The notes under the pieces: model-generated
The model's database searches: none
The model's input: only the letters and a program-made list of their open reading frames with translations
Told to the model about the DNA's origin: nothing
Translations under genes and position numbers: made by a program
Shown here: piece after piece, positions 1 through 64,000 of the stretch
How the letters are laid out: every line of letters starts with the position of its first letter
Numbering within the stretch: position 1 is the first letter of the stretch
NCBI GenBank assembly: GCA_045535075.1
Contig: JAZSKX010000017.1
Location: 96,001-160,000 of the forward strand
DNA: 64,000 bases
From: Candidatus Spyradenecus sp.
Lineage (GTDB): Bacteria; Verrucomicrobiota; Verrucomicrobiia; Opitutales; UBA953
Direction of reading: 5' to 3'

Positions 1-2
1 CT

Positions 3-1187
3 TACGATTACGAAGGAAATGAATTTACGGCGATTAGCCCGAGCGCGAACGCTTACGGGCTGTATGCTGCGGGAGCCGCCAAGGTGAGCAATCTTACAAC
101 GCTCACGGCGAAAGATTCTTACAACGCCTACGGCGTCTATTTGTTCAATGCGGCGGAAGTGGACGCTACAAGCCTGAAGAAAGTCGTAGCACACTCAAAC
201 TCTGTCGGCGGGAGCGCATACGGTATTTTTGTCGATAATAGCGCGAATGGAGAATTCAGCAATTTCACGGGAGATGTCGACGTTCTTTCATTTTGCGGAA
301 CGGCTTACGGTGCGTATGTCAACGGCTTGTCGGAGTGGGATTTGAGTTCTGCGACAATCAAGGTTAAGAGAACGGAAAGCGCTGCCGATTTTGAGAGCGT
401 CAAAAACGAGAATAATATCGGGAGCACGGATAGCTCCGACGAAAGCGGAACTGCCTACGGCGTGTATGTAACGAGAGAGGCGAGCGTCTCCGTGAAAAAC
501 GTAAGCGTTTCCGGAACCGGGAACCTCGTCGGAATTTGGGCGGGAACGGGAACGTCCGTTTCGCTGGCAGACGGCGCGACAATTGACGCAACGGGAGGCG
601 ACGCGCTTGCGTCCGACGGCGATATGACGATCGCTTCGCTCGGCTCGGCGCAACTTGCGGGGAATGCTTCAGTCGCGGGAACGCTTCATTTCACACAGGG
701 CGAGTTTTTGCTCAACGCGGGAACGATTGCCGCCGAAACGTGGAAAATCGGAAGCGAGGATGCAAACGGAATCGTAACGACGGCAAAAGTTGAGCTTGCG
801 GGAAACACCGTATTTGAAGGGAACGAGCTGACGTTCTACATCAAAAAACCGGAGACGCGTGCAATGCAGGATGCCGTGATTTCCGTCGCCGAAGCCACAA
901 CGTTTACCGCCGAAGCCGCAACGTTTACCGCCTTGGCGACAACGATTAACGTCGTTCTCGATCACAACGGCGAATACGGTGTCGGCGACGTGATTACGCT
1001 TATCGGTGGAAACTACGATTTGGGGAATGTGTCGGACGTCGTTGTCCGGGGAAGTGATTTGGGTTACACCTACGGGAACGTCGCGGGCGGCTGGGGCATT
1101 ACGTTTATTCCGGAGCCGTCGGCATTCGGCTTGCTTGCGGGCTTGGGCATGCTCACGCTTGCCGCTTCGCGCCGCCGCCGAAAGTAA
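3..1187 (+). CDS. PEP-CTERM surface protein (5' end lies before the window), with repeated AYG[LVIA][YF] beta-helix-like motifs
   Basis: Frame is open from the window start; C-terminus IPEPSAFGLLAGLGMLTLAASRRRRK; five AYGxY/F repeats. Confidence 0.9.
   Translation, partial: YDYEGNEFTAISPSANAYGLYAAGAAKVSNLTTLTAKDSYNAYGVYLFNAAEVDATSLKKVVAHSNSVGGSAYGIFVDNSANGEFSNFTGDVDVLSFCGTAYGAYVNGLSEWDLSSATIKVKRTESAADFESVKNENNIGSTDSSDESGTAYGVYVTREASVSVKNVSVSGTGNLVGIWAGTGTSVSLADGATIDATGGDALASDGDMTIASLGSAQLAGNASVAGTLHFTQGEFLLNAGTIAAETWKIGSEDANGIVTTAKVELAGNTVFEGNELTFYIKKPETRAMQDAVISVAEATTFTAEAATFTALATTINVVLDHNGEYGVGDVITLIGGNYDLGNVSDVVVRGSDLGYTYGNVAGGWGITFIPEPSAFGLLAGLGMLTLAASRRRRK
887..932 (+). repeat. In-frame 21-bp tandem duplication (AEATTFT/AEAATFT)
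   Basis: cgccgaagccacaacgtttac / cgccgaagccgcaacgtttac / cgcc. Confidence 0.85.
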
Positions 1188-1199
1188 TTTCTCAAACGC

Positions 1200-1233
1200 G
1201 TTCCCGCAGTTAATTTTTCATAATTGCGGGAAC
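1200..1233. terminator. Hairpin formed by an inverted pair of the GCGGGAAC motif
   Basis: gttcccgcagtta ... taattgcgggaac directly after the PEP-CTERM stop. Confidence 0.6.
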
Positions 1234-1271
1234 TTCAGAATCGTGGCATCGTTTTCGGAAATTTTTACGCT

Positions 1272-1724
1272 ATGAAAATCAGCATCGGCAGCGATCACGC
1301 AGGTTTTGAACTTAAACAGGAACTCGCCGAATACCTTCGTTCCCGCGGGCACGAGGTTACGGATTACGGAGCCGCCTCAAAAGCATCCGTGGATTACCCG
1401 CTTTTTGCGCATTCGGTTGCGCAGGATGTCGCTTGCGGGAACGCGGATTTCGGAGTCTTAGTTTGTTGGACCGGCGTCGGAATTTCCATTGCGGCAAACA
1501 AAGTTCCCGGCGTGCGCGCAGTGAATTGCTTCAACGTCGAAATGGCAAAGCTTTGCCGCCAACACAACAACGGGAACGTCATCGCCTTCGGACAAAAATT
1601 CATCGCGCCCGGCTACGCAAAAGACATGCTTGACGTATTTCTCAGCACCGAATTTGAGGGCGGGCGCCACGCACGCCGCGTCGGACAACTCGAAGACATG
1701 AACGCCTGTGCCGTAAAAGATTAA
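1272..1724 (+). CDS. rpiB: Ribose-5-phosphate isomerase B
   Basis: GSDHAG, VCWTGVGISIAANKVPGVRA, FEGGRHARRV motifs; ATG at 1272 preferred over TTG at 1224. Confidence 0.95.
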   Translation: MKISIGSDHAGFELKQELAEYLRSRGHEVTDYGAASKASVDYPLFAHSVAQDVACGNADFGVLVCWTGVGISIAANKVPGVRAVNCFNVEMAKLCRQHNNGNVIAFGQKFIAPGYAKDMLDVFLSTEFEGGRHARRVGQLEDMNACAVKD

Positions 1725-1787
1725 GCAAAGGGAAAAGGAGCTTTCCTCAAACTTTCTTCGTTAGTAATTTTTCACTATTTTCAAACC

Positions 1788-3035
1788 ATGATTAATTCCA
1801 CTCCGCTTGAACAAATCGATCCGGAACTTGCCGGATACATCAACGGCGAGCTCTCCCGCCAGCAATCGCACATTGAGCTGATTGCCTCCGAAAACTTTAC
1901 GCTTCCCGCCGTCATGCAGGCGCAAGGGAGCATTCTCACGAACAAATACGCCGAAGGCTATCCGAACAAACGCTGGTACGGCGGTTGCGAATGGGTCGAC
2001 AAAGTCGAGCAGCTCGCCATCGATCGCGCCAAACAGCTTTTCGGAGCCGAGCACGCCAACGTTCAGCCGCATTCCGGTTCGCAGACGAATATGGCGGTTT
2101 ACTTCGCAGCTCTGAAGCCCGGCGACAAAATTTTGACGATGAATCTCGCGCACGGCGGGCACCTGACGCACGGCGCTCCCGTGAATTTCTCCGGAAAGCT
2201 TTACGAAGTCGTCCATTACGGCGTCGGCGAAGACGGTTATATTAACTACGATGAAATCGCCGAAATGGCGGCGCGGGAAAAGCCGAAGCTGATTACGGTC
2301 GGTGCATCGGCGTACGCACGCATCATTGATTTCAAACGCATGGCGGACATTGCGCATTCCAACGGCGCGCTCTTGCTCGCCGATATCGCACACATCGCCG
2401 GGCTCGTCGCAGGCGGCGCGCATCCGTCGCCGGTCGGACACGCTGATTTCGTCACGACGACGACTCACAAGACACTTCGCGGACCACGCGGCGGCTTGAT
2501 TCTCTGCAACGCAGAATGGGCAAAAGCAATTGATGCCGCTGTGTTCCCGGGAATGCAGGGCGGACCGCTCGAACACATCATTGCCGCAAAAGCAGTTTGC
2601 TTCGGCGAAGCGCTTAAGCCGGAGTTCAAAGCCTACGCGCAACAAATCGTCTCGAACTGCAAAGTCCTTGCGGCGGATTTGATGGCTGCCGGATTCAAAC
2701 TCGTTTCCGGCGGAACGGACAATCACCTTTGCCTCATCGACCTGCGCGGAAGCCATCCGGATGTTTCCGGAAAAGACGCTCAACTCGCGCTCGATGCCGC
2801 CAACATCACGACGAACAAGAATACCGTTCCCGGCGAAACACGCTCACCGTTCCAAGCAAGCGGCATTCGCCTCGGCACGGCGGCTTGCACGTCGCGCGGA
2901 ATGCGCGAACCCGAAATGAAGCTCATCGCCAAGGCGATTACGCTTGTTATTAACAACATTCACGACGAAAGCAAGATTGCCGAAGCCCGCGAAATCGCAC
3001 GCACGCTTTGCCAGAAATTCCCGCTTCCGTATTAA
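1788..3035 (+). CDS. glyA: Serine hydroxymethyltransferase
   Basis: [30 protein letters not shown]-lysine motif. Confidence 0.98.
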
Positions 3036-3150
3036 AATTCGTCGCGGGAACGCTTCTGCACAAAAATTTGTTTGCCAAAGCGTTCCCGCGGTGCATTATT
3101 TCCTACAATTATCACAAACCCATTTAACCCCATTAACTCAGCAAAAGCTT

Positions 3151-3864
3151 ATGAAAAAATCCCAGAATAACCGCAAAGGTTTTACTCTCATTGAACTCCT
3201 GACCGTTATTGCAATTATCGGTATTCTTGCGGCACTCGCCGTCCCGACAATCGGCATCGGTATGGACAAGGTTCGTCAGCTCGTCGCCAGCAACAACCTC
3301 AGCCAAATCGCCAAGTGCTATACCGCTTACATGCAGGAAGGCACAAACGGTCGCACAATCAAGAACACGGGCGACGAACCGGAAAAAGGCACTGCCTCGA
3401 CGGTCGCCGGTGTCGCTGAAATTCTCGCGCGCCGAGCCGGTTTGGTCGACGCGGAAGTTTGGTACATCGCTTCCGACGACAATATCACCGACACGATCCC
3501 GAAGACCGTTCTTGAAGAAGGCGACGACGGAGCCAACCAACTCCGCGAAGTAAAGCCGATTTCCTGGGCAGTTGTCGTCAACACGAAGAAAAACCCGAAA
3601 GCCGGCAAATCCGCTTATCCGATCGCATGGCTCCGCGGGCTCCAAACCTCCGGCGAATGGGATGAAAACGCGCCTTTCGGAAAAGGCACGGGCTTCGTTG
3701 CGTTCGCAGACGGTTCCGTTCGCAAATATGCCAACCTTCTGAACGAAGAAGATCAATTCCGCTCGGCAGACGGAAAACGCGACTCCGAAAACTATTTGGA
3801 CGCAATCGGAGCCAACGGCTCGAACTCCGGTCTCGTTCCGACGGTTCTCGAAGACACGATTTAA
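3151..3864 (+). CDS. Prepilin-type N-terminal methylation domain protein (type IV/T2SS pilin-like, PVC type)
   Basis: KGFTLIELLTVIAIIGILAA cleavage/methylation motif; C-terminal GFVAFADGSV (H-X9-DG-like). Confidence 0.9.
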   Translation: MKKSQNNRKGFTLIELLTVIAIIGILAALAVPTIGIGMDKVRQLVASNNLSQIAKCYTAYMQEGTNGRTIKNTGDEPEKGTASTVAGVAEILARRAGLVDAEVWYIASDDNITDTIPKTVLEEGDDGANQLREVKPISWAVVVNTKKNPKAGKSAYPIAWLRGLQTSGEWDENAPFGKGTGFVAFADGSVRKYANLLNEEDQFRSADGKRDSENYLDAIGANGSNSGLVPTVLEDTI

Positions 3865-3887
3865 TCGCAATCGTCATTTACCGAAGA

Positions 3888-3920
3888 CGTTCCCGCAAAA
3901 TTCTGCGGGAACGTTTTTTT
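3888..3920 (+). terminator. Intrinsic terminator made of two inverted 9-mer motifs
   Basis: cgttcccgca aaattc tgcgggaacg followed by a T-run. Confidence 0.85.
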
Positions 3921-4172
3921 GTCGCCGGATCAATCGAAAGCAAGTTCTTTTCCCCTTGCCAAACGAACGTTTTTCTCCGAACTCCAACGCGATACTCGTT
4001 CCGCTCATTTTTCCTTAAAGCAAAAATTCGGGCCTGAAAAAATCGTTGCGCCGGAGCGTTCACAGGCGAATCGGAGAAATTAAATTCTCCGGAACGGGAA
4101 ATATTTACAGACAAAAAAACCGGGCAAATCGGAAGGGAAATCAACCCGACCTGCCCGGCTTTATAAATCCGT

Positions 4173-4763
4173 TTATTTGTTAAGCGTTTCTTCCTCGTTA
4201 AAACGCTTAGACCGCGGATGGTTGTAGCCAAACAGCGGAATAATGTTGATAAACAGGTAGAAAAACACGCCGATAACAATCCCGCAGTCTGCGATATTAA
4301 ACGCCGGCCAGCGCCCGTAAATCGGGAGATGAACGTCGAGAAAATCGATAACGTGATTGTGCCAAAGGCGATCGAAAAGATTTCCCGCAATTCCGCCGGC
4401 AAGCAATCCGAGCGCGATTTGCGACGGCAGGCGCTCCAGCTCCAAGTGGCGACGGAAAAAGAAAATACCGGCGAGCGCGGCAAATGCAAAAAGGCTCAAA
4501 AGAACCTGATGTCCCGCGAAAAGGCTCCACGCCGCGCCGGGATTGTCGATGTGCACGAGATAGAAAAAATTATCAATAATGCAGATCGGCTCAAAATTCG
4601 CGTTGTAGCCGTATTCCCCGGGCAGCGAATAAGTCGGCTGCCCCGGCTCCCACGGAATCAGAGCAATAACAAGCCATTTCGTAATTTGGTCGAAAAGAAA
4701 TACGGCTATCGCGAGACGCCAAAAAACAGTGTATTTCCGCCAGCGGTTAAATCTCAGTTTCAT
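4173..4763 (-). CDS. lspA: Lipoprotein signal peptidase II
   Basis: DQITKW, NPGAAWS, GNLFDRL, VIDFL, WPAFNIAD motifs. Confidence 0.95.
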   Translation of the reverse strand: MKLRFNRWRKYTVFWRLAIAVFLFDQITKWLVIALIPWEPGQPTYSLPGEYGYNANFEPICIIDNFFYLVHIDNPGAAWSLFAGHQVLLSLFAFAALAGIFFFRRHLELERLPSQIALGLLAGGIAGNLFDRLWHNHVIDFLDVHLPIYGRWPAFNIADCGIVIGVFFYLFINIIPLFGYNHPRSKRFNEEETLNK

Positions 4764-5836
4764 TAGGGTTCTTCGTGCTCTTCCGGAAGGGAAATCGGCG
4801 AGTCATTTTCGATATCGATAACCTCCGAAATATCACCGGTTGTATTTGCCTGGCGGCGGCGAGCTTCCGCCCGACGCTGTTTTTCCGCCTCGATTTTTCC
4901 TTCGAGCGAATAGCGCGTAAAAGGAACTTTATTAAGACGTTCCGCGGGAATCGGCTTTCCCGTAATCTCGCAAATTCCGTAAGTACCTTTTTTCATGCGT
5001 TCGACGGCGATGGAAATCTCGGCGAGTTCCTCCTGCTCGGCGCTCAGGCGGCTAATCGCGAAATCACGGTCAAACGCTTCGTTGTCAATATCCGCCGTGT
5101 GCTGGCTGTATGCGGAAACATCGCCTGTTTCTTCCTTCCCTTCTTTGCGGAACGCGCTCTCGGAATGGCGGGAAATATTTGTCTGCAATTCGGTCTTCCG
5201 AGCCATCAGCTTGCGGTAATATTTGAGCCATTTTTCGGGAATCATTTTTTCCTCCTGCGAAACCGCATCCTTGGCAAACGGATTGAAGCCGAAAAGCTCG
5301 TCGAGCGAAACCGCACCGATCGTACGCTTTTCTTTACTTTTCGGAAGCGTATTAAGAATAATACGCTTTGCCTCCGTTTTCTTTACGGGAACGATATCTG
5401 CGTTCGGGTTGAAAATATTGATGTTCGTGACTCCGCGTTGAAAAAGCAATTGTTCCAACTCGAACGGATTGTACGCACGAGCGCGGGAACGAAGCGAACG
5501 CGACGCATTCATCGCCTTGACATCACGCGGGACGGAGATTCCGGCATTCACGCTCACGGGAGCCGGCGGCGTTTTTGCCTTACGCCCGCGTTTGGCGGGA
5601 GCAATCAAAGAACGCTTCACCGTTTCCTTCACCGGCGCAAGCTCCGCCGCCGGAGAAGATTTCTTCCCGGATTTCACGGGAACGGATTTTTTCTCATTCG
5701 CTTTTTTCGCCGGAACCGACTTCGCCGCTACACTTTTTTTTGTAGCCACGGGCTTTTTCGATGCGGCGGATTTTGCCGAAGCCTTAGCGGCGGAACGTGC
5801 AGGGGCTTGTTTTTTAGAAGTTTTTTTGACACTCAT
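4763..5836 (-). CDS. TraR/DksA family regulator with long Lys/Ala-rich N-terminal extension
   Basis: HTADID coiled-coil tip; GTYGICEITGKPIPAERL..VPFTRYS C-terminal motif. Confidence 0.85.
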   Translation of the reverse strand: MSVKKTSKKQAPARSAAKASAKSAASKKPVATKKSVAAKSVPAKKANEKKSVPVKSGKKSSPAAELAPVKETVKRSLIAPAKRGRKAKTPPAPVSVNAGISVPRDVKAMNASRSLRSRARAYNPFELEQLLFQRGVTNINIFNPNADIVPVKKTEAKRIILNTLPKSKEKRTIGAVSLDELFGFNPFAKDAVSQEEKMIPEKWLKYYRKLMARKTELQTNISRHSESAFRKEGKEETGDVSAYSQHTADIDNEAFDRDFAISRLSAEQEELAEISIAVERMKKGTYGICEITGKPIPAERLNKVPFTRYSLEGKIEAEKQRRAEARRRQANTTGDISEVIDIENDSPISLPEEHEEP

Positions 5837-5949
5837 AATGCGGGATGTCGATAGATTCTAAGAAATGTACGTTGCAGGAAGCATGTTGATTTCCGTGAAC
5901 TAGTCAACGGAACTTCGCACGGAATCAATGAATTTTCTGCGGGAACGCT

Positions 5950-7326
5950 CTATTTCAAAAGCGAGACCGTGAAAATCACGATAATTCCGAGCGGCGCGAC
6001 ATATCGCAAAAGGAAAATGTAAGTCCGGAAAAAGCGAATGGCGATCGCGTCATTGTTGCTGAGTTGAGCACGGACGAATTTGCGATCCAAATACCATCCC
6101 GTAAACCACGAAACAAAAAGCCCGCCAAGCGGCATCATCCAAGTTGCCGTAATCGTATCGAGCCAATCGAAAAAGGATTTCCCCGCGAACACGAGCGACG
6201 AACCGTTCCCGAGGGAACTTGCCGCAAAATAGCCGGCAACAAGCGTAAACGCGGAAGTCAAAATTACCGCCTTAACCCGAGAAACATTAAATTCCTCATG
6301 TAAAAACGCCGTCGCAATCTCATACATCGAAATCGCGGAAGTAATCGTCGCCAAAATTAACAAAAGGAAAAACAGAACCGCCCAAAGCTGACCGAGCGGA
6401 AGCGCTTGGAAAAGCTGCGGAAGCGTTTCGAAAATCAGCCCCGGCCCGCCGTTTTTCAGCGCTTCGGTAATCTGCGCAGAGTTCGTTCCCGCGACCGCAA
6501 ACGCAGTCGAAAAAATCGTAACCCCGGAAAGAATCGCCATCAGCGTATCAACCGCCGCGAGCTGACCGGCAGTCTTTCCCAAGCGCACGTCCGAACCGAA
6601 ATACGACGCGTAAGTAATCAGGCAGCCCATCCCGAGCGAAAGCGAGAAAAACGCCTGCCCCAGCGCAGAAACAAAAACCTGCGGAGTAACATGCGAAATA
6701 TCCGGACGGAAAAGATAAAGCAAGCCCTCCGACGCATTCGGAAGCGTAACCGCTCGCACGCACATCACAATCAAAATGACAAACAACAACGGCATCATCA
6801 GCTTGCTCGCAAATTCAATGCCTTTTTTGACACCGAATCCGACAATCACCGCCGTACCGATAACGGAAACTCCCAACCAAAAAGTTTGCCGCCAAGGGCT
6901 GTTTGCCAAATCCGCAAAAATAGCGCTAAACGCCGCCGGCTCCGAAACACTCGAAAGCTTCCCCGTCAACGCAAGTACGAAATAATCAAACGTCCATCCC
7001 GCGACAACCATGTAAAAGCTCAAAATGAGCATGACCGCGACGACCGCAAAAATTCCGAAATAATGAAACGGTTTGCCCGGCGCAAGATTCCGATACGCGC
7101 CCGCCGGATTCGCCTTCCCCGCGCGCCCGACGATAAATTCCGCCAAGACCAACGGGATCCCGAAAAAGAGAACGCAGGCAAGATAAATAAAAACAAAAAT
7201 CGCGCCGCCGCCGTTCGCCGTCTCGCTCGGGAAACGCCAAACGTTTCCAAGCCCGACCGCCGAACCGGCCGTCGCCGCAAGAATTCCTAATTTTGTCCCG
7301 AAGGTAACACGTTTCGATACACTCAT
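5950..7326 (-). CDS. Sodium-dependent transporter (NSS/SNF family)
   Basis: AGSAVGLGNVWRFP, GQAFFSLSLG motifs; many TM helices. Confidence 0.95.
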   Translation of the reverse strand: MSVSKRVTFGTKLGILAATAGSAVGLGNVWRFPSETANGGGAIFVFIYLACVLFFGIPLVLAEFIVGRAGKANPAGAYRNLAPGKPFHYFGIFAVVAVMLILSFYMVVAGWTFDYFVLALTGKLSSVSEPAAFSAIFADLANSPWRQTFWLGVSVIGTAVIVGFGVKKGIEFASKLMMPLLFVILIVMCVRAVTLPNASEGLLYLFRPDISHVTPQVFVSALGQAFFSLSLGMGCLITYASYFGSDVRLGKTAGQLAAVDTLMAILSGVTIFSTAFAVAGTNSAQITEALKNGGPGLIFETLPQLFQALPLGQLWAVLFFLLLILATITSAISMYEIATAFLHEEFNVSRVKAVILTSAFTLVAGYFAASSLGNGSSLVFAGKSFFDWLDTITATWMMPLGGLFVSWFTGWYLDRKFVRAQLSNNDAIAIRFFRTYIFLLRYVAPLGIIVIFTVSLLK

Positions 7327-7467
7327 CTCAAAATTTTCTCATGTTAAAGCGTCGCGTTAAAGCCCAAAACCAAAATAAAACGCCGACGCGTTCCCGTGAT
7401 TCTTAACCCCGAATTTAAACCGCCCCCGCGCGCACAAAACACGCCCTAAAACAGGCGCAAAAGTCGC

Positions 7468-7494
7468 TTGACAAATTTTAGGGGGGGGTAGAAT
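7468..7494 (+). promoter_or_regulatory. Sigma70-type promoter with G8 tract in the spacer (candidate phase-variable)
   Basis: TTGACA-aatttta-GGGGGGGG-TAGAAT; 15-nt spacer; upstream of the PEP-CTERM gene at 7589. Confidence 0.75.
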
Positions 7495-7588
7495 GACATT
7501 TCTTTAAAAATAGGAATTGTGTTCAACTTAACAGCCTTTCCTATTCTTTTCGAAAACCTATAAATCCAAACAACAACTACATAAAAAA

Positions 7589-8482
7589 ATGAAAAAATAC
7601 ATCATTACGACCTCTGCTCTTATCGCAGCTACCGTTGCCGCAAATGCTTGGACGGCATCGGTAGCGAACCGAATTTGGGAGCAGGACACGGAAACGACTG
7701 ATTATCAGTACAAAGAAGTTATTCGTTCGTCGTTTACGCTTGCAAACATAGGGTCAGCCTCAAACAGCACGGACACTCAAATTCACGGGAACAACATGGT
7801 GGTGAATTTTGACGAAGATGCGCGTTATGAGATTACCTTTGAAATGAAGCACTACAAAGGCTTGGGAGATACAAGCCCCGCTTCCGGAATGCTTTCCATG
7901 GTAAGCAAGGGAAATGATGTTTGCATTCTCTTTGGTAATTCTCCGACGCAGATGGGACAATTAGGCGTTCTCTTGGGAGATCGTGCGGATGTTCCGAATA
8001 GTTCCGCACTGGAATCTCTTGCCTTTGGTTCCGCAGGAAATCAGGTTTGGACGATTTTTCCTAACAATCCTCCCTGGGCGACAGGAGATTATCAGTACAC
8101 GCTTATTTTTGAAACGTTTAAAGACCGTTCGATTAACGACAAAATATATTACGGCGTGAAGAATGAGAGCACGGGTTCGTATGGATATCGCCTGGATCTT
8201 CATGCAGGACATCTTGGCGCGGGCGGCGCGACAAGTAAGGTTTTTGACGATATCGGATTCCACCTTACGGGCGACCCCACGTCTGTAGGAGGCAACACCT
8301 CAAGCATGGGTGATGTTACCTTCATCGGAAACGAAGGCGGTGTCCCGCAAAACTCTTTTGTAAAATGGACGCGGACGGCAGTGCCGATTGAGCAACCTGC
8401 CGTTCCGGAACCGTCGGCATTTGGTTTATTGGCTGGCTTGGGGGCGCTTGCACTTGTCGGCACGCGCCGCCGACGCCGCTAA
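7589..8482 (+). CDS. PEP-CTERM surface protein
   Basis: Signal peptide MKKYIITTSALIAATVAANA; VPEPSAFGLLAGLGALALVGTRRRRR. Confidence 0.93.
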   Translation: MKKYIITTSALIAATVAANAWTASVANRIWEQDTETTDYQYKEVIRSSFTLANIGSASNSTDTQIHGNNMVVNFDEDARYEITFEMKHYKGLGDTSPASGMLSMVSKGNDVCILFGNSPTQMGQLGVLLGDRADVPNSSALESLAFGSAGNQVWTIFPNNPPWATGDYQYTLIFETFKDRSINDKIYYGVKNESTGSYGYRLDLHAGHLGAGGATSKVFDDIGFHLTGDPTSVGGNTSSMGDVTFIGNEGGVPQNSFVKWTRTAVPIEQPAVPEPSAFGLLAGLGALALVGTRRRRR

Positions 8483-8522
8483 GGGAAAATAACGCCTCGC
8501 GCGTTCGATTTCCCTTTTAGTC

Positions 8523-8558
8523 GCGTTCCCGTGATTGATTTCACGGGAACGCTTTTTT
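8523..8558. terminator. Terminator between convergent genes, built from the ACGGGAACG variant pair
   Basis: gcgttcccgtga ttgatt tcacgggaacgc tttttt. Confidence 0.85.
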
Positions 8559-8571
8559 GTATATGATTTCC

Positions 8572-9825
8572 TTAGCGTTCGATTTCGTGGAGGAAAAGGC
8601 CGCTGCGCAGCTTCGGTTCAAACCACGTTGATTTCGGCGGCATGATTTCGCCCGCGTCGGCGACGCTGAACAAATCCGCCATCGTTACGGGATAAAGCGC
8701 AAACGCAACGGCGTTCCCGTCTTCCTTGCAACGGCGTTCCAATTCCGCTATCCCGCGAATCCCTCCGACGAAATCAATGCGCGAATCCGTACGCGGGTCG
8801 GCAATGCCGAGAACCGGCGCGAGCAAATTCGCCTGCAAAATCGCACAATCGAGCGATTCAATCGGGTGGGCTTCGTCAAACGTTCCCGCCTTTGCCGTCA
8901 CGGAATACCAATTTCCGCCAAGGAACATTCCAAATTCATGCTTCTTTTTCGGAGCGTATCCGTTTTCTGAATACGCCACGGGAACGACGTCGAATTTTTC
9001 GGAAATTTTCGCAAGAAAATCCGCTTCGCTCAATCCGTTCAAATCGCGAACGACACGATTGTAATCCATGATGAACAAATCTTCGTCGCAGAAGATCACC
9101 GCCATGAGAAAGTTAAATTCCTCTTCACCCGTGAAATCCGGATGCGCGGCGCGGCGGCGCGCGGAAACGGCCGCGGAAGAAGCGGTGCGGTGATGCCCGT
9201 CGGCAATGTAAAGCGCGGGAACTTCAGCAAAACCTTGTCGGATAGCGGCAATCGCCGTGTCGTCGTCAACCTTCCAAAGAATGTGGGAAACGCCGTCGTC
9301 GGTTTTGAAATCGTAATCCGGCTTGTGGAATTTAATCCATTCGCGCATCACGGTCGCAATGCCTTCGTGCTTGCGGTATGCGAGGAACACGGGCTCGGTT
9401 TGCGTGGAGCATGTATCGAAATGACGGATACGATCGAGCTCTTTTTCCTTACGCGTCAATTCGTGTTTCTTGATCGTGTTGTCGAGATATTCGTCGACAC
9501 TTGCACAGGCGACGATTCCGGTTTGCACGCGCCCCCACATCATTTGACGATAAATGTAGTAACAGGGTTTTTCGTCACGGACGAGCGTGCCTTCCGCGAT
9601 AAATTTTTCCAGATTTTCCCGCGATTTTTCATAAGTGATGTCGTCGTGGATTTGCGCTTCGGACGTATCAATGTCCGCGCGGCAAATGTGGAGAAACGAC
9701 TGTGCGTTCCCGCGAGCCATTGCAGCGGCTTCGGTGTGATTCATCACGTCGTACGGGAGCGACGAAACTTTTTCGACGAGATTTTTCGGGGGCCGCAATG
9801 CGGCGAAAGGACGAATGTTTGCCAT
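8572..9825 (-). CDS. DUF1015 family protein
   Basis: SLPYDV, IKKHELTR, YIADGHHR, MPPKSTWFEPKLRSGL motifs. Confidence 0.92.
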   Translation of the reverse strand: MANIRPFAALRPPKNLVEKVSSLPYDVMNHTEAAAMARGNAQSFLHICRADIDTSEAQIHDDITYEKSRENLEKFIAEGTLVRDEKPCYYIYRQMMWGRVQTGIVACASVDEYLDNTIKKHELTRKEKELDRIRHFDTCSTQTEPVFLAYRKHEGIATVMREWIKFHKPDYDFKTDDGVSHILWKVDDDTAIAAIRQGFAEVPALYIADGHHRTASSAAVSARRRAAHPDFTGEEEFNFLMAVIFCDEDLFIMDYNRVVRDLNGLSEADFLAKISEKFDVVPVAYSENGYAPKKKHEFGMFLGGNWYSVTAKAGTFDEAHPIESLDCAILQANLLAPVLGIADPRTDSRIDFVGGIRGIAELERRCKEDGNAVAFALYPVTMADLFSVADAGEIMPPKSTWFEPKLRSGLFLHEIER

Positions 9826-9842
9826 GATTTTTCCGTAAAAAT

Positions 9843-11105
9843 TTATTGCGCGAGTGCTTGAGTAAGATCGGCAATGATGTCGTCAACATTTTCGAGCCCG
9901 ACGGAAATGCGGACGAGCCCTTGCGGGATTCCCGCCGCCGCGAGTTGTTCGTCGGTAAGCTGGCGATGCGTCGAACTTGCCGGATGCAACGCACAAGTAC
10001 GAATATCGGCAACGTGGACGCATTGCGTGGCAAGCTTAAGCGAATCGAGGAATTTTGCGGCACCTTCACGCCCGCCTTTGACAACAACGCTCATCACGCC
10101 GGCACAACCGTTCGGCAGATATTTTTGCGCGAGCGCGTGATATTTGTCGCCCGGAAGTCCCGGATAAGCGACGGATTCGATTTGCGGGTGCGCCGCAAGG
10201 AATTCCGCCACTTTCTGCGCATTGCGACTGTATTGCGGCATACGAACCGCGAGTGTTTCCAAGCCGATATTCAGTAAAAACGCCGAATTTGCGGACGGGG
10301 TAACGCCAAGATCACGCATCAGTTGGACACGCGCTTTGACGATGTAGGCGAGATTCCCGAATGTTTCCGTGTAAATAATTCCGTGATACGAATCGTCCGG
10401 CTCGGTGAATTCCGGGAACTTCCCGTTCGCCCAATTAAATTTTCCGGAATCGACGATGACGCCGCCGACGCAAAGCGCGTGCCCGTCCATGTATTTTGTC
10501 GTCGAATGCGTAACAATATCGGCGCCGAAGTCAATCGGGCGGCAAAGCACCGGCGTCGGGAACGTGTTGTCGATAATGAGCGGAATCCCGTTATCGTGCG
10601 CGATTTTTGCGAGTTTTTCGATGTCGCAAACGGCGAGCGCCGGATTCGCGAGCGTTTCGCCGAAAATTGCTTTGGTGTTCGGACGAATCGCTTTTTGAAT
10701 TTCTTCAGCGGGAGCGTCGGCATCGACAAAGGTGCAATCAATCCCGAAGCGCTTCATCGTCACGGCAAAGAGATTAACGGTCCCGCCGTAAATCGCGGCA
10801 GCGGAAACGAAATGGTCTCCCGCTTTGAGAATCGTCATCAGCGCGACGAACGACGCGGCTTGTCCGGACGACGTGCACATCGCGGCGACACCGCCTTCGA
10901 GCGCGGCGATTTTCTGTTCGACGGCATCGACGGTCGGGTTCGACAGGCGGGAATAAAAATGCCCGGCGGCGGAGAGGTCAAAAAGCTTGCCGATGTGATT
11001 CGTGGAATCGTATTTAAACGTCGTGCTTTGGTAAATCGGGAGGGCGCGCGGTTCGCCGTTTTTCGGCGCATAGCCGGCGTGAAGGCATAGAGTTTCTTTT
11101 TGCAT
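9843..11105 (-). CDS. metY: O-acetylhomoserine aminocarboxypropyltransferase / Cys-Met PLP enzyme
   Basis: PIYQSTTF, YSRLSNPT, HSTTKYMDGH, HPASSTHRQL; ATG at 11105. Confidence 0.9.
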   Translation of the reverse strand: MQKETLCLHAGYAPKNGEPRALPIYQSTTFKYDSTNHIGKLFDLSAAGHFYSRLSNPTVDAVEQKIAALEGGVAAMCTSSGQAASFVALMTILKAGDHFVSAAAIYGGTVNLFAVTMKRFGIDCTFVDADAPAEEIQKAIRPNTKAIFGETLANPALAVCDIEKLAKIAHDNGIPLIIDNTFPTPVLCRPIDFGADIVTHSTTKYMDGHALCVGGVIVDSGKFNWANGKFPEFTEPDDSYHGIIYTETFGNLAYIVKARVQLMRDLGVTPSANSAFLLNIGLETLAVRMPQYSRNAQKVAEFLAAHPQIESVAYPGLPGDKYHALAQKYLPNGCAGVMSVVVKGGREGAAKFLDSLKLATQCVHVADIRTCALHPASSTHRQLTDEQLAAAGIPQGLVRISVGLENVDDIIADLTQALAQ

Positions 11106-11198
11106 AGGTTTTTGAATTTTTGCGGGAACGATTCGATTTCTCAATAATGAATTGGAAGAACGGGCGTTCCCGCGAGGTTTAAGGAATTTGAAAGAAGA

Positions 11199-12332
11199 TT
11201 ACGCTTGTTCGGTTTTGAGGGCGCGTTTTTCGCCTGTCGCATAGCGTTCAAGGTCGCTGACCATATTGCTCCAATCGAATTCGCGCGACATTTTTTCGAT
11301 ATTCAAACGCAGTTCGCCGAGAAGCCGATCGTCGGAAATCAGCGATAGAGTTTCACTCGTGAGCGTTGCGATTTCGGTTTGCGGAATCATAAGTCCGGCA
11401 CCTTTTTCCCGGAAAAATTTTGCATTCGCTTCCTGGTGATTATCCGCTGCGAACGGATAAGGAACGAGAATCGCGGGAACGCCGCAAGCAACGAATTCGG
11501 CGAGAGAGCCGGCACCAGAGCGCGAAACGACGAGATCTGCAGCGGAAAGAGCTGCAGACATATCGTCGCAAAACGACGTAAAGCGAACAAAAACCGCATC
11601 TCCGCTACGGGAACGATATTCGGCGGTTGTTTCCGCTGCTGCCGCGTTTTTATTCGGACCGGTTACACAGAAAACGGAAACTCCATTGTCGATAAAACGC
11701 TGTAAATCCTGCGTGATCCAATCGTTTAGCGGCTTAGCACCTTGGCTTCCGCCGAAAATCGCGAGAAGTTTTCCGCTTGCGGGAACGGCGATTTTTTGCC
11801 GCGACTCCGCCTTATCCTGCGGGAACATTTCTTTGCGCACGGGAAATCCGGTCGAACGCACGGCAAGCGGAGTAATTCCCTTAAGTCGTACTCCGGGCGG
11901 AAGATAAACGCGCGTCGCAATCCGGCTCATCCAACGAACAGCCTTCCCGGGAACGCGATTCGCCTCGTGAAGCACGACGGGAATGAAAAGCAGGCGACTG
12001 GCAATCGCAAGCCCGACCGTAAGAAAGCCGCCGAAGCTGACGAATGCCGCCGGACGTCTCCTCAAAAAGAGCGAAAAGCCAAACGCAAGCGACTGGAAAA
12101 GATTGAAAAGAAATTTGAAAAATCCCTTAGGCGAAAGCGAAAAAGCACAACCCGGCGCCTGCATAAATTCAAGCGATGCATACTTTCCCGCAAGCCGCGT
12201 GTCGATTTTCTTTTTACTGACGAGCAACGTGCAGTGAAACCCTTTTTCGGTAAGACGTTCGGCGAGCGCAATTCCCGGCGAGAGGTGTCCGCCGGTGCCG
12301 CCGCAGGCAATGATGAAGCTTTTCTTTTTCAT
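11199..12332 (-). CDS. murG: Undecaprenyl-PP-MurNAc-pentapeptide GlcNAc transferase
   Basis: GGTGGH, HEANRVPG, GGSQGA, RSGAGS, DNHQEANA. Confidence 0.95.
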   Translation of the reverse strand: MKKKSFIIACGGTGGHLSPGIALAERLTEKGFHCTLLVSKKKIDTRLAGKYASLEFMQAPGCAFSLSPKGFFKFLFNLFQSLAFGFSLFLRRRPAAFVSFGGFLTVGLAIASRLLFIPVVLHEANRVPGKAVRWMSRIATRVYLPPGVRLKGITPLAVRSTGFPVRKEMFPQDKAESRQKIAVPASGKLLAIFGGSQGAKPLNDWITQDLQRFIDNGVSVFCVTGPNKNAAAAETTAEYRSRSGDAVFVRFTSFCDDMSAALSAADLVVSRSGAGSLAEFVACGVPAILVPYPFAADNHQEANAKFFREKGAGLMIPQTEIATLTSETLSLISDDRLLGELRLNIEKMSREFDWSNMVSDLERYATGEKRALKTEQA

Positions 12333-13607
12333 TTAAAATTCCGAAGGCCGCGGGAGTACCGACGCCGGCCAATTGCGAATCGCATTACAAATCAATCCGA
12401 CAAAAACAAACATTACGACAAGATTACTTCCCCCGTAACTGATAAACGGGAGCGACATCCCTTTCGTCGGAAGCAATCCGAGATTAACAAGCATGTTGAT
12501 AAGCGCTTGTAAAAAAATAAAGAGCGACGCCCCCAAACAAATGTTGAAGTAAAACACGTCAGCGATTTTCCGAAGTTGCACGAGGATAAGCCCGAAAAGC
12601 ACCAAAAACAGAACGGGAATAAGGACGGTCCCGCAGAAGCCGAGCTCTTCACCGATAACGGCAAAAACACAATCGGTATGCGCTTCGGGAAGAAAACCGC
12701 GATAAATCATACCGTTGCCGAGGCCTTCGCCGTAAAGCCTCCCGTTGGCAAAGCCCGTAAGCGCTTGCCAAAGCTGATAGCTGTCATCCGCCTTGAGTTC
12801 TTCGGTGTATAAAAAAGAAAGAAACCGCCGCCAACGATTTTCCGAAAACACTTCGATTTTCTGCTCTATTTCCGGAAACCATTTCATCAGAAAAAGCATC
12901 ACCGGAATCGCCGCCGCGCCGAACGCAAGCGTAGGAATGACGGACCAAATGAAATAACAGAGGCGCGCTCCCGCCAAAAAAAGCATCGTCAATCCGACAG
13001 CCGCGCAAAGCGCCGTCGTTCCCAAATCCGGCTCGATGACAATTCCCGCACAAACCGCACCGATAATGCTACAGGGAATCAAAAAACCTCGAAAAAAATC
13101 ATTCATCGCGTCGCGCGTCGGAAGCGGAATTTTCCTGCGGGAACGCTTAAACCATTTAAACTGTGCCGGAAGAAAATAGCGGCGGGAACCCGCAAGACAA
13201 TGCGCCAAAACAAAAACAAGAGCGACTTTCGCGGGATCGCTGACTTGGAGATTGAACGGGCCCAAATCAACCCAACGGCGGGAACCGTTGACAACCTTCC
13301 CGAAGCCGGGAATATAAATCGAAAGAAGTAGCAAAAGCGCCGCGCCGAAAATCCACCAAACGTATTTGCGGAAATATTCGAGGTTTATTCGCGAAAAAAC
13401 AAAATAAGCGACGACCGCGGGAACAAGGTACATCGCCTGCATGTAAGCCGTGTAAAGCGGCTCTTTGCTATTATGGTATTGCCCGGCGCTTGTTTGGATA
13501 ATTATCCCGAGAAGAGAAAGCAACAGGGCGATAAAAAAGATTAACCCCGCTTCAAAAGAGATGCGGGGAAATCTTGAATCATCCGACTTGCCTAAATATT
13601 CCGGCAT
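12333..13607 (-). CDS. ftsW: SEDS family cell division protein FtsW
   Basis: VNGSRRW, EPDLGT, LPEAHTD, LPTKGMSLPFISYGGS; adjacent to murG. Confidence 0.9.
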   Translation of the reverse strand: MPEYLGKSDDSRFPRISFEAGLIFFIALLLSLLGIIIQTSAGQYHNSKEPLYTAYMQAMYLVPAVVAYFVFSRINLEYFRKYVWWIFGAALLLLLSIYIPGFGKVVNGSRRWVDLGPFNLQVSDPAKVALVFVLAHCLAGSRRYFLPAQFKWFKRSRRKIPLPTRDAMNDFFRGFLIPCSIIGAVCAGIVIEPDLGTTALCAAVGLTMLFLAGARLCYFIWSVIPTLAFGAAAIPVMLFLMKWFPEIEQKIEVFSENRWRRFLSFLYTEELKADDSYQLWQALTGFANGRLYGEGLGNGMIYRGFLPEAHTDCVFAVIGEELGFCGTVLIPVLFLVLFGLILVQLRKIADVFYFNICLGASLFIFLQALINMLVNLGLLPTKGMSLPFISYGGSNLVVMFVFVGLICNAIRNWPASVLPRPSEF

Positions 13608-13616
13608 GTCGTCGGT

Positions 13617-14366
13617 TTACTCGAGCGGTTCGACCGGCATTTCGTCGACTTCGGGCTCTTCCGGAACAACCGGCTCTTCGACCGGTGCCGGATCGGCGAC
13701 AACCGGTTCTTCTGCCTTCGGTGCCGGCTTCGGAGCTTCTTCTTTCTTTGCGGGAGCGTCTTTCGCCGGAATAATCAGCTTTTGTCCGATACGAATATTG
13801 TCGCTCGTCAGGTTGTTCGCCTGCTTAATCGCTTTGACCGTCGTTCCGTTGCGGCGGGCAATCGTCCCGAGAAAATCGCCTTTCTTAACGATGTAAACCG
13901 TTCCGTCTGCCGTCGTTTCCGGAGCCGCCGCGGCGCTTTCCGCTTGCCCGGCAGGAACCTTAAGCTTCATGCCGACGCGCAAAATCGCATTTTTGTTGAT
14001 CCCGTTTTCGCGGCAAATCGCGTCAATCGTCGTCTTATGTTTCTTTGCAATAAGCCAAAGGCTGTCGTTGCGCTTAACGACGTAAACCGTCGCATCTTCG
14101 TCTGCCGGAGCGGGTTTCGTTTCCTCTGCGGACGCCGGGGTCGGCTCAACCGGAATCGGCTCTGCGGGAACGTCTTCAACGGCACTTCCGGATACCGGCG
14201 GCTCACTCATGCCGACACTCGGCTCGGTGGACTGCACACCGCTTACCGGCGCATATTGCTGATCATTGCGGGCGCGGGCGGCGCGCGTGCTACAGCCGTT
14301 TACGAGGACGACAAACGCCAGAACGTGCAGGAAAACGACGCTGGAAACGATGGTTAAGGCTTTCAT
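13617..14366 (-). CDS. LysM peptidoglycan-binding protein (two LysM domains)
   Basis: YVVKRNDSLWLIAKK and YIVKKGDFLGTIARR repeats; N-terminal hydrophobic segment. Confidence 0.92.
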   Translation of the reverse strand: MKALTIVSSVVFLHVLAFVVLVNGCSTRAARARNDQQYAPVSGVQSTEPSVGMSEPPVSGSAVEDVPAEPIPVEPTPASAEETKPAPADEDATVYVVKRNDSLWLIAKKHKTTIDAICRENGINKNAILRVGMKLKVPAGQAESAAAAPETTADGTVYIVKKGDFLGTIARRNGTTVKAIKQANNLTSDNIRIGQKLIIPAKDAPAKKEEAPKPAPKAEEPVVADPAPVEEPVVPEEPEVDEMPVEPLE

Positions 14367-14407
14367 TTAATTCGATTTTTATTCAGTTTTAAAAGGGAAA
14401 TTTGAAA

Positions 14408-15778
14408 TTATTTTGGCAGAAATTCTGTCCGAGTTTTTGCGTTTGTCGAAACTTTTTTCGAGAAATTGTTTTTTTGAACCTCGCGGTGCGCAACGGACTC
14501 AAAACACTTTCCGCGATCGGCATAGCTTTTAAACATGTCGAAACTGGCAAAACCCGGGCTGAAAAGCACAATTGCACGCGGAGCATTTGAGCGGCAAGCC
14601 GCAGAAAACGCCGCGCAGACGGCGGCATCGAGCGACTCCGAGCGCGTTGCGGGCGTTCCCGTCCCGTCAAAATGCCTGAGTAATTCCGGAGCCGTTTCGC
14701 CGATTAGATAAGCTCCGGAAATTTTCGGTGCAAGCCGCCTGCAAAATGCCGCGAGATCGCCGCCCTTCCCCAGCCCTCCGCCGATCCAAAAAACGGGAAC
14801 TTGCGGGAACGTTTCCAAGGCTGCGTAAACGGCATGAAAATTCGTTCCTTTCGAATCATTCCAAAATTCGATTTGTGTCCCCGCAGACTCGGTGCTTGCA
14901 CAGCAGGCAAGGCGATGAGCCTTCGGAGTAAATCGCCGCGCCGCCGCGTCCAATTCCTCAAGCGGATACCCGTTAGCAAGCCAATACCGCCGCGCAATCG
15001 CATAATTTTCCGCCTGAGGGAACGTGTTGAAAATGCAATTCTCCGGAATTTTTCCGCGTACCTCTTCCCGTGTCGCGACTTGAGTAAACGCGGGGAGCGC
15101 AATCCCGAAGCGCCGCGCCGCCGACGCAACGGACTCGCCGACAATACACGCGCCCGGCGCGTTCCCGCGCATTTGCAACTCCGCGAGCCGGAGTTTCGCG
15201 CGAAAATAACGTTCCTCCGTCCCGTGCCGATCGAGATGATCTTCATCAAAATTCGTCCACAAAAGGTGCTTCGGGCAAAGAGAATTCATACATTCCGCCT
15301 GAAACGAACTGATTTCACAAATCGGGAAATCGACTTTCGGCGCATCGTCAAAAAGTAAAGTCGTAAACGGAATTCCGTTATTGCCGACGGCAACGGAAGT
15401 TCTTCCCGCCTCGTGATGAGCAAACGCGAGAAATTCCGTCAGCGTCGTTTTCCCGTTCGTTCCCGTAACGGCAGTAAGATTTTTCGCCCCGGGACAATGC
15501 CTCGCGTGCCAATATTTTGCCGCATAATCCGGCTCAATGATGCACGGAAGATTTTCCTCGCGAGCGGTTTTCAGCCAAGGATGCTCCGGCGGGAAACCCG
15601 GGCTGTAGACGACGCATCCGTGTTCCCGCGCATATTCCCGCGTGAAATCCGTACGCGCACCGCCGATGCCGGATTTGTCATAAACGATGAACGCTTTTTT
15701 CGCTTCCGTAAGCCATTTCCCGACAGCATTTCCGCTCACGCCTGCGCCGAAAATCGCACAAGTTTTTTCCGAACTCAT
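14408..15778 (-). CDS. murD: UDP-N-acetylmuramoyl-L-alanine--D-glutamate ligase
   Basis: VYSPG, AVTGTNGKTT, EISSFQ, NDSKGTN, SPGFASFDMF. Confidence 0.95.
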   Translation of the reverse strand: MSSEKTCAIFGAGVSGNAVGKWLTEAKKAFIVYDKSGIGGARTDFTREYAREHGCVVYSPGFPPEHPWLKTAREENLPCIIEPDYAAKYWHARHCPGAKNLTAVTGTNGKTTLTEFLAFAHHEAGRTSVAVGNNGIPFTTLLFDDAPKVDFPICEISSFQAECMNSLCPKHLLWTNFDEDHLDRHGTEERYFRAKLRLAELQMRGNAPGACIVGESVASAARRFGIALPAFTQVATREEVRGKIPENCIFNTFPQAENYAIARRYWLANGYPLEELDAAARRFTPKAHRLACCASTESAGTQIEFWNDSKGTNFHAVYAALETFPQVPVFWIGGGLGKGGDLAAFCRRLAPKISGAYLIGETAPELLRHFDGTGTPATRSESLDAAVCAAFSAACRSNAPRAIVLFSPGFASFDMFKSYADRGKCFESVAHREVQKNNFSKKVSTNAKTRTEFLPK

Positions 15779-18681
15779 TACTTTTCCTCGGTTTTACGGG
15801 AACTCGGTGCCTCTCCGTGATTTTCCCGGTTGGGGTTAAAATTGCTAAACGGCTTCAGCTTCCACTTGACATCGTCAAGCGTTCCCGAAAGCTCCACGGG
15901 AACAAGCGAAGTCGTCTCCGACGCCCAATCGACGAATTTTCCGAGAATCGGAATTTGCGTGAAGCGGCGATTTTTAAAAACGGCATCGCCTTCCAGCGCC
16001 TGCGTTTCAATGTCCACGTTACATCGGACATTCAGCTCGCCGCTTTCGCCGTAAATTTGGAGATTCGGCAAATACACCCTTCCGCCTTCAACCGTAAAAT
16101 CCGTATGCGCATCCGTAAGCGCGAACGAGGTAAGCGGAATTTTCAAAGTCTCCAGAAAACGAGAAAATCCGCCGAAAATCTGCAAATCGAACAGCTTCGG
16201 ATCGTAGAAATCAATCTGCCCGCTCACTGCCAAACTCTTGATATCGGGCAAGGTTAATTCGCCCTTAAACGCAGCCGTGATTTTGGAAAAATCTTCCGTT
16301 TTTTCCGTCGAAACGGCTTCGGAAGAATCCGCGGGAACCTCCGCCTCTTCCTTCCCGAGCGCCGCCAATTTCTCCAAAGCCGTAGAAAAATCGGATTTCG
16401 GCATTTCGGAAATTTTCAAATCAAACGCAATGTGCGTTCCCGCCGTGCCGCCTTCCGGCGGAAACAAAACAAGAATCTCTCCGCCGACATTGCCGCTCCC
16501 GCACCGGGACTCAAACGGCGCAACACGAATATTGCCGCTGTCGTAATTAATTTTTCCGACAAAATCCGAGCCCTCGATGTCAAAAATCTTAAACGCTCCC
16601 GGAGCCGAACGCACATCAACTTCCACAAGAATGCGTTCCCGAGGATAAAAAAATTCGTCTCCGCTCACAAACCCGCGCACAACGGCGCTCCCCGAAGCTT
16701 CGCGCTCCAGCACGCCGCCAAAAATCTCCGGCAGCCCCTCGCCGACAATATTAAAAACATCCGCCGGCGGCATCGATCCGGCAAACCCGAACCGAAAATC
16801 GCGAAAATGATATTCCGGCGCAACCGCATAATGCCATTGCAACGTTCCCGCGACGTGGTCGTTCCCGCGCTTAAAATGCATATCAAACGCCGCAATGACG
16901 GACGGTTCTTCGGCAACGCGCAAGCTGACTTTGTCCACAATCACGCCGCCGCTTTCGGCATTTTCTCCGGCAATTGCGCCGTAGATATATTCCCAACGGG
17001 AACGCGGATCAAGCGTCCCGTAAACATCAATATCCGCCCGCGGCGCGCGCCCCGTCGACGGGATCGAAAGATTGTTCCAAATACGCCACCAAAACCATCC
17101 GAGATAATCGTCGAGAACTTCCGGATTCACCGTTGAGCCGAACGCCTGAACGCGGTATTTCCCTGCCGGCTTCAACTCAAAAAACATCCGCACATTCGAG
17201 CAATAGCGCTCGCCGCTTGCCCGCACAAGCCCGATATCGAGTTCGTCTTTCGTAACCGAACCGTAGCTGAAAAATGTATTTGCTTTTAACGTATCCCAAC
17301 GGACAGCATCGGCATCCAACACATAATCGGCACGGACAAAATCGAATTCGGGAGAAATCACAACATCCGCCCGCAAATTCGGATTTTCCCCGAATTCAAG
17401 TTTATGAATATCCTCGGGAAGCACGGCGGCGACGCGGGGAATCTTGATTAATTTCGGGAAGTCAATTTCGGAATTAACGACCACGCGCGTTCCCGCAACG
17501 GCGGAAAAATCAATTTCCGCAGCCAGCGACGTTCCGAACGCCGCCATATTTACCGTCGCATTCACCGTTTTTTCCTGCAGATCGAAATCACGACTTTCCG
17601 CAAAAAACAACGCAATCGGGAATTTCCCGTTGAGAAAATTTTCGGCTTCCGCGCTCAAAGCGGAAACCGCAATCTGTCGGGGAACAATGCCGAAATCGTC
17701 GCCAAGATCAACGCGAACGGCACAATCAACTTCCTCCGCGGCAACCGTCCACGCATCAAAAAGTTCGCCCTCGTTAATCCCGCAGGCGACGCGCTCGGCT
17801 GAAGCGCGAATCGGCTTAAGCAACGATATTTCTTGCGTTTCCGAGTCTAAATTCAACTCTCCGTGTATGTGCAATTTATTTACGGATAAATTTGCGGCGT
17901 CGAGCCTCAGGGCTTCGCAAAAAAGATCTGCGTGCAACTCGGCATTGTCGTCTTCATCCGGCTCGATAACTAATTGCAGGCAGGTGTTTTTATCCGCATC
18001 CAACGCATCCAGCCGACGGTTTACCGACGAAAGCGTTCCCGCAAACCCGAAAACCGGCGCAAGAAATCCGGATTCCGCAGAACCGCCTTCCCCTCGCTCC
18101 GTCGTTCCCGCATCTTCACCCCCCGCATTGCCGCGTCCGAACAGTGAAAAATTAAACGCCCCGGAAGCGTAAAACGGTATTTTCCCGACACGTGCAACCG
18201 CGTCTTTCAGGTTAATTTCTCCGAAAGAATACGACGCATTAATGCGCCCATCGGAAAGGACAATCTCGGGTTTTCCCGTTTGCGAAAGGCTCCCCGGGCA
18301 ACGCAATTCAAGCCCGTCGAAAAAGAAAGTTTGAACGTTCTTATCGGGCTTGATGACGTTTTTCCAATTAAAATAAACTCCCGCCGTGCGCAAAGAAATC
18401 GTCGGCTCAAGGCTCGCGGAATGCGCAATTGAAATCCGGCGCAACTCAAGAAATGCAAGACGCCGCAAAACGCCGCCGCCGATTTCAAGACGCGTTCCCG
18501 CCGGCGCAAATTTTTCCGACATCCACTTGCAGACGAAATCCGGGAGCTCGACATCGCGTTGCGCCAAATAAAGCAAAGTCGCCTGAACTCCGAAAAGTCC
18601 CACTAAAATGATATGCAACGCTCTGGAAAGCTTTGCGGTGCGGGAAGACTTTTTTTTCGGATTCATCGTACGCGCTATCAT
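15778..18681 (-). CDS. AsmA-like large membrane-anchored protein
   Basis: 967 aa; N-terminal TM segment; beta-rich; C-terminal VELSGTLDDVKW AsmA_2-like motif. Confidence 0.6.
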   Translation of the reverse strand: MIARTMNPKKKSSRTAKLSRALHIILVGLFGVQATLLYLAQRDVELPDFVCKWMSEKFAPAGTRLEIGGGVLRRLAFLELRRISIAHSASLEPTISLRTAGVYFNWKNVIKPDKNVQTFFFDGLELRCPGSLSQTGKPEIVLSDGRINASYSFGEINLKDAVARVGKIPFYASGAFNFSLFGRGNAGGEDAGTTERGEGGSAESGFLAPVFGFAGTLSSVNRRLDALDADKNTCLQLVIEPDEDDNAELHADLFCEALRLDAANLSVNKLHIHGELNLDSETQEISLLKPIRASAERVACGINEGELFDAWTVAAEEVDCAVRVDLGDDFGIVPRQIAVSALSAEAENFLNGKFPIALFFAESRDFDLQEKTVNATVNMAAFGTSLAAEIDFSAVAGTRVVVNSEIDFPKLIKIPRVAAVLPEDIHKLEFGENPNLRADVVISPEFDFVRADYVLDADAVRWDTLKANTFFSYGSVTKDELDIGLVRASGERYCSNVRMFFELKPAGKYRVQAFGSTVNPEVLDDYLGWFWWRIWNNLSIPSTGRAPRADIDVYGTLDPRSRWEYIYGAIAGENAESGGVIVDKVSLRVAEEPSVIAAFDMHFKRGNDHVAGTLQWHYAVAPEYHFRDFRFGFAGSMPPADVFNIVGEGLPEIFGGVLEREASGSAVVRGFVSGDEFFYPRERILVEVDVRSAPGAFKIFDIEGSDFVGKINYDSGNIRVAPFESRCGSGNVGGEILVLFPPEGGTAGTHIAFDLKISEMPKSDFSTALEKLAALGKEEAEVPADSSEAVSTEKTEDFSKITAAFKGELTLPDIKSLAVSGQIDFYDPKLFDLQIFGGFSRFLETLKIPLTSFALTDAHTDFTVEGGRVYLPNLQIYGESGELNVRCNVDIETQALEGDAVFKNRRFTQIPILGKFVDWASETTSLVPVELSGTLDDVKWKLKPFSNFNPNRENHGEAPSSRKTEEK

Positions 18682-18929
18682 GATTTTTTCTTCCGCCGTT
18701 TTCGACGTTTATTTTCCGAAAGAAAATCCCCGCGTTCCCGCAAGAATCATACTTTTTGCGCGGAAAACAAAAATGTCTTTCCTCTCCACAACCGCATTTA
18801 TACCAATCTTAAAAAAATCCCTGAAAAAACGGACATTCCCGGGCGCGTTTGGCATTCATGCGCAAGGGCAGAAAGACACGAAAAAGCCCGCAATCCTTTT
18901 GTTTATGCGGATTTGCGGGCTTTTGAAAT

Positions 18930-19006
<77 letters not shown>

Positions 19007-19061
19007 ATAAAATGAAAGAGCCTTCATTAAGACCTTTTTATCGGGCAAATGCAAGCACTTT

Positions 19062-20360
19062 TTAAACGCGTTCCATCAGCGGAACAAAGTGCCGTTCGTT
19101 TTCGCCGATGTAAACCTGGCGCGGGCGATAAATTTTCCCGCCCGGGCGCTCCGCCATTTCCTTCCATTGCGCGATCCATCCGGGCATACGTCCCATCGCA
19201 AAAATAACGGGAAACATATTCACGGGAATGCCGAGTGCACGCAGAATGATGCCGCTATAGAAATCCACGTTCGGGTAAAGATTGCGCGCTTTGAAATATT
19301 CGTCGTTAAGAGCGATGTTTTCGAGGCGGTGAGCGATTTTCAAAAGCGGATCGTCCATACCGAGCGCGTCAAAGATTTTCAGGCATTGCTTGTGGAGAAT
19401 TTTTGCGCGCGGATCGTAATTTTTGTAAACGCGATGCCCGAATCCCATGAGGCGCACTTCGCCGGATTTGGCTCGTTGGACAAACTTAGATCCGTCGTCG
19501 CCACTTTCGCTGATTTCCGTAAGCATTTCGATAACCGCCTGATTCGCGCCGCCGTGCATCGGACCCCAAAGCGCACAGACGCCCGCGGAAACGGAGGCGA
19601 AGAGATTTGCGCCGCCGGAACCGACCATGCGCACCGTCGAGGTCGAGCAGTTTTGTTCGTGATCGATGTGCAAGAGCAAAAGTGTATCGAGGGCTTTTGC
19701 GACGTCGGGGTGAATCGGCGAATCTTCCCCCGGGTAGGAAAACATCATATGCAGGAAGTTTTCGCAGTAACTGTATCCGCGTTTCGGATACGTTACGGGA
19801 AGCCCGTTGCGGTAGCGGTAGCCCATTGCGGCGAGCGCGCGAACTTTGGAAATAAGGACGGTCGTCGTGCGGTCGAAGTTTTCCAAGTCCTGCTTGCGAT
19901 TATTCGACGAGAGTTCGGGATAATAGCACCCGAGAGCGTTGAGCATCGCGGAAAGTCCCGCCATCGGGTGTGCCGTCATCGGAAATCCGGCGACCATCGT
20001 CCGCAGCGCTTCGTGAATTCCCGCGTTCATGAGAATACGGTTGCGAAAATCTTCAAGATCGCGAGCCGTCGGCAGTTCGCCGTAAATGACGAGATACGCG
20101 CTTTCGATAAAATTGGAGCGAGCGGCGAGCTCCTCAATCGGATAGCCGCGATAGCGAAGAATTCCTTTTTCTCCGTCGATAAAAGTGATTGCGCTCTCGC
20201 ATGAGCCGGTGTTCCCGTAGCCTTCATCGTAAGTGATAAAGCCTGTTTCCGCGCGTAATTTTCGAATATCAACCGCGTGCTCGCCCTCCGTTCCGATAAT
20301 AACCGGCGCAATATAACCGCGATTTCCGAATCTGACCTTGATTTCTGATTTGTTCACCAT
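19062..20360 (-). CDS. gltA: Citrate synthase
   Basis: [41 protein letters not shown]. Confidence 0.98.
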
Positions 20361-20530
20361 TGCTAAGCTCAGGCGAGTATTCCTTATTTCCGCCGTTTTT
20401 TAAATGATTTTTTTCCCGTGGAGATGAAAACGAAGCAGGATTTTAAGCAATAAACGGAGGTGAATTATAAACAAAAATTTAAGATTCTCGGATTGATTTT
20501 CCGCAAAAATCGCCCCTAATCTTTGTTTAC

Positions 20531-21067
20531 ATGAATCTTTTCATCGAAAGAAGATTTGTTTTTTCGACACTTGCTCTCATCACGCTTTGTGCGGGAACAG
20601 GAACTTTTTCCGCTCTAAATGCGCTTGCACGGGAACGGGAATCTTCGGGAATGCTCGTTTTTTCGCAAGGACTATTTCGAAAACTTCCCGACGGGAACGC
20701 GCTTTTTTCTTCCGTGACAATTTCAAACAAAGGACGCCGAGCCGTATTGATGCTCGCTCGTGAACCGACCTGCGAAGCGGAATTGAAAACTCACGAAAAT
20801 CTGTTAACCCACTACTTGCAAACTCTTCCGCCGGGAGACTTTCTTTTCCTAATCGACGATTCAGGGAAAATCATACTTCAACGCGAAATTCCGAAGACTC
20901 GCAAAATATTTGAACTCGCCGACGAAATAAAAATCCTCTTTTCCCGACTACAGAGCGTTCCCGTGAATTATTTCCCGATAGACCGGTTGCGCGGAAAAGT
21001 TCGCACGGACATTTATGAAGGAAATGCAGCGTTTCCCGTTCCCGCAAGCAAAGGAGGCGCGCAATGA
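20531..21067 (+). CDS. Hypothetical exported protein, first gene of a two-component operon
   Basis: Signal-like N-terminus; ATGA overlap with the kinase gene. Confidence 0.6.
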   Translation: MNLFIERRFVFSTLALITLCAGTGTFSALNALARERESSGMLVFSQGLFRKLPDGNALFSSVTISNKGRRAVLMLAREPTCEAELKTHENLLTHYLQTLPPGDFLFLIDDSGKIILQREIPKTRKIFELADEIKILFSRLQSVPVNYFPIDRLRGKVRTDIYEGNAAFPVPASKGGAQ

Positions 21068-22437
21068 AACTCTCGCGTTGGGGGCTTTGCGCCGTTTTAC
21101 TCGCGTGCATATCCGTTACTTTGTCTGCCGTCGTTTGGCTCGGGAAAAACGTCTTTGAAACCTATTCAACCCGCGACACGGAGATTGCCGCCGCGCGAGT
21201 TATTGAACTTACGCACACTTGGGAAACGGCAATCTTTCACGATTGGAGCAATTGTATTGAAAAATTAAATACGATTTCCCCGAAAGATTTTTCCGAATCA
21301 AGCGTCCGGGCGATTACGGAAAAAACGCGCTTTCGCTTCCCGGCGCGCATCGAAGAAAAAGCGTCGGCCGATGCACCCGAAAGCGCCGACAACAAGTTTT
21401 CGGTTTTGCGGGAAAACGGTTTTTATATTTTGCAGCGAAAAACACGACAACACGGCATTCAACGCATTGTGTTTGAAGAAAATGCACTTTTTGAATCAAT
21501 CGGCAAGTACGCCGCGCAAACAATTTCCCGCCTCGAAAATGCATCTCTGAGCCTTGTTTCGGTTCCCGCCGAACGAGGATTCGGAATCGTTCGCGAGCTT
21601 CCCGGAGCAAAGCTGGAAATTAAACTCGGTGCGCGAAAGCATGCGGATTCCGTAGCGGCAAAGCACGCGGTTTGGCTCGCCGCTTTCGGAATTTGCGTGA
21701 TGCTCGGAGCTATTTTCTTTTTAGCAATGCGCGTTTTTTCGTTGAGCGAGAAGCGATATCTTTTTGCATTCGCCATCTCACATGAATTAAAAACGCCGCT
21801 TGCCGAATTGCGCGCCTGCGCGGAAACGGCAATCGAGCTTTCCCGCGAAAACGCTGTACGCAAAGAGCTCGCAACCATCGACCGCAGTTCACGGGAACTA
21901 AGCGCCATTGTCGAAAACCTCCTGATTTTTTCACGTATGAAAAACGGGAATCTGCATTTCTCATTGACGGAATTTACCGTCGAAGATGTCTTTTCCCGAA
22001 TTTTTGATCGCATTGCCGAACGCCTGATTTCCGTCGACGCCGACGCGTTTTTCGAAATTGCGCCGAGCGTACGGGAACGCCGCCTTCAAACATCCATCGA
22101 AATGCTCGGGCGCATCTTGTTTAACCTTGCCGACAATGCCGCGAAATACGGTTGCCGAGATCTCGAAGAAAACACCGTTACATTTCGAGTCCACGCAAAC
22201 GCGAACAAACTCTGCATTGATGTCGAAGATAAAGGATTCGGGATTCCGGAAAAATTTCGCTCCCGTATTTTTAGAGCGTTTGAGCGCGGGAACGCCAAAC
22301 ATGAGGCGCGCGGCCTCGGGCTCGGGCTGACGATTTCCGAGCAGTCGGCAAAATTGCTCGGCGGTAAACTCATTTTACTGAAATCCGACCGGACGGGAAC
22401 AACTTTCCGGCTCGAGCTTCCGCTTCTGAATTTCTAA
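21064..22437 (+). CDS. Sensor histidine kinase
   Basis: Two TM segments; SHELKTPL H-box; NLADNAAKY, DKGFGI, GLGLGL. Confidence 0.93.
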   Translation: MKLSRWGLCAVLLACISVTLSAVVWLGKNVFETYSTRDTEIAAARVIELTHTWETAIFHDWSNCIEKLNTISPKDFSESSVRAITEKTRFRFPARIEEKASADAPESADNKFSVLRENGFYILQRKTRQHGIQRIVFEENALFESIGKYAAQTISRLENASLSLVSVPAERGFGIVRELPGAKLEIKLGARKHADSVAAKHAVWLAAFGICVMLGAIFFLAMRVFSLSEKRYLFAFAISHELKTPLAELRACAETAIELSRENAVRKELATIDRSSRELSAIVENLLIFSRMKNGNLHFSLTEFTVEDVFSRIFDRIAERLISVDADAFFEIAPSVRERRLQTSIEMLGRILFNLADNAAKYGCRDLEENTVTFRVHANANKLCIDVEDKGFGIPEKFRSRIFRAFERGNAKHEARGLGLGLTISEQSAKLLGGKLILLKSDRTGTTFRLELPLLNF

Positions 22438-22454
22438 TCTGATTCTACCACTCC

Positions 22455-23141
22455 ATGCTTCACTTGCTCTATATCGAAGACAACGCCACAATTCGCAAGC
22501 GTGTCGCCAATACTCTTCGCGGGAACGACTTTACCGTTTCGGAAATCGCAACGGCGGCGGAGGCAATGTCTGCATTCGAAAAAAAAACGTTTGATCTGGT
22601 ACTGCTTGATTTGCTCTTGCCGGACGGGAACGGGATCGACCTGCTAAAAAAATTACGTCTCGGGAAAAACGCAAACGTTCCCGTCATTATCATTTCCGCA
22701 TTGGGCGAAAATATCGACGCGCGTGTTTCCGGGCTTGATGCCGGAGCAAATGATTATCTTTCCAAACCGTTCAGCGTGCGGGAGCTTATCGCGCGCATTC
22801 GCGCTGTCATGCGAAGTGCCACGCCGGCGAGCGAGAGCCTGATTCCGTCGTTCATACAGCTCAACGGCGGCAAACTGAATTTGCAACATCCCTGCATTCT
22901 GCGAGACGACGGCAGCCAAATCCAACTGAGCATGAAAGAATTTTGTCTGTTCCGTTATTTTGCGGAACATCCGAAACGAATCATTTCCATCGAGGAAATT
23001 TTAACTCAAGTTTGGAAATTAAACCCTCCGGCAACGGCAACCGCCAGCCCCGTTGTTCTGATTTCCCGCCTTCGAAAAAAGACGGAAGGGCTTTGCGTCA
23101 TCGAAGTCGTGCGCGGGAACGGCTATCGGTTTTCGTTTTAA
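22455..23141 (+). CDS. OmpR-family response regulator
   Basis: IED, LLDLLLPDGNG, GANDYLSKPF, winged helix ending VRGNGYRF. Confidence 0.95.
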   Translation: MLHLLYIEDNATIRKRVANTLRGNDFTVSEIATAAEAMSAFEKKTFDLVLLDLLLPDGNGIDLLKKLRLGKNANVPVIIISALGENIDARVSGLDAGANDYLSKPFSVRELIARIRAVMRSATPASESLIPSFIQLNGGKLNLQHPCILRDDGSQIQLSMKEFCLFRYFAEHPKRIISIEEILTQVWKLNPPATATASPVVLISRLRKKTEGLCVIEVVRGNGYRFSF

Positions 23142-23158
23142 CACTTCCGAGCAGCCGT

Positions 23159-23662
23159 CTAGATCCCAAGGTCCGCTCGCATGAAATCGACAACTTGCTT
23201 GAAGCGTGCGACATTTTCCGGATTCGCGCCCATCAGCGTCTCGTGCGCCTGCAGGATGGTATGATTTGTCGCCGGAGAAATGCCCTGCTCGCTTGAAGCC
23301 CCGTCCGCGAGAATCGTTTCCGTTCCCGCCGCCACAGCGTCGCCGGGAATATACGTCATTAGCGAGCAAAGCCCGAGATTTTCGACGACTTCGGCAATGC
23401 GCGCACTGCAACGTTGCATAATGAGCTCTGCTCCGCGGGCGCTCAGATCGCCGGCGGCTCCCGCGATTAATCCGAGCACGGTGCTGTCCACGCCATCGCA
23501 ATGTTTCATGTCGAGAATCAGGCGCTTAACGGCATCGTTTTTCCCGATTTTTTCGAGAAATTCTCCAAATTCTCTGCAAGTGGTATAGACGGCGCGTCCG
23601 TGAATGGAGACGACGACGGAATCGCCTAATGCGGCGACGAGGTATTGAGTATTTCCGGGCAT
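23159..23662 (-). CDS. STAS domain anti-sigma factor antagonist
   Basis: LILDMKHCDGVDSTVLGLI STAS phosphoserine motif. Confidence 0.88.
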   Translation of the reverse strand: MPGNTQYLVAALGDSVVVSIHGRAVYTTCREFGEFLEKIGKNDAVKRLILDMKHCDGVDSTVLGLIAGAAGDLSARGAELIMQRCSARIAEVVENLGLCSLMTYIPGDAVAAGTETILADGASSEQGISPATNHTILQAHETLMGANPENVARFKQVVDFMRADLGI

Positions 23663-23682
23663 TTTAGAGTGAGGGGTAAAAT

Positions 23683-25845
23683 TTATTGAATCGGCGCGGG
23701 AACGGTTTGGACCGGCTCGTTTTCGACGGGAGCCGGAACCGGAATTTCGGGAATATCCTTCGAGAAATCACGCGCGAAAGTCAGTTTGTGAATTGCATCG
23801 ATAAAAGATTGCTTCATTCGGAAAACACAATTTTGCTCCGGGCTTCCGGCGAGCTGGAACGTCCCGCCGAGGCGCTTTGTTAAATAATATACATAAACTT
23901 CCGGTTTTTGCGATGTCGCGGGAAGTATTTCAATTTCGAGTTTCCACCGCCAAGTTTCGGCGCGACCGGAGTCGAGATAATCATATTTAAAATTCGGGGA
24001 AAACGCGTCGGGCAAAAACGCTTCCGCGTCAAGATGCGTCACGCATTTGGCGAGAGCCAATGTTTCCGCAGAAACGACATCGTTTTTAAGTGCGAGATGC
24101 GCCATCCAATCGGTAACATCCTTCGGGCATTCTTCGGCGTAAACGGTCTTTTCGGGGGAAACGGAAATATCGGTCAGCTTTATCGAAAGCAACTTCGCAT
24201 TTGCAGGCATGCGGTAAATCGTACGTTCGCGGAAATCGCAGGGCTGAATCGAAAGCGCTTCGACGATTTTAGAATCAATCGTATAAATCGCATTTTCGAG
24301 TTTCGCGTGATAGGGGAAACCGGGCGCAATCGGAGCAGCAATCGCAAGCTCGATAGTCCGCGCCGGTTCGGAATTTTTCGGAGACGCGTCCAGCTCCAAA
24401 TTGACGGTCCGCAAAGGCTCATCAAACCCGAGTTCCTTCCGGTCGCTGTCCGTTGCATTGTCCGTAACAAATGCTTGGAAAAGCTTCCTTTGGGCGGAAG
24501 AAGATTTTGCATTTGCGGGAACAGGCATGTTAACCGCCCGCAGGTTTCTCAGCTCTTCGACGAGCTGTTTGATCGCGGCGGGATCGACGGTTGTCGCGCT
24601 CGTTACAAGCGAACCGGTTGAAACCGGCATCTGCCAAGCGGCGTAAATTGCGTCTCCGTTTGCGGGAACAGCGGGAACGGGCGTCTCAACGGCTCCAAGC
24701 ATTCCGCTTGCGTCCGAACCGAGTTCAACCGCTCCGGTGTCAACGGCTTTGGGAGCTTCCGTTCCGCTTGCCGACGAATTCGTGCGATAGAGTTCAAGGG
24801 AATTTTCCCGGGCATGAATTTTTACGGCTCGAAGCAATTCCGGTTCGAATTTCAGGAAACGCGGTTCCCGCAGCTCTGCGACGGTCGCGCCCACATTGTT
24901 CCACGATTCCACGGCGGTAGCGGGAATCGTAAAAATTGCGTCGTTCCCGTCAAGCTTCGCGTAAAGTTCCGTTTTATCCGCAGGATTAACGTTCCCGACG
25001 AGCAAGCTTTGCGAGCGCATCGCTCCGTAAAAAGAAAATCGCATCGTCGGAGATTTGAGCCCGGAAGCTTCCAAAAGAGCAAGATCGCCGACGGGAAAGC
25101 TTTTAAATTTAAGCTCTGTCAAAGCTTTAAGCCGTTGTTCGACTTTTTGAGCTTCGGCATCGGCAGCGATCGGCGTTTCAAGGCGCCAGCCGTATTCGAT
25201 TTTTCCGTCGTTCCCGGATTCACGGCGCGTCCTCGCCAGCCCGATACGTTGCTCGTGACCGCCTTTTGCCTCAATGCGAACGGCAAAAGAGCGCACCTCG
25301 TAATTCGCCATGGAAAAAACTTCCGGAGAACGGAAATCATCAAGTTTTTTGGAAAGACTTTTCAGCAACGACGTTTTCGCAAGAATAATCTGCTTCCCGT
25401 CGGGAGAAAGCACGTAGACGCCGCGCGCGTCCGGCGTTTCCTTCCCGATTTTGAGGGTATGCGTTCCCGCGTCGTCGGAAACCGCGAGCGTCAACACCGG
25501 ATTTTCCAATCCGTAATCGGCAAGCGAGCTTCCGGCGGTTTTGGCTTCCTCAACGGAGAAGCTTCCTTCGTCGCCGAGAAATCGCAAATCGTTGAGTAGC
25601 GGATTCACGACAAAGGGATTTGCCGGCCATGTGTAAGGCTCGGTAATAAACCAATCCTTCTTACGAAGTTCCAATAGGAAGCCCTTGCCGAGAGTCGTTC
25701 CGGAAACTGCGATTTTTGAAATTCCTGCAGAAAAAAGCGAACGACTGACGCTTCCCGCAACCTCGGTTTTGCCGGATTCGTGTAAAATTAATCCGAAGGT
25801 CAGAATATTCGCGACGAGAAGAAAAACGGTAAGTTTAAAACGCAT
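23683..25845 (-). CDS. DUF4340 domain protein
   Basis: LADYGLENP-type repeats; downstream of GldG-like gene. Confidence 0.75.
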   Translation of the reverse strand: MRFKLTVFLLVANILTFGLILHESGKTEVAGSVSRSLFSAGISKIAVSGTTLGKGFLLELRKKDWFITEPYTWPANPFVVNPLLNDLRFLGDEGSFSVEEAKTAGSSLADYGLENPVLTLAVSDDAGTHTLKIGKETPDARGVYVLSPDGKQIILAKTSLLKSLSKKLDDFRSPEVFSMANYEVRSFAVRIEAKGGHEQRIGLARTRRESGNDGKIEYGWRLETPIAADAEAQKVEQRLKALTELKFKSFPVGDLALLEASGLKSPTMRFSFYGAMRSQSLLVGNVNPADKTELYAKLDGNDAIFTIPATAVESWNNVGATVAELREPRFLKFEPELLRAVKIHARENSLELYRTNSSASGTEAPKAVDTGAVELGSDASGMLGAVETPVPAVPANGDAIYAAWQMPVSTGSLVTSATTVDPAAIKQLVEELRNLRAVNMPVPANAKSSSAQRKLFQAFVTDNATDSDRKELGFDEPLRTVNLELDASPKNSEPARTIELAIAAPIAPGFPYHAKLENAIYTIDSKIVEALSIQPCDFRERTIYRMPANAKLLSIKLTDISVSPEKTVYAEECPKDVTDWMAHLALKNDVVSAETLALAKCVTHLDAEAFLPDAFSPNFKYDYLDSGRAETWRWKLEIEILPATSQKPEVYVYYLTKRLGGTFQLAGSPEQNCVFRMKQSFIDAIHKLTFARDFSKDIPEIPVPAPVENEPVQTVPAPIQ

Positions 25846-25857
25846 TTTATTAAAAAA

Positions 25858-27471
25858 TTAATTTCTACGACGCCAAATTGCGACAAGGAGCCCCAAGAAA
25901 ATCACTCCTGCGGGAACGGCGGCAAACGCCCACCCGACGCGCATTAAATCCGGCATCGAAACGTTGAGATTAAAATCGGAAATCGGACGCGGCGGAATGT
26001 TTAAGTAAACTTCCCGGTCGACGAGCCAATTGACAATATTGAGCAAAAACGCCTTGTTCCCGCCGTTTTCAAGCTGAGCATTGGAAGCCAAATCCGCCGC
26101 TCCGAGCACGACAAGACGCCCGCCCGGAATCGCAAAGCCCAAGCGCATTCCCGCAATCCGCTCCGACACGGCGGCGACGCAAACCGGACCGGGAATGTCG
26201 CCGCGGTTTTCGTTGTAGGTATAAGGCGGAAGGCGATAATCACGCTCGCCCCAACTCGACGGCGTATCCCCCGAAATGCCGTTGGAGGAAAATACAAGCT
26301 GTGTAACTTTGCGCGTCGCGTCTTCCTGAGAACCGATATCTTTGCGGACTTCACGGAACTGCGACGCGACAAGCGGGATTTTCTGATTGGCAAGGATTTC
26401 GGAAAGTTTGTGCGGCTCGGCGCCGATAAGACTCATCGCCACGTTCCCGTTGTACTGCAATTTCGACGCGTCCGTTTCGACAACGAAATTATCCATGAGC
26501 TGGATTCCCCAGTCGAAAAGCAAATCATCGAGCCCGGGATTTACGCCGGGGCCCGTCAGCAACAGCACGCGCCCGTTGCGTTCCCGCAGGTAACGCGCGA
26601 TTTTTTCTTCATTTCGCGGACTAATCGGAATACGGGGATTCGCGATTAGAAGCATTGACGCATCGGCGGGAACGTCTTCGTAGCGCGAAAGCTCCAAGGG
26701 GACGAGTTTAATTTGGCGCCCGCGCAGTTGGTCGGCAAACGCGGAAAGGCCGAATCGACGGTCCGTCCCGTCAATCGCGGCTTCGCCGTCGCCGACAAGC
26801 GAATAGACGACGGGAACGGTATTGTCGGCGACTTTAAGAATCGCAGACATCAGGGCTTCCTCGCCGCGAAACGCATCGACGTCGTTAGGGTTGTTTGCGG
26901 CGTCGCGTTTAATCTTAAGCAAATCTCCGGAACTAATCGTACTGCACCGCGTACGGGAAAGAACGACAATCGCCGTATTGTCGGCAATTCGCGTCGTTCC
27001 CGTCGTACTTTTCTTTTCAATCTCCGCCGCAAGCCGCGTATTTTTTTGCAAATCGGTCTCTTCGAAACGAATAAACCCCGGAACGTTGAACGAATTCGCC
27101 TTGTACTTAAAATTGTCCACCAATCCGATAATGCGGCGGCGCATCATATTTTTGACATAAGCTTCTTCTCGGGAATCACCGGCGCTAGCCTGCGGGAAGG
27201 TAACCACAACCCGAATCCACGGATTCCCTGCAGTTGTGTCGGCGGGAGCCTTTTTTACCAACGACTCCAAAAACATCCCCGTTTCAAGGGAAAGCGTGTG
27301 GCTTTTGTGTTCGTCGAGATCCCACCGCGCCTGAAACGCGGGAAGTGCCGCGAGATAATTGAGCCCTCCGACCAAAAGCACGGCGAGGATAATTTGCGCG
27401 AAGAGATTAAGCCCGCGGAAAAGGCGAACGGTTTTAAAATCTTCAAACTTAAAAAAACGAAACCGCTTCAT
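25858..27471 (-). CDS. GldG-family ABC transporter auxiliary component
   Basis: RWDLDEHKSHTLS, FRGEEALMSAI, GNKAFLLNIVNWL, C-terminal TM + WRRR; start approximate. Confidence 0.85.
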   Translation of the reverse strand: MKRFRFFKFEDFKTVRLFRGLNLFAQIILAVLLVGGLNYLAALPAFQARWDLDEHKSHTLSLETGMFLESLVKKAPADTTAGNPWIRVVVTFPQASAGDSREEAYVKNMMRRRIIGLVDNFKYKANSFNVPGFIRFEETDLQKNTRLAAEIEKKSTTGTTRIADNTAIVVLSRTRCSTISSGDLLKIKRDAANNPNDVDAFRGEEALMSAILKVADNTVPVVYSLVGDGEAAIDGTDRRFGLSAFADQLRGRQIKLVPLELSRYEDVPADASMLLIANPRIPISPRNEEKIARYLRERNGRVLLLTGPGVNPGLDDLLFDWGIQLMDNFVVETDASKLQYNGNVAMSLIGAEPHKLSEILANQKIPLVASQFREVRKDIGSQEDATRKVTQLVFSSNGISGDTPSSWGERDYRLPPYTYNENRGDIPGPVCVAAVSERIAGMRLGFAIPGGRLVVLGAADLASNAQLENGGNKAFLLNIVNWLVDREVYLNIPPRPISDFNLNVSMPDLMRVGWAFAAVPAGVIFLGLLVAIWRRRN

Positions 27472-27481
27472 CAGAGCCCCT

Positions 27482-28249
27482 CTATGCTTTCGATTCGACA
27501 TTGATTACAGTCAGTCCAAGCGCCAACGCCGCGCCGCTCACAAACAGGAAAAACGGACGCGAATCAATCAACCCGCCGTAGAAATTTTCCAGATGCTTAA
27601 ACGTTCGCAGATACTCTGCGGGCGATTGCAACCAGGCAAGCGACTCATAAACATCCAGCGGGAGCATTTGCAAAAGCCCGCCCGCGACGATGAGGATGAA
27701 GAGCGCACACGACGTCAGCAGTCCCGCAACGAGCATACTGCGCGTAAGACTGCTTGCGAGAATTCCCGCCGCGATGTAAAGCAATCCGCTGAGAGCGACG
27801 AAAAGCGCCCCGCCTTTGAGCGAACTCAAGGCGAGCAAGCGCGGATCCGGGCAAAAATCCTTCAGCATCCACCATGCAATCACGGGAAAAAGCAAGGCAA
27901 GCGCCCACAAAACAATGTAGAGAAAATACGCGGCAGCGAATTTTCCCATGACAATGGCAAACGGGCTTGTCGGCGTCGTCATCAGAGCGCCGAGCGTTCC
28001 CGCGCGGCGTTCTTCCGCGAACGAACGCATCGTAATCAGCGGAACAAGAATGAAAAGCGGCACCCAAAACAGATAGAAATAGCTTTCGACGGGAAGCATT
28101 TCCAAGCCTTTTTGCATCGTCGCCTGCTGGAGCGCGAACCAATAAATCCCGCCCATCAGACAAAGAAACAGCGTTCCCGCAACATACGTTGACGGCGTGA
28201 TAAAAAGCAACCGAAGTTCGTGTCGGAAAAGTGTTAGAAAGTGCTTCAT
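27482..28249 (-). CDS. ABC-2 type permease (GldF-like)
   Basis: LITMRSFAEERRAGTL...TTP motif; about 6 TM helices. Confidence 0.9.
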   Translation of the reverse strand: MKHFLTLFRHELRLLFITPSTYVAGTLFLCLMGGIYWFALQQATMQKGLEMLPVESYFYLFWVPLFILVPLITMRSFAEERRAGTLGALMTTPTSPFAIVMGKFAAAYFLYIVLWALALLFPVIAWWMLKDFCPDPRLLALSSLKGGALFVALSGLLYIAAGILASSLTRSMLVAGLLTSCALFILIVAGGLLQMLPLDVYESLAWLQSPAEYLRTFKHLENFYGGLIDSRPFFLFVSGAALALGLTVINVESKA

Positions 28250-29232
28250 GCCTTGTTCGGAATAGTGTCCACAATATCGTAAGTGCGCCGCGTCGCAGCG
28301 ATGAAAATATCTTCAAGACTCGGAATACATTCGTGAAATTCGAAAACCCGGATTCCCGACGCACGTATCTTCTCGAGAAAATCGCCGCCCGTGTTTTCCG
28401 CGGGAACTTGCGCAACAAAGCGTTGCGGCGTTCCCGTAGCCGGAAGCTCCTCGACGGAACCGATGCCGAACGCATCCTTCAACTGCTCCTTCGACGCCTC
28501 GGCAACAATTTCAAAACGCCGCGTCTTCACAAATTCCCGACGCAAATCTTCAGGCGTTCCCGAAGCAACAATGTGCCCTTGGTTGATGATGATGACGCGG
28601 TCGCAGACGTTCTCGATTTCGGGAAGGATGTGCGAAGAAATCAACACAGCTTTTTTCCCGCGTAAGCTACGGATGAGCGAACGGATTCCCAGAATCTGGT
28701 GCGGGTCAAGCCCGATAGTCGGTTCATCAAGAATGATAACATCCGGCTCGGAAAGTAACGCATCCGCGATTCCGACGCGTTGGCGAAATCCTTTCGAGAG
28801 CGAGCCGATTAACTTGCGCCGGGCGCTTCGTGCGAGGTCGCAAGCCGCCATCACGGATTCGACGCGGGAACGCAATTCCTTCTCGGGAACGTCTTTCAGG
28901 CGCGCGCGCCAACGCAGATACTCGATAACGCGCAATTCCTCCGGCAAAGGATTGTTTTCCGGCATATACCCGAGATGCGATTTCGTATGAAACGCGTCCC
29001 GCGAAACCGAAATGCCGCAAATGCGCGCAACCCCGGAATTCGCCGGCTGGAGCCCGGCAAGGATGCGCATCGTCGTCGATTTTCCCGCTCCGTTCGGACC
29101 GAGAAACCCGACGACTTCACCGCGTTTCACGGTAAAAGAAACATCGGAAATTGCCTTGTACGCGCCGTAATTTTTACAAAGCCCGCGAACATAAATGGCA
29201 TTTTCGGCAGCGCTTTTTTCGGGATCGCTCAT
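28246..29232 (-). CDS. ABC transporter ATP-binding protein (GldA-like)
   Basis: GPNGAGKST, LSKGFRQRVG, ILDEPT, SSHIL. Confidence 0.95.
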   Translation of the reverse strand: MSDPEKSAAENAIYVRGLCKNYGAYKAISDVSFTVKRGEVVGFLGPNGAGKSTTMRILAGLQPANSGVARICGISVSRDAFHTKSHLGYMPENNPLPEELRVIEYLRWRARLKDVPEKELRSRVESVMAACDLARSARRKLIGSLSKGFRQRVGIADALLSEPDVIILDEPTIGLDPHQILGIRSLIRSLRGKKAVLISSHILPEIENVCDRVIIINQGHIVASGTPEDLRREFVKTRRFEIVAEASKEQLKDAFGIGSVEELPATGTPQRFVAQVPAENTGGDFLEKIRASGIRVFEFHECIPSLEDIFIAATRRTYDIVDTIPNKA

Positions 29233-29244
29233 GATGCGGAAAAA

Positions 29245-29997
29245 TTATTGCCGGGTTTCGGGAGCGGACGGCTCCGAAGCGGCTTCGATGAGGCGCGGAT
29301 CAATGCGAAGAAGACTTTGCTTCTGCGCATGCCACATATTTTGCGGCGAAAGCGCGCGATCCATCTCGTTGAGCCAGGTGCGCGCGGTGTCTAAATCATC
29401 CTTGGCAAGCGCAGTTACGGCGAGATTATACATCGCCTGCCCTCGAATCGTTTCGTCCGTTTCGAGCGTTCCCGCGAGCGCCGCAAGTAGCGCAAGCGCT
29501 TCGTCCTGCTTGCCGAGTTTTTGAAGCGAGGCGGCTTCAGCGAGCTTTGCGCGATCACGCGGCATCGCGAATTCCGTTCCCGCAAGCGCCGCAAAAACAG
29601 TCGCAGCTGAGCGGTAATCTTCAGCGGCTTCGGCGTATTTTCCTTCACGGAAAAGATTGTTGCCGAGCGCAAAGAAAATCGTTCCCGCCATCGGATCCGC
29701 CGTATTCTCACACGCAAACGCACGCCGTTCGTCGTCGGTCTTCAAGGCGGCGTAATCGTTTTGCAAAGAAACCACATGCATCTTTTTTGCCTGCGTGTAA
29801 ACAATCACCGCAAGCGCCGCAAAGAAAATCAACGTTGCAATCGCAATCGTTTTCTTCCCGTGGCGACGCCAAAAGAGCCAAACTTTATCTTCAAAATCGG
29901 CATCCTGAAAATCGTCATCGACCAAAACCAAATTGCGGTCGTCGCCGGCAGAACCCTTAAATTTTTGTTTTTCGTTACGGATAGCTTTTTTTGCCAT
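29245..29997 (-). CDS. Membrane-anchored TPR protein (YfgM-like)
   Basis: FWRRHGK + single TM + helical TPR-like repeats. Confidence 0.7.
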   Translation of the reverse strand: MAKKAIRNEKQKFKGSAGDDRNLVLVDDDFQDADFEDKVWLFWRRHGKKTIAIATLIFFAALAVIVYTQAKKMHVVSLQNDYAALKTDDERRAFACENTADPMAGTIFFALGNNLFREGKYAEAAEDYRSAATVFAALAGTEFAMPRDRAKLAEAASLQKLGKQDEALALLAALAGTLETDETIRGQAMYNLAVTALAKDDLDTARTWLNEMDRALSPQNMWHAQKQSLLRIDPRLIEAASEPSAPETRQ

Positions 29998-30248
29998 AAA
30001 AATAGAAACTTTCTGATTCCTAATAAAACATTCCAAAAGCCCGCTCCCGTCAATAGAACGTTTGCGGGAACGAAGTGTTTGCGGGCAAGCAGACTTCGCC
30101 TGTTGAAGCCGGCATAAGACGAGAAGAAGAGACGGCAGGTTTTGCGTGGCAAATTCTGTGAAAACAAAGACAAATCACGCATTTAGAAGAGCAACGCGTT
30201 ATCCGTTTTGGAGCGGTCTTTCCCGAAACGTTTCATTGCATTATGAAA

Positions 30249-30277
30249 CGTTCCCGCAGGAAGGTCCTACGGGAACG
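30249..30277. terminator. Motif-pair hairpin downstream of the third PEP-CTERM gene
   Basis: cgttcccgcagga aggtcc tacgggaacg. Confidence 0.7.
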
Positions 30278-30309
30278 CACTTAATTATTACGAATTAATA
30301 CATCAAAAA

Positions 30310-30968
30310 TTATTTGCGGCGGCGTGTGCCGACGAACAGTAACGCGCTCAAGCCCGCAAGCAAACCGAACGCCGACGGCTCGGGAACGGCGGTAACGTTC
30401 AAGCGAATCCACGGGAGATAGTCTGAGGAGCCTCCGGTATAACCGACACCCGAATTATTGTCATCGACTTTTTTACTCCAAAGATAATACGCAGGATCTC
30501 CGCTCTCGGCGACAAATTTGAATGTGTAAGTTTTGTCGGTTTCGAGAATGAGACCGTCAAAACTAAACGTTGAGGCATATCCTCCGGCATTATTACTGTC
30601 ATTCGCCCCCGAAGCCGCTTGTGCCGTGAGAATCTCTTTTGACTTAGCGATTAATTCTTCTCCATCGAAAACCTCTATTTTTGTCGCGTTCGCCTCAGTG
30701 GAATCGTAGTAACCGCCAGATGCGGTCAAATTGAGCTGAATCCCGTTCAAATAGTAATCAAGAGAAGAATCAATTTTAAAATCTGCGGAACTATTGTCCG
30801 TGAATCCGCTCCAACCAAGGGAAAGCGTGAACGCATTTCCGGAATTTTTTATCCAAACATTGGTTCCGGAAGTACCGGATTCCGTTCGTCCGATATAGTC
30901 AACGGATTCCGCGTTCGCAAAAGCGGTTCCCGTTGCAAGGAGAGCCGCAAGTGTAATGATTTTTTCAT
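30310..30968 (-). pseudogene. PEP-CTERM surface protein, frameshifted in the A-run after the start codon (phase-OFF allele, pseudogene or assembly error)
   Basis: ATG at 30968 is followed by A6; A7 would give MKKIITLAALLATGTAFANA in frame with VPEPSAFGLLAGLSALLFVGTRRRK; span 659 nt is one short of a multiple of 3. Confidence 0.85.
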
Positions 30969-31001
30969 AGTTTTCTGAGTTGTGTTATTAAAAAAGGTCT
31001 T

Positions 31002-31027
31002 ATTTTACCCCCCCTAAAAGTTGTCAA
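31002..31027 (-). promoter_or_regulatory. Sigma70-type promoter with G7 tract in the spacer (candidate phase-variable)
   Basis: Minus strand TTGACA-actttta-GGGGGGG-TAAAAT; 14-nt spacer; same architecture as 7468-7494. Confidence 0.75.
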
Positions 31028-31193
31028 TTACCATTTTGAAGCGTTTCAAGGGACATTTTGCACGAGCGAATCAGGCTTCAATTTTCGAATAAAATCCGCG
31101 CGTTCCCGCGCGTTTCAAAGGCGAAAAATTTCCGCGTCCATGCGCAGGAACACGAAAAAGCCCGCGAACCTTTGATTCGCGGGCTTTTGAAAG

Positions 31194-31271
31194 TGGCGCC
31201 CCTTCAGGGATTCGAACCCTGGTCGCCTCAGTGAAAGCGAGGTGTCCTAGGCCGGGCTAGACGAAAGGGGC
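31194..31271 (-). tRNA. tRNA-Glu (TTC)
   Basis: GCCCCTTTCGTCTAG...CCTCG CTTTCAC TGAGG...GGTTCGAATCC...GGGGCGCCA. Confidence 0.95.
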
Positions 31272-31416
31272 GTTTTGTTCAAACGCGTTGTTTAAACTGT
31301 GAGAAAGAGCATCGCATAAAATTTATTTCTCGTCAACTAAAAATTAAAAAATATTTTTACATTAAAATTGTTGACAGTTTCGCGTATTTCAGTTCTGATG
31401 AGAAATACATTTTTGA

Positions 31417-31491
31417 TGCCCAGTAGCTCAGCGGAAGAGCAGTTGACTGTTAATCAATTGGTCGTAGGTTCGATCCCTACCTGGGCAGCCA
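31417..31491 (+). tRNA. tRNA-Asn (GTT)
   Basis: TGCCCAGTAGCTCAG...GTTGA CTGTTAA TCAAT...GGTTCGATCC...CTGGGCAGCCA. Confidence 0.96.
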
Positions 31492-31575
31492 CTTTTAAGC
31501 CTGCGTTTTGCAGGCTTTTTTGTTTGCGATTTGCCTTTAAGCATTTCCCTTCTCGGCGTAGCGTTAACGGGTAGT

Positions 31576-32508
31576 ATGAATAGCCAAGATTTTAGAATTG
31601 TTGTGCTTTGCGGCGCGCGTTCGCCGGAGCGCGAAGTGTCGATTCGCTCGGGAACGGCGTGCGCGGAAGCTCTGTGCGAAAATTTTCCGGAGATTGAATT
31701 GCGAGTTCTCGAAGAAAACACGCTCCCTGCGGATTTAAATCCGCAGCGCGATGTGATTTTTCCGGTAATTCACGGCGACTACGGAGAAGACGGAGAGATT
31801 CAGCGAGATTTGGAAGCGCGCGGATTCGCCTATGCCGGATGCGATTCCTCAGCGAGCGAAATTTGTATTGATAAATCCATTACAAAAAAAGTGATGCGGG
31901 AACACGGCGTTCCCGTGACGGACGATATCTCATTTTCGGCAAATGCACGGCCGGACGCGGAATCCGTTGTTGCGAGCCTCGGAGAATCACTTGTCGTAAA
32001 GCCGGCGGATAAGGGAAGCAGCGTCGGGCTTTTCCTGCCTACGGGAACTTCCGAGCTGAAGCGTGTTCTTGACGGAGATCTAAGCGCGGCGAGGAAATGG
32101 CTTATTGAGCCTCGCCTTTCCGGACGCGAACTTACGGTCGGACTACTTGACGGCAAGGCAATGGGAATCGTCGAAATTCGACCGAAAGTCGGCGTGTACG
32201 ATTTCACGAACAAATACACGAGCGGGAACACGGAATATCTTTTCCCTGCCCCGATTAAAGATGCAAGTGCCGAGAAAATTAAGAGATGCGCCGAACAGAT
32301 TTTTTCCTGTTGCGGATGCCGCGACTTCTCGCGTGCGGATGTCATCCTGCTGCCGGACGAGAGTTTTTACTTTCTCGAAGTCAACACAATGCCCGGACTG
32401 ACGGCAACAAGCCTCTTGCCGAAAAGCGCCTCGTGCGTCGGCTTAGATTTTCCCGCGCTAACGGCGGCGATGATTCGCCCCGCGATTGAGCGTTTTAAAA
32501 ATCGCTAA
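31576..32508 (+). CDS. ddl: D-alanine--D-alanine ligase
   Basis: SPEREVS, HGDYGEDG, VKPADKGSSVG, YDFTNKY, LEVNTMPG. Confidence 0.96.
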   Translation: MNSQDFRIVVLCGARSPEREVSIRSGTACAEALCENFPEIELRVLEENTLPADLNPQRDVIFPVIHGDYGEDGEIQRDLEARGFAYAGCDSSASEICIDKSITKKVMREHGVPVTDDISFSANARPDAESVVASLGESLVVKPADKGSSVGLFLPTGTSELKRVLDGDLSAARKWLIEPRLSGRELTVGLLDGKAMGIVEIRPKVGVYDFTNKYTSGNTEYLFPAPIKDASAEKIKRCAEQIFSCCGCRDFSRADVILLPDESFYFLEVNTMPGLTATSLLPKSASCVGLDFPALTAAMIRPAIERFKNR

Positions 32509-32543
32509 GTCGAAAAATTCCCGAAAGCCGTTTTGTTCCCGAA

Positions 32544-33797
32544 CTAACTTGCATTCAGCTCCCGAACGATTTCCGCGGGAGCGCGTTCTTCGTCGAGCAG
32601 TTTTTTCATGCGCGCCATGGTCGGTGCGGCGTGCGTGAAAAATCTTTTGTACGCGGCACAGAAATAATTCAACCCCGGCTCGCCGTCGGGCGATATGCAG
32701 AAGCGATGCTTGGGGCATTCGCCGTTGCAGGCAAAGCGCACGCCGCATTTTCGGCAAACGCGCGGGAGCGTTTTCAGCTTCATTTCGCCGAAACGTTTTT
32801 GCGCCTCTGAATTTGCCAACACGCCGAGCTTTTTTTCTAAGAGATTCCCGAGCCTGAACCGCGGATAAACAAAATGGTCGCAGGAAAAAACATCGCCGTT
32901 GTGTTCAAGCGCGAGTGCCTTGCCGCATTTTTCGCGAAAAACGCAAAGCGGCGCGGGAACGCCCGCCCAAGCACAAAGCGCAACATCAAAAAGCTGAACG
33001 AATGTTTTCCCGACATCGCGCCGCACCCAAACATCGTAAATTTCACAAAGAAATTTTCCGTAATCTTCCGGTTTTACGGACCACGGCATAACGTCGCTCC
33101 CGCCAAGATTTCCGCTCAACAAATCCGGCGCCGAAGCAAAGCGCATCGGAGCGTCGGCAGGCGGCGCAGGACGCTCGACAAGCGGGATAAACTGAATAAA
33201 GCCCGAGCCGATTTCCCGCAAAAATTCATAAACTTCAACTCCGCAGCGAACGTTGTGTTCGCCGACGACCGTCAGCGTATTGAATTCCGCTCCGAAACGC
33301 TTGAGCTGTGCGATTCCGTTCATCACCAAATCAAACGACGGCGTTCCCGCGCGCGTAACGCGATTGGCGTCGTGGCATTCCCGCGGGCCGTCGATGCTTA
33401 CGCCTACGAGAAATCCGTTGTCCGCCAAAAAAGCCGCCCAGTCTTCATTGATTAAAGTTCCGTTAGTCTGAAATGCGTTTTCAATGCGTTTCCCGTCGGC
33501 GTATTTTCTTTCAAGTTCGAGAACTTTTTTAAAAAAATCAATTCCGAGAAGCGATGGTTCGCCGCCCTGCCAAACGAAGCTAACCTCGGGAACGTCCTGC
33601 GCGGCAATGTAATCGCGAATAAACGTTTCGAGCACGGCATCGCTCATTTTCCATTCTTTTCTCTGCGGGAAAAGAGCCTGCTTTTCCAGATAATAACAAT
33701 ACGTGCAGTTCAGATTACAAATTGAACCGATCGGCTTTGCCATTACGTTAAACGCTTTCGGCTCGCCGTTGGCGGAAGTTTTCTTCGCGGACTTCAT
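32544..33797 (-). CDS. Anaerobic sulfatase maturase (radical SAM/SPASM)
   Basis: CNLNCTYC, WQGGEP, QTNG, SCDHFV, CxxC...CNGECPKHR. Confidence 0.93.
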   Translation of the reverse strand: MKSAKKTSANGEPKAFNVMAKPIGSICNLNCTYCYYLEKQALFPQRKEWKMSDAVLETFIRDYIAAQDVPEVSFVWQGGEPSLLGIDFFKKVLELERKYADGKRIENAFQTNGTLINEDWAAFLADNGFLVGVSIDGPRECHDANRVTRAGTPSFDLVMNGIAQLKRFGAEFNTLTVVGEHNVRCGVEVYEFLREIGSGFIQFIPLVERPAPPADAPMRFASAPDLLSGNLGGSDVMPWSVKPEDYGKFLCEIYDVWVRRDVGKTFVQLFDVALCAWAGVPAPLCVFREKCGKALALEHNGDVFSCDHFVYPRFRLGNLLEKKLGVLANSEAQKRFGEMKLKTLPRVCRKCGVRFACNGECPKHRFCISPDGEPGLNYFCAAYKRFFTHAAPTMARMKKLLDEERAPAEIVRELNAS

Positions 33798-33906
33798 GTC
33801 GTTTGTTTTACGCCGCCCGAGCGAAATTCGCAAACGGATTTAAGCCTGCGGAAACAAGTTGCGGACGGGATTTACAAAAATGCGGAAATTGGCTTAGGCT
33901 TGCGCT

Positions 33907-34731
33907 ATGATTTTTTGGAGTATTGCGGGAACGCTGTTTTTGGTCACGGCGCTTTGGCTTGGCGTTGCCGCGTGGCGGGACCGCCAAAACCGGGAGCGCT
34001 TTTTGTCGGCTCCGCTTCCGAAAAACTGGGCAAAACTCATTCGTATTCATGTGCCGATTGCCGAAAAAATCCCGCGGGAACTACGTCCGCGATATGCTCG
34101 CCGCATTAAAGCGTTTTTAATGGAAAAAACATTTGAACCCTGCGGCGGGCTTGCAGAAATCTCCGATAAAATTGCGCTTATCGTTGCCGCGAACGCGTCG
34201 TTGCTCGCACTCGGACGCGATGTTCCCGCGTGGCGCGCCTTGCATTCCGTTTTGATTTATCCGCGTGCGTTCCGCCTGGATTCTCCGGAAGACGATTATG
34301 CGGGGAGCGCCGAAAGTGAGATTTTACCGATTCCAGCCGAGGAAGAATCTGCGGAGAACGACGGCGAATCACGAAGCTTCGGGAGCGTTATTTTTTCACA
34401 GGAACGCATTCTGCGCGATTGCGCGTTTTCTTCCAATATTCAAAACGTCATCATCCATGAGTTCGCTCATCAGTTTGCCGACACGGAGCCGCTGTTTTTT
34501 CCGCGGGAACGACTCGCCGAATGGGAAACACTTTTTCAAAAAGAAATGGCGAAGCTTCAATCCGGAGCAAGCGACACCATTTTGGACGAATACGGCGCCG
34601 ACGATCCCGCCGAATTCTTTGCCGTAAGCACGGAAGCCTTTTTCGGAACACCGCAGGCGCTTCGCCGCGCACATCCGGAAGTTTATGCAGCGCTTGCCGC
34701 AATTTACGCGCTCGATCCCGCAAGCTGGTAA
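33907..34731 (+). CDS. MtfA-like (M90) zinc-dependent peptidase
   Basis: VLIYP, NVIIHEFAHQ, YGADDPAEFFAVSTEAFF. Confidence 0.88.
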   Translation: MIFWSIAGTLFLVTALWLGVAAWRDRQNRERFLSAPLPKNWAKLIRIHVPIAEKIPRELRPRYARRIKAFLMEKTFEPCGGLAEISDKIALIVAANASLLALGRDVPAWRALHSVLIYPRAFRLDSPEDDYAGSAESEILPIPAEEESAENDGESRSFGSVIFSQERILRDCAFSSNIQNVIIHEFAHQFADTEPLFFPRERLAEWETLFQKEMAKLQSGASDTILDEYGADDPAEFFAVSTEAFFGTPQALRRAHPEVYAALAAIYALDPASW

Positions 34732-34767
34732 TTCGTTTTGAGGGAATCGATGAGAGTTGAGGGCTGA

Positions 34768-35298
34768 GAGCTTAGAGGGAAATGCGTTCCCGCAAACGGG
34801 AAAAAGGATTTAGAAAACCTTTTTCGCGAAGCGAGGTGCAAATACCTATCATCTCTTACTTCTCCTCGCTCATCCGAAACTCTATTTATAGAGAACCAAA
34901 GAGCTCTGGATACACACATCAAATATTACAGCATCAAAGAGTTTTTTGATCATGAGGCGTGGAGGAACTTACAAAACAGGCTACCGAAATATTTTCTCTC
35001 CGTTCAATATTTTAACCGTCACGGAACTCTCGTCCGTTCTGAAAAAGAAAGCCTCGATGCCGGAACCGGAGAAAATTCTGCTTATTTCAGCCCGACATTA
35101 GAACCGAATTCAAGAGACGAACATTCAAGGAGATACATCTGCCTTTGGAGCTCAATGAGAATCAAAGCCACGGGCACGACCGACCGAATTTTAGCCATAA
35201 ATGACTATTCAAAGGAAATAAGAAAAGTTCATATCGAACTCCTGAAAAAAAACAAACAAAAGCGGAGAAACCTCGATTCTGAATCAATGGACCGTTGA
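34768..35298 (+). pseudogene. Low-GC start-less open frame (177 codons), probable gene remnant
   Basis: Stop-free frame 34768-35298 with no start codon near its 5' end; the in-frame ATG at 34750 is followed by TGA at 34765. Confidence 0.45.
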
Positions 35299-35323
35299 AT
35301 TGTAGCAATCGCCTTGCTCAAAA

Positions 35324-35354
35324 ATAAAGCCTCCGCGGGAACGGAGGCTTTATT
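35324..35354. terminator. ileS terminator with the 9-mer motif spanning the loop
   Basis: aataaagcctccg cgggaa cggaggctttatt. Confidence 0.8.
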
Positions 35355-35371
35355 GAAGCGACAGATTCGGA

Positions 35372-38182
35372 TTAAACTTCGTTCGGGAATTTCTCCTTAA
35401 GAGCGTCGCGGCAGCGCGAGGAAACTTTGCCGAACGTTCCCGCGTCGACGAGTTCCGGCATCCAGCGCCACGAGCGCGGGCAACGGACGTAGCCGAGCGT
35501 TTCCGCCTTTACGGCTTCAACGGCGAGCGGCGTTCCCGCAGGCGCATCGGAGAGGCGCACTTCCGAGACGATAAAGGTTTCCGCGAGCAAGGCGGCGTGC
35601 TTTTTCAAAAGCGCGAAGGTTGCATCGGCGGAATCGCCGGAAATCGTGAGCACGGCTTCGAGCGATTGCCCGATGACTTTCGCAGAGCGAAGCGCGTCGA
35701 GCTTCAGATTCACGTTGTCGAGCACTTTGAGCAACGCGTCGAATTCCGCCGCTTCTTTCTCGAAAACGCATTCCGGATTTACCTGCGGCCAATCCTGCAA
35801 AAGAACGGAATCCTTCGCGTATTCGTTTTTCGCCGTGAAAAATCCCCACGCTTCGTCCGTCGTAAACGGAAGCATCGGCGCGAGCATTTTGACGTAAGCC
35901 GTGAAAATCGTGTAAATCGCGGTTTGCGACGAACGGCGTTCCCGCGAGTTCGCGGCGTAGGTGTAAAGGCGGTCTTTGAGAATGTTGTGATAGGTTGCCG
36001 AAAGCGTTTCCACGGTAAACGCGGCGATGGCGGCGTAGGCTTTGTGGAATTCGCAGTTTTCGTAGTTCGCGGTAACGTCGGCGAGAAGGCGGAAGAATTT
36101 CGTGAGCGCCCACTTATCGATCAGCGTTAGCTCCGCAAACGGAACGGCGTCTTTCGCGGGATCGAAATCGTAAAGATTCGAAAGCTGGTAACGGAGCGTG
36201 TTGCGAATGTTGCGATACTGCGTTGCCGTCGCGTCGAGAATGCCGTCGGAAAGCGGAATATCGTTCTGATAATTTTCCGAAGCGATCCAAAGGCGAACGA
36301 TGTCGGCTCCGTATTTGGAAACGTAGCCGTCGGCGGTTTGCGGCTTGCCGTCGGACTTGGAAATTTTCTGGCGCGTGCCTTCGTTGACGACAAATCCGTG
36401 CGTGATGACTTTTTTATACGGTGCGCAGCCGAAATTGATAACGCTCGTCCACAGCGAAGATTGGAACCAGCCGCGATGCTGGTCGGAACCTTCGAGATAC
36501 AAGTCCGCCGGGAACGCGAGGTCCGCGTTGCGCTTCAAGACGGCGGCGGAAGACGAGCCGGAATCGATCCAAACGTCGAGCGTGTCCGTTCCCGCGACGA
36601 GTTTTTCCGGCGCCGGCCAGTTGGCGGGAACATCAATTCCCGCGAGTAGTTCCGCCGGGGATTTTTCAAACCAAATATCGGTTCCCGCGACGGCGATTTT
36701 GTCTGCGATACCGTTGATAACGTTTGCATCGAGAAACGCTTCGCGCGTGTCCGCGTCGTAGAAAACCGGAATCGGCACGCCCCAGGAGCGTTGGCGGGAA
36801 ATACACCAGTCCGGGCGACCTTCAACGGCGGCGCGAATGCGGTTTTCGCCGCTGGCGGGAATCCAGGAAACGTCGCCGATTTGGGCAAGCGCCTTGGCGC
36901 GCATACCGTTTTTGTCGAGCGCGACGAACCATTGGTCCATGGCGCGGAAAATCACCGGCGTTTTCGAGCGCCAGCAGTGCGGGTATTGGTGGTCGATTTT
37001 CGCGACTTTTAAAAGCTTGCCCGAAGCTTCGAGCAGTTTCAAAACTTCGATGTTTGCCGGGCATTTTCCGTTGGTATCCAAAACGGAGATACCGACGAGC
37101 GACGCGGGAACGCGACCGTCATTGGCGTAAACGCCTTCGTCGTTGACCGGACAATAAATTTCGATGCCGTAGCGCAGGCAGGTTTGGTAGTCTTCAAGCC
37201 CGTGCCCGCCGGCGGTGTGGACGCAGCCCGTTCCCGCGTCGGTCGTGATGTAATCGGCGCAAACGACGGGCGAAGTGCGCGCGCAAATCGGATGTTGCGT
37301 TTGAATGCCTTCGAGGGTTTTTCCGAGGACTTTCGCGCCGCGCGCCGCGCCTTCCAAGCCGCAATCGGCGATGAATTTTTCCGCGAGAGCGTCGGCAACG
37401 ATGTAAATTTTTCCGGCGTGGGAAATTTCGACGTATTCAAGTTCCGGATGCACGGCGACAGCCATGTTTGCGGGAATCGTCCACGGAGTCGTTGTCCAGA
37501 TGACAAAATTCTTTTCCGGCGCGTCGATTTGCGGGAACGCGACCCAAATTGACGGCGAGGTGTGGTTTTTGTATTCGATTTCGGCTTCAGCGAGCGCGGT
37601 TTTGCAGGGAATTGACCAGTAAACCGGCTTTTTGCTGCGGTAAATCAAATCGTTCGCGACCATGTTTGCGAAGGTGCGGACGATGTCGGCTTCGTAGGCG
37701 GGATTTTTCGTTTTGTATTCCGCCGCCCAGTCGGCGAGGATGCCGAGGCGCTTAAATTGTTTGCGCTGTTTTTCGATAAAGCTTTCGGAAAATTCGGCGC
37801 AGGCTTTGCGGATTTCGAGCGGCGTGAGCGTTTTTTCCTTGGCGTGGAGTTCTTTCATCACCTTGTGCTCAATCGGCAAGCCGTGGCAGTCCCAGCCGGG
37901 AACGTAGGGGACGCGGAAGCCGCGCATCGTTTTGTAGCGCATGATGATGTCCTTGAGGAGCTTGTTGAGCGCGGTGCCGATGTGCACGTCGCCGTTGGTG
38001 AACGGCGGCCCGTCGTGGAGAATGTAAGATTTTCCCGTTCCCGCGTTCTTTTGCTGAAGGCGGCTGTAAAGGTCTGTTTCCTCCCAAAACGCGATGCGCT
38101 TGGGTTCGCGGGAGGTGAGATTTGCCCGCATCGGGAAATCCGTTACGGGGAGATTCAAGGTGTCTTTAAGTTCCACTGCCAT
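35372..38182 (-). CDS. ileS: Isoleucine--tRNA ligase
   Basis: LHDGPP..NG..HIG, GWDCHGLPIE, WCISRQR, YLEGSDQHRGWF, KISKS (KMSKS). Confidence 0.98.
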   Translation of the reverse strand: MAVELKDTLNLPVTDFPMRANLTSREPKRIAFWEETDLYSRLQQKNAGTGKSYILHDGPPFTNGDVHIGTALNKLLKDIIMRYKTMRGFRVPYVPGWDCHGLPIEHKVMKELHAKEKTLTPLEIRKACAEFSESFIEKQRKQFKRLGILADWAAEYKTKNPAYEADIVRTFANMVANDLIYRSKKPVYWSIPCKTALAEAEIEYKNHTSPSIWVAFPQIDAPEKNFVIWTTTPWTIPANMAVAVHPELEYVEISHAGKIYIVADALAEKFIADCGLEGAARGAKVLGKTLEGIQTQHPICARTSPVVCADYITTDAGTGCVHTAGGHGLEDYQTCLRYGIEIYCPVNDEGVYANDGRVPASLVGISVLDTNGKCPANIEVLKLLEASGKLLKVAKIDHQYPHCWRSKTPVIFRAMDQWFVALDKNGMRAKALAQIGDVSWIPASGENRIRAAVEGRPDWCISRQRSWGVPIPVFYDADTREAFLDANVINGIADKIAVAGTDIWFEKSPAELLAGIDVPANWPAPEKLVAGTDTLDVWIDSGSSSAAVLKRNADLAFPADLYLEGSDQHRGWFQSSLWTSVINFGCAPYKKVITHGFVVNEGTRQKISKSDGKPQTADGYVSKYGADIVRLWIASENYQNDIPLSDGILDATATQYRNIRNTLRYQLSNLYDFDPAKDAVPFAELTLIDKWALTKFFRLLADVTANYENCEFHKAYAAIAAFTVETLSATYHNILKDRLYTYAANSRERRSSQTAIYTIFTAYVKMLAPMLPFTTDEAWGFFTAKNEYAKDSVLLQDWPQVNPECVFEKEAAEFDALLKVLDNVNLKLDALRSAKVIGQSLEAVLTISGDSADATFALLKKHAALLAETFIVSEVRLSDAPAGTPLAVEAVKAETLGYVRCPRSWRWMPELVDAGTFGKVSSRCRDALKEKFPNEV

Positions 38183-38326
38183 GATTAAATAGAGGACAAA
38201 AATTTTAAGCGGTAAGTATGTCTTTTTCCCCGTAAGCCGTCAACCACGGGAACTGATCGGTTTTCGCTCCACTGCAAAATAAAAGTCTGCTTGCATTACA
38301 CACATCTGTTGCGCATTATCTCCCCA

Positions 38327-39115
38327 ATGGCAAATACTACCGATTTGATAGGCGATAGCGTCCGAAGCCCGGAGCCAACAAAACTGTTTTGCATCTCGCT
38401 CAAAAGGTCTCCTTCCCGCCGGGAAAGTATGCAAAAATTCGCTAAAATTCCCGGAATAGAGTTTGCTTTTTTTGACGCCGTCGATGCGAAAACCGAAGAA
38501 TTGATTCCTTTTAAAGAACATTTTTATTGTTCCCGCACGGCAAATCTCTTGCGAGGACGGTCGCTTGAAGAAGGCGAAATCGCCTGTTTTGCATCGCATT
38601 TTCTACTTTGGGAAAAATGCATCAAGCTCAACGAACCGATTGTCGTTTGCGAAGACGACATTGAGCTTGCCGCCCACGAAGATTTTTTGGTGCGCCGAAT
38701 CCGGGAGATTCGCCAAGGCAATCACGAATACGTACGCCTTTTGGCAACGAAAAACAGGAAGACATACGCATTTGCGCCCGATTTAAAAATCGCGTTTGAT
38801 TCGCTCGCGGGAACGCAGGCTTATTACATTACTCCGGCTGCGGCGCGAAAATTTATTACCCATGCAAAAACATGGTTTATGCCGGTTGATGACTATATGG
38901 ATTTGTATTTTATTCACAAAGTTTTAAACATTGTCGCAGATTCCTTTCCCGTAAGAGGAACGGATTTTCCGTCGGATGTTGCTCGAAAACACGGAAAAAA
39001 ACGACGACTCTCGGGAACGAAAATCACCTCTGAACTTTTTCGTGTTTATCTGTTTTTGCGAAAAATTTTCTGGTTCGTGAAAAATCCGGCGCTCGCCAAA
39101 ATCGCGATTTCCTGA
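38327..39115 (+). CDS. Glycosyltransferase family 25
   Basis: ISLKRSPSRR, FFDAVD, GEIACFASH..LW, VCEDD, GTQAYYI, PVD. Confidence 0.92.
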   Translation: MANTTDLIGDSVRSPEPTKLFCISLKRSPSRRESMQKFAKIPGIEFAFFDAVDAKTEELIPFKEHFYCSRTANLLRGRSLEEGEIACFASHFLLWEKCIKLNEPIVVCEDDIELAAHEDFLVRRIREIRQGNHEYVRLLATKNRKTYAFAPDLKIAFDSLAGTQAYYITPAAARKFITHAKTWFMPVDDYMDLYFIHKVLNIVADSFPVRGTDFPSDVARKHGKKRRLSGTKITSELFRVYLFLRKIFWFVKNPALAKIAIS

Positions 39116-39254
39116 AAAATTCCCCTCCGAATGCGGGTGTTCGAAGCTTCGAACACTCTTTTCTTTTGCGCGTATTGCGGGAGAATGCTAGGATTCCTGC
39201 CAATTCGGAGCGCCTTTCGCGACTTTGAAAACTCAAAATACGACTCGCACATTC

Positions 39255-41072
39255 ATGAAACGCTTTCTCCCCTACTACTCGCTTCTTGCTGAAGTTCGTT
39301 GGACGTTTGCCATTGCCCTGCTCCTGGGCATTTTATCCGGGATCGCAAGCGGATTCGGGCTTCCCCTAATGCTTCAAAAAGTGCTTCCCGTTCTGTTTTC
39401 CGGAGAGGAAACCGCGCAGGCGCTCGTGCTTTTTGATCCCGCGTCCGAAACCGCAATCGGCTACGGCTTGGATTGGCTTCCCGCGCTTATCGTTCCCGCC
39501 GAACACGTTTTGGCATTTGCCATTTTGCTTTTGCCGATCGTATTCATTATCCGCGGCGCATCCATGTTCGGAAACACTTACCTGCTCAATGTTTGCGGAA
39601 TTCGCGTTTTGGAAGGCGTGCGCATGCGCCTGTTTTCGCACCTGCAAAAAATGCACTTGGACTTTTTCCGGAAACACAATTCCGGCGACCTCCTCAGCCG
39701 CACGATGGGCGATACCATGCTTGTCAAAAGCGTACTTGTCGAAGTGACGAACGACTTGCTTATCCAGCCGTTTACGCTTGCGGGAGCCGTCGGATTCGTG
39801 GTTTGGCAAGCGTTCCAAAGCTCGGCGACTCAGGAGTTTCTGCTGAGCCTTCTGCTCGTTCCCGCGACCGTTCTTCCGGTTCAAATTATCGGAAAACGCA
39901 TTCGTAAACGCTCGAAAGACGCACTAAAAAAGGCAGGAGAGCTTTCCGGAATTCTCACCGAAAGCCTTCAATCTCCGAAAGAAATCCGCGCTTACAATCT
40001 GCAGGAACGCGAGTGCTCTCGCTTTCGGGGATTTGTCCGTTCTTATTTGAAGCTTCAGCTCAAAGTCGTTAAGTACGACAAACTGCTAACGCCGCTGATT
40101 GAAATTCTTGCCGCCTGCACCGTTTCGTTCGCAGTCTATCGTGCCGCATGTGCCGGGCTTGATCAGGACACCGTCATCGCGCTCGTCGGCGCGCTTTATT
40201 TCGCCTACGATCCGATTAAAAAAATCGGGAAAGTAAACAACCGAATCAAGGAAGGCATGGCGGCACTCACTCGATTGGAGGAAATTATCAACGCTCCGGT
40301 TGAAGTCGCCGATCCCGCAAACCCGAAGCCGCTCAGCAACGTGCGCGGCGAAATTTTGTTTGAAAACGTTAATTTCGCTTACGATCCCGAAGAGCCGGTT
40401 TTGAAAAACATCACCTTCTCGGTAAAACCCGGAGAAACCGTCGCGCTTGTCGGTCCTTCCGGCGCCGGAAAAAGTACCGTCGTCAATTTGCTCCCGCGAT
40501 TTTACGACGTAATCGGCGGCAGTGTTAAAGTTGACGGCTTGGACGTGCGGGAACTGCTTCAGCACGAATTGCGTCAAAACATCGCGATCGTCTCCCAGGA
40601 ACCGATTCTATTTTCCGATTCGATTTACAACAACCTCCTGCTCGGGAAACCGGATGCCACGCGGGAAGAAGTTGAAAACGCCCTTAAACGTGCCGCAGCC
40701 TACGACTTTGTAATGTCACTCGAAAACGGCTGGGATACGGCTGTCGGCGAACGCGGCGGACGGCTTTCCGGCGGGCAGCGCCAACGCATCGCAATCGCAC
40801 GCGCGTTCCTCAAAAACGCTCCGATTCTCATCCTGGACGAAGCCACCTCCGCTCTCGACTCCGAAAGCGAAGCCGAAATTCAGGACGCGTTGGAAGAACT
40901 CGTTAAAGGGCGAACCACATTCATGATCGCCCATCGCTTCTCGTCAATCCGCACGGCAACACGAATTTTGGTTTTCGAATCCGGGAAAATCGTCGCCGAC
41001 GGTCCGCACGAAAAAGTTTACGCCGAATCCGAGCTCTATCGTGAACTCTATAACCGCCAATCCGTCGAATAA
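39255..41072 (+). CDS. MsbA-like ABC exporter (permease + ATPase)
   Basis: TM domain; GPSGAGKS, LSGGQRQRIAIARA, ILDEATSALD. Confidence 0.92.
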   Translation: MKRFLPYYSLLAEVRWTFAIALLLGILSGIASGFGLPLMLQKVLPVLFSGEETAQALVLFDPASETAIGYGLDWLPALIVPAEHVLAFAILLLPIVFIIRGASMFGNTYLLNVCGIRVLEGVRMRLFSHLQKMHLDFFRKHNSGDLLSRTMGDTMLVKSVLVEVTNDLLIQPFTLAGAVGFVVWQAFQSSATQEFLLSLLLVPATVLPVQIIGKRIRKRSKDALKKAGELSGILTESLQSPKEIRAYNLQERECSRFRGFVRSYLKLQLKVVKYDKLLTPLIEILAACTVSFAVYRAACAGLDQDTVIALVGALYFAYDPIKKIGKVNNRIKEGMAALTRLEEIINAPVEVADPANPKPLSNVRGEILFENVNFAYDPEEPVLKNITFSVKPGETVALVGPSGAGKSTVVNLLPRFYDVIGGSVKVDGLDVRELLQHELRQNIAIVSQEPILFSDSIYNNLLLGKPDATREEVENALKRAAAYDFVMSLENGWDTAVGERGGRLSGGQRQRIAIARAFLKNAPILILDEATSALDSESEAEIQDALEELVKGRTTFMIAHRFSSIRTATRILVFESGKIVADGPHEKVYAESELYRELYNRQSVE

Positions 41073-41079
41073 AATCCGT

Positions 41080-41108
41080 TTGACAAAGCCCGCGGGAACG
41101 GCGAGAAT
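41080..41108 (+). promoter_or_regulatory. Probable tRNA-Pro promoter with the 9-mer motif in its spacer
   Basis: TTGACA-aagcccGCGGGAACGgc (17 nt)-GAGAAT. Confidence 0.6.
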
Positions 41109-41123
41109 CGTTAACTCATTTTT

Positions 41124-41201
41124 CGGGCTGTAGCGCAGTCTGGCTAGCGCATTTGCATGGGGTGCAAAGGGTCGGAGGTTCGAATCCTCTCAGCCCGACC
41201 A
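41124..41201 (+). tRNA. tRNA-Pro (GGG)
   Basis: CGGGCTGTAGCGCAG...TTTGC ATGGGGT GCAAA...GGTTCGAATCC...CAGCCCGACCA. Confidence 0.96.
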
Positions 41202-41467
41202 TTTTCTCCAAAAATCGCCCGCAATCCTAATAAAATACAGGACTGCGGGCTTTTTCTTGCCGAAATTTCGGCAAAGGGAGAGCCGATTCGAAAAAGCGCA
41301 GAAACGCTTCAGAGCTTCACGCCAAGAGCGGCGGCAAGTAAGCGATTAACAGCGCGGGCGCGGGTTTCCAAGGTTCTATTTTTCGGGCAAGCAGGGAAAA
41401 ATGAATCCCATTCGATTTCAAAACGGCTCTTTTGTGTTTTGTTGTCTGGGCATAAGCTCAATTGAGC

Positions 41468-41502
41468 AACGCGTTCCCGCCAATCTCACGGGAACGCGTT
41501 TT
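41468..41502. terminator. glnA terminator built from a motif pair
   Basis: aacgcgttcccg ccaatctca cgggaacgcgtt. Confidence 0.8.
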
Positions 41503-41526
41503 TGTTGCTGCGGGAACAGCCTCGCC

Positions 41527-43716
41527 TTAACGCACGAAAAGCAATTCGCGGTATTTCGGGAGCGGCCACATTTCGTTGTCGACGAGCAATTCGAGCTTGT
41601 CGATATGGTAGCGAATCGCGTCGAAATACGGCAAAACCGTGTCGTGATATGCAATCGCTTTTTCGCGGGCATCCTCAATCCGGTTTGCTTTTTTGCGGCA
41701 TTCAATCATTTCCTCGGCATTTTTCGTAACGGCGCTGACATGCTCGTTAATCGCTTCAATCAGGCGGATTTGCTCCGACGCCAGGACGCTGAATTTTTCC
41801 GGCGGGAACACCGCCTTGAGCTTCGCAACATTGTCCAGCAAAACGGACTGATACCGTATCGCCACGGGAATAATGTGATTGTGCGACAAATCGCCGAGAA
41901 CACGCGCCTCAATCTGAAGCTTTTTCGTGTAAATTTCCCACTTCACCTCGTTGCGGGTTTCCAGTTCTTTCTTGGAATGAATGTTCCCGTTCGCAAAAAC
42001 CTTTACCGACTGCGGTGAAGTGTACGCATCGTAAATCAACGGAACGCTCGTCTCACAGTCCAAGCCGCGCCGCGCCGCCTCTTCCCGCCATTCTTCGGAA
42101 TAGCCGTTCCCGTCAAAGCGGATCGGCTTCGACTCCTTAATGTATTTTTTAATAACGGTGTAAAGCGCCTCTTTCTTGGACATTCCGCCCGCAATGAGCG
42201 CATCGACCTCCGTTTTAAATTCCTTGAGCTGATAAGCAACCGCCGCATTGACCGCCGTCATCGCCGACGCACAATTCGCAATCGAGCCGATTGCGCGAAA
42301 CTCAAAGCGATTTCCCGTGAACGCAAACGGCGACGTGCGGTTGCGGTCCGTGTTATCGACAAGCAATTCCGGAATTTGACCGACACCGAGCTTAATCTGC
42401 TTTTTGCTGTCCACCTTGATCGCGTCGTCAACCGAGCTTTTTTCAAACGCATCGAGAATGTCGCTGACCTGTTTTCCGAGGAAGGAAGAAATAATCGCCG
42501 GCGGAGCCTCGTTCGCGCCGAGGCGGTGCGCATTCGTCGCCGACGCCGTCGAAGCCTTAAAAAGCGCATTATTTTTGTAAAGTGCCATCAGCGTATTCAC
42601 GACGAAAGTCACGAAACGCAGGTTCTCCATCGAATTTTTTCCCGGAGAAAAAAGATTAACGCCCGTGTTCGTGCTGAGCGACCAATTGTTGTGCTTGCCC
42701 GAACCGTTCACGCCCTTAAAAGGTTTTTCGTGCAAAAGCACGCGGAAATTGTGCCGGCGGGCAACATCTCGCATGAGCGACATCAAAAGCAAATTGTGGT
42801 CCACCGCAAGGTTGCATTCCTCGAAAATCGGCGCGAGCTCAAACTGATTCGGCGCAACTTCGTTGTGGCGCGTTTTCACGGGAATGCCGAGCTTCCACGC
42901 TTCGTATTCCAGCTCCTGCATACACGCGAGAACGCGGCGCGGGATCGCCCCGAAATAATGGTCTTCCAACTGCTGATTTTTCGCCGATTCGTGCCCCATC
43001 AGCGTGCGCCCCGTCAAAACAATATCCGGACGCGCGTTGAACAATTCCTCGTCAATCAGGAAAAATTCCTGCTCGCAACCGAGCGAAGACTGCACGTGCG
43101 TTACGTCGGAATTAAAATATTTGCAAACGCCGACCGCCGCCTTGTTCACCGCTTCCAGCGACTTCAAAAGTGGCGCTTTGTAGTCGAGCGCCTCGCCCGC
43201 GTAGGAAATAAAAATCGTCGGGATAAAAAGCGTATCGCCTACAATGAACGCGGGCGACGACGGATCCCACGCCGAATAGCCGCGCGCCTCAAACGTCGAG
43301 CGCAAGCCGCCGTTCGGGAACGACGACGCGTCCGGCTCCTGCTGAGCGAGAATCTTCCCGCTGAATTCCTCAATCATGCCGCCGCTCCCGTCGCGCTCGA
43401 CAAACGCGTCGTGCTTTTCCGCCGTCCCGTCCGTCAGCGGATGAAACCAGTGCGTGTAATGCGTCGCGCCGTTTTCCATCGCCCACATTCGCATCGCGGG
43501 AGCAATATGCGCGGCAAGCTCCAAAGAAACCGGCTCGCCGAAATCAATCGCATGCGTAATCGCCCGAAACGTTTCTTTCGAGAGATATTTCGCCATCGCT
43601 TTGCGGTTGAAAACCTTGCACCCGAAAAATTCGGAAATTTTCGCCTGCGGCGGGGGAACAACGACGACTTTCCGGTTGGAAGCACGTTCTACGGCATGAA
43701 ATCGAATGTAAGACAT
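41527..43716 (-). CDS. glnA: Glutamine synthetase type III
   Basis: HWFHPLT..TAEKHD, EPDASSFP, RHNEVAPNQ, GVNGSGKHNNWS, DRNRTSPFAFTGNRFEFR; ATG at 43716. Confidence 0.96.
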   Translation of the reverse strand: MSYIRFHAVERASNRKVVVVPPPQAKISEFFGCKVFNRKAMAKYLSKETFRAITHAIDFGEPVSLELAAHIAPAMRMWAMENGATHYTHWFHPLTDGTAEKHDAFVERDGSGGMIEEFSGKILAQQEPDASSFPNGGLRSTFEARGYSAWDPSSPAFIVGDTLFIPTIFISYAGEALDYKAPLLKSLEAVNKAAVGVCKYFNSDVTHVQSSLGCEQEFFLIDEELFNARPDIVLTGRTLMGHESAKNQQLEDHYFGAIPRRVLACMQELEYEAWKLGIPVKTRHNEVAPNQFELAPIFEECNLAVDHNLLLMSLMRDVARRHNFRVLLHEKPFKGVNGSGKHNNWSLSTNTGVNLFSPGKNSMENLRFVTFVVNTLMALYKNNALFKASTASATNAHRLGANEAPPAIISSFLGKQVSDILDAFEKSSVDDAIKVDSKKQIKLGVGQIPELLVDNTDRNRTSPFAFTGNRFEFRAIGSIANCASAMTAVNAAVAYQLKEFKTEVDALIAGGMSKKEALYTVIKKYIKESKPIRFDGNGYSEEWREEAARRGLDCETSVPLIYDAYTSPQSVKVFANGNIHSKKELETRNEVKWEIYTKKLQIEARVLGDLSHNHIIPVAIRYQSVLLDNVAKLKAVFPPEKFSVLASEQIRLIEAINEHVSAVTKNAEEMIECRKKANRIEDAREKAIAYHDTVLPYFDAIRYHIDKLELLVDNEMWPLPKYRELLFVR

Positions 43717-43775
43717 AAGCTGGAAAAAAGATACGCCCGCGCGTTCCCGCACGTCAAGCGGGTTTTCCGATTTTT

Positions 43776-43889
43776 ACTTCCAAACGAAGCGAAATTTGGC
43801 ATTTTTCGACAAAAACTCCAAATTTTCACTTCCAAACGAAGCAAATTTTTTAATTTTTCACTGAAAAACCGATTTTTTGACTTCCAAAC
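43776..43889. repeat. Degenerate tandem repeat with 52-bp period upstream of glnA
   Basis: acttccaaac(gaagc) begins at 43776, 43828 and 43880; A/T tracts between copies. Confidence 0.7.
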
Positions 43890-43929
43890 TCAAATCCGGA
43901 AAAACGTATTTCGGAACGTTCCCGTGCAA

Positions 43930-44125
43930 AAGAAACCACGAACAAACACAAATACTCACGAATGTTTTTAACGCAAAGACGCGAAGGAATTTCCGCAACA
44001 AAAACATTTTGCGTGCGAAGTAAAGTGAGACTTCCCGCAAAGCTTAAAATTCTCGCGCAAAGACGCGAAGCCGCAAAGTATTTGAGAGATAAAAAAACTT
44101 TGCGGCTTGGCGGCTTAGCGCGAAA
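43930..44125. repeat. Cluster of short REP-like palindromic units
   Basis: cgcaaagacgcgaag twice; cgcgcaaagacgcgaagccgcaaag ... ctttgcggcttggcggcttagcgcg imperfect hairpin. Confidence 0.55.
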
Positions 44126-44281
44126 AAAAAACGTTCCCGCGTAAAACCGACTTTCGTCACGCGGGAACGAAAAAGCAAATCATCGGAAGAGGATAGCGAG
44201 CCACCCGTAAAATTTACGGAGTCCGCCCGACTATTTTTCGATTTGAAAGGCTCACGGGAACGTTTCATGCTCTTAAGCATC

Positions 44282-44650
44282 ATGGCAGATACTAATTTTC
44301 TTCCGAAATCCGGTTTGCAAACCGAACGCGCACAGATCCGCGTTTCCACGAAATTCCCGGCAAACAATAATTATGTTTGCAGCTATGAAGTCTTTGTCGA
44401 AGGCGAATTTTTCAAGCCCGAAAACGGGCGTTCGGCGATGATTAACTTTGTCCAAACCGGAGCGCCGCTCGAAAAATCTTATTACGATTACGGGCGTTTT
44501 TGCTTTTTCCTGCCGAATTGCGTTTTGCCGATGTTTGAAGACGTTTTGAACGGTCAGGCGGCGAAGCTTATCGTTCATTTTGTCGTTGAAAACGGACGTC
44601 CGGCACGCGATCAAGCCGAAGCGCAATTCAAAATCACGTTTAAGGTTTAA
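44282..44650 (+). CDS. Hypothetical protein
   Basis: 122-aa ORF ending 3 nt before icd. Confidence 0.7.
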   Translation: MADTNFLPKSGLQTERAQIRVSTKFPANNNYVCSYEVFVEGEFFKPENGRSAMINFVQTGAPLEKSYYDYGRFCFFLPNCVLPMFEDVLNGQAAKLIVHFVVENGRPARDQAEAQFKITFKV

Positions 44651-44653
44651 GCC

Positions 44654-45898
<1,245 letters not shown>

Positions 45899-45961
45899 GC
45901 GCGGGAACGGCTTTTTATCGAAGTAATAAAAAATCCCTTGCGGAAATCGTAAGGGATTTTT

Positions 45962-46046
45962 TGGTACTCGAGAAGGGACTTGAACCCATACGCCTTTCGG
46001 CATCGGAACCTAAATCCGACGTGTCTGCCAATTTCACCACTCGAGC
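45962..46046 (-). tRNA. tRNA-Leu (TAG)
   Basis: GCTCGAGTGGTGAAATTGGCAGACACG TCGGA TTTAGGT TCCGA, long variable arm, GGTTCAAGTCC, ACCA. Confidence 0.96.
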
Positions 46047-46132
46047 AAAAAAGCGGTATTACCCTAAGAAAATCTTTCCGTTTTGGCAAGCCGGAGCGTT
46101 CCCGCGAGCCGGCAAGTTTTTAATTCAAGCGC

Positions 46133-47248
46133 TTATTTTCTCTTTTGCTTAGGAAATTCCACGCGCAAACCCAAGGCTTTGAGCCCGCGGGCAACATCTT
46201 TTTCCAGCTTCGCCCAATCGCGCCCGTCAAGCAACGCAACATGCGCGGCATCGTGACTTTCCCCTGCCTGAATTTCACGAACAAACGCCTTGATACGCGC
46301 CGCGTCCTTTTTCCCGTCAACATGAAAAAAGTAATATGCGAGCGCGAGCGAAAACCCGTAACAAAACTGCGAAAACTTCTGGTCTCTTGAAAATTCCTGA
46401 TACGGAAGATTCATAAATTCTTCGAGCGACATCGGAACTTTAATGTTCTTTCCGAGTCCTCGTCCGCCCTTTCCGTCCTTCCCGTAGCCGATAATGTAAG
46501 CCGCAATTTCTTTTTTATTTCCCGTAAAGGTAAAACGTCCGTTCGCATAATCGGTAAGCCCGACATATTCGGCAATTCCTTCGAGATACCAACTCGGATA
46601 GCGATAGCCGGGAAGCGTCATAAAGTGCGTCAATTCGTGCGCAAGTACGTGCGCGGGGATTTTGCGCGTTCCGCGTTTGTATTTTGCCCCGGACTTTTCC
46701 AAATCAAGCGACTCGAACGGAACGAAAATGCAGGAATCCTCCATCGTTCCCGCCGAGCGGCAAATCCCGGCGGAAGTGCTGTTTTCCGAACCGATGGCTT
46801 TCAGATATTCCGCCCGCGTTTCAAAAAGCAACGCTTTGAGCTTTCCCCTTTCGGCAACTTGATAATAATTGCAAGGCGAGTTCAGCGGGAGCGCCAGATT
46901 CGCCGTGTAAGTCCCCTCGAAAATGCGCGCGATATCGCGAATCGCAGAAAGCTGAATCGGCGCCGTGCTGGTAAATGAAAAATGCTCCGTTTCGTAAATA
47001 TTCGTTTTCCCTTCTTCTTTGACGACACGCGCCGGAAGCATATCGACAATCTTCGTTGTTTTCGGCCACGGCTTGGAAAAATTTTCTCCCGGTAAGTCCT
47101 CAAGTTTGGATTCGCCTAAATCGGATTCTTCGAGACTCGCTTTCGCGTCCGCCCGCGCCTGTTGCGCCCAAAGCGTTCCCGCAGAAAAACCGAAGCAAAG
47201 CGCTCCCGCAAGAAAGATCCAAATGTATTTTTTTACTCCTTTAAACAT
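46133..47248 (-). CDS. Exported gluzincin-like protein
   Basis: Signal peptide; AHELTH followed by WYLEGIAEY; start uncertain. Confidence 0.7.
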   Translation of the reverse strand: MFKGVKKYIWIFLAGALCFGFSAGTLWAQQARADAKASLEESDLGESKLEDLPGENFSKPWPKTTKIVDMLPARVVKEEGKTNIYETEHFSFTSTAPIQLSAIRDIARIFEGTYTANLALPLNSPCNYYQVAERGKLKALLFETRAEYLKAIGSENSTSAGICRSAGTMEDSCIFVPFESLDLEKSGAKYKRGTRKIPAHVLAHELTHFMTLPGYRYPSWYLEGIAEYVGLTDYANGRFTFTGNKKEIAAYIIGYGKDGKGGRGLGKNIKVPMSLEEFMNLPYQEFSRDQKFSQFCYGFSLALAYYFFHVDGKKDAARIKAFVREIQAGESHDAAHVALLDGRDWAKLEKDVARGLKALGLRVEFPKQKRK

Positions 47249-47475
47249 CTTAAACAACTCCACGAATTTTCCCCAACTTCTACCACAGATAAACCGATGA
47301 ATCAAACTCTCAGACTTCAAATTTCCGTGCGCCCCGAAGTTTTCCGCGGGTCAAAATATCTTCGCGGGAACCCCGGAAAAACAAAAAAAGAACAGGCGAT
47401 ACCGCCTGTTCTTTTGTGATTTTATCTGCGGAATAAATTTTTTCGTAAATACGTAAGATTTTCCGTGGTCAAAAT

Positions 47476-50400
47476 TTATTTCACGTTGATTTTGAGCGTT
47501 TGCGTGCCGAGTTCGCCGCCGTCGACGGTGAGTTCGGCTTCGCCGGTCGTGCCGCGCTTGGAGCGCAGAATGACTTGAGCCAAGCCCGCGAATGCGCGCA
47601 TTTCCGAGCCTTTCATCGAAAGGCGGTCGGTCGGGTCGCCGTTGCAAACGCCGACGATTTCGGCGTTCCCGCGCACGGAGAATTTGAAGAAATTTTTCGC
47701 CGTCGGGACAACGCGTCCCTGCGCGTCAGTCACGGAAATCGTGATATAGGAAAGGTCGCGTCCGTCGCCGCGGATTGTTGCGCGGTCGGCTTCCGCCTTG
47801 AAGCCTGCGGGAGCGCCGGTGGTTTCGACTTTGTCGCGTGCCCATTCCTTGCCGTTTTTGTAGGCGACGACTTCGAGCGTTCCCGGCTCGTATTTTACGT
47901 CCATCCACGTAAGGCGGAAGCGTTCCCGCTGGTCGCCGTTCAAATCCTTGTTCGTGATTTTCGCGCCTTTTTTCTTCGTGCGTTTGCCGAGGGATTTGCC
48001 GTTCAGGAAAAGCTCTGCGGAATCGCCGCTCGTGAAAACGAAGACGGGCGTGGTTTTGCCTTCGCGGGAACCTTCCCAGTTCCAGTGCGGAAGAATGTGC
48101 GCCATCGGCACGTCCGGCAGCCATTCGGATTGCCAAAGCCAAGCAACGTTTTTGCGGAAGCCGCAAAGGTCAACGATGCCGAAATACGAGCTGCGGGAAG
48201 GTGTTCCGTGTTTGAGAATTTCTTCCATTTCCTTTTTCAGGCGAGCAATTTCTTCCGGAGATGCTCCGCGAAAATCCGTGTCCGGACGGCGTCCGAGATT
48301 CCACGGCGTCGGTTCGCCGAGGTAGTCGAAGCCCGTCCAAACGAATTGCCCCGCGGTGCGCGGCTGGTCTTCGATGGCGCCGAATTCGATGTCCGGCGTC
48401 GAGCCCCAGCCGGTTGCGTAAATTGCGTAGTCGCTGACTTGGCAGGCGGCGAGGCTGTCGCAGAAATTGCGTCGCCAGAAGGCGGTTTCAAAGTCTTTTT
48501 CGTTTACCGGGAACGAGTAAAATCCGCGGGAAGAAACGGTCGAGCAGGTTTCCGAGCCGTAGAACGGGGTGTTCGGATTGTTGGTCGCAAATTCCGTGTA
48601 ATTGTTCGGTTTGTAGTTGAAGCCGAAAACGTCAAATTGTTTGCCGAAATTCGTGCGGGAAGCGCGAATATCGTTACTGCCGATGGTGGTCGGGCGCGTC
48701 GGGTCGTAGCGGTGGAAGCGGTCGACGAGGTCTTTCGCGAGCGCGGGACCGTCGGCGGAGTGCTGTTCTTCGATTTCGTTCCCGACGGACCACATGATTA
48801 CGCACGGGCGATTGCGGTCGCGCATGACAAAGTTGCGCACGTCGCGTTCCCGCCAGTTTTCCCAGAAAAGATTGTAGCCGTTGGTTTTGCCCTCTTTGAG
48901 GTGTTTCCAGCAGTCGAGCAATTCGTCGTCAACGAGAATGCCCATGCGGTCGCAGAGGTCGAGCAATTCCGGCGCGGGCGGGTTGTGCGAAGTGCGGATT
49001 GCGTTCACGCCGAAGCTCTTGAGAATTTCGATTTGACGCTCCATGGCGCGTGTGTGGACGGCGCCGCCGAGCGGTCCGAGGTCGTGGTGCTGGCAAACGC
49101 CCTGAATCGGCACGCGGCGTTCGTTCAGGTAATAGCCGTCGGCTTTCCATTCGGATTTGCGCACGCCGAATGCGGTTTCTTGGCGATCGACGATTTTGCC
49201 GTCGGCGACAACTGTCGTTTCAAGCGTGTAAAGCGCGGGATTTTCGATGTCCCAAAGCTCGACATCGCTGAGCGTGAGTTCCGCGTTCGTGCCTTCGGCG
49301 GAGGCGAGCACTTTGCCGTCTTTTTTGATTTTGTTGACGACGTTAAATTCCTTGGCGATTTCGGTTCCGGGAACGCGAACATCCGTAGCGACGCTCGTTT
49401 CCGCCGTGATTTTGGCCGTTTTCGCGTAGCGTTTGCCGTCGCGGAGCTCGATGCCGGAAATTTCGGGCGTTTTCACCCAAACGCCGTTGTAGTCAATGTA
49501 AGTCGGATTTTTTTCGACCAACCAAACGTGGCGATAAATGCCCGCGCCGGGATACCAACGCGTGGAATTCGGCAGGTTTTCGGCACGAACGACGACGGTA
49601 TTTTTTTCTCCGAATTTGAGAAACGGCGTAATGTCGACGCGGAACGACGAGTAGCCGTATTTCCACTCGCCGGCGAGTTTTCCGTTCACGTAAACCTGCG
49701 GCATCATCATGACGCCGTCGAAATCGAGAAAGAGTTTTTTGCCGGATTTGTCTGCGGGCACGTCAAATTCCTTGCGATACCAGCCGACGGCGTTCCACGG
49801 GAGCGAGCCGGTCTGGTTCGGTTCGGAAGCGAGGAACGGGCTTTCCACGCCCCAATCGTGCGGGAGGTCGAGCTTGCGCCACGAGGAATCGTCGAAAGCG
49901 ACTTCGTAAGCTTTCAGCGCGGGACCGGTTTTCGGGTTTTCCGGGGTGATTTTTGCGCCGTTCCCGTCAAAAAATTCCCACTCGCGGATGCTTGCCCAAG
50001 CGACACCATCCGGCTGGACATCGATTTTGGCATAGCGGAAATTACGGTTTAAAGATTCCGTATTTGTTTTCGACGGCATGTTTTTCATGCTTTGATCTAC
50101 AAGCTTCGTCCACGTTTTTCCGTCGGAAGAAACCGAAATAACATAGCGATAATTTGCGGCATTTTCCCAAAGAATTTTGGTCATCCCGATATCGCAGGCA
50201 CGCCCGAGATCAAGCGTAATTGATGCCGGGATTTTCCCGCGTGCGCACCAGCGCGTGGCGGCGTTCCCGTCAAACGCATTGGCAACCGGATTGTGCGCTT
50301 CTTCGCTTGTCGCGACTGCTACTCCCGCGGGCGCGCCGGGTTCCTGCTTGGCGAGGCAGTCAGCGTGTTTTCCGAATTTGGCAAAGCGCCAACCGAAGTC

Positions 50401-50568
50401 AAAACTTTCGCGCGAAACATCCGCATCCTCGTAAGCAATTTTTTCCGCGAGAACGTAATTTTTTTCCGTCGCCGAAACAGGCACATTTTCTGAAGTCTTT
50501 TGGTCTGAGCAAGCGACCAGAAAAATTGAAAGTGCAATAGAGCCGAGAAGATATTTTGCGGGTTTCAT
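47476..50568 (-). CDS. GH2 beta-galactosidase lipoprotein with inserted F5/8-type C (CBM32-like) domain
   Basis: Lipobox LVAC; AFDGNAATRW discoidin motif; LPHDW, NAIRTSHNPP, WSVGNE, WTGFDYLGEP. Confidence 0.93.
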   Translation of the reverse strand: MKPAKYLLGSIALSIFLVACSDQKTSENVPVSATEKNYVLAEKIAYEDADVSRESFDFGWRFAKFGKHADCLAKQEPGAPAGVAVATSEEAHNPVANAFDGNAATRWCARGKIPASITLDLGRACDIGMTKILWENAANYRYVISVSSDGKTWTKLVDQSMKNMPSKTNTESLNRNFRYAKIDVQPDGVAWASIREWEFFDGNGAKITPENPKTGPALKAYEVAFDDSSWRKLDLPHDWGVESPFLASEPNQTGSLPWNAVGWYRKEFDVPADKSGKKLFLDFDGVMMMPQVYVNGKLAGEWKYGYSSFRVDITPFLKFGEKNTVVVRAENLPNSTRWYPGAGIYRHVWLVEKNPTYIDYNGVWVKTPEISGIELRDGKRYAKTAKITAETSVATDVRVPGTEIAKEFNVVNKIKKDGKVLASAEGTNAELTLSDVELWDIENPALYTLETTVVADGKIVDRQETAFGVRKSEWKADGYYLNERRVPIQGVCQHHDLGPLGGAVHTRAMERQIEILKSFGVNAIRTSHNPPAPELLDLCDRMGILVDDELLDCWKHLKEGKTNGYNLFWENWRERDVRNFVMRDRNRPCVIMWSVGNEIEEQHSADGPALAKDLVDRFHRYDPTRPTTIGSNDIRASRTNFGKQFDVFGFNYKPNNYTEFATNNPNTPFYGSETCSTVSSRGFYSFPVNEKDFETAFWRRNFCDSLAACQVSDYAIYATGWGSTPDIEFGAIEDQPRTAGQFVWTGFDYLGEPTPWNLGRRPDTDFRGASPEEIARLKKEMEEILKHGTPSRSSYFGIVDLCGFRKNVAWLWQSEWLPDVPMAHILPHWNWEGSREGKTTPVFVFTSGDSAELFLNGKSLGKRTKKKGAKITNKDLNGDQRERFRLTWMDVKYEPGTLEVVAYKNGKEWARDKVETTGAPAGFKAEADRATIRGDGRDLSYITISVTDAQGRVVPTAKNFFKFSVRGNAEIVGVCNGDPTDRLSMKGSEMRAFAGLAQVILRSKRGTTGEAELTVDGGELGTQTLKINVK

Positions 50569-50700
50569 ATAAAAAAATTCTATTGTTCCCGCACAAGTTC
50601 CCGCAATTTTTTTCTTAGTAAAAACAACGCATAAGAGCCACGACCAATAAACGATTCTGGCTTTGCGTTCCCGCGGGAAAAAGTTTTAAATGCACGCACT

Positions 50701-52245
50701 ATGCAGAAACTTGCGCTCCTGTCGGTCAGCGACAAAACCGGACTTTTGGATTTCGCCAAAGTCCTTGTCGAAAAACACAACTACAAGCTGCTCTCCACGG
50801 GCGGCACGGCTAAAATGCTCCGCGACGGTGGCTTGCCCGTTACCGATGTGAGCGAGCACACCGGATTTCCGGAAATCATGGACGGACGCGTGAAAACGCT
50901 CCACCCGCGCGTGCACGGCGGGTTGCTCTGCCGCCGCGATCTTCCCGCGCATATGGAACAGGCGGCGAAGCTCGAAATCCCGATGATTGACATGGTTGTC
51001 GTCAATCTTTACCCGTTTGAAGCCACCGTCGCGAAGCCGGATTGCGCTTTTGAAGACGCGATTGAAAATATCGACATCGGCGGACCGTCGATGTTGCGCT
51101 CCGCCGCGAAAAACCACCAAAGCGTTTTCGTCGTTACCGATCCCGCGGACTATTCCCGCGTGCTCGAAGCCATGGACGGCGATCCCGCGACGCTTCCCGC
51201 GTTCCGCCGCGAACTCGCAATGAAGGTTTTCTCCCGCACGGCGGCTTACGACGCTGCAATTGCGAATTATTTGGAAAAACAAACGCCGACACCGGAAACC
51301 GCGCCGGCGTTCCCGCGTCAGTTTAATCTGAATCTGAAAACCGCGCAGGAACTCCGCTACGGCGAAAATCCGCACCAAAACGCCAAGCTTTTCGGCGATT
51401 TTCACAGCTTCTTCAACCAGCTCCAAGGCAAGGAACTCAGCTTCAACAACATTCTCGACATCACGGGAGCGACGAATCTCATCGCGGAGTTTGACCGCCC
51501 GACCGTCGGTATTTTGAAGCACACGAATCCCTGCGGCATCGCGACGGCGGGAACGCTCGCCGAAGCTTGGGATCAGGCTTTTGAAACGGACAAACAGGCT
51601 CCGTTCGGCGGCATCATCGTCGCCAACCGCGAAGTCGACAAAGACCTCGCCGAACGCATCGCGCACATTTTCTCCGAAGTTATCATCGCTCCGTCGTTCT
51701 CGGCGGAAGCGCGCGAAATTTTCGCAAAAAAGAAAAATCTGCGCCTCATGGAACAGGTGAAACCGATTTCGGCGGACAAGCTTTACGACGTGCGCTACGC
51801 CATCGGCGGCGTGCTTGTGCAGGAACGCGATATTAAGGCGATTGATCCGAGCGTTTACAAAGTCGTAACGGAACGCCAGCCGACCGAAGAAGAACTCCGC
51901 GCGATGCTCTTTGGCTGGAAAGTCGTCAAGCACGTTAAGTCCAACGCGATTGTTTACGCGGGTTGCGAACGCACGCTCGGGATCGGCGCCGGGCAAATGT
52001 CCCGCGTGGATTCTTCCCGCATCGCCGTGTGGAAGGCAGGCGAAGCCGGGCTCTCGCTCAAGGGCTCCGTTATCGCGAGCGACGCGTTCTTCCCGTTTGC
52101 CGACGGCTTGCTCGCTGCGGCAGACGCCGGCGCAACGGCGGCGATTCAGCCGGGCGGCTCCGTGCGCGACCAGGAAGTTATCGACGCTGCGAACGCACGC
52201 GGCATGGCGATGATTTTCACCGGACACCGCCACTTCCGCCACTAA
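50701..52245 (+). CDS. purH: Bifunctional AICAR transformylase/IMP cyclohydrolase
   Basis: [45 protein letters not shown]. Confidence 0.98.
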
Positions 52246-52246
52246 G
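52009..52246 (+). repeat. Left 238-bp direct repeat (3' end of the functional purH; attL-like)
   Basis: Matches 56521-56758 with 12 substitutions, 11 of them synonymous. Confidence 0.95.
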
Positions 52247-52257
52247 CGCTAAGCGCC

Positions 52258-52298
52258 AAAAAAAGGCACGGAGAGAAATTCCTCTCCGTGCCTTTTTT
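52258..52298 (+). terminator. Island-supplied purH terminator
   Basis: aaaaaaaggcacggagag aaattc ctctccgtgccttttttt; contains no host 9-mer. Confidence 0.85.
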
Positions 52299-53121
52299 GC
52301 GCCAATTGCCAATCCCGAATTCCGAATGCTTACCGAGAAAGGGAGAACTGATAGCTGATAACGGATAAGTGAAGACGCCTGCGGCGGCGGAATAAGCATC
52401 GAGCATCAAGTGAGCGCCTGCGGCGGAAGGGATAGCTGATAACTGATCCGGACGAAGCGGATCCGCGGATTTCACCAATTGCACGAATTAGAGAAGCTTC
52501 TCCTCGGCTTTGCCTATTCAACGGCTCAGCTTTTAAGCTCTTAAACTCTGCTGTAGGCGGGTGCAGGCACAGCCGAGAGGAATACCGCTTGAGCGGAGTT
52601 ATTGGGTAGTGAGATTCCGTGGCGTGCTTTCCCCAAAGCCAATTATTGAATTCGCTGAGCGGTAATCATTCGGAATTCGAGATTCACTATTCACAATTGC
52701 CTTTCCGAGGCCGTGCGCCGGAGGTGCACGACATAGAATAACCGCGGGTGGAGGCATCGCCGTAACCCGCGGATAATCTGAAAAAACAAGCGCCGTAACA
52801 CGATGGGGAAATAATCCGCTTACGTGTCTGCGGCGCAATGGAACGGGGAAACAGTGAAAAGGTATGGCTGATAGGTCCTCCGGAAGAGGATTTTTGAAAA
52901 ATCCGGGAAAAATGCAAACACGCGTGATTTTCAAAAATCTTTTGCGAGTGTTTTTTTAGATGAAGCAATTTGAATGCAGCTTGGCTTTGTGGCAATTGAC
53001 TCAAGACAGGCGCAAGAATTAATTAACAAATAATTCTTGCATTGCGTCGCAACGAGGCGCAACATTGCAAGCGTTTGCTTTGAGCAATTAGACAAATCAA
53101 CTACTAATACCAGTTACTACC

Positions 53122-53508
53122 ATGTCAAAATCTCAATACTATCAAGCGCCGGGCGAAGAATTTTATCTCTTTGAGGGAGAAAGATTGCTGATGGAAGCAA
53201 GTCTTCAGAAATGCACAGTTCCCGTGATTTCAACGTGTGTCCGCTTGACCGATAAACGTCTCGTTTTTTCTGATGTTTCCCGATGGCTTTCGGTGGGCGT
53301 GTCTTGGCTATTTTGGTTTATGAAGCCTACAAAGGTAAGCTCTTCGCTTTTGAAAAGTGAAATTGTTTCAATGGAACTTGCTTCGACTATCGGGCGAAAG
53401 AAGCTGTCGATCAAAACGAAAACGGGAGAGCATATCGCCATCGCTGCATGGCTGTTTTCGAACTCAGAGGTTATGCGAATCATGCAGTGGTGGAAGGACG
53501 GGGAGTAG
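53122..53508 (+). CDS. Hypothetical protein, bacterial PH/GRAM-like fold
   Basis: LFEGERLL...VRLTDKRLVF pattern typical of bacterial PH domains. Confidence 0.6.
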   Translation: MSKSQYYQAPGEEFYLFEGERLLMEASLQKCTVPVISTCVRLTDKRLVFSDVSRWLSVGVSWLFWFMKPTKVSSSLLKSEIVSMELASTIGRKKLSIKTKTGEHIAIAAWLFSNSEVMRIMQWWKDGE

Positions 53509-53590
53509 GGGCAAAGCCTGACATCCTCCGAATAACCGAAATCCGATTTTTTCTATTAATACACATAAAAACCATTAAACACACAAAAAC

Positions 53591-54076
53591 ATGAGTAACG
53601 AAACACAACATAACTCTGTGACCAGACAAGCTCGTCCGACGAGCAAGGTGCGCAATATCGTTATAGGAGCCCTAGCGGGGCTCGCTTGCCTTGTAACCTT
53701 GGTAGGTTGCGGAGATAGCCTCGAAGATAAAGCTAAGCCCATCGTTGAGAAAGCTTACAAGAATATTGACCTCAATTATACCTATGAATGCCAGAAGATT
53801 GCAAATCTCGAAGAGATTGGGCCCGGCCGCTACCGAGGAACCGCATTAATGAAGGCGGTGGATTTACCAGATTTTATGATCAAGCAGATGGATAAAATCC
53901 GGGAGGCTGCGAAGAGTCCTACTCAGAAGAAGCATGAGTATGAGGGGCGGATACGCGTACTCAAGGAGAATGAGGAGAGACGCGCTAAACTCCAACGTGG
54001 GGAAGGTCCTGTGAAGAGCAGGACAGTCTATATCGAAGATCTCGGAGACTACATGACAGTTGAGTTCGAGAGATAA
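53591..54076 (+). CDS. Hypothetical lipoprotein
   Basis: Hydrophobic signal ending in lipobox LVGC. Confidence 0.7.
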   Translation: MSNETQHNSVTRQARPTSKVRNIVIGALAGLACLVTLVGCGDSLEDKAKPIVEKAYKNIDLNYTYECQKIANLEEIGPGRYRGTALMKAVDLPDFMIKQMDKIREAAKSPTQKKHEYEGRIRVLKENEERRAKLQRGEGPVKSRTVYIEDLGDYMTVEFER

Positions 54077-54128
54077 TCTCTAAAGGCTACATTTTGCTTG
54101 TCGGTTTTCGGGAGGAAACGCCTTTTCG

Positions 54129-55055
54129 GTGTCTCCCGAGAACCGGTTCTTTAACCCTATCCTTGACTTGCCGGTACGTTTTCCCGTGAACTCCCCAAAA
54201 CAACCAAAAGCACGATCCTCTAAACTAACGCCTTTGCAGAAGTTGTTCATTGAAGTTCTTAAGCGCATTAAGGTACTTAAGAGGGCGGACAATAAACCCG
54301 TTTTCAGCGATTGGGAAAGTTTAGCCGACAAGGATTTTTGCAACAAAATGTTCGATGTAGAATACGCCGTTTTGAAAGAAGGGGCGGCGGGCGAATGCAA
54401 AAAAGAAAGCCCGAATTGGGCGGCAATCGTGGGAGACGTTGATGAAGAATTCCTTTTGGAGTTTCAGAATTGGGAAAGCAGTCTTTGCGCTTCCGGAGTC
54501 CATGTTACCGTTTCCGTCGGCTATGCATGGGATTCTCAAAAAGACGTGCGAGGTGACGAGTTTTGGTGTTCTTTGCGGGACATTCTAACCGCGACGACGA
54601 AAACGCTTCAAGAATCCTACGAGGGCTCGAATGTTTTTATTAGCGTTAAACGTTTACGCGCGTCGCACGGTGGGCTTATTCATAGCCGGATCGTCGAATA
54701 CATCGAGAACTCCGATGTTTTGGTCTTTGATATCGCGGGAAGAAAAAGCCGTAAATACTCCGAGGGCTATAACGCCAATGTTCTTTACGAATTAGGTCTG
54801 GCAATGGCACGGAAAGAGGCGGGAAAAATCTTTCTCTGGAAGCCGGAAAAACTTTCCTTGCCTTCCGATCTCTCGTGTTACCTTTGGACCAACTACAAGT
54901 TAAAAAAGAGGGACGGAAAGATGACCCGGACGCTTGTTGATCGTCGTGGCTTTTCCGCCCAATTCCGCAGCGTTTTAGTCGAATGCATTCGCCAGAAACT
55001 TTGTGAACGAGAAAAGGTGCTTCGGGGACAATCGGCTTTCGATTCTTTGCAATAG
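54129..55055 (+). CDS. TIR-like / nucleoside 2-deoxyribosyltransferase-fold protein (start uncertain)
   Basis: IVEYIENSDVLVFDI...NANVLYELGLAMA...LPSDL motif set. Confidence 0.65.
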   Translation: MSPENRFFNPILDLPVRFPVNSPKQPKARSSKLTPLQKLFIEVLKRIKVLKRADNKPVFSDWESLADKDFCNKMFDVEYAVLKEGAAGECKKESPNWAAIVGDVDEEFLLEFQNWESSLCASGVHVTVSVGYAWDSQKDVRGDEFWCSLRDILTATTKTLQESYEGSNVFISVKRLRASHGGLIHSRIVEYIENSDVLVFDIAGRKSRKYSEGYNANVLYELGLAMARKEAGKIFLWKPEKLSLPSDLSCYLWTNYKLKKRDGKMTRTLVDRRGFSAQFRSVLVECIRQKLCEREKVLRGQSAFDSLQ

Positions 55056-55066
55056 TTTTTCTATTT

Positions 55067-56329
55067 ATGGAAGATATTGTTTCCTCGATTGTCGGATTTC
55101 CCTGCAGCCGGGAATTTTTGGAATTACAGGAGTACTATCAACGTAAGTCTTGCTGGGAAATCTTAGGGGTTGCACGGGTGGAAGTGTATCACAGCGCTTT
55201 TATCGCGTGGTTGCTTGATCCGTCCGAGAGCCACGCGATGGGTGTGTTTTGCTTGAGGCGTTTACTTGCAACCGCTGTTCTTGTGGAATCGAAAATAGGC
55301 ACGTCGTGTTGTTCCGAGTGGTTGGATGAAACGTTTCGGCAGGCAATCATCGTGGACAATTATACGATTTCGGATGTTCGCGTAGAAACGGAAAAGGTTG
55401 TTTCATCCGATAAGCCAAGAGACTCCCGCCTTGATATTTTTGTGGAGTGCAAGATTTCAATTGAGAGCAGAGGTCCTTTTGATTTGAAAATGATTATTGA
55501 GAATAAGGTCGGAAGCTCAGAGCATGGGAATCAAACTTCTCGTTACCGAAATTGGGCAGCAAAGGAGTTCCCGGGGGCAAAATTGGCATGCTTCTTTTTA
55601 AGCCCGGAGTTCGGGAGAAAGGAAAAGGCCTTGTCAGAGGCTTGTTTCTTGAAATTCAGCTACCAGCATTTGTTGGAGTATGTTATCACTCCCTTGCTCG
55701 TATCGATGGGGGATTCGCAGGAGCGCGCGAGAGTGGAAGATTATGTGCGGGCGCTTTCGATTTCTACTGGTGTTTACAAACGTGAAGATAAAAAAGATAA
55801 AGGAAATTTTAGGATGGCTATAACAGATAAAGAAAAAGAATTGTTGAAAGCGCTATGGGCGCGTTATGAAAATATCTTACTGGCGGCAGTAGAAGTCATC
55901 GCAGAAGACAAAGCGTTTGCAGAGGGCTTGGGTTTGAGCGAAAAGGACCAAGAGTCTTGCCGCAAAGTCGTTGAACGTGTAAGTGCGCGAGACAGGACGA
56001 AGTATAATCTCAAGTACCAAGGCTGCCGACTTAATGAGTCTCCGCTTCCTAAAAACAGAGTACTTTTTGAAATCGTCAAAAAAATGGAAGCAGTCGGATT
56101 GGAAAATTTTTCATCGCATATTCGGAAGTTTATCAAGGGTTTCGGGAATACTAAGGGGCTTCGCCTCGAAGAAGAAGTAGGCGACAAGAAGCGTTGTCAT
56201 TCCGAGTTTTCCGTCACGTTCGAAGGGAAGATTTATTTAGTTTCGAACCAATGGGGGATAGGCGGAATCAAGGCTCTGAAAAAATTTTTGAACGATGAGA
56301 ATTCAGATTTCAGGATTGAAGAAGTGTAA
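55067..56329 (+). CDS. PD-(D/E)XK nuclease family protein with extra C-terminal domain
   Basis: EVYHSAFIAWLLDP...H, RLDIFV, IIENKV...EH.NQT.RY; C-terminal DRTKY...VSNQWG. Confidence 0.85.
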   Translation: MEDIVSSIVGFPCSREFLELQEYYQRKSCWEILGVARVEVYHSAFIAWLLDPSESHAMGVFCLRRLLATAVLVESKIGTSCCSEWLDETFRQAIIVDNYTISDVRVETEKVVSSDKPRDSRLDIFVECKISIESRGPFDLKMIIENKVGSSEHGNQTSRYRNWAAKEFPGAKLACFFLSPEFGRKEKALSEACFLKFSYQHLLEYVITPLLVSMGDSQERARVEDYVRALSISTGVYKREDKKDKGNFRMAITDKEKELLKALWARYENILLAAVEVIAEDKAFAEGLGLSEKDQESCRKVVERVSARDRTKYNLKYQGCRLNESPLPKNRVLFEIVKKMEAVGLENFSSHIRKFIKGFGNTKGLRLEEEVGDKKRCHSEFSVTFEGKIYLVSNQWGIGGIKALKKFLNDENSDFRIEEV

Positions 56330-56520
56330 TGCGGGTAAATTTGCAAATTCTCAATTGATCCCCCCTTCTCCCCTTCAGCGACAGATGGTGGATTGTCTTT
56401 TGCTATCTCCTTGTAGCGTGCTAGATCAACATCCTTTCGTGCCGTCGCAGGAACGAAACAGAGAGCTTAGTTCTTCGTTCCATTGCGCCGCAGGCACGTA
56501 AACGGATTATTTTTCCCGTC

Positions 56521-56758
56521 GATTCTTCCCGCATCGCCGTGTGGAAGGCAGGCGAAGCCGGGCTCTCGCTCAAGGGCTCCGTTATCGCGAGCGACGCGTT
56601 CTTCCCGTTTGCGGACGGCCTGCTCGCCGCAGCCGACGCCGGCGCGACGGCCGCTATCCAACCGGGCGGCTCCGTGCGCGACCAGGAAGTTATCGACACT
56701 GCGAACGCACGCGGCATGGCGATGATCTTCACCGGACACCGCCACTTCCGCCACTAAG
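56521..56758 (+). pseudogene. purH: Displaced duplicate of the purH 3' end (right direct repeat; attR-like)
   Basis: 78 codons, identical in protein to the PurH C-terminus except one Ala>Thr; no 5' part. Confidence 0.93.
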
Positions 56759-56770
56759 GAAAGATTAAAG

Positions 56771-56817
56771 AAAAGCGTTCCCGCGAAACGGTTTTTGCCG
56801 TGCGGGAACGCTTTTTT
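56771..56817. terminator. Terminator between the purH copy and dtd, built from a 9-mer pair
   Basis: aaaagcgttcccgc...gcgggaacgctttttt. Confidence 0.85.
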
Positions 56818-56819
56818 GT

Positions 56820-57275
56820 TTAAAACTCCGGCTTTCGGGAATCAAGAACGAGCGTCACCGGACCGTCGTTGACAAGCGAAACATTCATCATGGCGCCGAA
56901 ACGACCTGTCGGAACGTTTTTCCCCAAGGCTTCGGAAAGCGCGACAACGAATTCTTCGTAAAGCGGAATCGCTTCGGCGGGAACGGCGGCGCGGTTAAAC
57001 GACGGACGCGATCCCTTCCTCATACTCCCGAAAAGCGTAAATTGGCTAACCACCAGCGCTTCGCCGTCGACATCCCGGATCGAAAGATTCATTTTCCCGT
57101 TCCCGTCTTCGAAAATACGCACGCGCGCCAAGCGCGAAACAAGCCACTCGATGTCCGCAGAAGCATCTCCGGACTCCACGCCGAGAAGGACGAGCATTCC
57201 CGCTCCGATTTCACCGACGACGTTCCCGTCAATCGTAACGCCGGCTTTTTTTACTCTCTGGATAACAGCTCGCAT
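56820..57275 (-). CDS. dtd: D-aminoacyl-tRNA deacylase
   Basis: [24 protein letters not shown]. Confidence 0.96.
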
Positions 57276-57408
57276 AATTCGATTCAATTTGAAGTGGAAT
57301 CACCCATTGCATTTTTCAAAATTCCCGGCTTGTTCGAAAATTTCTCTGAAAACTTCGTTTTGCGGGAAAGACGGACAACCCTCGGAAACGGCAATTTGGC
57401 CAAGTGTG

Positions 57409-58233
57409 TCATTGGTTTTCGGATACTTTATTTTCGTTAAGGAGAGCCAAACCCCTGACCGTCAAACGGTATTTTTGGCGGGGATGATTCGGCCTATCCG
57501 GATAAAGCGAAACTGCCACGCCGGATTTCAGTGCCGGACTTAGAGTGTATTCGACAAAGTTTTTACGATCTTTCAAGCCGATTACCGCCATCGCCTCTTT
57601 GACGGAAAGCGCGTTCGTTCCCGTCACCAAAATAAACCGCCGAACATTTTCGCTAAGCTCTCCCCAAACAGCACTCGAACTTGCGGGGGTGATTTCGGGG
57701 GTCGCGGGGCTACTTGCGGGGGTGCTTGTTGCCGCACTTGCGGGGGAAATTATGGGAGTTTCCCATTCTGCGGGAACGTTAATGAGCAAGTGGCAATTGC
57801 TCAACTGATTCATTTCTCCCAAGAGCAGATTTCGAAAAAATCGAACCAAAAATTCAAAATTCGGCGTAATTCCTTTTTTAACGTTGCGACAATTGGCGCG
57901 AACGAGCGCGTTGCGGAAATACCACGAATGCCGTTCAAACAAGGTGTTGTCAGCCTCCTGCGCCTCCGCGTCGTCGGGAAGGCGTGTCGTTCGCGCTTGG
58001 TAATAGCCGCGCACCAAGTCCCGCGCATCGTCGATGGAAATTTCGCCTTCGATGTGGCGCAACGCCGTTTCCTTCAAATATTCGGAAACGTGAAGCCCGT
58101 CCACCGCCTGCAATCCGATTGCCGTTTTCCATGCGGAAGCACGTTCCCGCGTATGCGGTTCGCTCACGCGAAGATACTCGTCGAAATTAGAAAATTCCGC
58201 TTCGTCTTCCCGCAGGTATTCTTCGTAATCCAT
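57409..58233 (-). CDS. Fic-family derivative lacking the Fic catalytic core (VbhA-like N-terminus + C-terminal HTH)
   Basis: AWKTAIGLQAVDGL..SEYL; SWYFRNALVRAN; PDRPNHPRQKYRLT; no HPFxxGNxR motif. Confidence 0.8.
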   Translation of the reverse strand: MDYEEYLREDEAEFSNFDEYLRVSEPHTRERASAWKTAIGLQAVDGLHVSEYLKETALRHIEGEISIDDARDLVRGYYQARTTRLPDDAEAQEADNTLFERHSWYFRNALVRANCRNVKKGITPNFEFLVRFFRNLLLGEMNQLSNCHLLINVPAEWETPIISPASAATSTPASSPATPEITPASSSAVWGELSENVRRFILVTGTNALSVKEAMAVIGLKDRKNFVEYTLSPALKSGVAVSLYPDRPNHPRQKYRLTVRGLALLNENKVSENQ

Positions 58234-58326
58234 CGGGTTTTATTATGCCCGAAAAGTTACGGAAGCGCGAGAATAAAGGGGGGAGGAAACCTTGCGAAAA
58301 CTCATACTCTTTCCGGAGAAAAGTCT

Positions 58327-58758
58327 TCAGGCGGTTTCCAAGCGTTCCCGCAGGGTTTCGACCGCGAGTTTAATCGCATCGCGCACGCGGCGGTAGCAGG
58401 CGAGTTTTTCTTCGGCTCGCTCGTAGCCTTGAGCCATTTTCGGCGGATCTTCAAACGGCAAATGAACCACACGGGAACGCGCCGGAAAAGTCGGGCAAGA
58501 TTCATGCGCGTTCCCGCAAACCGTGACGACGTAATCGAAATCCGTTTCGCTCAACTCGGAAACATGCTTGGAGTAATGCCGCGACATATCAATGCCAAGC
58601 TCTTCCATCACCTGCACGGCAAACGGATTCATGCCGTGCTTTTCCGTTCCCGCAGAATACGCTTCAAAAAAATCGGATTGCAACACACGACACCACGCTT
58701 CCGCCATTTGGCTCCGGCAACTGTTTCCGGTGCAAAGGAAAAGGATTTTCTTTTTCAT
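58327..58758 (-). CDS. arsC: Arsenate reductase (LMW-PTP type)
   Basis: ILFLCTGNSCRSQMAE, VTVC...CP, FEDP; in an ars cluster. Confidence 0.93.
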   Translation of the reverse strand: MKKKILFLCTGNSCRSQMAEAWCRVLQSDFFEAYSAGTEKHGMNPFAVQVMEELGIDMSRHYSKHVSELSETDFDYVVTVCGNAHESCPTFPARSRVVHLPFEDPPKMAQGYERAEEKLACYRRVRDAIKLAVETLRERLETA

Positions 58759-58806
58759 AAAGTTATATGCGTTGAAAACAAAAAACGAAACGGTAATGCG
58801 GTTTTT

Positions 58807-59490
58807 CTACAAACCCAAAGTCTGAGTTAATGTAAAATAAATTCCGAGAAACAAAAATCCGATTCCCGTCATTCGTTGTGTCCATTTTTCCGCATTGGAA
58901 ACACAACTGTAAAACTTCCCGATTTTTCCTGCCCCGAATGCAAAAACAAGCGAGAATGCGACGACCGGCAAGCCGCCGGCGGCACCGAACACGCCGGAAA
59001 GCAGGAACGGCGTTTCCGTTTTTATCGCCAAAGGAAGAAGCGTCCCGAAAAAAAGAGCCGCCGAAACCGGACAAAAGCTCAGCGCGAAAATCACGCCTAG
59101 AAGGAACGCGCCGGCAAGTCCCGCTTTATCCATTTTTTTGCAAAAATCGACGTCGCCGCCGGAAGATTTCAATCGCACGGGAACGCTTATCAAATTCAGC
59201 AAAATCAGCGAGACAACTATCAACACCGGTCCGATACCGAGATTCGTGTATTTTTGCAAAATATGAGCAACTTCCGGCACACGGCTCATTACTGCCGACA
59301 ACGCCAAGCCAAGCCCGGCAAAAGTAAGCGTTCGACCGAAAACATACAGAACCCCGGCATAAAGCACCGCGCGGGGAGTCCCGATTTTTCTGCCGACAAA
59401 ACTTACCGCTGCGAGATTGGTTGCCAACGGACACGGAGAAACCGCACAAAGCAACCCGAGATAAAAAGCGCTGAAAACGGCAAACATCAT
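58807..59490 (-). CDS. ArsG-like / DsbD-CcdA-type membrane protein
   Basis: AVSPCPLATN, GR..T, FALSFCPVSAALFFG motifs; about 6 TM helices. Confidence 0.75.
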   Translation of the reverse strand: MMFAVFSAFYLGLLCAVSPCPLATNLAAVSFVGRKIGTPRAVLYAGVLYVFGRTLTFAGLGLALSAVMSRVPEVAHILQKYTNLGIGPVLIVVSLILLNLISVPVRLKSSGGDVDFCKKMDKAGLAGAFLLGVIFALSFCPVSAALFFGTLLPLAIKTETPFLLSGVFGAAGGLPVVAFSLVFAFGAGKIGKFYSCVSNAEKWTQRMTGIGFLFLGIYFTLTQTLGL

Positions 59491-60224
59491 TTTTTCAACC
59501 TCGCAATGCCTTCTCGAAGATACGCCCGAAATGCTTCAGGTTGGTGAGCGAACGTCCATACCCGATCGAATTTTTCGAATTCGCCGCCTTTCGCCATGAC
59601 AACGCCGCGCCCCGCGAGTTCGAATTCTCGAATAAAATGTTCGTTTTGGGGAAGCTCAACATTCACGGAAACAAAGCGAACGTCTTCTTCTTCCGCGACC
59701 GTTTCCCGCGTTCGTTTTTCAATCTCGTTGCAGGTTCGGCAACGTTTTTTTCCGTGAAAATAATACACGGTCAAAGCTCCGTCCGAGGCAGGGGCAAGCG
59801 CTTCGCCCGGCTCGGCGGGAACGTCCCGAATCACGGCATAGACAAGACTTCCGAGAGCAAACAGCATCAGCAAAACGCCCCAAAAACGTCGCCGCGCAGA
59901 GCTTTTTTTCTTCCCGCATTCGCAGGAAAATGCGGCGGGCGTGCCCTGCGGCGTTCCCGCCGGAACGGACGCTACGGGTTTCTTATCTCGAGAAACAAGC
60001 AATGCCGCAATTTCATCTGCGGAAAGTACACGCCCCGAGCTCACGACGTTCCCGTCCACCACAAGCGCCGGCGTACGCATTACGCCCGCTTCGACGATTT
60101 TTTCAATCGCCGTTACTTTTTCGATTTCGCAATCGATTCCTTTGATTTTCACCGCGGATTCGACATTGGCAAAAAGCGCTTTGCAACGTCCGCATCCGCT
60201 TCCGAGTACTTGAATCTTCATCAT
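59487..60224 (-). CDS. Fusion of small redox-active disulfide protein (MTH895-type thioredoxin) and ArsF-like domain
   Basis: KIQVLGSGCGRC...GVMRTPALVVDG; TM segment; VYYFHGKKRCRTC..IE. Confidence 0.78.
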   Translation of the reverse strand: MMKIQVLGSGCGRCKALFANVESAVKIKGIDCEIEKVTAIEKIVEAGVMRTPALVVDGNVVSSGRVLSADEIAALLVSRDKKPVASVPAGTPQGTPAAFSCECGKKKSSARRRFWGVLLMLFALGSLVYAVIRDVPAEPGEALAPASDGALTVYYFHGKKRCRTCNEIEKRTRETVAEEEDVRFVSVNVELPQNEHFIREFELAGRGVVMAKGGEFEKFDRVWTFAHQPEAFRAYLREGIARLKK

Positions 60225-60233
60225 TTTGCTCCT

Positions 60234-61235
60234 TTAAAAAAATGAATGTAATGCGTTGAAGAGATAGCCGGTTAAAATGATTCCGCCGACGCAAATCGCG
60301 ATAAACACGCCGAGCAAACGCGGCTTCACCGCTTTTCTTAACATGATGATTGAAGGCAAACTCAGCGTCGTTACCGCCATCATAAAGGCGAGAATCGTGC
60401 CGAGCGAAGCACCTTTGCCCAACAGAGCTTCCGCAACCGGAATCGTTCCGAAAATGTCCGCATACATCGGCGTTCCCGCCGCAACGGCAAAAATAACGCC
60501 CAGGGGATTTTCGCCGCCGAGCAAACGCTCAATCCACGCAGACGGAATCCAATTGTGGATGAACGCACCGACGGCAACACCGACCAAAATATACGGAAAC
60601 ACTTTTTTAAATGTATCCGTCATTTGATTACGTGCATAAACGATGCGCTCCTTCAACGAAAACGTTCCCGCCTCCTGCCGCAGCTCCGACGCGGATAGAA
60701 GAATAAAATCTTCGACCTCGCTTTCCATGTGTAATTTTTCAATCAGGATTCCTCCCGCAACTGCAATTACCAGCCCCGCTACGACATACACGAAGGCAAT
60801 TTTTGCGCCGAAAATACTCGTCAGCAAAACAAGGCTTCCCAAATCCACCATCGGCGAAGAAATCAAAAACGAAAACGTCACACCGAGCGGCAAGCCCGCC
60901 CGCGTAAAGCCGATAAAAAGCGGGATCGACGAGCAAGAACAAAACGGCGTAACCGTGCCCAGCAAGGCTCCGAGCACATTCGCCCAGAGCCCTCGGGAAC
61001 GCCCCAAAATGCGCCGGCTCCTCTCCGGCGGAAAAAAGCTCTGCAAATACGAAATCCCGAAAATCAGCACACAAAGCAAAATCGTAATCTTTAAAACATC
61101 ATAAACCAAAAAGTGGAGCGAGCCGCCGACACGCGTTGAAACATCGACTCCGAATTTCGTCAAAACCGAGCCGATAAAATCGCTGAGCCACTTCATCCCC
61201 AAAACCTGAATCTGAATGAAATCCCACATATTCAT
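60234..61235 (-). CDS. ArsP-family permease (DUF318)
   Basis: TPFCSCSSIP, FLISSP, MAVTTLSLPS motifs. Confidence 0.88.
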   Translation of the reverse strand: MNMWDFIQIQVLGMKWLSDFIGSVLTKFGVDVSTRVGGSLHFLVYDVLKITILLCVLIFGISYLQSFFPPERSRRILGRSRGLWANVLGALLGTVTPFCSCSSIPLFIGFTRAGLPLGVTFSFLISSPMVDLGSLVLLTSIFGAKIAFVYVVAGLVIAVAGGILIEKLHMESEVEDFILLSASELRQEAGTFSLKERIVYARNQMTDTFKKVFPYILVGVAVGAFIHNWIPSAWIERLLGGENPLGVIFAVAAGTPMYADIFGTIPVAEALLGKGASLGTILAFMMAVTTLSLPSIIMLRKAVKPRLLGVFIAICVGGIILTGYLFNALHSFF

Positions 61236-61334
61236 TTTATGTTATTTTGTTAAAAGACTTAATATTAGAAAATCACTTTCCGGAAAATCTAAAACGCAAA
61301 ATCCCAATCCCCAAATTCCGATATGCCGTTTTCC

Positions 61335-61625
61335 TTAACGCTTCTTCTTTGCAACGCACGCGATAACATCGAGCACACACGGGCAAACAAGCCGATAAAA
61401 AACCTGCTTCCCGCGCTTGTCGTCTTCAATAATTCCCGCGCTTTTCAAAACGTTCAGGTGCTGACTGACCGTTGCAAACTTCACGCCGACGGCATCGACA
61501 AATTCGCAGACACAATGCTCCGCGCCGTCGGCAAGCTGTGTAACAATCCACAGCCGAATCGGATGCCCGATCGCTTTAAAAATTTCCGCCTGCGCGGCGC
61601 AACGCTCTTTCTTGTAACGCAACAT
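61335..61625 (-). CDS. arsR: ArsR/SmtB family repressor
   Basis: FKAIGHPIRL..., EHCVCEF, VSQHL.VLK.AG. Confidence 0.92.
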   Translation of the reverse strand: MLRYKKERCAAQAEIFKAIGHPIRLWIVTQLADGAEHCVCEFVDAVGVKFATVSQHLNVLKSAGIIEDDKRGKQVFYRLVCPCVLDVIACVAKKKR

Positions 61626-61794
61626 AATTTGTTATTTAGTTGTATAACATAATATAAGACAATCCCCGTCAACACCCAAAATCATGTCTGCGTTCCCGCG
61701 AGATTTCGAAAAAGGAAACGGCGGGAACGCAGGCACAAAGAAAGAGGCGACAATTGCTTGCCGCCTCTTTCTTCGTGAAAAACTTCACTATTTT

Positions 61795-63306
61795 TTAAGC
61801 GCAACGCGTGGCGTGAAGGCGTTCGGGTTCGCTCATTGCGGCGAGTTCTTCGACTTTTTTAATGTCGAGGCCGAGCGCGTTCGCAATGCGCGTCCCGTAA
61901 TCTTTGTCCGCCAAATAGCAGTGCGCGGCGTGGCGGTATTTGACGTTTTCGGTAACGGGCGCAATGTCTGCCGCCGTGTTTGAAATCAGAAGCTGTTTCT
62001 TATCTTCCGTCATCAGTCGGAACAAGTCGCCGGCTTGGTAGAAGCAATCGTCCGTCTTGTCGTCGTAAGGGCTGTGATGGTCAATATCGCCGTCAACCTT
62101 CATTTTCGGCGGACGAACGCTTGCATCGCTTTCCCATTCGCCGAAGCCGTTGGGCGCGTAGCCTTTAGTTGCGCCGGCGTTCCCGTCGACTCGCATAAAT
62201 CCGTCGCGATGATAGGAATGCATCGGGCAACGTGCCTTATTGACCGGAATCTGGTCGTGATTGACGCCGAGGCGGTAGCGTTGCGCGTCGCCGTAGGAAA
62301 ACAGGCGCCCCTGCAACAATTTATCCGGCGAAAAGCCGATTCCGGGAACGACGTGCGCGGGCGCGAACGCCGCCTGCTCGACATCGGCGAAATAATTTTC
62401 CGGATTACGGTTCAGCTCAAGCGTGCCAACTTCAATCAGCGGGAACGTTTTCTGGCTCCACGTTTTCGTGATATCAAACGGATTTTCCTTATAATTTTTC
62501 GCCTGTTCTTCCGTCATGATTTGGAAGAAAAGCCGCCAGCGCGGGAAATCGCCGCGTTCAATTGCGTCAAACAAATCGCGCTGATGGCTTTCGCGGTCGG
62601 AGGCGATGATTTTCGCGGCTTCCTCGTTTGTCAGGTTTTTAATGCCCTGTTGTGTTTTAAAGTGGAACTTCACCCAAAAACGCGTTCCCGCCGCATTGAC
62701 GAGGCTGTAGGTGTGGCTGCCGAAGCCGTGCATGTGGCGATAGCTTGCGGGAATGCCGCGGTCGGACATCACAACGGTGATCTGGTGAAGCGCTTCCGGA
62801 AGCATCGTCCAAAAATCCCAGTTGTTTTGCGGCGAGCGCAAATTTGTTTTCGGGTCGCGCTTCACGGCGTGATTCAAATCCGGGAACTGGAGCGGATCGC
62901 GAATAAAGAAGACCGGCGTGTTGTTGCCGACCAAATCCCAGTTGCCTTCTTCGGTGTAGAATTTGATCGCGAACCCCCGAATGTCGCGCTCCGCATCCGC
63001 CGCGCCGCGTTCGCCGGCGACCGTCGAAAAACGCACGAAAACGTCCGTCTTTTTGCCGATTTCGGAAAAAAGTTTCGCGCAGGTATACTGCGTAACGTCG
63101 TGCGTCGTCGTAAACGTCCCGAACGCGCCGCTGCCCTTGGCGTGCATGCGCCGCTCGGGAATAACTTCGCGGTCGAAATGCGCGAGCTTTTCCATCAGCC
63201 ACACGTCCTGCATCATAATCGGACCGCGCGCGCCCGCAGTCTGCGAGTGAATGTTGTCGGAAACCGGAGCACCGACCTCGTTGGTGAGTTTGTTTTGTTT
63301 TTCCAT
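61795..63306 (-). CDS. katA: Monofunctional haem catalase
   Basis: [44 protein letters not shown]. Confidence 0.97.
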
Positions 63307-63468
63307 GTTTTGTATTTGTTTTATTTTTGAAATGAATACAACTCTTATGCAGGTTTTTCGTTTTGTGTAAAGCTCAGATTTTCACTTCTGTAATAAATTC
63401 GCGTTCCCGCGGAAACGCTTTGTCTATCAAAAACAAAAAAAACGCCGGCTTTTAACCGGCGTTGAAAG

Positions 63469-63544
63469 TGGTGGTCAGGGGCGGGATCGAACCGCCGACA
63501 CAGGGATTTTCAGTCCCTTGCTCTACCGACTGAGCTACCTAACC
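63469..63544 (-). tRNA. tRNA-Phe (GAA)
   Basis: GGTTAGGTAGCTCAG...AGGGA CTGAAAA TCCCT...GGTTCGATCC...GACCACCA. Confidence 0.96.
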
Positions 63545-63684
63545 AAAAATGAAAGAGACTTGATTGAATTGTTTTTACGCTTTTTTGTCAAATTTATTTT
63601 TGTCTTATAACGAATTTTTCTTGTTTGATTTTTTGAAGAATAAATTTGTCGCATTCTGCGGGATTGGCGTAGACTGCTTTATTC

Positions 63685-64000
63685 GTGCGACGTAAATCCA
63701 TCATTTTTCTTTTTATTTTGGCTCTTTCGGCGTTTGGAATACTTGTGTTTTCCTGCGTCGCGGGAACGGCGGAACTCTCGTATACGGAAATTTCGCTCGC
63801 GCTGAAATCATTTTTCGTCGAATCCGGGGAAGAAGCGGATTTTGCGAGGACAATTATTTTTGAAATTCGCCTCCCGCGCGCCGTTGCGGCTTTAATTTGC
63901 GGCTTGGCGTTGGGGACGGCGGGAGCGGCACTTCAGGGGCTTTTTCGCAATCCGCTGGCAGATCCCGGGTTAATCGGAGTTTCCTCCGGCGGCGCGCTCG
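63685..64000 (+). CDS. FecCD/BtuC-family iron-chelate ABC permease (3' truncated; absent from the ORF track)
   Basis: GTG at 63685; translates to IRLPRAVAA...GAALQGLFRNPLADPGLIGVSSGGAL. Confidence 0.92.
   Translation, partial: MRRKSIIFLFILALSAFGILVFSCVAGTAELSYTEISLALKSFFVESGEEADFARTIIFEIRLPRAVAALICGLALGTAGAALQGLFRNPLADPGLIGVSSGGAL

Follow-up and report, generated by a model that had tools for sequence, protein, structure and literature searches.

A short asymmetric word, yRCGGGAACGc with the core CGGGAAC, is dispersed through the genome of this uncultured gut Candidatus Spyradenecus species, and its abundance, placement and distribution among relatives suggest that the whole genus uses it to label its own DNA, as DNA uptake sequences do, a reading to which we assign a probability of roughly 0.55.

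Abundance of the word and the level at which it is maintained

In the window, that is, the whole stretch of 64,000 nucleotides that was analysed, the word is spread over both strands from 540 to 63768, with 105 exact copies of GCGGGAACG, 168 of CGGGAACG and 217 CGGGAAC cores. The first GCGGGAACG lies at 540-548 and the last at 63760-63768; 44 are on the + strand and 61 on the - strand, and 26 of the 105 are not wholly within a called gene (gene calls were rough and made for the present analysis). One-off variants were also found (ACGGGAACG, 40 copies; GCGGGAACA, 16; GCGGGAACC, 8; GCGGGAACT, 6). In 100 dinucleotide-preserving shuffles of the window GCGGGAACG averaged 1.93 copies with a maximum of 7, and none of the 100 reached 105. 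A preliminary description of this DNA had counted about 100 copies, divided roughly 40/60 by orientation, at about 1.6 per kb, in genes as well as intergenic DNA and accompanied by one-off variants around CGGGAAC, and all of this was confirmed. Its chance expectation of 0.5 copies was slightly low against the 1.9 given by the shuffle, which leaves the conclusion of enrichment unchanged.

Genome-wide, GCGGGAACG is present 3,244 times in 1,949,087 bases (1.66 per kb; 1,581 on + and 1,663 on -), with a similar density on all large contigs. It is the commonest 9-mer of the genome, the core CGGGAACG is the commonest 8-mer (5,159 copies), the top 10-mer likewise belongs to yRCGGGAACGc, and CGGGAAC itself occurs 6,528 times. 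The word is non-palindromic with about 10 informative positions: its logo has C at -1 in 94% of copies, G at +6 in 77% and G or A at -2 in 60% and 25%, respectively, and nothing is conserved in the flanks past about 10 bp apart from a weak T preference. The CGGGA positions are nearly intolerant of substitution, any single variant reaching at most 63 copies against 1,614 perfect ones. More even spacing than random is a trait reported for the USS of Pasteurellaceae; here the copies are no more evenly spaced than random, with a coefficient of variation of 0.95-1.07 against 0.83-0.91 for the null, as for control words.

Such an excess could be a by-product of codon usage, of a favoured peptide or of a spreading RNA or terminator element, and indeed 30% of copies lie in the one frame that reads Ala-Gly-Thr, and two giant genes contain 61 and 47 copies, all in the sense orientation. 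Against this, the word occupies all six frames, is denser in intergenic (2.2 per kb) than in coding DNA (1.57 per kb) and recurs unchanged in genomes with a local GC of 0.46 to 0.66. The codon-aware null proposed in the preliminary description left an excess of about tenfold: synonymous shuffling within genes gave 150 ± 14 sense copies where 1,608 were observed and 85 ± 7.5 antisense copies where 1,034 were observed, so that 90% of copies are gone after the shuffle. Codon usage or a peptide as the main cause is ruled out by the shuffle, the frames and the independence from GC, and in all its forms we consider this explanation extremely unlikely. The force behind the word acts on DNA, not on protein, and the proteome is distorted by it. 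Of 1,184 Ala-Gly-Thr tripeptides, 969 are spelt GCGGGAACG, against 84 expected, and the tripeptides AGT and VPA are over-represented 5-fold, RER 3.8-fold and RSR 2.7-fold. A proteome distorted towards the peptides that the word encodes is also known for USS, a parallel with the present word.

Orientation and inverted pairs

The G-rich strand carries 54.7% of copies across the genome, and 51-58% of intergenic copies are on the leading strand. In head-on genes the word tracks the sense strand of the gene, 56-59% of copies lying on the lagging (sense) strand. Once the coding strand had been separated out, the strand-skew check suggested in the preliminary description revealed essentially no polarity with replication. 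These data bear on a Chi-like or KOPS-like signal, which RecBCD or FtsK would read in one direction and which would be selected for its orientation to replication. The word resembles Chi, KOPS and architecture-imparting octamers in being an over-represented G-rich octamer that is slightly commoner on the G-rich strand, and a RecC homologue was found in the genome, so a Chi site should exist. However, those octamers are strongly co-oriented with replication and the present word is not, as the intergenic copies and the head-on genes attest, and inverted pairs in terminators would be senseless for a directional signal. Because replication polarity is absent, the word is not Chi or KOPS; the strand analysis largely refutes this interpretation, which we regard as very unlikely. 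At 2.6 per kb, the 8-mer is also about ten times as dense as Chi in E. coli.

Close pairs of the word have a preferred configuration, 184 being arranged as CGTTCCCG..CGGGAACG and 32 in the opposite way, and pairs of the preferred kind build predicted intrinsic terminators. A motif-pair hairpin lies within -20..+150 nt of the stop codon of 181 of 1,423 genes (158 with a T-run), whereas the opposite arrangement was found near the stops of 15 genes. Pairing in terminators is one of the traits that the preliminary description had named as the signature of uptake sequences. Genome-wide, 93 of 207 hairpins are bidirectional.

Hairpins in the window fold at -21 to -33 kcal/mol with z-scores of -3.6 to -6.8 in RNA fold predictions. 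The pair at 3889..3912, between the convergent pilin and lspA genes and followed by a T-run on the + strand, folds at -24.5 kcal/mol (z -4.8) on the + strand and -22.3 kcal/mol (z -3.6) on the - strand. At 8525..8550, CGTTCCCGTG...CACGGGAACG followed by a T-run occupies the gap between two convergent genes, one ending at 8482 (+) and the other at 8572 (-), and a further pair followed by a T-run, at 41473..41495, lies between an ABC-transporter gene (+, ending at 41072) and the type III glutamine synthetase gene on the - strand, whose 3' end is at 41527. The intergenic pair at 44133..44168, flanked 5' by an A-run, is upstream of the isocitrate dehydrogenase gene (-21.5 kcal/mol, z -3.9). A bidirectional terminator-like hairpin (A-run, pair, T-run) at 56777..56809 lies between two convergent genes, one at 56539-56757 (+) and dtd at 56820-57287 (-), folding at -33.0 kcal/mol (z -6.6) on + and -29.0 kcal/mol (z -6.8) on -. 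On the - strand, the motif-pair hairpin at 61692..61728 is situated just 3' of the catalase gene (61795-63306, -), with -29.9 kcal/mol and z -6.6.

That about 200 hairpins act as predicted terminators would suit a spreading terminator element, yet the 414 arms of the 207 hairpins account for only ~6% of the 6,528 cores. Inverted pairs of about 30-40 bp also look like REP hairpins, which would fit a REP- or MITE-like miniature mobile element; an assembly artefact was considered alongside it. On the other hand, single arms within genes make up more than 90% of copies, the word stands at orthologous codon positions in different species, and conservation ends outside about 10 bp. Because its flanks are not conserved, the word is neither a MITE nor a REP, and it lacks the unit longer than the core and the mostly intergenic location that characterise such elements. 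An artefact is ruled out because 18 species-level genomes have the word, as do named metagenome-assembled genomes (MAGs) with many isolate names and diverse hosts. A mobile or artefactual origin is hardly credible.

Distribution across the genus and in acquired DNA

The word was enriched in 18 of 18 congeners, which are MAGs of gut Opitutales with a local GC of 46-66%, with 340-5,581 copies where the reversed word had 37-87. In the 4 other genera of the family no genome out of 102 was clearly above control, and the same held for 16 further families in the order. The survey of relatives that the preliminary description had advised therefore makes the word genus-specific (18/18 congeners, 0/102 sister-genus genomes). 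Among named loci, it was present wherever IleRS was at least 81% identical, at any local GC (0.46-0.66), with the exception of L052. A trio of sparse genomes is nested within a dense clade in a single-gene IleRS tree that gives L052 no firm position. These three carry one-off decayed copies that have lost information at the 3' positions, and no variant words or dialects were found in the sparse lineages, which have decay instead. We considered CACCACCAACCC, clustered in G014/L052, as a dialect and rejected it, since it is local and not dispersed.

The isoleucyl-tRNA synthetase gene of the window (35372..38182, - strand), with 12 core copies, is the locus on which the cross-species tests of gain, loss and synonymous conservation were carried out, and these tests and the tree rest on this one gene. 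At orthologous sites silent changes gave rise to the word, as did a Lys-to-Ala replacement in two separate lineages. Between motif-rich species, silent-codon identity was 0.831 inside copies (947/1,139) and 0.634 outside (19,841/31,279); no excess was seen in comparisons with motif-poor lineages (0.618 vs 0.614). The extra conservation of synonymous sites in copies is confined to comparisons among motif-rich species.

The word is under-represented in DNA that is putatively of horizontal origin. Only 6 core-free gaps of at least 3.5 kb exist genome-wide, against 0.05 expected. Three of them have a GC of 0.40-0.43: one contains an NgoBV-type restriction-modification system and an AAA ATPase, another a reverse transcriptase together with MmeI and T5orf172 genes, and the third a DEAD+UvrD helicase. 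The window also has a stretch almost free of the word at 51548..56776 (GC 0.48), with no 9-mer from 51555 to 56776, in which the window's two longest core-free gaps (51548-53218 and 53218-55567) are found. It encodes a TIR-domain protein (54129-55055) and a PD-(D/E)XK nuclease (55067-56329); we take it to be a probable acquired defence islet.

Candidate uptake system, known relatives and a HIP1-like alternative

If the word is an uptake tag, a surface or periplasmic part of a type IV pilus-dependent uptake machine would prefer double-stranded DNA with CGGGAAC, and pilus retraction would pull in the fragments that bear it. ComEC would pass these as single strands, DprA and RecA would load them with the help of ComM, and the incoming DNA would replace the homologous allele. 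Since word-bearing alleles would be taken up more often, the word would spread by molecular drive into silent codon positions, tolerated amino-acid changes and intergenic DNA, where inverted pairs may have been co-opted as intrinsic terminators. DNA recently acquired from outside would lack the word, and a lineage with weakened preference would lose it by mutation.

All 19 genomes of the genus have intact ComEC, DprA and ComM. The ComEC here matches the Competence domain only, an architecture that an excerpt of PMC6299819 gives for 6 known transformable strains. For the pilus there are two PilB/GspE-class ATPases, PilC/GspF, a PilM-like protein, a secretin and 7 pilins, and a PilT/PilU retraction ATPase scores above its cut-off. 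ComEA was not found in the genome, the sole strong HHH_3/TIGR00426 match being Tex. The search for competence genes advised in the preliminary description recovered ComEC, DprA, ComM, a secretin and a PilT-bearing type IV pilus, and no ComEA. To our knowledge, pilus clusters of this Akkermansia type are not tied to DNA uptake. ComEC, DprA and ComM are near-universal in bacteria, judging from our control genomes and part of the text of PMC6299819, and their presence is for this reason merely permissive. One of the pilin-like genes lies in the window (3151..3864, +) and encodes a prepilin-type protein of 237 amino acids with an N-terminal methylation motif (N_methyl / IV_pilin_GFxxxE), which belongs to the putative uptake machinery. 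All 19 genomes of the genus carry it, with an identity (54-89%) that follows the phylogeny. Compared across the genus, none of the 7 pilins was unusually conserved or specifically diverged, and this comparison identified no receptor. The motif-poor genomes G001, G002, G013 and G014 have ComEC, DprA, ComM, secretins, ATPases and pilins all intact, and because they keep them all, loss of the word is unexplained by any gene checked.

The closest parallels are the known uptake sequences, which, in the excerpted text of 10.1101/2025.10.24.684340 and PMC1852404, are 9-10 nt long, occur in hundreds to thousands of copies, form inverted repeats in terminators and have a frame bias. Like the DUS of Neisseriaceae, whose reader is the minor pilin ComP, the present word is asymmetric, about 10 nt long and clade-specific, with thousands of copies in a genome of about 2 Mb, in both orientations, in several frames, in intergenic DNA and in terminator pairs of preferred configuration, and its host likewise has a type IV pilus, ComEC, DprA and ComM. 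It differs from DUS in its phylum, Verrucomicrobiota, and in sequence, which is unrelated (to DUS as quoted in part of PMC1852404); here no ComP-like conserved pilin, dialect or ComEA was found. With the USS of Pasteurellaceae it shares a 9-mer core with graded flank preference, a density of about 1-2 per kb and hairpin terminators, while the sequence is again unrelated and lacks an AT-rich extended flank beyond the weak T preference. The USS receptor is itself only predicted, according to an excerpt of PMC12616744. Our literature searches turned up no account of natural transformation, or of uptake sequences, in Verrucomicrobiota, and no publication on the CGGGAAC word.

The preliminary description had proposed a third uptake-sequence system or another drive or binding process. 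The tests support it, with the same hedge still needed, and none of the sequence-level outcomes that it had listed as contrary (no excess under a codon-aware null, strict replication polarity, a lineage without competence genes) was obtained. We give even odds to a third, independent self-specific uptake system in this gut genus of Verrucomicrobiota. It would use a word that has no relation to DUS or USS, its receptor would be no recognisable ComP or ComEA, and its drive would have weakened once (the sparse trio) and been nearly lost once (G014/L052) with core competence genes intact. Were uptake shown, this would be the third unrelated example after the self-marking of Neisseria and Haemophilus, and G014/L052 and the sparse trio would be natural 'knock-downs' that could reveal the reader by comparative genomics.

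A possible though rather unlikely alternative is that some other DNA-level process, unrelated to uptake, maintains the word and that its use in terminators is secondary. The word could be restored by biased gene conversion or by a biased repair of the mismatch or very-short-patch type, or selection could favour thousands of sites for an abundant DNA-binding protein (of the nucleoid, or a self-marker for a nuclease or defence system). The evidence for a DNA-level force (frames, shuffle, IleRS gains, silent conservation) fits this equally well, loss of the word despite retained competence genes is easier to account for if the reader is something else, and the failure to find ComEA points the same way. 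We know of no repair or architectural word that combines asymmetry, strand equality, 2-3 copies per kb and pairing in terminators. In excerpts of 10.1101/2025.10.24.684340 and PMC1852404, DUS and USS are the only words described with all of these traits. There is a precedent in cyanobacterial HIP1 (GCGATCGC), a hyper-abundant 8-mer which, in part of the text of PMC5861425, is 15-300-fold over-represented, in several frames, conserved beyond codons and without known function; the present word shares its over-representation, frames and beyond-codon conservation. However, HIP1 is a palindrome that overlaps methylation sites, whereas the present word, unlike HIP1 and most methylase sites, is asymmetric, and it is terminator-paired and has no link to C5-methylases or Vsr. 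Repair driven by a methylase or Vsr, and Dnd modification, are unsupported by gene distribution: DndC was not found in G000 (99.45% complete), and Vsr is absent from G000 and present in 1 of 19 genus genomes. C5-methylases occur in 10 of the 19 without correlation with the word (the methylase comparison covered the C5 class), there being none in eight motif-rich genomes and the sparse G013 and three in motif-poor G014.

Abundance and placement of the word

The 9-mer GCGGGAACG, put at about 100 copies in both orientations in the preliminary description, occurs 105 times in the window between 540 and 63768 when both strands are counted (44 on the plus and 61 on the minus strand), while dinucleotide-preserving shuffles gave a mean of 1.93 copies and never more than 7. 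The one-off variants said to share a CGGGAAC core were likewise recovered (ACGGGAACG 40, GCGGGAACA 16, GCGGGAACC 8 and GCGGGAACT 6 copies), and the core itself occurs 217 times. Across the source genome (1,949,087 bases in 18 contigs, 99.45% complete) there are 1,581 plus-strand and 1,663 minus-strand copies of the 9-mer, or 1.66 per kb, with the large contigs all alike in density. The top 8-, 9- and 10-mers of this genome are the word or its sub-words (CGGGAACG 5,159, GCGGGAACG 3,244 and GCGGGAACGC 1,614, respectively). Alignment of all 6,920 GGGAAC sites in the genome gave a logo in which the hexamer is preceded by C (94%) and followed by G (77%), with G (60%) or A (25%) two bases upstream and weak preferences for a pyrimidine farther upstream and for C downstream. 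Conservation ends beyond about 10 bp; this is therefore a bare word rather than a MITE or REP unit. Among single-base variants of GCGGGAACGC, the CGGGA positions proved near-intolerant of change (at most 63 copies, against 1,614 perfect ones) and the ends softer.

The copies were placed relative to genes with approximate gene predictions made for this analysis (1,431 genes, 86% of the genome). Outside genes lie 19% of the 9-mers, at a density of 2.2 per kb compared with 1.57 per kb within genes. Genic copies occupy all six frames, led by sense Ala-Gly-Thr (30%) and antisense Val-Pro-Ala (21%) and followed in order by Arg-Glu-Arg, Arg-Ser-Arg, Gly-Asn and Phe-Pro. The excess persists under a codon-aware null, a check suggested with the preliminary description: 1,608 sense and 1,034 antisense copies were observed, against 150 ± 14 and 85 ± 7.5, respectively, after synonymous codons were shuffled within genes. 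Equally, 969 of the 1,184 Ala-Gly-Thr tripeptides are spelt with the word (84 expected), and tripeptides encoded by the word are 2.7-5x above the prediction from amino-acid composition. Together, survival of the codon shuffle and the tripeptide excess show that the force acts on DNA, with the proteome dragged along. The flanks, the frames, the codon shuffle and independence from GC content exclude as the main cause codon usage and peptides as well as RNA or mobile elements. Very long antisense shadow ORFs are also present in the window, at 47500-50052 (plus strand, 850 aa), 44273-46003 (minus strand, 576 aa) and 50686-52242 (minus strand, 518 aa); they face real genes for a GH2 glycosidase, isocitrate dehydrogenase and PurH, and a Pfam scan of the 576-aa and 518-aa ORFs gave no match.

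Copies at most 20 bp apart are found as CGTTCCCG..CGGGAACG in 184 pairs versus 32 in the opposite arrangement. A motif-pair hairpin lies within -20 to +150 nt of the stop in 181 of 1,423 genes (median 27 nt) and is followed by a T-run in 158 of these 181; the opposite arrangement occurs there 15 times. The genome holds 207 such hairpins in total, 93 of which are preceded by an A-run as well as followed by a T-run and are thus bidirectional. Ten lie in the window, and those of the ten that were folded gave -21 to -33 kcal/mol (z from -3.6 to -6.8). Terminator pairs with a preferred configuration are likewise reported for the Neisseriaceae (DUS) and Pasteurellaceae (USS) uptake sequences (PMC1852404; 10.1101/2025.10.24.684340).

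Strand skew against replication had been proposed as a further check, and the word is not polarised: the leading strand holds 51-58% of intergenic copies, and in 20-kb bins the G-rich strand carries 54.7% of all copies. In genes, the sense-strand share was 61-65% when co-oriented with replication and 55-59% when head-on; with a sense preference in both orientations, the mild strand bias is tied to coding and not to replication. A RecC homologue is present in the source genome, and a Chi site is therefore to be expected; the polarity data rule out Chi and KOPS, and the word behaves unlike a Chi site. Two bins of extreme strand bias each correspond to one giant gene, on contigs C5 (125844-140217, minus strand, 4,791 aa) and C8 (185332-198142, minus strand, 4,270 aa), with 61 and 47 copies, respectively, all of them sense. 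GC skew flips from negative to positive on C16, whose bases 96001-160000 form the window, at about 190-200 kb (about 35 kb past the window) and from positive to negative on C2 at about 60-70 kb; these switches mark candidate origin and terminus regions.

Distribution and upkeep within the genus

A survey of relatives found the word enriched in every one of the 18 congeners, where a reversed control word has 37-87 copies. Fourteen of these congeners carry 3,060-5,581 copies, G001, G002 and G013 about 750 each, and G014 340. Among 102 genomes from the family's other four genera, and among 16 other families of the order, none was clearly above control. The closest named database loci around the isoleucyl-tRNA synthetase (IleRS) gene are from gut MAGs of ruminants, chicken and human, under the names Opitutales bacterium, Ca. 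Spyradosoma or Ca. Spyradenecus. The word dominates loci with IleRS at least 81% identical despite a local GC of 0.46-0.66, the exceptions being L052 (no copies) and L039, L040 and L047, a trio in which it is sparse, and loci with IleRS at most 70% identical have no copies.

Dialects in relatives, also envisaged in the preliminary description, were not found: in the sparse congeners, de novo k-mers (49-81 kb per genome) and logos returned the same word, decayed. As a replacement word in G014 and L052, CACCACCAACCC and its relatives were rejected, since they form local clustered arrays, together with a VATTK repeat protein, and are not dispersed. These arrays, with inverted copies of CACCACCAACCC-like words, were seen in the G014 loci L006-L009 and in L052 (for example L052:13505-13630 and L009:10-60), and the repeat-protein gene in this lineage contains repeated GTTGCCACCACCAAG (VATTK) units. 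The IleRS tree supports the genus at 100/100 and the sparse trio at 100/99, nested within a dense 12-row clade (94/97), so the sparseness of the trio is secondary; L052 falls in an unresolved basal polytomy of this single-gene tree. The logo of the trio has lost information at its 3' positions and gained no new preference, and, judged by that logo, the change is decay and not dialect.

A codon alignment of IleRS (window 35372-38182, minus strand) from 19 genomes shows how copies come and go. Silent substitutions create them where Ala-Gly-Thr or Val-Pro-Ala is already encoded, and at one site two separate lineages acquired the word through replacement of Lys by Ala. Sparse lineages have one-off versions such as GCGGGCACG where flanking clades on both sides retain the word. 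Among seven motif-rich representatives, synonymous-codon identity was 83.1% inside copies (947/1,139) versus 63.4% outside (19,841/31,279), and towards the four motif-poor genomes it was 61.8% inside and 61.4% outside; the gain/loss and silent-site tests cover this one gene, and the genome pairs are not independent. In IleRS, something preserves the word in dense species and no longer does so in sparse ones. The IleRS DNA of loci L038 and L045 is 98-99% identical to that of the source genome, and their flanks match other contigs of that genome (some at 95-98%) or match weakly. Three genomes with IleRS at 98-99% identity have flanks that are not collinear. In L039 and L047 the window genes are reshuffled as single-gene blocks, and across these four loci and L054 gene order relative to the source genome is very poorly conserved. 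Rampant rearrangement or exchange could explain this, as could MAG chimerism.

Competence genes and possible readers of the word

Of the competence genes proposed as a check, ComEC (570 aa, with the Competence domain its sole match), DprA, ComM and a secretin were found in the source genome; ComEA was not, the only strong HHH_3 match being Tex. One cluster encodes two PilB/GspE-class ATPases, a PilT/PilU retraction ATPase above the curated cut-off and PilC/GspF, and a second encodes PilM-like and Amuc_1100-like proteins and the secretin (Amuc_1098 family). There are seven prepilin-type genes, one in the window (3151-3864) and four in one cassette. Competence-only ComEC is reported from transformable strains and ComEC-like proteins are described as near-universal (PMC6299819), and these genes are therefore only permissive for transformation. 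All 19 genomes of the genus have intact ComEC, DprA and ComM, and the ATPase cluster is present in 19/19; the secretin is present in 18/19, absent from one 92%-complete genome, and each genome has 7-11 pilins. Gene loss behind the motif-poor lineages was rejected, as ComEC, DprA, ComM, secretin, T2SSE ATPases and pilins are all there, and no checked gene separates sparse lineages from dense. Nor did pilin conservation or divergence point to a receptor: divergence follows phylogeny in the cassette of four, in the pilin of the window and in a 141-aa pilin (C5:99026-99448), so that none stands out as unusually conserved in the manner of ComP. The match to the 141-aa pilin crosses one in-frame TAA in five of 19 genomes (G005, G007, G011, G016 and G017), all motif-rich; this could mean a shorter protein, an alignment overrunning the stop, or a broken gene.

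Taken together, the signature fits the DUS/USS class on almost every point that sequence can test, and we infer a function in DNA uptake. A less likely but serious rival is that a DNA-level reader unrelated to uptake keeps the word, a situation like that of HIP1, the hyper-abundant palindromic word of cyanobacteria. Two traits of uptake sequences are missing here, namely dialects and even spacing, the copies being spaced no more evenly than random. One proposal for HIP1 is a very-short-patch/methylase ratchet (PMC5861425). A Vsr/C5-methylase ratchet is not supported for the present word, with Vsr in 1/19 genomes and C5-methylases in 10/19, without correlation. Nor is Dnd phosphorothioation, considered as the core contains GAAC, since DndC was not found in the source genome.

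No published system of this type in Verrucomicrobiota was found in the literature: the word as a string returned only primers and unrelated matches among the matches listed, uptake sequence with Verrucomicrobia nothing relevant by title or abstract, and Spyradosoma nothing on repeats by title or abstract. A 2025 survey presents sequence-specific DNA uptake as still a trait of two proteobacterial families (10.1101/2025.10.24.684340). If the word does serve uptake, it would be a clean third case, from uncultured gut bacteria of a distant phylum, and DNA self-tagging for transformation would be shown to arise repeatedly. Uptake would also mean a new receptor to be found and frequent gene exchange within the genus, and in this gut lineage without genetic tools the word on donor DNA may render the bacteria transformable. 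If it does not, it is a new hyper-abundant word held, like HIP1, by some DNA-level force.

Word-free islets

The word is usable as a marker for contig binning and for detecting foreign islands in these genomes. Six core-free stretches of at least 3.5 kb were found in the source genome, where 0.05 are expected; rRNA was rejected as their cause, with no Rfam match. Three have a low GC of 0.40-0.43: C12:44633-48943, with a C5-methylase and an NgoBV-type endonuclease (a restriction-modification pair) and an AAA_15/21 ATPase; C2:18463-22107, with genes for a 937-aa reverse transcriptase, an MmeI-like protein (MmeI-TRD) and T5orf172; and C5:229382-234755, with a 1,609-aa DEAD+UvrD fusion helicase. 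An islet nearly without the word also lies in the window (51548-56776, GC 0.48). It holds a TIR-domain gene (54129-55055), whose product has a CAP12/Pycsar-type domain, adjoining a PD-(D/E)XK nuclease gene (55067-56329), and is probably an acquired anti-phage module.
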